A stretch of DNA of 61,254 bases, filler included, from Nemertoderma westbladi (Eukaryota; Animalia; Xenacoelomorpha): NCBI GenBank assembly GCA_032718475.1. It is 3 parts of 3 records of this genome, joined end to end, with 100 filler letters (N's around TTAATTAATTAA, not from the genome) between each part and the next. Parts side by side here need not be neighbours in the genome. Positions count along the whole stretch, not along the records: positions 1 to 17,496 come from JAUCBJ010006389.1; positions 17,597 to 42,216 come from JAUCBJ010000205.1; positions 42,317 to 61,254 come from JAUCBJ010000774.1. One strand, written 5' to 3'. The translations under genes and the position numbers were made by a program. Shown here piece after piece: positions 1 to 61,254 of this stretch. The stretch's first letter is position 1. Every line of letters begins with the position of its first letter. Under the pieces are notes generated by a model that worked only from the letters and a program-made list of their open reading frames with translations, did no database searches and was not told the DNA's origin.

Positions 1-120
1 ATGTCTGTACTTGTAGAACAGCAATTGATCTGGAATTAACCCAGTTAGCTGATTGGCTGCAATTTGTTTCTGTTGATTGCTGTGTCAGCGCTATAACATC
101 TATGAACCTGTTCTGTATTT

Positions 121-620
121 TATCTCCAGGCCTGAGATAGTATCTCCGGGCCGGACTTAGTATCTCCGGGCCTGAGATAGTATCTCCGGGCCAGACTTAG
201 TATCTCCGGGCCTGAGATAGTATCTCCGGGCCGGACTTAGTATCTCCAGGCCTGAGATAGTATCTCCGGGCCGGACTTAGTATCTCCAGGCCTGAGATAG
301 TATCTCCGGGCCGGACTTAGTATCTCAGGGCCTGAGATAGTATCTCCGGGCCTGAGATAGTATCTCCGGGCCGGACTTAGTATCTCAGGGCCTGAGATAG
401 TATCTCCGGGCCTGAGATAGTATCTCCGGGCCAGACTTAGTATCTCCGGGCCTGAGATAGTATCTCCGGGCCAGACATAGTATCTCCGGGCCTGAGATAG
501 TATCTCCGGGCCAGACTTAGTATCTCCGGGCCTGAGATAGTATCTCCGGGCCAGACTTAGTATCTCCGGGCCTGAGATAGTATCTCCGGGCCGGACTTAG
601 TATCCCTGGGCCGGACTTAG
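121..620. repeat. 20-bp minisatellite (TATCTCCGGGCCTGAGATAG / TATCTCCGGGCC(G/A)GACTTAG), about 25 units, mostly alternating as a 40-bp dimer
   Basis: Seen directly. The first unit type is self-complementary (TATCTC...GAGATA). Confidence 0.95.
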
Positions 621-1199
621 AAAAAAAAGGGGAAACCCATGTCCCTTTAGGGGCTCCGTAGTATTACATTATATGGGAGGCAGTTTTTTGGTTGATATGA
701 GTCATTCTTGGTTTGCATCTTCCAATCCCATCTGATTAATGTATAGGGTATAGATAGACTGATTAATACGGAATACACATTTCAGAGTCATTGAATTTTT
801 ATGGATTATTTATTCTAACCCTTTTTCAAATTAATTTAAATTATATTTTCGTAATATTTGTTAATGAAATTATGTATTCAATGTCTATTGATTGTTGTCT
901 TGTTGATTATTGATATCTATTGATATTGTTGTATAAAATAACAAAATATATTTTGATTTTACGTATTCTTTATTTTATAAATCTTAATGCGGCCGTCACT
1001 GCCGTTTTGATCTACTGTAAACTGTCGTATGTTATTTTAATGGATGTGCAACTTATTAACTTCTTCTTTCTTTTAACTTCGGCGCAATCAAATATAACTG
1101 TAACCGTAGCGTAAGCATAGACTTTCGTCTATTGTTTTGTGGTGGCAAATTAAATTATGATATTAAAAAAATGTCAAATTAACCCTATCTAACCCGGGC

Positions 1200-2125
1200 T
1201 ATTTTACAACGAAATAGAAATTATTTAGATCTTGGCTCAAAAATTACAATTTTGATGGTATAAGTGTTTTCGAGGTCGCTGATCACGATTAAACTTGTTA
1301 AATTATTTTCTGGCAATGCAACCATAAGTTTTGGTGCTATTTTGGTCCCCCAGGACGAAAAGTACTAGGCCTACAAGTAAAAAAATGTCAAACTTAAAAA
1401 ATTTGTATTTGGTTTGATAATTCAGAACGAAGAGTTTTCGAGGTCGGTGATCACGATGAAACTATTTGTAAATATTTCTGGTAAACGCAAACCCAATTTA
1501 GGTGCCATTCTGGTGCCCCAGAATGAAAATTACAAGTAACGGTAGCACAAAATTATAAACGGTTAAATTTTGCCTTTGCTTTGGTAATTCTGAAGCTATT
1601 CTGATTTCGAAGGACTGATTTTGATCGCGATACAACTCGTTAAAAATCATTCGTGGTAACGCAACTATCATTTTTGGTGCTTGTCAGGAGGGACGAAAAA
1701 TACAAATAGCAAAATATTTCAAACGACAAAAATCGAATTTTTTGGATAATACGATATTTTTGAGTGTCATATTCGTGATCAGAGTCCAAAAAACCCGTAA
1801 GGTCTAGAAATCAGGTTGATTTGGTAATGATTTTTGATTATCCAATTTGTGTTACTTGTATTTTTTTTCGTGCCGCACATTGACACATATCCAAAAATGA
1901 CCTAATCAACAATGTACGATATATTTCAGTGTCATATTCGTGATTAGCATGCCAAAAAACCTATATGGTCATAAAATTAATTTGATTTTGTGGTGATTTT
2001 TTCGTTATCCTATTTGTAATACTTGTTTTTTTCGTGCCCAAGTGGACACATTCAAAATTACCAAGAATGTTTCGAATCTTATATTTGAGTTCTATAATCG
2101 TGATCAGTGTCCAAAAAACCGCTAT
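1200..2125. mobile_element. Decayed foldback/MITE-like element with mirrored subrepeats
   Basis: TTTTCGAGGTCG(C/G)TGATCACGA-like motifs at about 1267, 1435 and 1605 are mirrored by TCGTGATCAG.GTCCAAAAAACC-like motifs at about 1772, 1938 and 2098. Termini not resolved. Confidence 0.5.
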
Positions 2126-2711
2126 ATATTCGCTCATCCTTGCCGTTGTCCCGGGTACTCTCCGTTCGCCGTATAAATAAGCAAGTATACAGTGCAGCAG
2201 TGCTTGTACCGGTGACTGCTGTACTTGTGTACTGTACTAATGTAGCAGTACCTGCCTAACAAACTGCCTAATTTACACCAATATAGTATTAGGTATCTGA
2301 ATGTTGATATCAATGGGATTCCGAGGCGTACAGTGACGTAACGACCAATCACAGATCGTTTTCAAATTTTGAATAACTTTTAAGCTGAAAACACCAATAT
2401 CTCGGCTATTGTAACATCTTATTGAATTCTGTAAACGCCATTGTGTTTCTGTGATATTATTGCATCTAATTAATATGGTTTTGAATTTGAGTGATGAACC
2501 CGGCATAAAAGCGGGGTTATGTAACCTTAACCGAGATTTATCATTTATTGGGCGACGGTTCAGTGTAAATTTTTTCAATTTATTAAGGTCAGAAAGAATA
2601 TACTAATATACATCTATTCAATTTCCATTAATACATTTTGCGCAAAATTTCCTTCTTCCCCTTAAGGCATTTTAACATCCCTTTTCTCAATCGCTATTTA
2701 TTCTGGTATTC

Positions 2712-2822
2712 GAACTGTGTGTGTGTGGGAGAGAACTGTGTGTGTGTGGGAGAGAACTGTGTGTGTGTGGGAGAGAACTGTGTGTGTGTGGGAGAGAATT
2801 GTGTGTGTGTGTCGGAGAGAAT
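2712..2822. repeat. 21-bp minisatellite GAACTGTGTGTGTGTGGGAGA x5
   Basis: Seen directly. It produces the ENCVCVG repeat in the ORF track. Confidence 0.9.
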
Positions 2823-3142
2823 TGAAATAATTCTATAGGTAATGAATTTTAAAACATCCCGTAATTTTTGTGCGAAGCAAATTTTATAATTTGAGAAATC
2901 GAACCAAAAGTTATTCGTTGTTATCAAAAGTTTCGTACGGGGATTTTCATAAGCAGTATTTCCGTTGTATTACAGTTTTGGAATACAACTTATTCCTACA
3001 TTACATACTAAATACGTATTTTTTGTATCTGTATATATACAGTTTCGCGTTCATTCATGTAATAATCCACTCATTAACACTACGTAATAAATCATTGTCT
3101 GATAAAATCATTATTTAATTCACATTTCAGGATTTACTCTGA

Positions 3143-3303
3143 ATGGATTTATCAATGGGATCGTCTACTTCAAATAGTTCGGATATTGACCTTAACTGTG
3201 AGGAAAACATTGTGGATCATGTTAAAGCTCACCATAAAGGTCATGATGTAACAGTTAAAATATTGAAGAAGACAGGGTTCACTCCCAAACCAATTAATGG
3301 CGG
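3143..3303 (+). CDS. Putative first coding exon of an unidentified gene (MDLSMGSSTSNSSDIDLNCEENIVDHVKAHHKGHDVTVKILKKTGFTPKPING...)
   Basis: Acceptor TTTCAG at 3130, ATG at 3143, open frame to donor GG|GTGAGT (phase 2). No family recognised. Confidence 0.45.
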
Positions 3304-3646
3304 GTGAGTTTACAGGATAGTTAGTTAGTTGTTTATTGACATAATTTTTGAGATGGAAACTCGCATGTAATTCAAACCCTTCACCAATAGAGACACACAC
3401 ATTGATACATTGGCTACATACGTTTAATGCAATAATACCCTCCACCAATACACACTTAAAATTAAGTCCAATTATACGCCGCTTCGTAATGCAAAAATGC
3501 GAAAAAAAAAAGAAAAATTCAATATATGTACATAACGCTCGTTTTTGTTCGTGTTCGTGAAATGGGCTATACTTAATGAGATGTATACTTAATTATTTGA
3601 TTTATTATTAATTTACGGTTATTTTAATCCCTTCCTTGTTATTAAT

Positions 3647-6600
3647 TTATACTTGTGCGGGCTCTAATACTTTAATAATTTTATGGCACATTGATGCGGA
3701 TCGGGTTCCGAGGTTATCAAATACTCTGGATAGGGATGACGATGGTGGTGGAAAGTCGAAATCCAAGCGAATACTTTCGGTTAGTGGGCAGACAAAGAAT
3801 ATGTGATGATCTGATTGGGTAGAACCACATAAGCATTTACGATTCTCTCTCGGAATCCGAGACCATCGGAGTATCTCCATTGGTAGCCGATGGGAACTCA
3901 ATCTGATCCTTGAAAATGAGATTCTCTCCCACTCGGGTACATTAGGATCAGAGTATAATTCGTGGGGTTTCTGAGTTGGGTTGTATGCCACATAATTCAC
4001 ACACCTTGTCGTTATGGCTGTAAGAGTTCGATCTTTTGCAGCTTGGAGTTCCGACATGACATGACCCGTATCTAATAGCTCTTTGGCGTATTTTCCCATT
4101 GGTGAGTTTACTGATGTAGCTTCGTTCATAATGTAGTTATGATAACTGTCTTTATATCCAGGCCGTGAGGACAATGACCTCAGGAACTTTAACTGCCGAT
4201 TCTTAATGATACTCTTGACATGTTCAGTGCCAGTTTCAATAAGGACGAGATCATTTGGTGTTGTTAATCGAACTGAGAGTAGTTGTTTAAGCGTTCTGTA
4301 AAACACTGAAACAATTGGTTTGATGTTATTACATAACCATGTTTCGCATCCGTATAATAGCGAAGATTGGAGAGCAGCCTGCCATACTGACTTCTTCACG
4401 GTAAAGGGAGCGTCACAGTTTTTGCCGAGGAATGAAGTGAATTTGTGGCAGTTACCAATACGCATCTTAATTTCGTCATCAATTAGAACCGCTACGGGGT
4501 GAATTGATATTAAAGATCCCAAATAGACATATGAGGATACAATTGAGATTGTGATGTTCCCTATCAAGATGGGGATTCTGTCGCTATCGAGAGTGGATGA
4601 GGTCAGAAATTTCGACTTTTTAGGATGTAAAGTCATTCCAATTTCATCGCATACATCTTTAAGGATGTTAAGTTTATCAGTTAACTTTGCTCGGGAGGTA
4701 GCCAATACACATGTGTCATCCATTAATAATGTTCCATGAAGAGAATCTAGCCAACTGTCCTTTCCTAAACGATCCATTTTTGTAATCGTAGGGTCTATGT
4801 GTGTACAAAATAGTGGACAGCTGGAAGGCTTACCCTGTCCTACACCGCCCGTACTCTCAAACGTTGTGTTGCCTATTACATTTATAGTTTCCTGCATTGA
4901 TACTGATAAAGCCATAAGAAACCTTCTGCCACAACCCATCTGTTTCAATTACCTGAGTAAGACTATCCTGTCAACTTTGTCATAGGCCTTCTCGTAGTCG
5001 ATGAAGGCAATGAATAACTCTCGCTTTGTTTTGATGGCAATATCGATTGCCAAACGAACACACAATATCTGTTCAGTACAGCCTCGTCCCTTCTGTGCGC
5101 CTGCCTGATATTGAGACGGTTTCGACCATAAATTAAAACGCTCAGTAAGGACGGAGTCGTACAATTTAGACAAGGCCGGAGCGACCGAAATTCCCCGATA
5201 ATTCTCTGGTAGTGACTTAATTCCTTTCTTAAAAATCGTAAACATCAGGGAAGTGGACCAATCTGTGGGGTATGGGACCTTACCAGAGAAAACATCATTA
5301 AAGCATAAAGTAACTGCAATTAGCCAGTCATCGCTTAATAATTTGAGGATTCCTGGAGGTAGACCATCTATTCCTGCCGATTTTGAAGCTTTAAATTTCG
5401 CTAAGCAGATTGAAACTTCGTTCGGGTTTATATCGCTGTCTAGAATTGGAATAAAGATTTCTATTGACTTTATTTCGTTGTTAATTACATCTGTGATAGA
5501 TTGTGCATGTTCCTGAGAAGATAACAGCTGCTTGAAATAAGCGGCGAATTGCTCACTAGAAGGGCTTTCTGAGTATTTTTTTGAGATAAGTTGAGAGTTA
5601 TAGCAAATAGACCCATTCCAATCTATTGCATTCCAAATAGTTTTCCGGTCGACTTTATTGACTAACCACTTCCATCTATTATTTGAGTTCCTTTCGTGTG
5701 TACTGCGGTTAATAGGCATGATGGGTGGTTTCTTTTGAGTTTTCGATTGTATAGCTAGATTTGTTAGGGTTGTTGTTATTACTGAGTGCATGTTGTCACC
5801 GCTTTGTGGCCTGGGTATGTTGCTAAGCCGTTGTTTGAACAATTTGTGGTTGATCGAGTTATAGTGCAGTTTTGGCTTATTATTTGGTATTAATGGTTGT
5901 ACAGAAATACCTAATTGTGATGAGCGTGCTACTAGACTTGACACATCAAGGGGTTTAATTTTTAACTCAAAAGATAAACCGGCATGATTAGTGCAATCTA
6001 GATTCTGTAGGAAATTTAAATATGTAAAATGCTGCAACAACTCGGCTGAGCAGATCACCCAATCAACTTGGGATACCCAGTTCGTGCCCTGTCTAAATGT
6101 GAGGCTGCCGTTGAAGCTATTGCCTGTTAAAATTGCATGATTCAAAGGTTTTAAATTATGCAGTTGACATAGCTGTTTTAATTCACGGCCGTTTGCATTT
6201 AACTTATTATCAACATTTCCTGAGTATGTTAAGGTGGTACCATGTTTCAACAAGTTGTCACTAAATAAATTTAAATCGTTCATCCTAGCATTAAAATCTC
6301 CAAATATGACAAGTTTGTTAAATAAATGGCACTGTTCACTAATATGTGCAAAGGAATCGAGCGTAAAAAATGGAGAGTCAGAGGGTGTAATATATATTGC
6401 ACCGTATATAATGTCCCTATCGAAAATAAATGAAAACCACACTTGGTCTTTATATACAGTTATATCACTTACCCCCTCCCATAGAGCTGATCGGATAAAT
6501 ACACCGGTTCCACCGCAGCGTGATTCTCCTGGGATTCGTTGACTGCGAGTAAATACATAACCAGGAAGTCCTACTTGGTGCTGGGTTTTAAGTTCTGTTA

Positions 6601-6706
6601 CCACAATAATATCATAATCGTACAAAATGTCAGTAAAAACTTTCGATTCAAATTTACCTCCAATTCAATTAATATTACAGCACAATACAGATAGTGAGTT
6701 TTCCAT
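3647..6706 (-). pseudogene. LINE ORF2 (apurinic endonuclease, reverse transcriptase, CCHC finger) with two in-frame stops
   Basis: ATG 6706, NIN*I (TGA 6665-6667), VTELK, GDFNAR, QVDWV, NHAG, YRGIS, FIDYEKAYD, TAA 4949-4951, GVGQGKPSS, LMDD, YLGS, RLSSHRL...CLC...H...C. One reading frame throughout. Confidence 0.9.
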
Positions 6707-6714
6707 CTCAGTTT

Positions 6715-7602
6715 TTAAAAAAACCGCGGGTTATACTTATCAACAAGCTTACCGTCGACGAGTAAGCCTCTCTGTTTCCCGTCGATTCGTATTTCCTTTC
6801 CCTGATTTTCAGGTTTTGCCTTCTCTGCTTTTAGCGATTCGAATAACCGGGACTTTTCTTTCCGTACCGCTGGATGGGTGTCTCGTCGAATAAATATTTT
6901 CTCATATTCTGCACCGGCTTCTTTGAGGGATTTTGAGTTATTGATAATGTCATTGACAGTGGATCTGTCATTGAAAACCAACTTCAGTGGTCTGTTATAA
7001 CCTGGTTTAGCATTACCAATTCGTTCGCTGTTTACAAAACTCGTGCTGAAATGTTGAAGAGACATAGCGCCTAGAACCGCCATGCATTTCTCATCATCCG
7101 ACGTTGCCTTTGAATCGTTAGGATTGTTGAGTACGGTGTATTCCGGAACTCCTATTACAATAATATTTAAGGAGCGCTTCTCGCGATCGAGATATTCCAA
7201 GTACCTTTGTTGATTAGAAACTGTTTCATTCAGCACTGTGCTATCTTCCTGCAGTCCTTCAACCGTTACAGTTAAGGATTTATTCTCGATTTTTAACGTG
7301 TTAACTTCGGATCTCAGTACACGATTCTCTTCGCGCAGTTCTTGCAGTTGCGTTTCAATTCGGGATTGCGATTGCAACAGGGAGCTAACCCACGCAGGAG
7401 TGTTCAACGAGTCGATGTTAGTAGTGTCGTTACCGGTATCAATGGAGCTTCTCCGTTGGGATTGCGAGAAGTTAAACGAAGCTGCAGGTGCACCCAAACG
7501 CGTATCTCTACATTTGGAGCACAGGCCGGCCCCAGTTAATTTAGTTTGAGTTCCATTGCAGTCAATACACTGCGGCATTATTTTATCGTTGATCAAGTAC
7601 AA
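6715..7602 (-). CDS. LINE ORF1 protein (N-terminal Cys cluster, coiled coil, RRM-like and C-terminal domains)
   Basis: CIDC...CSKC, a heptad-rich segment, then NIIVIGVPE...RIG...RPLKLVF...IFIRRD, the pattern typical of LINE ORF1 proteins. Confidence 0.85.
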   Translation of the reverse strand: MYLINDKIMPQCIDCNGTQTKLTGAGLCSKCRDTRLGAPAASFNFSQSQRRSSIDTGNDTTNIDSLNTPAWVSSLLQSQSRIETQLQELREENRVLRSEVNTLKIENKSLTVTVEGLQEDSTVLNETVSNQQRYLEYLDREKRSLNIIVIGVPEYTVLNNPNDSKATSDDEKCMAVLGAMSLQHFSTSFVNSERIGNAKPGYNRPLKLVFNDRSTVNDIINNSKSLKEAGAEYEKIFIRRDTHPAVRKEKSRLFESLKAEKAKPENQGKEIRIDGKQRGLLVDGKLVDKYNPRFF

Positions 7603-7728
7603 AGTACGCGTAGCGGCATAGGCAAAACAGCAGTATATACAGTCGTTACAGCAATACTTTTTTGACGCAATGCAGTAGTACAGTTGCGATACATTGACTC
7701 CATGAGTAACATTTTATTCCTAGAACAG

Positions 7729-7779
7729 TAAACGATACTGCCTAAACTTTAATATTAAATATTATAAATTTAAGATGAG
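7729..7779 (+). CDS. Putative exon 2 of the same gene (GKRYCLNFNIKYYKFKMR)
   Basis: Acceptor ATTTTATTCCTAGAACAG| and donor GAG|GTATGT. Phases 2/2 join 3303 and 11086 in frame. Requires use of CAG rather than the TAG 5 nt upstream. Confidence 0.4.
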
Positions 7780-10700
7780 GTATGTGTACGAACAATCCTG
7801 TCTATGTATGTATACGAACAATCCTGTCTAGGTATGTGTACGAACAATCCTGTCTATGTATGTGTACGAACAATCATGTCTAGGTATGTGTACGAACAAT
7901 CATGTCTAGGTATGTGTACAAACAATCCTGTCTAGGTATGTGTACGAACAATCCTGTCTAGGTATGTGCACGAACAATCCTGTCTATGTATGTGTACGAA
8001 CAATCATGTCTAGGTATGTGTACGAACAATCATGTCTAGGTATGTGTACAAACAATCCTGTCTAGGTATGTGTACGAACAATCATGTCTAGGTATGTGTA
8101 CGAACAATCCTGTCTAGGTATGTGTACGAACAATCATGTCTAGGTATGTGTACGAACAATCATGTCTAGGTATGTGTACGAACAATCATGTCTAGGTATG
8201 TGTACGAACAATCCTGTCTAGGTATGTGTACGAACAATCATGTCTAGGTATGTGTACGAACAATCATGTCTAGGTATGTGTACGAACAATCATGTCTAGG
8301 TATGTGTACGAACAATCCTGTCTAGGTATGTGTACGAACAATCCTGTCTATGTATGTGTACGAACAATCCTGTCTATGTATGTGTACGAACAATCCTGTC
8401 TATGTATGTGTACGAACAATCACGTCTAGGTATGTGTACGAACAATCATGTCTAGGTATGTGTACAAACAATCCTGTCTAGGTATGTGTACGAACAATCC
8501 TGTCTATGTATGTATACGAACAATCCTGTCTAGGTATGTGTACGAACAATCCTGTCTATGTATGTGTACGAACAATCCTGTCTATGTATGTGTACGAACA
8601 ATCCTGTCTATGTATGTGTACGAACAATCACGTCTAGGTATGTGTACGAACAATCATGTCTAGGTATGTGTACAAACAATCCTGTCTAGGTATGTGTACG
8701 AACAATCCTGTCTAGGTATGTGTACGAACAATCATGTCTAGGTATTTGTACAAACAATCCTGTCTAGGTATGTGTACGAACAATCCTGTCTAGGTATGTG
8801 TACGAACAATCCTGTCTAGGTATGTGTACAAACAATCCTGTCTAGGTATGTGTACGAACAATCCTGTCTAGGTATGTGTACGAACAATCATGTCTAGGTA
8901 TGTGTACAAACAATCCTGTCTAGGTATGTGTACGAACAATCCTGTCTAGGTATGTGTACGAACAATCCTGTCTATGTATGTGTACGAACAATCCTGTCTA
9001 TGTATGTGTACGAACAATCACGTCTAGGTATGTGTACGAACAATCATGTCTAGGTATGTGTACAAACAATCCTGTCTAGGTATGTGTACGAACAATCCTG
9101 TCTATGTATGTGTACGAACAATCCTGTCTATGTATGTGTACGAACAATCCTGTCTATGTATGTGTACGAACAATCACGTCTAGGTATGTGTACGAACAAT
9201 CATGTCTAGGTATGTGTACAAACAATCCTGTCTAGGTATGTGTACGAACAATCCTGTCTATGTATGTGTACGAACAATCCTGTCTATGTATGTGTACGAA
9301 CAATCACGTCTAGGTATGTGTACAAACAATCCTGTCTAGGTATGTGTACGAACAATCCTGTCTAGGTATGTGTACGAACAATCATGTCTAGGTATGTGTA
9401 CAAACAATCCTGTCTAGGTATGTGTACGAACAATCCTGTCTATGTATGTGTACGAACAATCATGTCTAGGTATGTGTACAAACAATCCTGTCTAGGTATG
9501 TGTACGAACAATCCTGTCTAGGTATGTGTACGAACAATCATGTCTAGGTATGTGTACAAACAATCCTGTCTAGGTATGTGTACGAACAATCCTGTCTAGG
9601 TATGTGTACGAACAATCCTGTCTAGGTATGTGTACGAACAATCATGTCTAGGTATGTGTACAAACAATCCTGTCTAGGTATGTGTACGAACAATCATGTC
9701 TAGGTATGTGTACAAACAATCCTGTCTAGGTATGTGTACGAACAATCCTGTCTATGTATGTGTACGAACAATCCTGTCTATGTATGTGTACGAACAATCA
9801 CGTCTAGGTATGTGTACAAACAATCCTGTCTAGGTATGTGTACGAACAATCCTGTCTAGGTATGTGTACGAACAATCATGTCTAGGTATGTGTACAAACA
9901 ATCCTGTCTAGGTATGTGTACGAACAATCCTGTCTATGTATGTGTACGAACAATCATGTCTAGGTATGTGTACAAACAATCCTGTCTAGGTATGTGTACG
10001 AACAATCCTGTCTAGGTATGTGTACGAACAATCATGTCTAGGTATGTGTACAAACAATCCTGTCTAGGTATGTGTACGAACAATCCTGTCTAGGTATGTG
10101 TACGAACAATCCTGTCTAGGTATGTGTACGAACAATCCTGTCTAGGTATGTGTACGAACAATCCTGTCTATGTATGTGTACGAACAATCATGTCTAGGTA
10201 TGTGTACAAACAATCCTGTCAGGTATGTGTACGAACAATCCTGTCTAGGTATGTGTACGAACAATCATGTCTAGGTATGTGTACAAACAATCCTGTCTAG
10301 GTATGTGTACGAACAATCCTGTCTAGGTATGTGTACGAACAATCCTGTCTAGGTATGTGTACGAACAATCATGTCTAGGTATGTGTACAAACAATCCTGT
10401 CTAGGTATGTGTACGAACAATCCTGTCTAGGTATGTGTACGAACAATCCTGTCTATGTATGTGTACGAACAATCCTGTCTATGTATGTGTACGAACAATC
10501 ACGTCTAGGTATGTGTACGAACAATCATGTCTAGGTATGTGTACAAACAATCCTGTCTAGGTATGTGTACGAACAATCCTGTCTATGTATGTGTACGAAC
10601 AATCCTGTCTATGTATGTGTACGAACAATCACGTCTAGGTATGTGTACGAACAATCATGTCTAGGTATGTGTACAAACAATCCTGTCTAGGTATGTGTAC

Positions 10701-11046
10701 GAACAATCCTGTCTAGGTATGTGTACGAACAATCCTGTCTAGGTATGTGTACCAACAATCATGTCTAGGTATGTGTACAAACAATCCTGTCTAGGTACGT
10801 GTACGAACAATCCTGTCTAGGTATGTGTACGAACAATCCTGTCTATTTATGTGTACGAACAATCCTGTCTATGTATGTGTACGAACAATCATGTCTAGGT
10901 ATGTGTACGAACAATCATGTCTAGGTATGTGTACGAACAATCCTGTCTATGTATGTGTACGAACAATCATGTCTAGGTATGTGTACGAACAATCCTGTCT
11001 ATGTATGTGTACGAACAATCATGTCAAGGTATGTGTACGAACAATA
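7780..11046 (+). repeat. 26-bp minisatellite GTATGTGTACGAACAATC(C/A)TGTCTA(G/T), about 125 units
   Basis: Seen directly. It begins exactly at GAG|GTATGT, and most junctions read CTAG|GTATGT. Confidence 0.97.
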
Positions 11047-11085
11047 TTAATATTTATAATCATAACTATACAATCGCCATGTTAG

Positions 11086-11170
11086 AAAATATAAAAACTT
11101 TATGCGCAGGGCGAAACAGTGGAAATCCTATCAATATGGGTATTGTAATCCCAAAAAAGAAACTGAAACG
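11086..11170 (+). CDS. Putative exon 3 of the same gene (KYKNFMRRAKQWKSYQYGYCNPKKETET)
   Basis: Acceptor TTAG|11086 (alternative CAG|11110 is also in frame), strong donor ACG|GTAAGT, open frame continuous with exon 2. Confidence 0.45.
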
Positions 11171-12231
11171 GTAAGTAACTACGGTTATATACTGTACAGC
11201 ACTACTGTCTGAAGTTTACAATAAATAATAATAAATTAAGTTATACTAAAACCGAGTCATAGAGTTATGTAAAGTACCGCTTCATTGAGCTTATTTAACA
11301 GCATATTAAAAATATCATTAAGGGGGGGGGGGGGGGGGGGGGCGCTTATTTAACACAGTCATTGAAAATCAATGGTAATGGGTCAATCGATAATTGAATG
11401 AACAATTTCCATTCCGAGATAATTATCTCGGAAAAGACCTTTAAAGTTTTTTTTCATCTTTTTCTTTCAGCCTTTAAAGTTTGTACCTTCCCGCGCAATA
11501 ACTGTCCGTCAATCAATATCTAGCAACAATAAAGCAAAAATCTATGTTAAGATTTTTGCTATGGGAGTTTTTCTGGTCGCTAATTTCATTTCTGAGGTCA
11601 GTTTACACTTTCAATGAAATCTATGCTGTCGATATGTCTGTCTGTCGGTCTTACTGACTATCCGACATTCTGTTCGTCAAATATAAGAAAAGCGCACACC
11701 ATATAGCTAAACGTTTAGCTATATGGCCTAGGGGTTTCCTGGTCGCAGAATTCATTTGGAGTGTCAGATTTTACATTTGATAACTTCCAAACTGTTTGTT
11801 TGGCTGTCATGTTTTCGGTTATTTTGACGAACAGACTGACAGGTATACAGACAGAAACGACGAAGCCAAATTTGAATTTTGACATCAGAAATGAAGTCAC
11901 CGACCACAAAAACCCATATAGGGCATTTTTTTTACACAGATATGCTTTTTATTAACGAACAGCTAGACATACTGACGGACAAACCGACAGTCAAACGGAC
12001 AGACAGCCATATATCATATCTTGCTAAACGGTTTTAAAATTTGAAATCTTTATAAAATTTGCTTTAGATGAAATAGAAAAAAAATTGCAAATTATTGAAA
12101 TAACGAAATTTGGAAATTTTACAAACTCAACTAAATACCCATATATCTTAGTAAATTTGATTCTAGAACACATTTACTGTTTCCGAGTATCATCGTGATA
12201 TTTGTATGCTTTACTATATGCATAGCTAATA

Positions 12232-12540
12232 ATGTCAGAGCGACATTCAGTGAAACGCTATTTTCCAAATGAACCAAACATTGTTGAATTGAGCCTTGCA
12301 TTGGATACTGAATTTGCGGCAATTGAGTTTGCCCAAAAATTCGGCCTGTTACCAACTAAGAATCTAAGCAATGAGCATTCATGTGAGCAATGTGGTGAGC
12401 CATGTTCACTGTATGTTTTGAATAATAAATATGGAATACCACGTCTCAACTGGCAATGCAAGAATAAGCACAGGAAATCTGCAAGATATGGTTCCTGGTT
12501 TAGTAAATCGGAGCTACTAATTCACCAAATTCTATTTATT
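12232..12540 (+). pseudogene. Merlin (IS1595/IS1016-like) transposase N-terminal zinc-ribbon fragment
   Basis: AIEFAQKFGLL...CEQCG...WQC...SARYGSWFSKS.L matches the Merlin N-terminal pattern as recalled. Truncated by a SINE tail at about 12541. Mirrored subterminal motifs at 11560-11920. Confidence 0.7.
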
Positions 12541-12605
12541 ATTATACATTTATTATAGGAAGGGATCTAGGGGTCTTAACAACCTCGAATGATAAGTTTA
12601 TTTTA
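12541..12605 (-). mobile_element. 3' tail fragment of the hammerhead-bearing SINE family
   Basis: TTATACATTTATTATAGGAAGGGATCTAGGGGTCTTAAC...CTCGAATGATAAGTTTATTTTA matches 40258-40318 and, in part, 21931-21968. Confidence 0.75.
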
Positions 12606-13934
12606 TTAATATACCACCTGGACGAAATAATTACGGGAAGCAAGTGAACGGACCGTGGGTGTTTGGAATAGTATGGAGAAAGGGCACTAATTCGATATAG
12701 GTCACCCAATTTGGAATTTTTACACTCACCTAAATAATAAGGTGGAGTGATTTGCACTTTTTTTCGAATTTGTGTTGGAACCGTGGTGGGAAAGTTGTGA
12801 AATCGGTCAAAAATAACTACTTCAAAGTTTTACAAAATTTCATCAAAATCTTCACCTCTCTCACGACTTTCCAAAATTTGAAAATTGATGCACGCCTTCA
12901 AAAATTTTAAAATTTTGTAATTTCATGCAAGCCTTTATTTTTTACTGAACCATGCAACAGTATCTTTAAAATGAGTCAATGGGAGCTGTGAAAACCTTTG
13001 ATCTATTTTGGTTTATATCTTCACCTCCCTCCAGAGGTGACAAAATGGATAAAAAAAGTGCAAAAATTTAAAGTACTCTTGTACTTCCAAGTACTATTTT
13101 AAACCTACTGCGTACTTGATTTGCTAAACATTACCACAAATACTAATAAAGAGATTGCGGGATTTTTAAAATTGTTGTTGATGAGTGTACTGTCAGGTGA
13201 TGGCATTCTGAAATCAGTAATTCACTTTTTACATACTCTAAAGTCAGTCTTGACATACTGACATAACATGTTAGTATTAGTACTGTATGTCATTTCAGAA
13301 TTTACTTTTGCTACTTGTATCGATTTATCAAAGACCAAAATGATCAATTGTACCAGAAAAATAACTGTCATCTTTAACTAGGTAGGCCTAACTGTTTCTG
13401 GTACACACAACTGTGTTTAGTGAACAGCTTGCTAGGGCAATTTATTCAATAGTATCTACATCATTGTCCAGAATAGGGTGTTTCCCTTCACTTCTATGGG
13501 GCTTTCTATTACTCCTACCTGTCCCAAATACGTTGTCTAATGATTTCCAACCTGTCCAATATAGGGGCATCCAATCAAATCATCATATGAGCCAACTCCT
13601 CTTCATCGGACCAATACCAACATTCCTAAAGTTAGGCATCCTCCTTATTGGCTATATAATGTAAAGGTTAATGGAAAATTCCACTGATATATAATCCAAG
13701 GTGTCAACTACGAATCCAGGGCTCATTATAACAACCTATACTGGACAGAGCAACGTATTTGGGACAAGAGCTGGTTGAGGTATATGTACAGTGGAAATTC
13801 CCATTCTAAATAAGGGCATTTGGAATACTTGTTCCCTAGTTATGGTTAAAGATATACTGTGGGTGCCTTGCAAATGGCCTGTAAGACTGTGATGCATTAT
13901 AGGCTATAGTGTCATCATAGACACGTTATTTAAT

Positions 13935-14042
13935 TTCATGTTGTACAATTTATTCATATTGTGCAATTTATCATGTTGTGCAATTTATTCATTATGCAAT
14001 TTATTCATTGTGCAATTTATTCATGTGGTGCAATTTATTCAC
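13935..14042. repeat. Short degenerate 16-20-bp tandem repeat (TTGTGCAATTTATTCA)
   Basis: About six copies visible. Confidence 0.8.
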
Positions 14043-14159
14043 TTATAATAAATCTAAATACATTCGTATATTAATAATTAAATGACAATCAAATTAGTGA
14101 TATCGCAACCTCCTCCCCCGGACTCAACTTCATCCCAAATAGTCCTTAATAAGTCTTAA

Positions 14160-17100
14160 ATTTGAATCAAATAGGTTGTTAGTGTCCCATATAGGGTGTT
14201 TGTGTCCCATATAGGTTGATTTTGTCCAAAATAGCCTGTAGCTTTATCAAAATTATTTCAAATAGTTTATAAATGTAAAGGAATACTGAAAAGAATATTG
14301 ACTTCATAATCATAGCTGTAATTCCAATTTGTCCCAAATTGGTTGTTTATGTCCCATATAGGGTGTTTGTGTCCCACACAGGGTGTTTTTATACCAAATA
14401 GCATGTAACTTTCTCAAAATGATTTTACATAGTTTATAAATATGATGGAAATACTCAAAAGAAAATAGAATCCACTATCATACATAGCTTTAATTTAAAT
14501 TTGTCCCAAATAGGTTGTTTGTGTCCCATATAGGGTGTTTGTGTCCCAAATTGCGTGTGACTTTCTCAAAATGATTTTACATAGTTTATAAATGTAATGG
14601 AATACTCAAAAGAATATAGAATTCACTATCATAGCTTTAATTTAAATTTGTCCCAAATAGGTTGTTTATGTCCCATATAGGGTGTTTGTGTCCCATATAT
14701 GGTGTTTGTGTCCCAAATTGCGTGTGACTTTCTCAAAATGATTTTACATAGTTTATAAATGTAATGGAATACTCAAAAGAATATAGAATTCACTATCATA
14801 GCTTTAATTTAAATTTGTCCCAAATAGGTTGTTTATGTCCCATATAGGGTGTTTGTGTCCCATATATGGTGTTTGTGTCCCAAATTGCGTGTGACTTTCT
14901 CAAAATGATTTTACATAGTTTATAAATATAATGGAATACTCAAAAGAAAATAGAATTCACTACCATAGCTTTAATTTCAATTTGTCCCAAATAGGTTGTT
15001 TTTGTCCCATATAGGGTGTTTATGTCCCGTATAGGGTGTGTTTTGCTTATAATGATTTCCAATAGTTTCTAAATGTAGGGGAATACTCAAAAGAATAGCG
15101 AATTCACTACCATAGCTTTAATTTCAATTTGTCCCAAATAGGTTGTTTTTGGCCCATATAGGGTGTTTATGTCCCGTATAAGGTGTTTGTGTCCCAAATA
15201 GCGTGTGACTTTCTCAAAATGATTTTAAATAGTTTCTCAATCTCATGGAATCCTCAAAAGAATATAGAATTCACTACCATAGATTTAATTTCAATTTGTC
15301 CCAAATAGGTTGTTTTTGTCCCATATAGGGTGTTTGTGTCCCGTATAGGGTGTGTATTGCTTATAATGATTTCAAATAGTTTCTAAATATAGGGGAATAC
15401 TCAAAAGAATATAGAATTCACTACCATTGCTTCAATTTCAATTTGTCCCGAATAGATTGTTCATGTCCCATATAGGGTGTTTGTGTCCCATATAGGGTGT
15501 TTGTGTCCCATATAGGGTGTTTGTGTCCCATTGCGTGTGACTTTCGCAAAATGACTTTACATATTTTATAAATATAATGGGATACTCAAAAGAAAATAGA
15601 ATTCACTATCATATCTTTAATTTAAATTTGTCCCAAATAGGTTGTTTTTGTCCCATATAGGGTGTTTGTGTGCCAAATAGCGTGTGACTTTCTCAAAAGG
15701 ATTTTACATAGTTTATAAATATAATGGAATACTTAAAAGAAAATATAATTCACTATCATTTTTTCTTTAATTTAAATTTGTCCCAAATAGGTTGTTTGTG
15801 TCCTGTATAGGATGTTTCTGTCCTGAATAGGGGAATACAGATTGCCAACACATTGTTGCTGAATAGGGTGTACATTTCTTATAATGATTTTAAATAGTTT
15901 CTAAATGTAATGGAATACTCAAAAGAATATAGAATTCACTATCAGAGCGTTAATTTAAATTTGTTCCAAATATGTTGTTTGTGTCCCAAATTAGGTGTTT
16001 GTGTCCCATATAGGGTGTTTTTGTACCATATAGCGTGTGACTTTCTCAAAATGATTTTAAATAGTTTCTAAATCTCATGGAATCATCAAAAGATTATAGA
16101 ATTCACTACAATAGCTTTAATTTCAATTTGTCCCAAATAGGTTGTTTTTGTCCCATATAGGGTGTGTTTTGCTTATAATGATTTCCAATAGTTTCTAAAT
16201 GTAGGGGAATACTCAAAAGAATAGCGAATTCACTACCATAGCTTTAATTTCAATTTGTCCCAAATAGGTTGTTTTTGGCCCATATAGGGTGTTTATGTCC
16301 CGTATAAGGTGTTTGTATCCCAAATAGCGTGTGACTTTCTCAATATGATTTTAAATAGTTTCTAAATCTCATGGAATCCTCAAAAGAATATAGAATTCAC
16401 TACCATAGATTTAATTTCAATTTGTCCCAAATAGGTTGTTTTTGTCCCATATAGGGTGTTTGTGTCCGGTATAGGGTGTGAATTGCTTATAATGATTTCA
16501 AATATTTTCTAAATGTAATGGAATACTCAAAAGAATATAGAATTCACTATCATAGCTTTAATTTCAATTTGTCCCAAATAGGTTGTTTTTGTCCCATATA
16601 GGGTGTTTGTGTCCGGTATAGGGTGTGAATTGCTTATAATGATTTCAAATATTTTCTAAATGTAATGGAATACTCAAAAGAATATAGAATTCACTATCAT
16701 AGCTTTAATTTAAATTTGTCCCAAATAGGTTGTTTATGTCCCTTATAGGGTGTTTGTGTCCCATATAGGGTGTTTGTGTCCCAAATTGCGTGTGACTTTC
16801 TCAAAATGATTTTACATAGTTTATAAATATAATGGAATACTCAAAAGAAAATATAATTCACTATCATAGCTTTAATTTCAATTTGTCCCAAATAGGTTGT
16901 TTTTGTCCCATATAGGGTGTTTGTGTGCCAAATAGCGTGTGACTTTCTCAAAATGATTTCATATAGTTTATAAATATAATGGAATACTTAAAAGAAAATA
17001 TAATTCACTATCATTTTTTCTTTAATTTAAATTTGCCCCAAATAGGTTGTTTGTGTCCTGTATAGGGTGTTTCTGTCCTGAATAGGGGAATAGCTTGCCA

Positions 17101-17496
17101 AACACATTGTTGCTGAATAGGGTGTACATTTCTTATAATGATTTTAAATAGTTTCTAAATGTAATGGAATACTCAAAAGAAAGTATAATTCACTATCATA
17201 GCTTTTATTTAAATTTGTCACAAATAGGTTGTTTATGTCCCATATAGGGTGTTTGAGTCCCAAATGGCGTGTGACTTTCGCAAAATGATTTTACATAGTT
17301 TATAAAGAAAAAATATTTTTTTTATTATTCCATTATATTTATAAACTATGTAAAATCATTTTGAGAAAGTCATACGCTATTTCGGACACAAACACCCTAT
17401 ATGGGACACAAACACCCTATATGGGACAAAAACAACCTATTTGGGACAAATTTAAATTAAAGCTATGATAGTGGATTCTATTTTCTTTTGAGTATT
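14160..17496. repeat. Complex satellite (about 130-190-bp units built on 19-20-bp GTCCCATATAGGGTGTTTGT subrepeats) that inverts at about 17315
   Basis: About 20 diverged units. From about 17327 the sequence is the reverse complement (GGACACAAACACCCTATATGGGAC) up to the gap. Confidence 0.9.
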
Positions 17497-17596
17497 NNNN
17501 NNNNNNNNNNNNNNNNNNNNNNNNNNNNNNNNNNNNNNNNTTAATTAATTAANNNNNNNNNNNNNNNNNNNNNNNNNNNNNNNNNNNNNNNNNNNN
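17497..17596. other. Artificial 100-bp scaffold linker N44-TTAATTAATTAA-N44
   Basis: An identical structure occurs at 42217-42316. The core gives stops in all six frames. Confidence 0.97.
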
Positions 17597-20049
17597 TCTA
17601 TATAAACAGAGTTATGACTTAAACTACTCACAACGATATGGCTTAATTATAATTCACATATATGGCGCATTCTTTAGGAATTGCTTCTTTAACAGACTCA
17701 CTCATACACAATGCTGCACAATACTGCACACTAATCTGCCAATCTTCACTGATTTTAGTCACATATAAAAGGAACACAGACTGAATTATGTAGGGTCTAT
17801 CAAATAACATTAGATTCACTTCAAACCACTTTAACATAAGTCACAATCGTTATGTATAACCCTTCTCTCTTACCTTCGGTATATCAAGAATATTGGGTTT
17901 CGGGGTTATTTATCGTTATTCCAAATATAATAATTCATCAACCATGTTATGAAGAACTGACAGTAAATAGCAGTATAAAACAACAACTGAACACTGATTG
18001 TTACGAGTTTGCAATGTTTCAGCAGTCAGCATGTATGATCAGTTAGCAGTGATTCCATGAGTCAGGTAGTTAAAGGATATATGTCCTTGTAATTAAACCT
18101 ACTAGTGTAAGACTAAAAACAGTAAAGCACAAAATACTTCCAAGCCGTTCTTTCTTTGGCTCAGGACTAAATGTAAACACTGCACATAGGCATTGCGTCA
18201 TTTCTCGGAAATTTTCTGTACAAGGAGCCACAAAAACGCTCTAATTGGCTGACTGAACTGAGAGACGCCGTAGAACAAAGGAAATCAACACGTATGAATG
18301 TCAGCTGTTAACCGTAGTCATAGTAACTACTGTTCAAGAGTAGCTATCACCCCTTTGCGTCACGAATTGCCATAGAATCATAAAATATGCCTTTCACAGT
18401 ACACATACGGAGGAAATAGGTCTTAGATCCTCTAAAAACACCGATACAGCAATAATACGGTCTCTTACACTTATTAAATCAACTACAGAGTATTTTAATG
18501 CAAAAGATAATAAAAATAACGGGGCAATTCAGCAAAGGCTTTTACAGGTTTTTTTCCAGATACTTTAAAAAAGGCCAAAATTATACCAATTTTTAAATCC
18601 GAAGATCCAACAGATAAAAATAACTACCGTCCCATATCTATTCTACCAATTTTCACCAAAATTTACGAACGTGTTATCAACGCACAACTAGTATAGCTTG
18701 CCTAAACAAATACGAATTATTATCTCCATCTCATCACGGATTCCGTAAACAAATTACTACTATCGACGCACTCCTTAGACGTTCGTGGGGCCATCGCGCA
18801 GGACGAGGCTCAGTTATCAGATACAGATATTAAAATTGAGCGACTGTATCACAATATCAGGTTTTGAGAAATTTACCCACAGCCCACACCACCAATCAAT
18901 CAAAGAAAGGGGGACAGTACGTGTTCGCCCCTTTTAATCTGCACCCCCCCCCCCCACCCTTCCCACCCACCAGTAATTTATAACTACCGATGCCTTCAAC
19001 GCAGTAGGCAGTACTCGTCTTCATTATTATAAACGTCGTTGTGCTCGTCCTGTTTTGTATTTAAACATATTTCCTAAACGCAGACTGACGGACGATCTTT
19101 ATAACTACCGATGCCTTCAATAGGCGAAGCCAGGTATGGTTTATAGGAATATAGTCTACGCAGTACTGGTCTTCATTATATGCCTCGTTGCGCTCGTCGC
19201 TCGTCCTGTTTTGCATTAAAATATTTTTCCTAAACCAAGAGTGACGATCTTTATACAGATATAAATATGCGAAGTTTCGAAACTGTGCGAGTAACTGCTG
19301 ATACATCTATGTGGAGATGTGTGATACAACGCCAACGCATCGTATGCCGATGTAGTAAATATGGGTATTGATATAATATTAAATCAATGTACACTCTTAA
19401 AGCTGCAGCGAAAAAATGTAGCTAATTTCCTAGGTTACATATAAAATATTAATATTATTTTTAAGAACATTAATTTTACTACTTTGCAAATATTCAATGA
19501 AAAAATAACCAGACAAATATATTGCGGAATAAACTATTTCAGATACTGTATAAGCCTACAACAGTCATGAGTATTTATGTCATTATATCTTCTGTCACCT
19601 GAGATAGTAAGTAATACAACATAGTATAGAGTCAATAGGAATTTAAATACAGGCAGTGTGGTTGGAGTTATGTCTGTGTTGCTATAGCAATACTACAGGA
19701 TGCCTATAACAGTACAATTCCCCTCTGCCCTGGTAAGGCTACACAAACATCTCCCAGCCAGCTAGCAGCTCTACACCCCGCAGAGACTATATTGACCAAT
19801 AATGGGAAGGATTAAATTTGTACTCAATAATTGTGCCGCTTTAATTACGTTTAGATCAATTAAAGACACATTTATTAAAGCAAATCACTTGAACTAATTA
19901 AAAACTATAATGGAATGTTGTATGGGGATTACAGCTGTATAACTTTTAAGAATAATGATTTAAATCTTATACTAGAAAATAATTAATATCCTTTAAGGAG
20001 GCAGGTTGAAATTGATGTTGTTACCCTAATCAACTTAATTCACTAATTA

Positions 20050-20392
20050 ACTGCTATTATCTAAGCTTCTCGAAGGCCACGCGAAAATTCAACTTGGAAA
20101 ATTTCTAAAATTTGGCCAGACTACATGTGTACCAAGTTTGGTTAAATTTCATTAACATTTGGCTGAGTTATTAACGTTTAAAATTGGACACAACAGAATA
20201 ACAGATCAACAGAACAACAGATCAACAGACACACCGATTGAGTTAGTGGTACCTGTATGCTAAGCTCGCTTACTTTCGTCGCTCGCCCCACAACAGAACA
20301 ACAGAACAACAGATCGACAGAACAACAGACACACCGATTGAGTTAGTGGTACCTGTATGCTAAGCTCGCTTACTTTCGTCGCTCGCCCCACA
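20050..20392 (+). mobile_element. Helentron/DINE-like non-autonomous element end with a tandemly duplicated ~100-bp 3' module
   Basis: GTACCAAGTTTGG core, ACAGA-rich microsatellite and a terminal GCTCGCT...GCTCGCCCCACA that occurs twice (about 20192-20292 and 20293-20392). Family assignment is inference. Confidence 0.5.
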
Positions 20393-21166
20393 ATTACAGA
20401 ACAACTACAGGAATCTCTAGACAACCAGATCTCCGCCTGCTTAATTCCAGTAGACCTCAAGAAGGCTTTTGACACAACAGACCACTCGATACTCCTTTAA
20501 AAACTCGACTGCTACGGGATACGTGGCCTTCCCCACACTTACGTACACAAGTAGTTTCTATTGACGGTATTATTTCAGAATCGACTGGCACTGTATGCGG
20601 CACCCCCCAGGGAGAAATATTAAGCCTGATCCTATTTTTAATATACATCAACGACCTACCGAACTATACTAAATTGCTGGCCACACTTTTTGCAGACGAC
20701 ACGACCCTACTTTACTGTAACAAATATAATACTCACACACTTATTTGTACTGTTAATGCTGAACTAATGAAACTTGATGAATGGCTCACGGATAATAAAC
20801 TCTCCTTGAATCTAAAAAAACATAATACATTATCTTGGACAATCGCAATTAAAATACAATAATTCCGGAAGTGAGCCTTCATTCAACTCCATTAACTAAA
20901 ACTACGGCATCAAAATTTTTAGGAATCTACATAGACAATAAAATAAACTGGAAAATTATTCACTGCAACCATGTATTAGCAAAAATATCAAAATTATCCG
21001 GGATCTTCTTCAAACTAAGACCCATTCTACCTCTTGACAATCTTAGAACTCTTTACTTCGCACTACTGTTGTACAATGTACATCCTTATCTAATATACGG
21101 AATACCTCTTTGGGGAAATAGTCACCACGCATATACTGCTAAACTCAAAGTGCAAGTTAACAAAAT

Positions 21167-21440
21167 GGCCAATGTGAAGAATACCAGACTTTCTGCCGTT
21201 ATATTTCACTTTGCAGTTACCCCCATGTGAAGAATACCAGGTTTTCACCAAAAATACAGGTTACAGAAGGGCTGAATCTAACCAAAACAATAAAAAATTA
21301 GTATATGTACAGGTTATAAGACAGAAATAAGCGATATAAAACACTTAATAAAGATAAATCTCCAATAAAATTCCAAAAAAAATAAAATTCCAATAAAAAG
21401 TCGACCGAAAAGTGAAATCCTGGTATTCTTCACATGGGCG
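21167..21440. mobile_element. 274-bp MITE with 8-bp TSD AACAAAAT
   Basis: TIRs GGCCAATGTGAAGAATACCAG / CTGGTATTCTTCACATGGGCG, TSD at 21159-21166 and 21441-21448. The host LINE frame resumes after it. Confidence 0.88.
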
Positions 21441-21930
21441 AACAAAATAGTTCGAGCCATAACTTTCAATCATTATCAATCGCACGCTGCACCAATTTAC
21501 AAATCCTTAAATATTCTGCCATTAGATAAATTATTTAATCTGGAAGTAGCGAAATTCATGTATGATATAAACAAATCAAATAAATCGAACGCTCTCCAGA
21601 AATTATTCCGCTTTACTAGCTCAATTCATTCATATAACACGCGCTCAGTTATGTCAAAAAATTACTTCATCCCGCGAGTTAGACTACTACAGTACTTTCA
21701 CAACAATCGTTAAAATTCACAGGTCCGAAAGTATGGAACAACTAGCCTCTCGAAATAATAAATTTAAAATCAACAAATTCCGTAGCTTACCAGTACAAAA
21801 AAATTATTCTAGATTCGCATATATAGATTCATATATCGCATATATATATATAGATTCGAATATAATAGTATCTTTTCTTTCTTTCTTCTTTTTTATTTTA
21901 TTTTATTTTTTATAGAGTTACATAATCTAA

Positions 21931-22233
21931 TTATACATTTATTATAGGATGGGATCTAGTTTATTTTACCAATAATAACTTATCTTTTATTGGCGCAATT
22001 GTAGGACTAATCCCATCACATGCGTACTTTTTAAACCGGGTAGGGTACAAATTTAGGAACCGGGTAATTTTTCTTGAAATTAATATCTCATATCTCTCCA
22101 AACCACGTACGCGTTTCGACCTTACTGGGTCTCATCGGGGTGGTGTCGGATTCGAACCTGGGACCTCGAGATGGAAGCCGAGACTACAACCACTAGGCCA
22201 CAGGTTCTTGAGATATGGAGTATAATTTCAAAG
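21931..22233 (-). mobile_element. tRNA-derived SINE-like element containing a hammerhead ribozyme motif
   Basis: A box TGGCCTAGTGG (22200-22190), B box GGTTCGAATCC (22158-22148), TCC at the anticodon position. Other copies at 40258-40457, 12541-12605 and 40503-40915. Confidence 0.8.
22102..22144 (-). ncRNA. Minimal type I hammerhead ribozyme motif (two deviations from consensus in this copy)
   Basis: ACCACC-CCGAUGA-GACC(CAGUAA)GGUC-GAAAC-GC-GUA/CGUGGU. Stem I ACCAC/GUGGU, 4-bp stem II, palindromic ACGCGU stem III. Core reads CCGAUGA instead of CUGAUGA. Confidence 0.75.
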
Positions 22234-22271
22234 CCAGCTGCCATTTTACAAACTTTACTCTACAAAATTTT

Positions 22272-25200
22272 ACAAACAAACAAACAAACAAACAAACAAA
22301 CAAACAAACAAACAAACAAACAAACAAACAAACAAACAAACAAACAAACAAACAAACAAACAAACAAACAAACAAACAAACAAACAAACAAACAAACAAA
22401 CAAACAAACAAACAAACAAACAAACAAACAAACAAACAAACAAACAAACAAACAAACAAACAAACAAACAAACAAACAAACAAACAAACAAACAAACAAA
22501 CAAACAAACAAACAAACAAACAAACAAACAAACAAACAAACAAACAAACAAACAAACAAACAAACAAACAAACAAACAAACAAACAAACAAACAAACAAA
22601 CAAACAAACAAACAAACAAACAAACAAACAAACAAACAAACAAACAAACAAACAAACAAACAAACAAACAAACAAACAAACAAACAAACAAACAAACAAA
22701 CAAACAAACAAACAAACAAACAAACAAACAAACAAACAAACAAACAAACAAACAAACAAACAAACAAACAAACAAACAAACAAACAAACAAACAAACAAA
22801 CAAACAAACAAACAAACAAACAAACAAACAAACAAACAAACAAACAAACAAACAAACAAACAAACAAACAAACAAACAAACAAACAAACAAACAAACAAA
22901 CAAACAAACAAACAAACAAACAAACAAACAAACAAACAAACAAACAAACAAACAAACAAACAAACAAACAAACAAACAAACAAACAAACAAACAAACAAA
23001 CAAACAAACAAACAAACAAACAAACAAACAAACAAACAAACAAACAAACAAACAAACAAACAAACAAACAAACAAACAAACAAACAAACAAACAAACAAA
23101 CAAACAAACAAACAAACAAACAAACAAACAAACAAACAAACAAACAAACAAACAAACAAACAAACAAACAAACAAACAAACAAACAAACAAACAAACAAA
23201 CAAACAAACAAACAAACAAACAAACAAACAAACAAACAAACAAACAAACAAACAAACAAACAAACAAACAAACAAACAAACAAACAAACAAACAAACAAA
23301 CAAACAAACAAACAAACAAACAAACAAACAAACAAACAAACAAACAAACAAACAAACAAACAAACAAACAAACAAACAAACAAACAAACAAACAAACAAA
23401 CAAACAAACAAACAAACAAACAAACAAACAAACAAACAAACAAACAAACAAACAAACAAACAAACAAACAAACAAACAAACAAACAAACAAACAAACAAA
23501 CAAACAAACAAACAAACAAACAAACAAACAAACAAACAAACAAACAAACAAACAAACAAACAAACAAACAAACAAACAAACAAACAAACAAACAAACAAA
23601 CAAACAAACAAACAAACAAACAAACAAACAAACAAACAAACAAACAAACAAACAAACAAACAAACAAACAAACAAACAAACAAACAAACAAACAAACAAA
23701 CAAACAAACAAACAAACAAACAAACAAACAAACAAACAAACAAACAAACAAACAAACAAACAAACAAACAAACAAACAAACAAACAAACAAACAAACAAA
23801 CAAACAAACAAACAAACAAACAAACAAACAAACAAACAAACAAACAAACAAACAAACAAACAAACAAACAAACAAACAAACAAACAAACAAACAAACAAA
23901 CAAACAAACAAACAAACAAACAAACAAACAAACAAACAAACAAACAAACAAACAAACAAACAAACAAACAAACAAACAAACAAACAAACAAACAAACAAA
24001 CAAACAAACAAACAAACAAACAAACAAACAAACAAACAAACAAACAAACAAACAAACAAACAAACAAACAAACAAACAAACAAACAAACAAACAAACAAA
24101 CAAACAAACAAACAAACAAACAAACAAACAAACAAACAAACAAACAAACAAACAAACAAACAAACAAACAAACAAACAAACAAACAAACAAACAAACAAA
24201 CAAACAAACAAACAAACAAACAAACAAACAAACAAACAAACAAACAAACAAACAAACAAACAAACAAACAAACAAACAAACAAACAAACAAACAAACAAA
24301 CAAACAAACAAACAAACAAACAAACAAACAAACAAACAAACAAACAAACAAACAAACAAACAAACAAACAAACAAACAAACAAACAAACAAACAAACAAA
24401 CAAACAAACAAACAAACAAACAAACAAACAAACAAACAAACAAACAAACAAACAAACAAACAAACAAACAAACAAACAAACAAACAAACAAACAAACAAA
24501 CAAACAAACAAACAAACAAACAAACAAACAAACAAACAAACAAACAAACAAACAAACAAACAAACAAACAAACAAACAAACAAACAAACAAACAAACAAA
24601 CAAACAAACAAACAAACAAACAAACAAACAAACAAACAAACAAACAAACAAACAAACAAACAAACAAACAAACAAACAAACAAACAAACAAACAAACAAA
24701 CAAACAAACAAACAAACAAACAAACAAACAAACAAACAAACAAACAAACAAACAAACAAACAAACAAACAAACAAACAAACAAACAAACAAACAAACAAA
24801 CAAACAAACAAACAAACAAACAAACAAACAAACAAACAAACAAACAAACAAACAAACAAACAAACAAACAAACAAACAAACAAACAAACAAACAAACAAA
24901 CAAACAAACAAACAAACAAACAAACAAACAAACAAACAAACAAACAAACAAACAAACAAACAAACAAACAAACAAACAAACAAACAAACAAACAAACAAA
25001 CAAACAAACAAACAAACAAACAAACAAACAAACAAACAAACAAACAAACAAACAAACAAACAAACAAACAAACAAACAAACAAACAAACAAACAAACAAA
25101 CAAACAAACAAACAAACAAACAAACAAACAAACAAACAAACAAACAAACAAACAAACAAACAAACAAACAAACAAACAAACAAACAAACAAACAAACAAA

Positions 25201-28200
25201 CAAACAAACAAACAAACAAACAAACAAACAAACAAACAAACAAACAAACAAACAAACAAACAAACAAACAAACAAACAAACAAACAAACAAACAAACAAA
25301 CAAACAAACAAACAAACAAACAAACAAACAAACAAACAAACAAACAAACAAACAAACAAACAAACAAACAAACAAACAAACAAACAAACAAACAAACAAA
25401 CAAACAAACAAACAAACAAACAAACAAACAAACAAACAAACAAACAAACAAACAAACAAACAAACAAACAAACAAACAAACAAACAAACAAACAAACAAA
25501 CAAACAAACAAACAAACAAACAAACAAACAAACAAACAAACAAACAAACAAACAAACAAACAAACAAACAAACAAACAAACAAACAAACAAACAAACAAA
25601 CAAACAAACAAACAAACAAACAAACAAACAAACAAACAAACAAACAAACAAACAAACAAACAAACAAACAAACAAACAAACAAACAAACAAACAAACAAA
25701 CAAACAAACAAACAAACAAACAAACAAACAAACAAACAAACAAACAAACAAACAAACAAACAAACAAACAAACAAACAAACAAACAAACAAACAAACAAA
25801 CAAACAAACAAACAAACAAACAAACAAACAAACAAACAAACAAACAAACAAACAAACAAACAAACAAACAAACAAACAAACAAACAAACAAACAAACAAA
25901 CAAACAAACAAACAAACAAACAAACAAACAAACAAACAAACAAACAAACAAACAAACAAACAAACAAACAAACAAACAAACAAACAAACAAACAAACAAA
26001 CAAACAAACAAACAAACAAACAAACAAACAAACAAACAAACAAACAAACAAACAAACAAACAAACAAACAAACAAACAAACAAACAAACAAACAAACAAA
26101 CAAACAAACAAACAAACAAACAAACAAACAAACAAACAAACAAACAAACAAACAAACAAACAAACAAACAAACAAACAAACAAACAAACAAACAAACAAA
26201 CAAACAAACAAACAAACAAACAAACAAACAAACAAACAAACAAACAAACAAACAAACAAACAAACAAACAAACAAACAAACAAACAAACAAACAAACAAA
26301 CAAACAAACAAACAAACAAACAAACAAACAAACAAACAAACAAACAAACAAACAAACAAACAAACAAACAAACAAACAAACAAACAAACAAACAAACAAA
26401 CAAACAAACAAACAAACAAACAAACAAACAAACAAACAAACAAACAAACAAACAAACAAACAAACAAACAAACAAACAAACAAACAAACAAACAAACAAA
26501 CAAACAAACAAACAAACAAACAAACAAACAAACAAACAAACAAACAAACAAACAAACAAACAAACAAACAAACAAACAAACAAACAAACAAACAAACAAA
26601 CAAACAAACAAACAAACAAACAAACAAACAAACAAACAAACAAACAAACAAACAAACAAACAAACAAACAAACAAACAAACAAACAAACAAACAAACAAA
26701 CAAACAAACAAACAAACAAACAAACAAACAAACAAACAAACAAACAAACAAACAAACAAACAAACAAACAAACAAACAAACAAACAAACAAACAAACAAA
26801 CAAACAAACAAACAAACAAACAAACAAACAAACAAACAAACAAACAAACAAACAAACAAACAAACAAACAAACAAACAAACAAACAAACAAACAAACAAA
26901 CAAACAAACAAACAAACAAACAAACAAACAAACAAACAAACAAACAAACAAACAAACAAACAAACAAACAAACAAACAAACAAACAAACAAACAAACAAA
27001 CAAACAAACAAACAAACAAACAAACAAACAAACAAACAAACAAACAAACAAACAAACAAACAAACAAACAAACAAACAAACAAACAAACAAACAAACAAA
27101 CAAACAAACAAACAAACAAACAAACAAACAAACAAACAAACAAACAAACAAACAAACAAACAAACAAACAAACAAACAAACAAACAAACAAACAAACAAA
27201 CAAACAAACAAACAAACAAACAAACAAACAAACAAACAAACAAACAAACAAACAAACAAACAAACAAACAAACAAACAAACAAACAAACAAACAAACAAA
27301 CAAACAAACAAACAAACAAACAAACAAACAAACAAACAAACAAACAAACAAACAAACAAACAAACAAACAAACAAACAAACAAACAAACAAACAAACAAA
27401 CAAACAAACAAACAAACAAACAAACAAACAAACAAACAAACAAACAAACAAACAAACAAACAAACAAACAAACAAACAAACAAACAAACAAACAAACAAA
27501 CAAACAAACAAACAAACAAACAAACAAACAAACAAACAAACAAACAAACAAACAAACAAACAAACAAACAAACAAACAAACAAACAAACAAACAAACAAA
27601 CAAACAAACAAACAAACAAACAAACAAACAAACAAACAAACAAACAAACAAACAAACAAACAAACAAACAAACAAACAAACAAACAAACAAACAAACAAA
27701 CAAACAAACAAACAAACAAACAAACAAACAAACAAACAAACAAACAAACAAACAAACAAACAAACAAACAAACAAACAAACAAACAAACAAACAAACAAA
27801 CAAACAAACAAACAAACAAACAAACAAACAAACAAACAAACAAACAAACAAACAAACAAACAAACAAACAAACAAACAAACAAACAAACAAACAAACAAA
27901 CAAACAAACAAACAAACAAACAAACAAACAAACAAACAAACAAACAAACAAACAAACAAACAAACAAACAAACAAACAAACAAACAAACAAACAAACAAA
28001 CAAACAAACAAACAAACAAACAAACAAACAAACAAACAAACAAACAAACAAACAAACAAACAAACAAACAAACAAACAAACAAACAAACAAACAAACAAA
28101 CAAACAAACAAACAAACAAACAAACAAACAAACAAACAAACAAACAAACAAACAAACAAACAAACAAACAAACAAACAAACAAACAAACAAACAAACAAA

Positions 28201-28781
28201 CAAACAAACAAACAAACAAACAAACAAACAAACAAACAAACAAACAAACAAACAAACAAACAAACAAACAAACAAACAAACAAACAAACAAACAAACAAA
28301 CAAACAAACAAACAAACAAACAAACAAACAAACAAACAAACAAACAAACAAACAAACAAACAAACAAACAAACAAACAAACAAACAAACAAACAAACAAA
28401 CAAACAAACAAACAAACAAACAAACAAACAAACAAACAAACAAACAAACAAACAAACAAACAAACAAACAAACAAACAAACAAACAAACAAACAAACAAA
28501 CAAACAAACAAACAAACAAACAAACAAACAAACAAACAAACAAACAAACAAACAAACAAACAAACAAACAAACAAACAAACAAACAAACAAACAAACAAA
28601 CAAACAAACAAACAAACAAACAAACAAACAAACAAACAAACAAACAAACAAACAAACAAACAAACAAACAAACAAACAAACAAACAAACAAACAAACAAA
28701 CAAACAAACAAACAAACAAACAAACAAACAAACAAACAAACAAACAAACAAACAAACAAACAAACAAACAAACAAACAAAC
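22272..28781. repeat. Perfect (AAAC)n microsatellite, about 6.5 kb
   Basis: No interruption seen. The ORF-track translations are also uninterrupted. Confidence 0.98.
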
Positions 28782-28989
28782 CGGGAGCTCATAACACCAG
28801 CGCCCAAGGAGTCGACGACCAGGATTAGTAAAGAGGTGACGGCGAGGGTCAGAGGTCTGAAGGGAGATAAAATCAAGGGAGCGGCAGCGGCCAAGAAACG
28901 ACCAAGGGAGGAGGACGACAGAGGGAAGGAACTGAGATGGTTCCCGAAGTCAGGTGGAACGAACTAGAACTTCAATGTGGTATGCCTGG

Positions 28990-30190
28990 AAGGCACCACG
29001 TGAGACGTTCGAACTCCTAAGTACGAATTCAAGTAATCTAAATAATTGAAAAGTGCAAGTAATATGTACGTACGTAGCAATCATTATTAGTTTAGTAAGC
29101 AAATGTAATCAAAGTAAGTACTATAGTTATATAACCTTTTCCAATTAGCTACTGGGATTGGGGACCAATTGACCATGGTACTAATTACAGACGAGACGTT
29201 GGACGACTCCACACCTCTTGAGTGCAACGGCACAGAAAGGGGGTGAGACTTGTCGGGAGTAAGTGGACTGAAAAGGGGGTTGAGTAACAGTGCGAGGAGA
29301 GTGCGGGTGCAATTCAAGTGTGGGGGGGGGGGGGGGAGAAGTGAGAGGCAGAGTGAGGGACAAGGAGGTCCGAGGGTTAGAGCGAGAGTGAGGAGAAGTA
29401 AAGGAGGGTCAGGGTGAAAGTGGAGCAGGGTTAGTGGCGAAAGTGTTGGGGAAACAAAAATTGTGTGAGAGGAGCGCACGATCGGCCCGACACGGGACGC
29501 CAGGTAAACAGGGTAGCGATATCATACCCATAGGGAGCGGCCTGGAAAGCCGGCTCCAAGAAAATAGTTCCACCCCACACCCGATGCTAGATCGGGATCC
29601 AGCGGAATTGTAGCGCACTAGAGGTGGATGCTATCTTCTCACCGGGAAGATAGCATGGGGGGGAGTGTTAGCGTATTCAATTCCGCTAGCCAGCCCCACA
29701 AAATAGGCTTTAAGCAATATTGGGAGCACGAGGTTGATTACCAATCAACCTCGTGTCACCCCAGTAAACGGGGACAACAGGCCCCAGGGGAACACACACA
29801 CAGCGGGGGTCAGAGGTTATACCTCCGGGAGGGAGAGAGTGACAGTAGCGGGGCGGGAGAGAGTAGAGGGTGAGAAGTGAGTTATTAGCCAATGGGGGGA
29901 AAGCATCGACTGAGTAGTGCAATGCGGCCAACAGTGCAATATATATTATCATTCGTTGTGCTAATTCATGAACTCTAATTACCGTCTCCGTCTGCTGTCA
30001 GCAATATATTATCATTTACCGGTACACTACATCAAACATCAACTATTCGTGCTATTATCATTTATTATATTAAATCCTTGAGCCTATATACACCGATTAA
30101 TCAATAACTCAGAACTCTTTCACATACACACGGCGGGGACGCGTAGATTAAAAACCGGATAAACCGGGATCCTCAGTGGATCCCGTCACA
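28990..30190 (-). mobile_element. Possible LTR-like segment
   Basis: The minus strand starts TGTGACGGG at 30190, contains TATA-like and AATAAA motifs and ends CGTCTCACG followed by TGGTGCC (PBS-like). No gag or second LTR found. Confidence 0.3.
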
Positions 30191-31110
30191 CATGTCCTTA
30201 GATCATCATAATGATGATGGGGTGATGATAACTCCACCTACTGGCTCCAGAAGTCGAGGAAATCCTGCCAAGTACCTAACTGATCTAGACTTTGCTGATG
30301 ACTTAGGAGTACTCTCAGAATCACTAGAGGGAGCCCAACGGCTCCTCAGCTCATTAGAACATGCTGCTTCTAGTGTTGGTCTTTCTATTAACTCCAGAAA
30401 GACCAAAATTTTGACAGTTAACTTTGAAAGTCCTCAGCAAGTCTCTGATCGGATGAGCATAAGCTCAAAAGATGGTATGCTTGAGCATGTGGATGACTTC
30501 TGTTACCTGGGATCATGGATCCGGGAGTCAGGTGAGGACCTTCGAATACGTAAGGGAAAGGCATGGGCAGCCTTGAATAGGCTTTCCAGGATTTGGAAGT
30601 CACCGAGAATTAATCGGAAACTTAAGGTCCGATTATTTAGAGCAGCAGTAGTTCCAGTACTCCTCTATGGGAGTCCATGCTGGGCTCTAACTGCTGAGGA
30701 CATCAAATCTCTGGATGGCACATTCACAAGAATGCTACGCCGGGTTCATTGTGTCAAGTACAATGCACACATCTCCAACCAGACACTATATAACATTGGA
30801 GGTGTCTCATTGGTTCCCCCAAGCTTGACACTAGAACAAAATCGCCTCCGCTTTGCAGGACATTGCTTTCGCCGAGAGGACCAGCCAGTGCATAATCTTG
30901 TACTTTGGCAGCCTCATGGAGTGAATAAGCATGGTGGACAGCCCATGACTTTCTTGAGACGCATCTTAAAGGACACTGGCCTTGAAGGTGTGGATGATCT
31001 AGCAAATGTCATGGGTGATAGGGAGTTGTGGCGGTGCAATTTTGTCGATAAGCCGGCACAGCATTCTTAAAAATGCAGCTGCAATGCAGCATGCCGATCC
31101 TAGTAGTAGT
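30191..31110 (+). mobile_element. 5'-truncated RTE-type LINE (RT C-terminal ORF 30192-31070) with (TAG)n tail
   Basis: DLDFADDL, YLGSWI, LLYGS..W, RLRFAGHC. Near-identical to 58451-59368. Confidence 0.92.
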
Positions 31111-31570
31111 ACGCAGATGACCTGGCAATTTACGGCTCCCCCCTATCAGATGTCCAGTCAGCACTTGATAAGTTTTCTGAATATTGCGACGAAAACCATT
31201 TAAGAGTGAACATAGGAAAAACAAAGGGCAATGAAATCAGGGCGTAACCGCACCCACGTAAGAAAAGTTCGGGGCTTTTAATTTAAATTATGGTGCGGCA
31301 TTGCAAAATATGCGTCCACAACCAATGTATTGAACCCGATAGATTACCCTGATTCAGCCCTGATAAATGTTAAATACTGTATCTTGCCGGCAATCGACGC
31401 AGAGTCGCATTCGAATGGTTACCACCACAAGCTGTGCACCAAGTCGAATTGCGGGAGACCCACAGATAACTGTCTTTGTAAATATTGTAACTCCACCGCC
31501 ACTGACATCTCCCACGCTCCTGGTTGCGCCCATTTTAGTGAGCATCAACATCCACTCCATTTAGCTTTTT
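31110..31570 (+). pseudogene. Remnant of a different LINE (YADD to C-terminal Cys/His finger, internally deleted)
   Basis: YADDLAIYG...ALDKFSEYCDENHLRVNIGKTK from 31110, later HHKLC...CLCKYC...H...C. Confidence 0.7.
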
Positions 31571-33880
31571 ATTTAAATAATTTATAATTATATATGAAAT
31601 ATATTTTATTACGTATTCTATATTTTATTTACCGTTACAAAGGTGTATATTTTCCTATCTCTTTTATCCGTTGGATAATTAAACGCTAATTATTAATTTT
31701 ATATAAAATGGTCGATTTAGTTGTGCTACAGTAGAGACATGTTTTAAATTTTAAGGCCAAATTATTCAGTATTATGGAGCTACTGTATGGCCTATTGGCC
31801 TGTATTCACAAGTCAAGACTTCGACCTAATCGTGATGCGATAGATTGCTACGTATCTGCGAATAATTATTTTTTAGGCTTGTTTTTAGTGGTGTTATGGC
31901 CTTTATGGGTCTCATTTTGACTCCTTGTACAGAATTTAGTTGGACAATAATCACATTTTAAGACCAAATCATCACTTTTGCAGTTGCAGTTATGGTGTAT
32001 ATTTCATATTACAAGTCTAACATCTTTTTGTTCCCATTGCGCGGTGATATATAACACAGCATTCGATGAAGCTTTCTCAATAATGTATAATTTTAGTGGT
32101 GGTATTTGACGTATTTTGGGCTCATTGGAAACTGCAATAATGGTTTACTTAGACCCATACATCAATAACACCACTAAAAAAAGACTACAATGAGAAGCGC
32201 TTCTTAGAATGCTTTGCTACTAACTAACAATATGTAAATATCTTGTTGCAAAACGTCTTATCGTGACCTTAAAACTTATAAATTTTCCGGTTTCACCGGT
32301 AATTTTTCACGATTTTGGCATATTGTGGTCGGGGGGATGATACGTGGTTGCGTCAATGCTGACGGTTGGTTATATACAGTTTGGAACGGTTACGTCATAG
32401 CCTACTATACACATAGCTGGGTACAAAAATAGCCAAGAAAATGCCGCAATTACATTATTATCTCTGATATATCGATAATTGCGAAGAATTTAAGGAATAT
32501 GGTCAATTGATACGTCACGTTGATCGTGATGGTTTAATAGAGCCTACAGACTGTTTGGTTTTATCTGACTATATATTGTTATTTGTCATATATAATCCAG
32601 CAAGACATATCAACCCATTGTGTAAAATTGCTTACAAGAGATACTTCGATGAGGTGAATCATTGGTCAAACCTGATCCCTTATCAATATATTAACCACTG
32701 CTCCAGCATTCTGGCGAATATTTTTCTCAACAACTGGAGTCAGGAAGCGTTCAGCTGATATAGCCAGCAAAGAGCACCTGCTTAAGGTCGCTAAACTATC
32801 AACATCAAATACTGTATAATGAATAAATTAATTAGGCCTATAATTGTAAATAATTATTAATTATAATAATTACATGAAAATTAGATAATAATTGATTTCT
32901 ATATAATGAATTATCATGAATTTATTTCATTGATTTTCCATTCATTTATTATAGTCTGCAGCAGTCAATGCATGGCTCGCCCCACTATTGGCACACAATT
33001 GAAATATAGCCTACTCGTTAAACTACCAACTAAACGATATACAGGTCAAACTAAAGTTTTAAATAGGACTGCCGGCATCCACATAGACAAAATAAGCTGT
33101 TTAATAATACAACATTTTTTATGTATTTAATAATATGTTATGAGAAATGGTACTACATGCCTCAATGGCTCGCCCCACATTCTCAGAATTTGAATGTGAT
33201 AGGTTGAAGAAGAATTAAATGATTCTAGATACACAGTAACACACAATACAGTACAGTAAATCATAACACTCAATTGAAAAAGTCAGCCTTCGGTAATTCT
33301 CTACTGTAGGCTCTTGTCATGGCCTGTGTATAGTAGGCTATGGGTTACGTTGTTTTGGGTGTTTTCCAGGAAGCCGGTGAATCTATGTTTATTAGCTCAG
33401 TATATACAGTAGGTGAGTCTGTATTGTAATAGTTGAGTGTAGATGAGATGAGTATACAGTAGCTGAGTACTGCTGCTGTACTTAAAATGTGTATAATCAA
33501 TTTGCTGTGTATTGCTGCTGAGGCACAGTGCCATTCAATTTACTGATTTAGCTGGTTTACTGTCAGACGGTTTGGCAGCACTGGTCAGCCAGTCGCGAGA
33601 CTCATCATTCAGTCATATTGTTGCTGCATTCTGTACTGTTGTAGGCATCCTTCTGTCCTTCTGCTGTTCCAGTGTTCTGTAGGCCTAAGTACTGATGTAC
33701 CTAAGTTCGTACAGCAATACAGCAGTACAGATGTTGCTGTGTTCGTGTTGTACCGGCAGACCGGTACCCTTGACTGCATAGGCCAACAACTACAAGCGCT
33801 GAAGCGGGCATACACTGATACAGCGATACACAGATACAGGCATAAGAATACTGCCAGAATAGAATATGGAATACCTATTG

Positions 33881-36800
33881 CAGTAAGGTACAGTCAGCCA
33901 GTTAGAGGTTTTGTGCAGCCAGATGAAATCTCACTTTTTTCCAGCCAGTTCATAGAAACACCAGCCCGCACCTGGCTGGTCTGGATATCAACTGGCTGGC
34001 CAATTGCAGTTCCGTTATCGGGCTGCTTTGTTCAGTATGATTTGAAGGAGTTAACCCTCTCCAGCTCTGATAAATTATTGACAGACTTTCTTGTGATGTA
34101 GCCGCAATGCTTGACAGATTTTCTTGTGATATAGCCGCAATGCTGGCAGGTGTTCTTGTGATGTAGCCGCTCTGTGGGAGGTTGGGTATAACTGAAATAG
34201 AGGCGCCCCTTGGTGCTTGGTGCTGTGCCTGGATTACAACTGTGAACTGTAGATGCTGAATTAACCTTACGTTAAGTTTGTAAGTTGTAATAATAAGTTG
34301 ATTTTGTGTTAAAGTTTAAAATGCGTTAAATTGTGCAGCGTTATCTGTTTGTGCTTTGGACAGTCAGGGAGATCATCAATTTTGGGGTTACCCCAAATTT
34401 CGAATTTTGGTAATAGACTGTCGAAAATTGGGGTTTTTTTGTTCAAATTTGAGGTATTTTTAGGCTCATAATATCGAGTGTTGCTGCGACTTAGGGAAAC
34501 TATTGGAGCAACTTCTACTTTTAATATGTTAAAATATAATGTAAAATAAGAACTTTTATCGATGCAATAAAATATTTCACCGATGCAAACATGCTTTTAT
34601 TGGGGGCGAAAATTGAAATTTGAGGTTAAACCTCAAATTTGAGACAAAACCTCAAATTTCGCCAGCCTGTACAACATCACCAGCCTGTCAGCAGTAGGGT
34701 GTAGCAGTAGGCTTTGCTGCTTAGTGCTTATAGAGCTTGGTGAGAATGGGTGACCAGTGTAACCTGTGACATGACATGTATGCAGGGTAGGCTTAACCTT
34801 ACAGCACAGTAACTTACAGTCAATAACTTTAATGATTCTTAACTCCGTTAGTGATGGTGAGAAAAATGCAGAAGACTATAGAAATTCTCTATCCTTACAG
34901 CCTTACTGTTGGTAAGAAGAACAGTAGACCAAATCCTCACTGTTGCGAGATTCAAGCTCACACAGCTGCACAGTCACAGACTCAGGAAGACCTACTATAT
35001 CTTGTGGATGTTGAATCAATTCCAGAATTTGGAAGTTTACATATTCTGGCATTCATCTGTTCTGTTCATCATTCATATCACACATCTTCGGAAAAAAATA
35101 TGTTTTCTGGTTGTTGATGTCCTCTTTAACACTTTGTATATCAAATGAAGCCATTCCTCTCCTGATAGCCTGAAGACTTATGTAATATTCGCCTGTCCTA
35201 GCTCTCTCTGTCAATTGGAATACTGTACCATCAGTTTGGAGCCCAGACAAATGTTGCCGCAAAGGTTGACATGTTGACGTGGTTTATACAATATATGTGG
35301 ACTTGATTATTGGTTAGTTATGACGTGGTTAGTTATTCTATATGACTGGCAACTGGAGACTCTAAAGTTGGAACCACCACCTATTGCAGTATACAATAAT
35401 ACATCAATTAAAGTTCAATTTGATAATGTGCTTTAAACTTATATGTAAAGATCTAAACCTGATCCTCCATTACAACAATGTGCAACATAATATCCCAGCC
35501 AGACATCCAATTCAATCATGACCTGGCCATATATATAAAATTATGAAGCAAAGGCCAAGCCCCGCCCATCTGCCCATGCTGCCATGTCTGGGTCTGCTTT
35601 TTCCATACATCACCTCTTCTTTATCAGGGTGATTAACATATGGAACATGCTGGACCTGGAACACAGTAGAAACATCATCATCTCATCACTAATCGCTAGT
35701 CTTTTAAACAGTCTTTAGACTCTGCTTTCTTATCAAGACATCTGAAATGTTTTAGAAATCTAAGTGACTGTTTGTTTATAGGCCTACTATACATACATAA
35801 ATCCTTATAAATTGACCTTATGAGGAACCAGAATCATTTATAACTTGGGCAAAAAGTATAACCTTTTTCACCAACCTATTCTCGAGGCTTTATCTCATTT
35901 CTGGAGTAAACCTTGCAGGCACTAAAGTTGCATTGCAATAGTCGATAGTGTGTAGGGATGGTAAATCTGCTAATCTGATAATTCTGAAATCACTAGCTAA
36001 TCCTGAAATTTAGTGCAGGTGATATCAATATTCCTAACTCTTGTTTATTTTTTTTTTGGTTACTTTCAACTCAGTTCTGTAACCTGCTCCTTTGCTAACC
36101 CTGCAACCGGGCACTAGTGAAAGTGACTTTAGTTTAGGTGATTTCAGGATTAGCAGATTAGGAGCTAGGAGGGTCCCCTATTTGACACAAGTGCCAATGT
36201 TTTATTTTACTTTTTTTACCGGGAGAAAAAGTAAAATCAATGCAAAATTATGGCTCTATGGTACATTATTATGTGGAAATATTATTCAATATTATTGCAG
36301 GTTGCTGTTTTGCCGACTTTGCAAAAGCTGTGCCCAACAAAAAGTTACAATATTCAGATATTATGGGGACAACTTTTTCCCTACCAGTAGGAAAAAAAGT
36401 AGGCCTACTACTTTTTCTCCCGATTTTATGGCATATTCAAGCAAAAAAGTAACAATATAAAAATATAAGTTCTTTAAGCTCTGTACTTCGTTTTATATGT
36501 CTACCATCTGATCATACCACCCCACTGCACCCCTACCGCCCTACCAGTAGCCTTTTTAAGTATAAGCCTTTTTAAACTAATACTGCTGTACTGTATATGT
36601 TTTAAATATTATATTTCACAACACTCAGACACTAGGCCTACATCAGTTTATTTTTTTACCTTTGCAATACAGTAACAAGCTAACAACTACTGAAAAAGGC
36701 CAACTATGACTTCTGTCTGTATCTGACTATGCTGCTATGAAATTCAAATTTGGGGTAAAACTCCAATTTAGAGAATTAACCTAACCTTGTATTAAATTTG

Positions 36801-37964
36801 AGGTAATTCCAAAATTGGGTCTATAATTTGAAATTTGAGGTATTCTCAAATTTGATGATCTCCCTGACTGTTGGATGTAACTTTTCCTCTCTCATAAGTA
36901 AGCCATAAGCTGGCTGCTACTGATAGACAATAGACATTGTGACATGGCACATGGCTTATGAAAATATTCATAATTGAATAATCTAAATACATGGATGGCA
37001 ATTAACCTTATACATATTACATAATAAAGTAATAAACTTACATAACATATTAGCCAATAAAGTAATTAACCTTACATATTACCTTATAAAGTAATTAACC
37101 TTACTTTACCTTACATATTATCTAATTGAGTATTGCGGTCATCGGTCATGCCATGGTCTGATGGTATAGTTGATAGTATAGTATAGTTGAATATTAACTA
37201 TATATACGTCATTGTTCATAAAATAGAACTTTTATAGCGTTACAGCACGAGTGATTTTGTTTCCCTAGCGACAGTGAGTGAAATAATAGAACGAGGGCCG
37301 TAAAAGCTTTAATGTGCTAATTATGAACAATGACGAATCTAATTTTATTTTTTTAGTACAGCCTTATGAAACTACAGCTGTTGAGCTAAATAAAGTTCTG
37401 CAGTTTGTTATAGTAGGCTAAGCTTACTGGGTAATATCCCCCACGGCGTTGTAGGCTACTTGGCTTGCCACTAGTATTGCAGTATCAGAGTATGGGCTGT
37501 GGATTCGGTAGTCTATTAGTTGGTTGGTTAGTCTGTTGCTGTTGTGTCAATGGTACTGGTATGTATGTAGAGTCCAGTGAGCTGTAAATAATTGGCAGCC
37601 ATCTGGCAATAGGGAGCTTTTGAGTGACATACTAGTACATCGGCTCTCTGATTGATCTCAGAGAGGTTATGTTTGGACACCATCTGGCTGGTAAATATCA
37701 TCTGGCTGGATTTTTGATTTAATTATATTATTTACAATAACTTCTTCATACAAGCTCTAAATTTATTGTACAAGCACGTCAAGGTGTAGAATTTGAAGCC
37801 GGTTCTAATGATACTAATATCTCCGTGCCCAAATTTTATTGAGAGTGCCCGTTTAAATTTAAAAATTCCAATGATAAGCTACGGGGATTTCCACTTAAAA
37901 ACTGCAGAATCCAGCCCCCATCTGGCTGTACAAAAGACATGAACTGGCTGACTGTACCTTACTG
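33881..37964. mobile_element. Outer TIR element (23-bp perfect inverted repeat)
   Basis: CAGTAAGGTACAGTCAGCCAGTT (33881-33903) versus AACTGGCTGACTGTACCTTACTG (37942-37964), with internal CAGCCAGATG / CATCTGGCTG mirrors. Confidence 0.65.
34361..36870. mobile_element. Inner 2.5-kb TIR element with 5-bp TSD TTGGA
   Basis: CAGTCAGGGAGATCATCAA / TTGATGATCTCCCTGACTG, TTGGA at 34356-34360 and 36871-36875, and AAATTTGAGG subterminal repeats. Confidence 0.8.
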
Positions 37965-38469
37965 TATTGATAGGCCTATTGACTGATTGACTGATTGAAT
38001 ATATTTGAATATATTTATATTGAATAATAGCTGAATAGAATACTGTTATACTTTGTGTGCATCGTATCAGTCAGTCAGTAGCCTACTGCTCTACTGGCTG
38101 ACTGGTGACTGGTTTTGAATATGCATTACCAGATTACTGTTGTCTGGCTGTACTGCATACTGCGGCTCTTTCCGGCTGTCCGGTTTCAGCTGTTCAGGGC
38201 TGCCGGGGCACTGAATTTTTAACGACTGCAGTAGGCCTACCGCCTACCGGTCAGCTGGTATTACAGTATTACTGTAGTACTCTCAACTGCTCAACTGTCA
38301 GACTGTTGTTTATTCTGTTATTGTAATTGTACCGGTTCATCAGTACAGCAGTAAGACTGGCTGACAACATTGTCAGATTGTGTGAGTTTTTTCACAAATA
38401 GCATAAAAATTCCTTTTTAAAGCACTACAATAAAAACAAAAAACATTAGGCCTATGTCAGTTGTCAGTA

Positions 38470-38905
38470 AGGGAAAATACCCCGAATCGGGGCATAGAGG
38501 CAAACCCCGATTCTGGGTTTTGTAATGCCCCGATTCTGGGGTCTCCCATAGACATTTTTTCTCCTTAATTTCCGCATGTGAAGATTTTAATTCCGCAATT
38601 TCGTTTTAACATATTCGAATACACATTTATATGTTCTACAAATAAGAAAACTTTGGAGTAATAATGAAATCTTCCGGCTTCAATATTGTACCGGAAAATC
38701 TAATGTAAATTGTACCCCGAATCAGGGTATCCAGGACTCCCTGTACCCCGAATCGGGGCTTGCGATATTTTCATACAGCCTGCAGAGCACCGATTCGGGG
38801 TCAATATTTTCTAGTACACCGATTCAGGAATTCAATTTTCTAGAAAATACACCGAATCGGCTCTTTTTTTCCACTCAGACACCGATTCGGTGTATATTTT
38901 CTAGT
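38470..38905. mobile_element. MITE-like cluster of palindromic CCCCGAATCGGGG motifs
   Basis: About nine direct or inverted motif copies. Termini unresolved. Confidence 0.5.
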
Positions 38906-40257
38906 CGTTATTTATATTTTTCAATGGATTTTCCTGATGTAATTTATATTTTAATTAGAATTAATATTATATAAAGTAACAAATTAATTAAAATATTTAA
39001 TATATTTGCGATGCGAGTATATTTGGTGATTTCATATTGTATTATTGTTAGTTATTATACGTACTTTGTCATTGTAATTAATGTATACTACGTTTTAGTG
39101 CTTATTGTTAGACAAATTGCAATTATATCTATATATAATATTAGGTATGTGCTATGATGTACTATAATAATATTATAACTATAATACTATAATAATAATA
39201 TAATGACAGTCCATGTGTTAACTGGGATGGCTCTCCTAATGTCTGTCTCAGTGGGCAATGGAGAATAGTGTGTGCTATGGAAAGTATTAAGTAATAACGA
39301 ACCTGCCTTTTTGTACGAAGTTGGAGGCTGAAAGAAATTTGGGATCTATCTATCTATGTGGCGGGCTGGAGGGCCTTGTTTGTCCACAAAATGGCTTGGC
39401 CGCACGAGCATTTAATGAAACACTGTGAAACAGGTATCGAATGAAATGTTCTCTAGTTGGTGAAAAAAAAAGTTTGAAAATCTTAGACCAAAGGGTGTCG
39501 AGAAATTTACATGTATTGGCTTTTTGCACAAAATACTCATTTCAGCTGATTTTTAGCGGTTCTACAAGTGGGAACTAATTATTTTACATGGTAAGAATAA
39601 CTTATTCTTATATAAATATTAAATTGCTAGAGTCTCTAATCTCTATAACCCATTCCATCAAAGTCTTTAATTAATTTAAGAAATTAATGTTAAGAATGCA
39701 TGTTTTTAATTGATTGAAATGATTTAAGTGATATTTATTGTTGAATTATCCACGCTGGACACATATTTCCATAGACCACTATTATAGGTAGATTAGCCTT
39801 CTTAATTCAGCCTAGCTAGAACTCCATCTTGCTTGCTTCCATCCAATCACAGACTAATAACTGAATAACTACCTACTATTATCTACTGAATATGAATAAT
39901 GTATTGACAATAGATATCATATTGCCGGCAGGTTCAACGAACTGTGTTTATTACACGAACGGATTACGTGGTAAGCATTAAACAACTGTAACATAGTGTA
40001 TGGATGATAGAAATCAAATATAATATTGAGGCTGTCTTTCTGTCTTTAGCTGGTTTATATTATATTAATTAAAGATAACACTAGTAAACGTTTTCAACGG
40101 TTTCTGCATCAGACTATTATCTTTCTGTCTTTAATTAATACAATAAACCAGCTAAAGACCCTCAATATTTTATTTCATTTCTATCAGCCCTAGACCACTG
40201 GGTGTCGATTGATAGTAACAATGTGTTGGCAAGCTGTATTTTTCGAGGTGTTTGTTA

Positions 40258-40457
40258 TTATACATTTATTATAAGAAGGGATCTAGGGGTCTTAACCTCG
40301 AATGATAAGTTTATTTTACCGAAAATAACTTATCTTTTATTGGCGCAATTGTAGGACTAATCCCATCACATGCGTACTTTTTAACCGGGTAGTGTACAAA
40401 TTTATGGAATCGCGTAATTTTTCTTGAAATTAATATCTCATATCTCTCCAAACCACG
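40258..40457 (-). mobile_element. 5'-truncated copy of the hammerhead SINE
   Basis: Matches 21931-22107 and ends at CCAAACCACG. Confidence 0.85.
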
Positions 40458-41259
40458 CTGGACACATATTTCCATAGACCACTATTATAGGTAGATTAGC
40501 CTGTCTTTGAAATTCAGACTCCATAGCTCAAGAACCTGTGGCCTAGTCGTTGCAGTCTCGGCTTGCCGCCATCCAGGTCCCAGGCTAATAACTGAATACC
40601 GACCTACTCTTATCGACTGAATGATGACCCAGTAAGGTCTTGACAACACGATATCGTGGTTGCCGGCAGGTTCAACGATACTGTGATATTAATTTCACGA
40701 ACGGATTACGTGGTACGCATTAAACAACTGTAACATAGTTGTAACACTACCCGGTTAATCAAATATACGCATGTGATGGGTCTTTCTGTCTCTAGCTGGT
40801 TTATATTGCGCTCAATTAAAGATAACACTAGTATACGTTTTCAACGGTTTCTGCATCAGACTATTATCATTCGAGGTTAAGACAATAAACCAGCTCAAGA
40901 CCCTCAATATCTTATTTCATTTCTATCATCCTGATGTGTTTATTACCTGATTTATTTGTAAGCTATTTCCCACGGTGTTAGTTGATCAGAGTGGCTATTG
41001 GCTGATTGGGACGAGCCATAAAGGCAGCCAAGACGCATTTACAATTAGCACAATGGTTATTCCTCGGGCCGAGCCGCAAACGGTGTTGCGAGACATTGGC
41101 AAAAAAAATAAATTGAAAAATAAAATTAAAATTAAAAAAAAAATAAAATAAGATTTAAAAAATTTTTTTTTTTTATTTATTACAACAAATACATTATAAT
41201 AATTAAAAAGGGTAATAAATTTCGCTATTTAAGTATCGATCGTATCGTCTCGTATCGAT

Positions 41260-41757
41260 CCGATCAAGCCGAGTCGAACTGATGGAGCCGAGTCGAACCT
41301 ATCGAGCTGAGTTGAACCTATCGAGCTGAGACAGACCTATCGAGCCAAGTTGAACCTATCGAACCGAGTCGAACCCATCAAGCCGAGTCACACCAATTGA
41401 GCCAGATCAAGATGAGTCGGACCGTTTGAGCCGAGCCGAACCTATTGAGCCAAGTCGAACCTAATGAGCCGTGTCGAACCCATTGAGCAGAGTCGAACTG
41501 ATTGAGCCGGATTGAGTCAAACCTAAGGAGCCGAGTCGAACTGATCGAACCAAGTCGAACCGAGTCAAACTGATCAAGCCAGATCAAACCGATTGAGCCT
41601 GATGGAACCAATCGAGCGGAGACGAACCAATTTAGCTGAATCGAACCGATCAAGCCATGTCGAACCAATCAAGCCAAGTTGAACCATGATCGAGCCGAGT
41701 CGAACCAATCGAGCCGAGTTGAACTGATTGAGCCGAGTCGAACTGATTGAGCCGAGT
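41260..41757. repeat. Degenerate ~20-bp tandem repeat (GAGCCGAGTCGAAC...)
   Basis: About 25 diverged units. Confidence 0.85.
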
Positions 41758-42216
41758 AAGTAGGCTTATGTAAGTATGTATGTGCACAATATTGGCTGTA
41801 TGTACATATTGACATTGGCCCTAGCACCTAGCTGATAGCAGGACAGGCCATTAGAGATGGTAATAGGCTTCCAGTAATGATTGGAACCTAGATATTGTCT
41901 GCATGCTGGTGCCACCCATACCAGGGCAATAGATTTGTCTGCATGGTCACTCAGGGTACTAGTTTGATGGGCAGGTCCGTTTAAAGCCTGCTTGCTGGCC
42001 TTCTAGTTGAGTTGATGTAAAGGACAAGGCTATACATGGCAATAATAATAAGATCAATTTGTATTCAATTTATTTTAGTTAGATTACCCATAGCCTCGTT
42101 TAACATTGCTGCCTAGTTGAATTAATCTGCCGCCCAACCTCAACAGCCACGCCGAGTAAAGCCAGGAAATCAGGAATGCTTATAAATTTAATCAAAAGTC
42201 TAAATAAAACAAAATA

Positions 42217-42316
42217 NNNNNNNNNNNNNNNNNNNNNNNNNNNNNNNNNNNNNNNNNNNNTTAATTAATTAANNNNNNNNNNNNNNNNNNNNNNNNNNNN
42301 NNNNNNNNNNNNNNNN
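42217..42316. other. Artificial 100-bp scaffold linker
   Basis: Same N44-TTAATTAATTAA-N44 structure as 17497-17596. Confidence 0.97.
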
Positions 42317-44015
42317 CGAGTTTGTTGAAGACCAAATCTAGGACCTTAATTGTGTTAGCAACTGTTAGTATGAGCGCTGAAAATGTCTGCGAAGTGAACC
42401 CTGCTTTATTTGAAGACTTCCACCTTGTCAAGGAAGGTTTGAAGGAAACTTTACCGCTCACTGTCATAACGACTGAGTGTTCTTGTGTAAGGATTAGACG
42501 TATTATGTTTACAGTTCATAAACTCCCAGAAGAGTCTAATAACACGGAAGTAATCAGCTGTGTCATTATGGAAGTTCTCTGTGCCACCACCCAAATACCA
42601 TCTGAGGGCATCGATAGTACTATCATGGTACAGGTTGAGCATAAGCTGGGTGTTTTGCTTGCGCTTTCCAACGTTGATTGTTGCATATGTCAGCTTGTGG
42701 GCTTTTCGCAGATTGACTGAAGAATCACAATTAATTCTCTCTGTATCCATCTGATACACCATACGAACATCAGACATCGACACTTTAGCATTTGCTCCTA
42801 TTTGAAATACGTCATTCATATAACTCCACTTAAATTCAGGAGGATAAAAAATGCTGGTGTTAAATAAGTTATTTCGTGTATTCTTCATGAGGTGATTATA
42901 ATCAAACAACGGAATTATATCACAAAGCTCTGGTTCATATATAATCTTTGAGTAAGCATTGACATTAACTGAAAGGCCATCAGTAACAAACACTCGTGGC
43001 TGAAACTCGGCCTCTTTTAAATGTTTCACAACTTCCTTGAATTCTTTTATCAACATGTCTCCAGTTAATGTATCGTAACATGGCACTGACTTGACAATTA
43101 TTCCATTTCCCCCACTTAGACCTCTTACCATAATATCCAGCAGGGTCTTTGGTGATTCGATAATACCTCCTGCACTAAATATTGATTCTCTCTGTAAGTA
43201 AATTTCATCCGCGTATATTACAACATTCTGATCCATACCAATGCTCTTTAGAAGTGTATAAACTTTTACGTCACCTCTTGTCAACTTTTCAAACAATGAA
43301 ATGCTGGGTAGGTTCGGCATCAGCTTCAAGAGCTCTTTATATCCATTCCTGCTCTTATAACGTAGAATAAGACACTTTCTAATGATATTCTTGGGGTATA
43401 TTCCTATCTTTTTATAATTGCGGTACTCGTCTAGAAATTCCATGAAATCTGAGTCAAAATTAGGCAATGAATGAAACTTGACCTCATTCATTAGCCTAAG
43501 CAAAACGCTTTTCTTCTGAACTTTATTATACCCACTTTTGTTACGTGGTAAATAGCTAAAATTAACGAGGGGTATTTTAGAGGTGTTTTGAGAAACAATA
43601 AAGTACGTCGTTGAGATCTTAAGGAAGTAATTCAGTTTTAGATTTTCGGGGGAAATTTCATAAATCATAATTCCATCTTCACTTTCAACATCACACCTAC
43701 ACGCATGTACCTCTCTATTCTTAAAAACATCCTCGTCTTCAATCCATTTCTTTATATTTCCCAACTCCCACTCCAATTTGTCTTCTTCAACTAATTTTCT
43801 ATTTTCGAGTAGGTTGTATAGTGTGGGATCAACTTTTCGTTTAGTTGGTGACTTTCGTAGTGGAGATGGTAATGGCACAACCAATGTAAATATTGATGGA
43901 ATTGATTCCTTTTTGAGATTGGAACTTCGAAACTGCAAATTTCTGTTCATCATAAAATCCTTAGGCTCGAAGTGAACTTTACAAATTCGATCTTTATCGT
44001 AATCGAATTCTCGAC
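42317..44015 (-). CDS. THAP/P-element superfamily transposase exon 2, frameshifted at about 42455 and cut by the gap
   Basis: Acceptor TTTTTTCGTTAG| in phase with exon 1, ICKVHF...SIPSIF (THAP end), YADEIY, VTDG, FDYNHLMKNTRNNL (DxxH), KQNTQL. Continues as GFTSQTFSAL in another frame. Confidence 0.88.
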
Positions 44016-45064
44016 CTAACGAAAAAATAATCTAAAATAGTTTATATGGCTAGAGTTCCGCCCGTGCCAGTATTTCTATTTCACATTGCAATGTAAACTA
44101 ATTACTACTGAATACAAAAACTCGAATCAATAATCAATTAAATGTTCAAAAAATTTGTATTACTAGCTAATTTATAATTTCTAAATAACTATCGGTAGTA
44201 TTTAAAAAATTTTTTTAAAAATTTGGTATTAAATTTAGTGTTATAAATGTTATAGTTTCAGGTATCTAGCAATTTTTAAGGTAGCTAGTATTTTTATAAC
44301 ATAGGTGTAGCTTGTGTGACCATTTTCTAAATTTAAATTTTTATTTTTTCGATTTTTATTATTGGAAAGTGTTATAGAACATAAGTAGATATGTTGTATT
44401 TATGGTAGCAAGTGTTTTTTTTTTACGAGCTAGTATCTTTTGAAACTATAAAAATTTTGAAATATTTGGCAATAAATTGTTAAAAGTTGAAATCTGATTT
44501 TTTTTAAATTACTAGCTAATTTAAAATTAAAAAATAATTAGCTATATGTTCTAGATCATTTTATTTTTTATTTTATTCTAGAATAGTTAAATAACTTTTA
44601 TATGGTGTTCTATAACTAATATTGAAGCCATAGTAACAATGATTAAGGAATATACACACATACGCATGTGGCATACGGATAGCCGTTTTTTTAACTAGCT
44701 AGTATTTTTTGAAATTATAAAAAAATGTGAAAACATTGATTCTAGAATGTTTTCCAATATTAAAAAAACACTAAATAAAATATTATTTTTTTTATTTTCA
44801 AAAATACTAGCTAGTGAAAAAAATACTACTAGATGTCAGAAAAAATGTATACTAAGGTTCTAGAACAATCACCAATGTTCTAGAACATAATAAAATGCAA
44901 CAAAACCAAATAAAAAGACATACACATTTTTTAAATTTGCTGTACCGGTACCATGGATATAGGCCTACACAACACATACCATACTACTGTACCGGTACCG
45001 GTAGTACCAAATATATAACATGTCATAGAACATTTTATGCGTGATATAATAATAAAATCCTTAC

Positions 45065-45179
45065 CTGGCGTATTCAGCCCCTGACGAATCGCTTGTTTCC
45101 ATTCATTGCAAACAGCAACATCAATAGGAAACCGGTGCAAATGGTCTTTTGACTTGCATACTAAACAAGTACGTGGCAT
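45065..45179 (-). CDS. THAP/P-element transposase exon 1 (MPRTCLVC...HRFP...W)
   Basis: First half of the THAP C2CH motif, donor CAG|GTAAGG, phase 1. Confidence 0.85.
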
Positions 45180-45773
45180 GATGTAGATAGTTCACTATGT
45201 GTAGCCAGTACAGGCCCTACTGTGTAGAGACTAAAGGTTACCGCGATGTACTGGTTAATTGTAATCGAAAAATTATCGGTTAAAATATTGTTTTAAAATA
45301 GTTCAGCTGTAGCTAGTTGTGGTAATAATAATATTGTTGACAAACCAACGCATCAATATTACAACAGCGCAGTTCAAGAATAATGACACTACTACTTGTT
45401 GCCATAGAAATATATCGCAAATAAGATTAAATCGCCCCCAACACTGCATTTCTTTTTGCCAAATATGAAAACTTTGACGGATTATATCTCGAGAACGCTC
45501 CGGTCGAATTTGCTTAAATTTTTTTTCTGGGGTTTCTATGGCATATACTACCACTTTATTGAAAAAAATATCGGGGCCGAAAAAATAACACTAATGCGGT
45601 TCCGTCTATATTTAGTATTCCATGGGGTACTGTATTTTAGATTTTTTATGTTTTACGTCAGCAGAGGAATCAGAGTTCCATATCGTTGGCCCTGAAAAAT
45701 AATTATTACTGTTTGGAAATTATTGGAAAACTAATGGATCTTTGAGATGAGCAATGAGCATATCCTTGCCTTA

Positions 45774-46156
45774 AGGCCTGTTTACACGTGGCAACTTTTA
45801 GAGCAACTTTCTCGGCAACTTGTAGAGCAAACCAGGTTGTCGATCAAGTTGATCCGTGTAAACACGTAAAAAAGTTGCCGTAAAAGTTTCTCAACTTTTA
45901 AGGCAACTTGAAGGAATTTGCGTTGGCGAATTAAAGCGGGATAATCAAATTAAATTATCAAAAACTAGCTAGTAGATAAATATAAAATGACCCACTATTT
46001 TACAGTTAAACTCGCTCTAAAAGTTGATCTAAAAGTTGCCGGCCATGTTGCTGGTAAAGTTGCCACGTGTAAACAGCGATTAAATTAAGTTGCTCCAAGA
46101 AACGTTGCTAGTTGCCGAGAAAGTTGATCCAAAAGTTGCCACGTGTAAACAGACCT
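45774..46156. mobile_element. Palindromic MITE, PIF/Harbinger-like
   Basis: TIRs AGGCCTGTTTACACGTGGCAACTTTT / AAAAGTTGCCACGTGTAAACAGACCT, flanks TTA / CTA, internal GCAACTT repeats. Superfamily is inference. Confidence 0.8.
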
Positions 46157-46462
46157 CTAGGGGTAGAATAGCTTACGTTGATAGTTAGACGTAAAGGATA
46201 ATATATTATCTGTTGAATAAGTTAAATTTGTATAAGTTACTGTATAATGTACAATGCTCTATATGTATATTACATGTTCTCATACTGTATAATATTAATA
46301 TTGATGTTTCAATATTTACAAAGTATAATAATTCTAATAAAAATATGTATGGTAGAAAAATACATTATTGCGTTTTTCCTTTCTCTCTGCGTTTTTCCTC
46401 CCTCTCTGGTCATTTTTCCGCGTAATTCTTTTCCCCCCTTGTTTACAGTCTGTTTTGCCCCA

Positions 46463-46546
46463 GCCCTAGCTCAGTCGGTAGAGCGTTGGAAATTATATGT
46501 GTAGTAGGTATTGAGTTCGAATCCTAGTAAGTGCGAATTATTTTTT
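46463..46546 (+). pseudogene. tRNA-derived sequence (pseudo-tRNA or SINE head)
   Basis: A box TAGCTCAGTCGG, B box GAGTTCGAATCC, downstream T6. No proper anticodon or acceptor stems. Confidence 0.65.
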
Positions 46547-46599
46547 GTACAGAATTTCAACTCATTTAAATTAACCGCTACAAATTAATTGCATTTATC

Positions 46600-46775
46600 T
46601 GTACCAATGAGACTGTAGTTATTTGATTGTAACCAATGTCGTGCAAGTTATATATTAGCTGGACCAATAGCTATCTTTAAAACCCCGTTAGAACCCATAG
46701 AACAATCGAGAATTTTCTCGATTGATTGCGGCACAAATTTGCTATATAAAGGTGCGATTTGTTCATTAGTTATCA
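46600..46775 (+). promoter_or_regulatory. Pol II promoter-like module (3x CCAAT plus TATA)
   Basis: CCAAT at 46604, 46633 and 46664, TATATAAAG at 46744, TTAGT about 22 nt downstream. Confidence 0.45.
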
Positions 46776-48279
46776 ATCTCTCAACACTATATCTTATATC
46801 TCAATCTTTCTCAGATTATCTTATCAATATTCTGTCGTGCTTAGTTTATTCTTAGATTACATTGTATTATAATTGTATCTTCTGTAATAAAGTCAGAATA
46901 TTCTCTCAGCTTTTCTATCTGTTTTACTATGGATTCACTACGGTGAACAAACTCAGGGACAGGATGGCCGGCTAGAGATCGGGCCGCAGCAATGAACGGG
47001 AACATCACGGGAATGTAGACGAGAGACAACCCGCAATACCATTTAGAGTTATTCGCCCATCGCCTGAAAGGTTAGACAGCGTTCGATCCTTGCTACCTAA
47101 GTATAAGACCAAAAGATCAAAAGGTAGACGTAGTGACACGCTGTAAGCCTAAAATTACATCAAAAGGGACTGTACTGTCTTGATTCAGGAAAAACCGCAG
47201 TAGACCTTCATATTCCTACGGGGGGGGGGGGGGGGGGAGAGCGCAGGCAGATACTAGTACGCAGATAGGACGTAGGCACACCGGTACAAGGCATACACAT
47301 TGGTTAGGGTGCAGCAAACTGTACGCTTAACTCTTGCTAAGTACAGGTGCGTCTGTGACTATTTGCCGTGCAACGGTGTCCATTGCATTAGAACTTGTAG
47401 GCTAGGGGGGTTGCTGTGTTTTCACCTGAATTGGGATTGTACCGTTCAGGCGGTAGGGCAGTTTACACTAGGCGCAAATAAATTGAGGCTATCAGGGATA
47501 CTAACATCTACCGTGTCCCCGCCAACGCCCTAATAGGAAGTTACCCGGACTACCTGGGTGACTAAAATTCTAGATAGGAGCCAGGATAGCTATTAGTACC
47601 TGTACGCCTACAGTAGTAAACTAACACATCTCTTCTTAGTATCAGGGACCTGGTACCTAAAATTGCCGAATTCTGGGCGTAGTATTAACCTTATGCCTGA
47701 ATTTGAGTCCTGGAAATACGCAAGAGGGGAAGGAACCTTATCATTCGTGAGTATTGGACCTACAAGTTATAAAATTAGAATATTCGTAAAATGCACACCG
47801 TACCCAGTAATTATATATGTGAAGGAGCAAAACTGCTTTTGACCGTTCAGAATTAACACACGCGCGTTAGAAATTATTTACACCTCAAAATATATAAAAT
47901 TAACTTTCGTCCTTACTGCACTTTGCTCGCTAGTTAGACATCTCCAAATATCTGCCTCTGTACCTAGCTAGCGTCCCTTTGCCCAACCATATAAATCACA
48001 CCGCGGCAAAGTATACGAGCCCCTTAGTCCGTCAGTGAGTCAGCCTGATTTTAGGATTCGCTGCGCGGGATTTTGTTTCATCGAAGTTTGTCTGCTCGTA
48101 GACTGTTTTCTGCCTCACCGGTTATAAGAGATCGATACTGCAATATATTCGCTTACTTAGAGTTTACTGTTTTGGTGAGAAGGTCGGATTTATGATTTGA
48201 TTTACAAACTTTACAGTAAGATATTGCAGGTATTGTTACCGTCTCTTCCAATAGTAGGAATAGGCGTATCTCTTCAATT

Positions 48280-51200
48280 AAATTACAAACTTACATAATT
48301 AGTAGCAACATTAAATGATTACAAACTTACATAATTAGTATCAACATTACATGATTACAAACTTACATACGTAGTAGTAACATTAAATGATTACAAACTT
48401 ACATAATTAGTAGCAACATTAAATGATTACAAACTTATATAATTAGTAGCAACATTACATGATTACAAACTTACATACGTAGTAGTAACATTAAATGATT
48501 ACAAACTTACATAATTAGTAGCAACATTAAATGATTACAAACTTATATAATTAGTAGCAACATTAAATGATTACAAACTTACATACTTAGTAGCAACATT
48601 AAAAGATTACAAACTTACATAATTAGTAGCAACATTAAATGATTACAAACTTACATACTTAGTAGCAACATTAAAAGATTACAAACTTACATAATTAGTA
48701 GCAACATTAAATGATTACAAACTTACATAATTAGTATCAACATTACATGATTACAAACTTACATACGTAGTAGTAACATTAAATGATTACAAACTTACAT
48801 AATTAGTAGCAACATTAAATGATTACAAACTTACATAATTAGTATCAACATTACATGATTACAAACTTACATACGTAGTAGTAACATTAAATGATTACAA
48901 ACTTACATAATTAGTAGCAACATTAAATGATTACAAACTTATATAATTAGTAGCAACATTACATGATTACAAACTTACATACGTAGTAGTAACATTAAAT
49001 GATTACAAACTTACATAATTAGTATCAACATTACATGATTACAAACTTACATACGCAGTAGTAACATTAAATGATTACAAACTTACATAATTAGTTAGTA
49101 ACATTAAATGATTACAAACTTACATAATTAGTAGCAACATTAAAAGATTACAAACTTACATAATTAGTAGCAACATTAAATAATTACAAACTTACATAAT
49201 TAGTATCAACATTACATGATTACAAACTTACATACGTAGTAGTAACATTAAATGATTACAAACTTACATAATTAGTAGCAACATTACATGATTACAAACT
49301 TACATACGTAGTAGTAACATTAAATGATTACAAACTTACATAATTAGTATCAACATTACATGATTACAAACTTACATACGTAGTAGTAACATTAAATGAT
49401 TACAAACTTACATAATTAGTTAGTAACATTAAATGATTACAAACTTACATAATTAGTAGCAACATTACATGATTACAAACTTACATACGTAGTAGTAACA
49501 TTAAATGATTACAAACTTACATAATTAGTTAGTAACATTAAATGATTACAAACTTACATAATTAGTATCAACATTACATGATTACAAACTTACATACGTA
49601 GTAGTAACATTAAATGATTACAAACTTACATAATTAGTATCAACATTACATGATTACAAACTTACATACGTAGTAGTAACATTAAATGATTACAAACTTA
49701 CATAATTAGTTAGTAACATTAAATGATTACAAACTTACATAATTAGTAGCAACATTAAAAGATTACAAACTTACATAATTAGTAGCAACATTACATGATT
49801 ACAAACTTACATACGTAGTAGTAACATTAAATGATTACAAACTTACATAATTAGTTAGTAACATTAAATGATTACAAACTTACATAATTAGTAGCAACAT
49901 TAAATAATTACAAACTTACATAATTAGTACTAGTAGCAACAGTAAATAATTACAAACTTACATAATTAGTAGCAACATTACATGATTACAAACTTACATA
50001 CGTAGTAGTAACATTAAATGATTACAAACTTACATAATTAGTAGCAACATTACATGATTACAAATTTACATACGTAGTAGTAACATTAAATGATTACAAA
50101 CTTACATAATTAGTTAGTAACATTAAATGATTACAAACTTACATAATTAGTAGCAACATTAAAAGATTACAAACTTACATAATTAGTAGCAACATTAAAT
50201 AATTACAAACTTACATAATTAGTAGCAACATTAAATGATTACAAACTTACATAATTAGTAGCAACATTACATGATTACAAATTTACATACGTAGTAGTAA
50301 CATTAAATGATTACAAACTTACATACTTATTTAGTAACATTAAATGATTACAAACTTACATAATTAGTAGCAACATTACATTATTACAAACTTACATAAT
50401 TAGTATCAACATTACATGATTACAAACTTACATACGTAGTAGTTACATTAAATAATTACAAACTTACATAATTAGTATCAACATTACATGATTACAAACT
50501 TACATACGTAGTAGTTACATTAAATGATTACAAACTTACATAATTAGTAGCAACATTAAATGATTACAAACTTACATAATTAGTATCAACATTACATGAT
50601 TACAAACTTACATACGTAGTAGTAACATTAAATGATTACAAACTTACATAATTAGTAGCAACATTAAATGATTACAAACTTACATAATTAGTAGCAACAT
50701 TACATGATTACAAACTTACATACGTAGTAGTAACATTAAATGATTACAAACTTACATAATTAGTAGCAACATTAAATGATTACAAACTTACATAATTAGT
50801 AGCAACATTACATGATTACAAATTTACATACGTAGTAGTAACATTAAATGATTACAAACTTACATACTTATTTAGTAACATTAAATGATTACAAACTTAC
50901 ATAATTAGTAGCAACATTACATTATTACAAACTTACATAATTAGTATCAACATTACATGATTACAAACTTACATACGTAGTAGTAACATTAAATGATTAC
51001 AAACTTACATACTTATTTAGTAACATTAAATGATTACAAACTTACATAATTAGTATCAACATTACATGATTACAAACTTACATACGTAGTAGTAACATTA
51101 AATGATTACAAACTTACATACTTATTTAGTAACATTAAATGATTACAAACTTACATAATTAGTAGCAACATTACATTATTACAAACTTACATAATTAGTT

Positions 51201-54200
51201 TCAACATTACATGATTACAAACTTACATACGTAGTAGTAACATTAAATGATTACAAACTTACATACTTATTTAGTAACATTAAATGATTACAAACTTACA
51301 TAATTAGTAGCAACATTAAATGATTACAAACTTACATAATTAGTATCAACATTACATGATTACAAACTTACATACGTAGTAGTAACATTAAATGATTACA
51401 AACTTACATAATTAGTAGCAACATTACATGATTACAAACTTACATACTTATTTAGTAACATTAAATGATTACAAACTTACATAATTAGTAGCAACATTAC
51501 ATGATTACAAACTTACATACGTAGTAGTAACATTAAATGATTACAAACTTACATAATTAGTAGCAACATTAAATGATTACAAACTTACATACTTATTTAG
51601 TAACATTAAATGATTACAAACTTACATAATTAGTATCAACATTACATGATTACAAACTTACATACGTAGTAGTAACATTAAATGATTACAAACTTACATA
51701 ATTAGTAGCAACATTACATGATTACAAACTTACATACTTATTTAGTAACATTAAATGATTACAAACTTACATAATTAGTAGCAACATTACATGATTACAA
51801 ATTTACATACGTAGTAGTAACATTAAATGATTACAAACTTACATACTTATTTAGTAACATTAAATGATTACAAACTTACATAATTAGTAGCAACATTACA
51901 TTATTACAAACTTACATAATTAGTATCAACATTACATGATTACAAACTTACATACGTAGTAGTAACATTAAATGATTACAAACTTACATACTTATTTAGT
52001 AACATTAAATGATTACAAACTTACATAATTAGTATCAACATTACATGATTACAAACTTACATACGTAGTAGTAACATTAAATGATTACAAACTTACATAC
52101 TTATTTAGTAACATTAAATGATTACAAACTTACATAATTAGTAGCAACATTACATTATTACAAACTTACATAATTAGTTTCAACATTACATGATTACAAA
52201 CTTACATACGTAGTAGTAACATTAAATGATTACAAACTTACATACTTATTTAGTAACATTAAATGATTACAAACTTACATAATTAGTAGCAACATTAAAT
52301 GATTACAAACTTACATAATTAGTATCAACATTACATGATTACAAACTTACATACGTAGTAGTAACATTAAATGATTACAAACTTACATAATTAGTAGCAA
52401 CATTACATGATTACAAACTTACATACTTATTTAGTAAAATTAAATGATTACAAACTTACATAATTAGTAGCAACATTACATGATTACAAACTTACATACG
52501 TAGTAGTAACATTAAATGATTACAAACTTACATAATTAGTAGCAACATTAAATGACTACAAACTTACATACTTATTTAGTAACATTAAATGATTACAAAC
52601 TTACATAATTAGTATCAACATTACATGATTACAAACTTACATACGTAGTAGTAACATTAAATGATTACAAACTTACATAATTAGTAGCAACATTACATGA
52701 TTACAAACTTACATACTTATTTAGTAACATTAAATGATTACAAACTTACATAATTAGTAGCAACATTACATGATTACAAACTTACATACGTAGTAGTAAC
52801 ATTAAATGATTACAAACTTACATAATTAGTAGCAACATTAAATAATTACAAACTTACATAATTAGTATCAACATTACATGATTACAAACTTACATAATTA
52901 GTAGCAACATTAAATGATTACAAACTTACATAATTAGTATCAACATTACATGATTACAAACTTACATACGTAGTAGTAACATTAAATGATTACAAACTTA
53001 CATAATTAGTAGCAACATTAAATGATTACAAACTTACATAATTAGTAGCAACATTACATGATTACAAACTTACATACGTAGTAGTAACATTAAATGATTA
53101 CAAACTTACATACTTATTTAGTAACATTAAATGATTACAAACTTACATAATTAGTAGCAACATTACATGATTACAAACTTACATACGTAGTAGTAACATT
53201 AAATGATTACAAACTTACATAATTAGTAGCAACATTAAATGATTACAAACTTACATACTTAGTAGCAACAATACATGATTACAAACTTACATAATTAGTA
53301 TCAACATTACATGATTACAAACTTACATACGTAGTAGTAACATTAAATGATTACAAACTTACATAATTAGTATCAACATTACATTATTACAAACTTACAT
53401 ACGTAGTAGTAACATTAAATGATTACAAACTTACATAATTAGTAGCAACATTACATGATTACAAACTTACATAATCAGTAGCAACATTAAATAATTACAA
53501 ACTTACATAATTAGTAGCAACATTAAATAATTACAAACTTACATACTTAGTAGCAACAATACATGATTACAAACTTACATACTTAGTAGCAACATTACAT
53601 GATTACAAACTTACATAATTAGTAGTAACATTACATGATTACAAACTTACATAATTAGTAGCAACATTACATGATTACAAACTTACATACGTAGTAGTAA
53701 CATTAAATGATTACAAACTTACATAATTAGTAGCAACATTACATGATTACAAACTTACATAATTAGTAGCAACATTAAATAATTACAAACTTACATAATT
53801 AGTAGCAACATTAAATAATTACAAACTTACATACTTAGTAGCAACAATACATGATTACAAACTTACATACTTAGTAGTAACATTAAATGATTACAAACTT
53901 ACATAATTAGTAGTAACATTAAATAATTACAAACTTACATAACTAGTAGCAACATTAAATAATTACAAACTTACATAATTAGTAGTAACATTAAATGATT
54001 ACAAACTTACATACGTAGTAGTAACATTAAATGATTACAAACTTACATACTTAGTAGTAACATTACATGATTACAAACTTACATACGTAGTAGTAACATT
54101 AAATGATTACAAACTTACATAATTAGTAGTAACATTAAATGATTACAAACTTACATACTTAGTAGTAACATTAAATGATTACAAACTTACATAATTAGTA

Positions 54201-54732
54201 GTAACATTAAATGATTACAAACTTACATACTTAGTAGTAACATTAAATGATTACAAACTTACATACGTAGTAGTAACATTACATGATTACAAACTTACAT
54301 ACGTAGTAGTAACATTAAATGATTACAAACTTACATAATTAGTAGTAACATTAAATGATTACAAACTTACATAATTAGTAGTAACATTAAATGATTACAA
54401 ACTTACATACTTAGTAGTAACATTAAATGATTACAAACTTACATACGTAGTAGTAACATTAAATGATTACAAACTTACATACTTAGTAGTAACATTACAT
54501 GATTACAAACTTACATACGTAGTAGTAACATTAAATGATTACAAACTTACATAATTAGTAGTAACATTAAATGATTACAAACTTACATACTTAGTAGTAA
54601 CATTAAAAGATTACAAACTTACATAATTAGTATTAACATTAAATGATTACAAACTTACATAATTAGTATCAACATTACATGATTACAAACTTACATAATT
54701 AGTAGCAACATAAAATTATTACAAACTTATAT
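48280..54732 (-). repeat. 36/37-bp minisatellite (ATTACAAACTTACATAATTAGTAGCAACATTAAATG), about 180 units, downstream of ACE-like exon 4
   Basis: Seen directly. Degenerate units continue through 54770-54842 towards the exon. Confidence 0.97.
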
Positions 54733-54867
54733 AATATCGTATTGTATTGTATCCTGTCTGCTTAGTAACACTATTAAATGTTTACAAACATATATACCGG
54801 TACTTAATAACAACAGTAAATGTTTTTAACAAACTTAAATATCCGCGACATTTTTGTACAAAATTAC

Positions 54868-54957
54868 CTTTTCAGCAGCAACATTACTTAATTCCACCAG
54901 CCGCTGGTAGCTGGTTAGCATTTTACTACCAGTTTCTTTTCGCCACTTATACCATAT
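54868..54957 (-). CDS. ACE: ACE-like peptidase M2 exon 4 (IWYKWRKETGSKMLTSYQRLVELSNVAAEK)
   Basis: TTTTCTTAG| and |GTAATT, 30 codons, phase 0. Matches the ACE W..W...G....Y...V.LSN.AA segment. Confidence 0.88.
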
Positions 54958-55330
54958 CTAAGAAAATTAAGATAATTAAATAAATGCTTGAAAAATCAGC
55001 AATAAATATATTAATAATTAGCATATATACAGTTTTATTGAATTTATTAAGTAAAGTAAAAAACAGTACCGGTAGTTATTTCCAAGAGTACCTCAAAGTA
55101 AAAAAGCAACCGTGACCTAGGCGTTGCATGCAAACAATAGACGGCAGCCAGATGGCCGGTACGTCACATAATAGCTCACCGGAATGGTAAAACTTTAATT
55201 CTAAAAATATAAAACAAATTAAATAATTTACGATTTCTATGTATTGTGGATCATAATTTTGTATTATGATGTAGATACCCCTTAACATAACATCCGTTTC
55301 TAGATGTTATATCATCGCCCCTTACCTCTT

Positions 55331-55495
55331 GTGGGGCGAGTCAAAACTGCAAACCATCAGCGAACTGTTATAATTATACTTTGGCCGTTTTCTGAAAGTC
55401 TCTGTGTGTGTCGGAAGCCAATATATAATCAGCCGTAGTATAATTATAATTGTTTGCTAAGATGGCTTGCAGCTATTGCTGCACGAAGGCCCCAC
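55331..55495. mobile_element. Imperfect hairpin element between 25-bp direct repeats
   Basis: GTGGGGC...CTGCAAACCATC...TTATAATTATACT is mirrored by AGTATAATTATAA...GATGGCTTGCAG...GCCCCAC. The end resembles the CTCGCCCCACA terminus at 20282. Confidence 0.6.
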
Positions 55496-55530
55496 TCGTG
55501 TACTTTGTCCTATATATCATCGACCCTTAC

Positions 55531-55755
55531 CTCTTGTAATCTGTCGTAATCTCTTCCACTCTCAGAGGCCATGATGTCCTCAAGTTCCTCTAGTTTGTAA
55601 CAAGTTTTATCTTCCAAACAGACTGTCGCTGTGTTATAGATGGTTGACATGTTGGCCATAATTCTAGAATATTCATCATATTTATCCTTCGGCAACGCAA
55701 GGTCCCCAATGTCAGCTATAATCTTTAGCTGTCTTCTCTCAGTAGCCTTGAAATC
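55531..55755 (-). CDS. ACE: ACE-like exon 3 (DFKATERRQLKIIADIGDLAL...NMSTIYNTATVC...C..LE..LEDIMA...DYDRLQE)
   Basis: TTTTAG| and |GTAAGG, 75 codons, hallmark M..IY..A.VC motif of ACE/ACE2/Ance. Confidence 0.92.
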
Positions 55756-56254
55756 CTAAAATTCATACAGAAAAAAATAATTCAATTATAGTGATTGTGG
55801 GGGGGGGGGGGGGGGGGGGGGTGTGGGGTTGTAGGCAGATACAAACTGACCAAAATCTAACTGATGGAAAATTAACTTGATTTTAGACTTAAAAATGAGT
55901 TAATTCAATTCACCTACAGTACAAACTTACATTATATTGTGCACTTTCATTTATTAAAAGAGTACGGGCCTACAAGTCATTTGCAAGTCTATTCAGTCGT
56001 TCATACTGTACATATATACCGGGAAAGTGTATAGGGCCTACCCAGTTCTGCAGTTGTCTAAATATTTTAGTGTGCTTATTAGTAATATCAGTAATATATC
56101 TTAGTTTGCATGAAGCGGGCCCCTAGAGGGTTGAAATAAATAGCTATCATTAGTATCGTTTCACTTTATTATATTATATTTGATTAATATGGATTTGCTG
56201 CAAAAACGAATTATTTAACATTGTCATGAAGCGAACTCAGTTTCTATTCTTTCA

Positions 56255-57684
56255 TAGTACGAACTTACGTTCAATTAACTTATAGTACAAACTTACATAC
56301 CTTTCACTTACATAGTAACTTACATTCCATTAACTTACAGTACAACTTATTTCATTAAACTTACAGTACGAACTTACGTTCAATTAACTTACAGTACAAA
56401 TTTACATACTATTCACTTACATAGAAACTTACATTCCATTAACTTGCAGTAAAAACTTACATACCATTCACTTACAGTAGAAACTTACATCCCATTCACT
56501 TACAGTAGAAACTTACATCCAATTTACTTACAGTACAAACTTACATACCATTAACTTGCATAGAAACTTATATTCCATTAACTTACAGTACAACTTATTC
56601 CATTAAACTTACAGTACAAACTTACATTCCATTAACTTACAGTACAAACTTACATCCCATTTACTTACAGTACAAACTTACATACCTTTCACTTACATAA
56701 AAACTTACATTCCATTAACTTACAGTACAATTACATTCCATTAACTTACAGTAAAAACTTACATCCCATTCACTTACAGTAGAAACTTACATTCCATTAA
56801 CTTACAGTAAAAACTTACATACCATTCACTTACAGTAGAAACTTACATCCAATTTACTTACAGTACAAACTTACATACCATTAACTTGCATAGAAACTTA
56901 TATTCCATTAACTTACAGTACAACATATTCCATTAAACTTACAGTACAAACTTACATTCCATTAACTTACAGTAAAACGTACATACCATTCACTTACATA
57001 GAAACTTACATTCCATTAACTTACAGTAAAACGTACATACCATTCACTTACATAGAAACTTACATTCCATTAACTTACAGTACAGTACAAACTTACATCC
57101 CATTTACTTACAGTACAAACTTACATACCTTTCAATTACATAAAAACTTACATTCCATTAACTTACAGTACAATTACATTCCATTAACTTACAGTAAAAA
57201 CTTACATCCCATTCACTTACAGTAGAAACTTACATTCCATTAACTTACAGTAAAAACTTACATCCCTTTCACTTACAGTAAAAACTTACATACCATTCAC
57301 TTACAGTAGAAACTTACATCCAATTTACTTACAGTACAAACTTACATACCATTAACTTGCATAGAAACTTATATTCCATTAACTTACAGTACAACTTATT
57401 CCATTAAACTTACAGTACAAACTTACATTCCATTAACTTACAGTAAAACGTACATACCATTCACTTACATAGAAACTTACATTCCATTAACTTACAGTAA
57501 AACGTACATACCATTCACTTACATAGAAACTTACATTCCATTAACTTACAGTAAAACGTACATACCATTCACTTACATAGAAACTTACATTCCATTAACT
57601 TACAGTAAAACGTACATACCATTCACTTACATAGAAACTTACATCCCATTCACTTACAGTACAGTAGAAACTTACATCCCATTC
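56255..57684 (-). repeat. ~28-bp minisatellite (AACTTACAGTAAAAACTTACATTCCATT), about 50 units, starting inside the 3' end of ACE-like exon 2
   Basis: Minus strand GAATGGGAT|GTAAGTTTCTAC...GTAAGT is repeated, and divergence is greatest at the distal end. Confidence 0.95.
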
Positions 57685-57828
57685 ATTAGCAAAACGATTT
57701 TTTATTATATCAGCTTGCTCTTTACGAAACGTATTCCATTCCTTAAGCGATTTATCTTTTTGATTCGATTTTTCCTCCGTCATGTCAACTTCGTATTTCC
57801 ATAAATCAAATTTATATGTTGACAATTT
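57676..57828 (-). CDS. ACE: ACE-like exon 2 (KLSTYKFDLWKYEVDMTEE...FANEWD)
   Basis: T8AG| and |GTAAGT, 51 codons. W.Y..(N/D).T.E motif of the ACE lid helices. Confidence 0.88.
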
Positions 57829-58211
57829 CTAAAAAAAATAACGAAAATACTTTCATTAAAAAACACGAAACGATTTCCATTCGCATTATTTACATCAAAT
57901 TTACTAATCAAATTTATATCTAAAGATAATAAGCACGGTAGATAGCGCGTGGCCCATGGCCATGACTTTCTTGAGACGCCTCTTACAGGACACTGGCTCC
58001 TGGCCTGCGGATAATAGATAAAAAAAAATTAAAATAACTTCGCATTAACACTAACGTAATAATATTTGTGACAACGGTTGAATTAAGGTGATAAATTCGT
58101 ATAAAGTACACGTTAAACGAGAAGTACACTTATTACATATTTACATATTACAGTATTAACTATTACATATCAACTTATATAAACTTTGTGTTTACAACAC
58201 AAAATTCTAAC

Positions 58212-58334
58212 CTTTGGCGCTTCGTTATTATAATTATCCAAGAATGTATCTAATTCTTGATTTTGTTGACCGGGTTGGGACATAAGTAATAAAAGCAAAA
58301 GTAGAGGAAACCGCAATACCATTATTAAATACAT
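58212..58334 (-). CDS. ACE: ACE-like exon 1 with signal peptide (MYLIMVLRFPLLLLLLLMSQPGQQNQELDTFLDNYNNEAPK)
   Basis: Hydrophobic leader, FL..YN..A motif, donor AAG|GTTAGA in phase 0 with exon 2. Confidence 0.82.
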
Positions 58335-58450
58335 AATTAGATGATTATTGTTCGTATAATAAATATATAAAGAGAGATAAAATAAACATACATTACATCT
58401 ACAAAATTAATTTAGTAAATACATTTTAAGAGTTTACGATTATATGTTAT

Positions 58451-60107
58451 TACTACTAGTATCGGCATGCTGCATTGCATCTGCATTTTTAAGAATGCTG
58501 TGCCGGCTTATCGACAAAATTTCACCGCCATAACTCCCTATCACCCATGACATTTGCTAGATCATCCGCATCTTCAAGGCCAGTGTCCTTTAAGATGCGT
58601 CTCAAGAAAGTCATGGGCTGTCCACCATGCTTATTCACTCCATGAGTGTGCCAAAGTACAAGATTATGCACTGGCTGGTCCTCACGGCGAAAGCAATGTC
58701 CTGCAAAGCGGAGGCAATTTTGTTCTAGTGTCAAGCTTGGGGGAACCAATGAGACACCTCCAATGTTATATAGTGTCTGGTTGGAGATGTGTGCATTGTA
58801 CTTGACACAATGAACCCGGCGTAGCATTCTTGTGAATGTGCCATCCAGAGATTTGGTGTCCTCAGCAGTTAGAGCCCAGCATGGACTCCCATAGAGGAGT
58901 ACTGGAACTACTGCTGCTCTAAATAATCGGACCTTAAGTTTCCGATTAATTCTCGGTGACTTCCAAATCCTGGAAAGCCTATTCAAGGCTACCCATGCCT
59001 TTCCCTTACGTATTCGAAGGTCCTCGCCTGACTTCCGGATCCATGATCCCAGGTAACAGAAGTCATCCACATGCTCAAGCATACTATCTTTTGAGCTTAT
59101 GCTCATCCGATCAGAGACTTGCTGAGGACTTTCAAAGTCAACTGTCAAAATTGTGGTCTTTTTGGAGTTAATAAAAAGACCAACACTAGAAGCAGTATGT
59201 TCTAATGAGCTGAGGAGCCGTTGGGCTCCCTCTAGTAATTCTGAGAGTACTCCTAAGTCATCAGAAAAGTCTAGATCAGTTAGGTACTTGGCAGGATTTA
59301 CTCGACTTCTGGAGTCAGTAGGTGGAGTTATCATCACCCCATCATCATTATGATGATCTAAGGACATGCGTAGAACATAGTCAACAACAATTATGAACAA
59401 GAATGGTGCAAGTGTGTCTCATTGGAGGACGCCCCATAACACTTCAAATGGTTCTGTGTCACTATATATAAATTCAATATAATTTCAAGATACCTCACAA
59501 ACAATACAGATGCACCGCACCAAAAATTGTATGAAATAGTAATATAATTACTAAACATTATTGTTTATCAGTAGACACAAATGTTGCCGAACCATCGTAT
59601 ACTGATCTGATTGCTGCAATAATTTCATCAGGAATCCCATATAATGAAAGTATGCTGAACATACGTGAGCGAGAGACTGAATCAAAGGCCTTGAAGAAGT
59701 CAACATAGATAACAGCCAGATGCCTGTCTTTCTTTTTTGATAACTCTTCAATTATCCTTCTAAGTGCCAAAATAGGCTCCATGGTCCCACGACCTTTACG
59801 GAACCCATTCTGATTTCCACGGAGCAGCCTCTCAATGGGATCCCTGATGCGATTTAATAGAATTCTATTGTATAGCTTTGCAGCAATCGAAATCAATGAG
59901 ATTCCCCGAAAAGAACCATAGAGTGTTAGGTTGCCCTTCTTCTTGGGAACTGGCACCAACTTATTTGTTTTCATTTCTTGTGGGACTCTTGTTGTTCGGT
60001 ACATGTCTACTATGATGGGATAGATGAGCTTTAAACACTCAGGTATTTGAAAGACCTCAGGGGGAACACCATCTACTCCACTGGCACGATTGGTCTTTAC
60101 GATTTTT
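58451..60107 (-). mobile_element. 5'-truncated RTE-type LINE with 20-bp TSD
   Basis: TSD AGTTTACGATTATATGTTAT at 58431-58450 and 60108-60127. RT motifs FRGISL, QNGFR, YVDFFKAFDSV, GVLQ*DTLAP, FSDD. A ~100-bp AT-rich insert at 59462-59560 and a TAG/TAA tail. Confidence 0.95.
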
Positions 60108-61254
60108 AGTTTACGATTATATGTTATATAACTGGTCGTTGGATGACGCTATAAAATATTTATAAAGAAATAAAACAGTTTTAATATTGACAGATATATT
60201 ATATAACACACAATACTACAAAATAAACTTAATTTAAGAACACAGCTTATAAGATTCAAAGATTCAAATTCATGAAAAAATTAAGAACAATAAAAAATAA
60301 ATAAATCTTATATTTTCTACCATTATAACAAAATAGGATAACATTTATTATATAAAATCAAGTTATCAAATGACACTAAATAATAATGATGGTGTTACTT
60401 GCTACAATTATTCCTACAATCTAGTTCAGGCTTTATCCAATTAAGGCAATACCAATAATAGGCAATAATAGGCCTACCATAGGCACAATCAATGGTCAGA
60501 ATTCCTGAATAATAGGGTTGGTGCGCGAAAAAATTGTTGGGCTCGAAACAATTGAATAAGGGGTAACAAGGTGCCCTGAATCGAGTGGCGGGGTGTGTTT
60601 TTGGGTAAAAACACGTGGAAACGGTCGAAATGGCGGGTTTAAGCAAGCTCGGGAAGATCGGCTGTGATTGGCTGCTACATATTTGACATCATTACGCACG
60701 CAGTGCTCTAATAATATGTTATCTTGGTTTCTATGGATAGAGATATTCGATCGATTCAAATACATATTAAATCTCAATCATATCACACGTGGCTTATATT
60801 AATTGAAAGCGGAGAGGCTTACGCGTCTTTTGACACTACAATTAATTAAATTCACAACGAGGAAGATTGTTAAAATGCTGCTCACAATTGCAAACTCGAC
60901 AGATTTCCTGACGAGTAAGTAGGCAGCACTTCCTTGTCTACCGGTCAGCGCTTGACTCAGCCCTATCAGCCTATTGCAGTATCGTAGTATAGCAGATTTA
61001 CTTCATTAAGGTGGGTTTACCGGCGACAATTTAAAAAAATGCAAGTGTAACCTACTGACAATTATTACTGTATTATAGTACCGGCTGACCGGTATTAAAA
61101 GTTTAATGTTATTTTAAATCTAATAATCTGTAGGCCTTACCGTCAGACCATACTCAAACAGCTTGGAATGCAGCATTGTTGCTGGAAATACTTCTGGAAA
61201 CAACATTATATCAACATGAATATAATTAATTGTAATGGTAATAGACGCGCAAGA

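What the first reader, a model, noticed from the sequence alone, without database searches (positions are those of the whole stretch)
7780..57684. Minisatellite arrays nucleate at 5' splice donors and amplify the donor motif
Seen: all three large minisatellites with 26-36-bp units begin at or fade into an exon/intron boundary, lie on the intron side, and carry GTAAGT or GTATGT on the host gene's sense strand in essentially every unit. Three of the four ACE-like donors have downstream copies of their own junction (about 50, 1 and about 180 copies). The units differ from one another, so this is not one satellite family. Inference: a recurring process that duplicates donor junctions and expands introns. 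Possible explanations are transcription/splicing-linked slippage, tolerance of such duplications by selection, or a function as U1 snRNP landing arrays or alternative donors. I do not know of a description of this pattern but cannot check the literature.
Basis: partly seen in the sequence, partly recalled or inferred. Interest (0 to 1): 0.85.

Follow-up and report, generated by a model that had tools for sequence, protein, structure and literature searches.

The report
Three splice-donor "mirages" in ACE-like gene

Summary
Partly confirmed. A minus-strand ACE-like gene (Pfam Peptidase_M2) has four exons here. Arrays C28 (about 51 x 28 bp) and B36 (about 178 x 36 bp) are built from the exon 2 and exon 4 tails plus their donors: 10/10 and 19/26 exon bases match in register, p about 0.0005 and 0.0002. 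The 'single copy' in intron 3 is a two-copy 36-bp junction duplication later split by a 169-bp high-copy element. A contig from a run that behaves as RNA uses the first donor at all three. The third big array (A26, 7778-11045) fails as stated: the transcript joins 3303 to 11110 and skips the presumed exon. So 2 of 3 arrays start at used donors, and 3 of 6 donors carry junction copies, against at most 12 of 284 decoy sites. The repeat type is published (lancelet 'mirages'; human F7, 6-16, CBS), and this scan already noted it at many other loci of this genome and in other animals. New here: seed, young and old stages at three consecutive donors. Tolerance of spare donors cannot by itself explain enrichment at donors, so a donor-biased duplication process remains an open, untested possibility.

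The parts
58212..58322 (-). ACE-like exon 1 (coding part; signal-peptide-like start). Its donor has no junction copy.
57676..57828 (-). ACE-like exon 2; its last 10 bases are part of the C28 unit
   Evidence: True exon end read as loose end at the exon 3 acceptor; 10/10 tail match
56256..57675 (-). C28 donor array, about 51 copies of 28 bp (about 10 exon + 18 intron bases, two GTAAGT per unit); still holds exact copies of the junction
   Evidence: TRF; unit listing; 2 exact downstream copies of the 21-nt junction
55920..55930 (-). Stray donor-core copy about 330 bp beyond the end of C28
   Evidence: Only hit of the core outside the masked arrays
55531..55755 (-). ACE-like exon 3
   Evidence: Pfam PF01401 E 1.6e-11; PDB ACE/ACE2 hits; spliced contig
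55502..55509 (-). Upstream part of the second copy of the exon 3 tail, cut off from the rest by the insertion
   Evidence: 6/8 match to exon positions -15..-8; chance 0.006
55333..55501 (.). 169-bp high-copy dispersed element with internal inverted arms (MITE/HINE-like; family not identified), inserted into the second junction copy; ends uncertain by about 3 bp
   Evidence: Summed contig depth about 12,000-19,000 against 17-35 on the flanks in runs X1 and X2, many unrelated flanks at 55329-55332 and 55501-55502; inverted arms
55308..55332 (-). Rest of the second copy of the exon 3 junction (7 exon + 18 intron bases) with an intact but unused donor
   Evidence: 24/25 identity to 55513-55537; with the element removed in silico the period is 36 and 13/15 exon-tail bases match
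54868..54957 (-). ACE-like exon 4; its last 26 bases are the ancestor of most of the B36 unit
   Evidence: Pfam PF01401 E 7e-4, below the curated cut-off; spliced contig; 19/26 in register
54736..54867 (-). Decayed lead-in of B36 units, starting at the true donor
   Evidence: Local score 70 against B36; background mean 24.6; 1 of 599 random pieces reached 70, probably the unmasked lead-in itself, not checked
48282..54735 (-). B36 donor array, about 178 copies of 36 bp (26 exon + 10 intron bases), homogenised away from the junction
   Evidence: TRF; unit-unit 33.3/36 against unit-junction 26.5/36 over 155 of 178 units; exact 691-bp internal repeat
3131..3303 (+). Exon of an unidentified plus-strand gene; its donor is used and has no junction copy
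   Evidence: Last 30 nt read as loose end joined to 11110; acceptor at 3131 predicted only; no family
3647..7713 (-). LINE-like retroelement, antisense in that intron, directly upstream of A26
   Evidence: Endonuclease/RT-like ORFs judged by eye, not scanned; the ORF1-like frame gave only weak coiled-coil hits
7729..7779 (+). Candidate 51-nt cassette exon (in frame, stop-free if included), skipped in the only transcript seen
   Evidence: Frame check; skipped
7778..11045 (+). A26 array, about 125 copies of 26 bp, AG|GTATGT on the sense strand; not at a used donor, not derived from any used junction
11110..11170 (+). Next exon of the plus-strand gene; its donor is used and has no junction copy
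   Evidence: Spliced contig; 15/30, background level

Best explanation
The donors of ACE-like exons 2, 3 and 4 each carry copies of their own exon end plus splice signal in the next intron, which likely arose as separate 28-36-bp tandem duplications across the junction, likely grew by slippage or unequal exchange, and are likely tolerated because splicing uses the first copy, as the one transcript seen does. Step 1, shown: each unit matches its own exon tail and no other. Step 2, inferred: a short tandem duplication across a donor leaves the exon and first donor intact and puts the spare copy on the intron side. Step 3, inferred from structure: donor 3 stopped at two copies, and a high-copy element landed inside the second copy. 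Donor 2 grew to about 51 copies and still has exact copies. Donor 4 grew to about 178 and was homogenised away from the exon, with decayed edge units. Step 4, shown for one contig and known from F7: the most upstream donor is used. Step 5, inferred and least certain (about even odds): seeds form more often at donors than elsewhere, most likely through lesions or slippage where transcription and early splicing act on the junction. A26 is most likely an ordinary intronic minisatellite or the donor array of a rarely used or dead cassette exon.
For: In-register exon-tail matches: B36/exon 4 19/26, with 0 of 4241 background sites as high; C28/exon 2 10/10, p=0.0005; no cross-match with p below 0.017. 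Donor 3: 36-bp period and 13/15 tail match once the element, whose ends were set independently by loose ends in four runs, is removed. With one statistic for all (15 exon + 15 intron bases, copy within 420 nt), donors 2, 3 and 4 score 25, 22 and 21 of 30, reached by 2, 6 and 12 of 284 donor-like decoys; the other three donors score 15-16. Binomial P(3 or more of 6) is 1e-4 to 1.4e-3. None of 5 acceptors scored above 18/30 (no separate background run). First-donor use at exons 2, 3 and 4. Concerted evolution and higher-order repeats. Upstream-most donor selection shown experimentally for human F7 (PMC1557585, abstract, introduction and discussion read).
Against: RNA evidence is one contig from one run labelled 'DNA?'; contigs drop rare isoforms, so minor use of spare donors is not excluded. 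The partner exon after exon 4 is not in the window and its 29 nt do not read as clearly ACE-like. The window was chosen because it shows the pattern, so the enrichment p-values are optimistic. Four window shapes were tried: donor 4 is not significant at 10+15 (40/285 decoys) or 12+4 (73/284), and donor 3 is not at 25+10 (81/282) or 12+4 (73/284). Both RNA-supported donors of the plus-strand gene lack copies. A26 has a sense-strand donor motif (about 2% by chance) that this model explains only if the cassette exon is or was real. No mechanism for donor bias was tested.
Confidence: 0.72

Rival explanations
1. Random short duplications plus ascertainment. Tandem duplications arise anywhere in this repeat-rich genome; those crossing a donor survive on the intron side, and the window was picked because several coincide. 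There is no donor bias.
For: Tandem arrays make up 36% of the window. Nine of 10 other repeats lack donor motifs. 0 of 2 plus-strand donors have copies, and A26 is not at a used donor.
Against: 3 of 6 donors against at most 12 of 284 decoys; three consecutive donors with three different units. Unchecked earlier notes report similar densities in other genes of this genome (4 of 8, 4 of 10).
Confidence: 0.13
2. The arrays are kept or allowed to grow because they are U1 snRNP landing arrays that suppress premature polyadenylation in long AT-rich introns (telescripting; concept recalled, not read).
For: A26, B36 and C28 carry 94, 171 and 47 sites with at least 7/9 match to the U1 consensus on the sense strand and none on the other. 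All four large arrays that lie or probably lie in introns have 0 AATAAA/ATTAAA on the sense strand, and three have 17, 114 and 4 on the antisense strand. This would also cover A26.
Against: Only four units, so not significant. The 3.3-kb 167-bp array has 1 such U1 site and still grew. B36 copies gained +5G but lost -1G in 155 of 155 units, with no net gain (7/9 both). Arrays with no poly(A) signal need no protection.
Confidence: 0.07
3. One local satellite core spread between neighbouring introns by gene conversion, so B36 is a chimera of the exon 4 tail and a C28-type donor core.
For: A 14-bp core is identical in 171 B36 and 6 C28 units. The three fixed differences of B36 from its own donor at -3, -1 and +5 all move toward C28 variants. 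There is a stray core at 55920-55930, and 37000-37132 resembles B36 (81% over 48 bp).
Against: Six of the 14 bases are the donor consensus and the rest are T-rich. Exon tails match only their own arrays, so exchange could only have retouched units that were already junction-derived.
Confidence: 0.05
4. The copies act as alternative donors that vary the protein.
For: The first 4 of 80 GTAAGT sites in C28 would extend exon 2 in frame without a stop. Human 6-16 and CBS use two pseudo-sites (PMC1557585 introduction).
Against: The contig uses the first donors. 0 of 171 B36 sites are in frame and stop-free.
Confidence: 0.03

Closest known systems
Lancelet 'mirage' minisatellites (Adh3, troponin C, globins BflGb6/BflGb9, PGBD5). 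PMC3087553: matching passages of abstract, section 16 and supplement legends read. PMC3902484: one passage read.
   Same: Tandem copies of a gene's own exon-intron boundary; locus-specific units (10-72 bp in Adh3); regular splicing apparently undisturbed; concerted evolution with cluster edges left out; mechanism stated as unclear.
   Different: BflGb6 has 3-6 copies; here about 51 and 178 (6.4 kb). Three consecutive donors, one frozen at two copies by an insertion. No acceptor mirage at the 5 acceptors checked here.
Human junction-spanning VNTRs: F7 IVS7 (37 bp, 5-9 copies), 6-16 (25 pseudo-sites), CBS IVS13 (15-20), LMNB2 (10-15), PDGF (16-18). PMC1557585: abstract, introduction and discussion read.
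   Same: First monomer spans the exon-intron boundary; spare donors follow; the most upstream donor is used.
   Different: Isolated loci with at most about 25 copies. Here several per gene, up to about 178 copies, and B36 has drifted to 74% identity with its junction.
Intron gain by tandem duplication of AG|GT proto-splice sites (Rogers model, as cited in PMC3087553; internal tandem repeats in PMC2812944, passages read)
   Same: A26 units carry AG|GT (96 AGGTA/G sites).
   Different: The transcript seen does not splice A26 out as an intron of its own; the whole array lies inside a 7.8-kb intron.

Membership tests
Mirage / junction-spanning minisatellite (C28, B36, donor-3 pair) | Repeat unit contains the end of the adjacent exon plus the splice site | tested here: met
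   10/10, 19/26 and 13/15 exon-tail matches
Mirage / junction-spanning minisatellite (C28, B36, donor-3 pair) | The boundary is a real, used splice junction | tested here: met
   One contig of run X3 uses donors 57676, 55531 and 54868; the partner after exon 4 is outside the window
Mirage / junction-spanning minisatellite (C28, B36, donor-3 pair) | Unit is locus-specific, not a dispersed satellite family | tested here: inconclusive
   Each matches only its own exon, but there is a shared 14-bp core and no genome to search
Mirage / junction-spanning minisatellite (C28, B36, donor-3 pair) | Normal splicing from the exon-proximal site | tested here: met
   major form only, minor use not measurable on contigs
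Mirage / junction-spanning minisatellite (C28, B36, donor-3 pair) | Concerted evolution with decayed edge units | tested here: met
   B36: 33.3/36 unit-unit against 26.5/36 unit-junction; decayed lead-in
Mirage / junction-spanning minisatellite (C28, B36, donor-3 pair) | Copy-number polymorphism or instability | not testable with these tools
Mirage / junction-spanning minisatellite (A26) | First unit spans a used exon-intron boundary | tested here: not met
   Transcript joins 3303 to 11110; no similarity to used junctions. A rare or dead cassette exon at 7729-7779 is not excluded
Intron born from AG|GT tandem duplication (A26) | Array excised between its first GT and last AG, with flanks kept as exon | tested here: not met
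   Flanks are not in the contig seen

The most novel reading that the evidence does not exclude
In this animal lineage 5' splice sites are mutational hot spots for 28-36-bp tandem duplication, through a transcription- or splicing-coupled process. A large share of all donors then carry a junction copy at some stage, and this seed-and-amplify route is a main driver of intron growth. The three consecutive ACE-like donors show seed, young and old stages, and A26 is the array of an exon that has since been silenced. None of my literature searches returned a genome-wide description.
Probability: 0.4. Interest if true: 0.72.

Novelty: new member of a known kind. Interest (0 to 1): 0.38.

Why it matters
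As single loci these are further cases of a published oddity. They would matter if donor bias holds genome-wide: tolerance cannot create such a bias, so it would point to a link between splicing or transcription and where DNA duplications arise, a mechanism the lancelet authors called unclear. The two-copy seed split by an insertion suggests a cleaner test than giant arrays: count two-copy seeds at donors against decoys, after removing insertions. Introns with up to about 170 equal-strength spare donors are also a natural test of first-donor selection.

Tried and rejected
No whole genome is held, so the genome-wide test could not be run. The run search listed no RNA holder on record; X3 and X5 were judged RNA-like from exon-only cover and joints. 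Runs X6 and X7 (other organisms) laid nothing on 11046-11318, which proves nothing. I first read the intron-3 copy as a target-site duplication of the element; rejected because removing the element restores a 36-bp tandem pair with 8 more exon-like bases beyond it. A26 as an acceptor mirage of exon 11110: rejected (10/26, p=0.98). A target-site duplication for the LINE-like element, or a link between it and A26: none found. The exons that follow exon 4 and exon 11110-11170, and a paralog's upstream sequence, are not in the window. Pfam scan of 150 of the 151 non-repeat ORFs of at least 52 aa (the known exon 3 ORF left out): no hit above a curated cut-off, so no further donors to count. Homologue search with exon 3: 45 candidates, none scored, so I did not establish the taxon. 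Search with the plus-strand exon: 6 hits, mostly ankyrin-repeat proteins, judged spurious, so the cassette exon could not be tested by homology. Look-ups of A26 and of the element among earlier notes gave nothing relevant, and there were no notes near this place. Literature: 9 searches returned no genome-wide account of donor-derived arrays. PMC10078293 passages concern short repeats that alter splicing, not junction copies. The original Adh3 paper was not read; no supplements were read, and the library lacks most subscription papers.
Full report
Setting. The window is AT-rich animal DNA in three segments separated by N runs (17497-17596, 42217-42316), so A26 and the ACE-like gene need not be physically linked. 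No genome is held. Tandem Repeats Finder confirms the three arrays: A26 7778-11045 (26 bp x 125.7), B36 48282-54735 (36 x 178.5) and C28 56256-57663 (28 x 51.2). The eight largest arrays make up 36% of the window.

The ACE-like gene. Four minus-strand exons (58322-58212, 57828-57676, 55755-55531, 54957-54868) give an open 193-aa frame, all phase 0 with GT..AG ends. Exon 3 matches Pfam Peptidase_M2 (E 1.6e-11) and human ACE structures; exon 4 matches the next profile positions weakly; exons 1 and 2 alone have no hit. The run search listed no RNA holder, but run X3 covers only exons. One 685-nt contig joins 55531 to 54957 across CT..AC, carries the true end of exon 2 beyond the exon 3 acceptor, and leaves at the exon 4 donor. 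So the first donor is used at exons 2, 3 and 4. The exon after exon 4 is not in the window.

Units come from their own junctions. I placed each exon tail in register before the GT of each array's recurring variants and compared it with about 4,250 background GT sites. The exon 4 tail matches B36 at 19/26 (background maximum 18, p=0.0002). The exon 2 tail matches C28 at 10/10 (p=0.0005). No cross-comparison fell below p=0.017. B36 is 26 exon + 10 intron bases. Its units are 33.3/36 alike but only 26.5/36 like the junction, over the 155 of 178 units that are 36 bp in register. The first 132 intron bases are decayed units, and there is an exact 691-bp internal repeat. C28 still has two exact downstream copies of the 21-nt junction. 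B36 and C28 share a 14-bp donor core (171 and 6 times), which could be convergence or local exchange.

The 'single copy' in intron 3. The 25-bp copy (24/25) abuts a 169-bp stretch with summed contig depth of about 12,000-19,000 against 17-35 on the flanks in runs X1 and X2, and with many unrelated flanks at both ends in all four runs. Depth is not copy number, but this marks a high-copy dispersed element; it has internal inverted arms. Removing it in silico leaves a tandem pair with period 36 and 13/15 exon-tail matches. The 8 bases beyond the element match the exon at 6/8 (chance 0.006). This is a two-copy seed that was later interrupted. Flanking contigs enter the element in both X1 and X2, and no empty-site joint was among the 15 joints shown (4 were not shown).

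A26 fails as described. The X3 contig joins the exon ending at 3303 directly to 11110-11170. The intron is 7.8 kb and holds a LINE-like element (judged by eye) and then A26, which ends 64 bp before the acceptor. A26 does not resemble the bases upstream of 7779 (8/26, p=0.51) or five other junctions. Two facts keep a weaker version alive: its donor motif is on the sense strand (about 2% by chance), and a 51-nt exon at 7729-7779 would be in frame and stop-free. No contig includes it, but contigs drop rare forms, and no homologues were found to test it.

Is it more than chance? Six donors can be counted (five RNA-supported, one inferred); a Pfam scan of 150 of 151 other ORFs found no more genes. 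With one statistic (15 exon + 15 intron bases, best copy within 420 nt) donors 2, 3 and 4 score 25, 22 and 21 of 30, reached by 2, 6 and 12 of 284 decoys. The other three score 15-16. P(3 or more of 6) is 1e-4 to 1.4e-3. Against this, the window was selected for the pattern, and two of the three other window shapes each lose donor 3 or donor 4. A cruder positional test gives P = 0.002 to 0.01 for two array starts within 150 bp of a donor. The five acceptors scored 15-18 of 30.

How it likely works. A short tandem duplication across a donor leaves the exon and first donor intact, and the spare copy falls in the intron (inference). Splicing takes the most upstream donor: shown experimentally for human F7 (PMC1557585) and seen here in one contig. 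Copies then grow and homogenise like any minisatellite (inference). Spare donors are no weaker by a simple count (7/9 match to the U1 consensus for true donors 2-4 and for 171 B36 sites), so position rather than strength would protect splicing. Use as alternative donors is unlikely: 0 of 171 B36 sites and 4 of 80 C28 sites are in frame and stop-free. Tolerance does not explain enrichment, because duplications inside introns are tolerated too. If the enrichment is real genome-wide, seeds must form preferentially at donors; I put that at about even odds and could not test a cause. A U1 or telescripting role has weak support: no sense-strand poly(A) hexamers in four arrays, but the 167-bp array grew with one U1-like site.

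What is known. Lancelet 'mirages' (PMC3087553, PMC3902484; passages read) and human F7, 6-16, CBS, LMNB2 and PDGF minisatellites have the same anatomy at 3 to about 25 copies where counts were given; the lancelet authors call the mechanism unclear and suggest the phenomenon may be more general. C28, B36 and the donor-3 pair meet the features I could test; A26 does not. Earlier notes of this scan, which are unchecked AI notes, gave me the name and these papers. They report the same pattern at many other loci of this genome (68 of 79 notes fit a loose word look-up, 8 shown) and in at least 13 genomes (25 findings). I did not test those loci. Nine literature searches returned no genome-wide description; the library lacks most subscription papers and I read no supplements.

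Verdict. Real for the ACE-like gene, wrong for A26 as stated, and a known kind of repeat already seen repeatedly in this genome. The additions are the interrupted two-copy seed, three stages at consecutive donors, and a local decoy-controlled enrichment. Interest 0.38; new member of a known kind.

Noticed in passing
window:37000-37132 (-): Small decayed array of 4-5 GTAAG-bearing units of about 29 bp. The bases just upstream (ending near 37116) match the unit at 23/30 (2 of 284 decoys), so it may be a fourth donor mirage at an unrecognised exon. No RNA test was left and no Pfam hit was found.
   Followed up: partly
window:55333-55501: 169-bp high-copy dispersed element with inverted arms, a short TG run and a small terminal hairpin; MITE- or Helentron-like by recall, family not identified. 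It is also seen in contigs of the RNA-like run X3.
   Followed up: partly
window:7778-11045, 14156-17448, 48282-54735, 56256-57675: All four large arrays in known or probable introns have no AATAAA/ATTAAA on the sense strand; three have 17, 114 and 4 on the antisense strand. Too few to be significant, but testable genome-wide.
   Followed up: partly
window:11140-11171: A second contig in runs X3 and X5 shares this stretch (2 differences) and the next exon but has a different upstream sequence that is not in the window: likely a paralog of the unidentified plus-strand gene.
   Followed up: partly
window:22272-28781: 6.5-kb perfect (ACAA)n run, 100% matches; the perfection could be biological or an assembly effect.
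   Followed up: no
window:42451-44031 (-): 526-aa THAP / P-element-like transposase frame; weak Pfam THAP and TNP-like hits below cut-off.
   Followed up: partly
window:30147-31070, 58522-59418, 57960-57997: Two near-identical LINE-like RT fragments, and a 38-bp piece of the same element inside ACE-like intron 1.
   Followed up: no
window:41255-41790 (+): A decayed 10/19/29-bp array ends directly before two donor-like GTAAGT motifs; no exon evidence.
   Followed up: no
window:17497-17596 and 42217-42316: Both N runs hold the same 12-bp spacer with stops in all frames, suggesting joined contigs rather than measured gaps.
   Followed up: no
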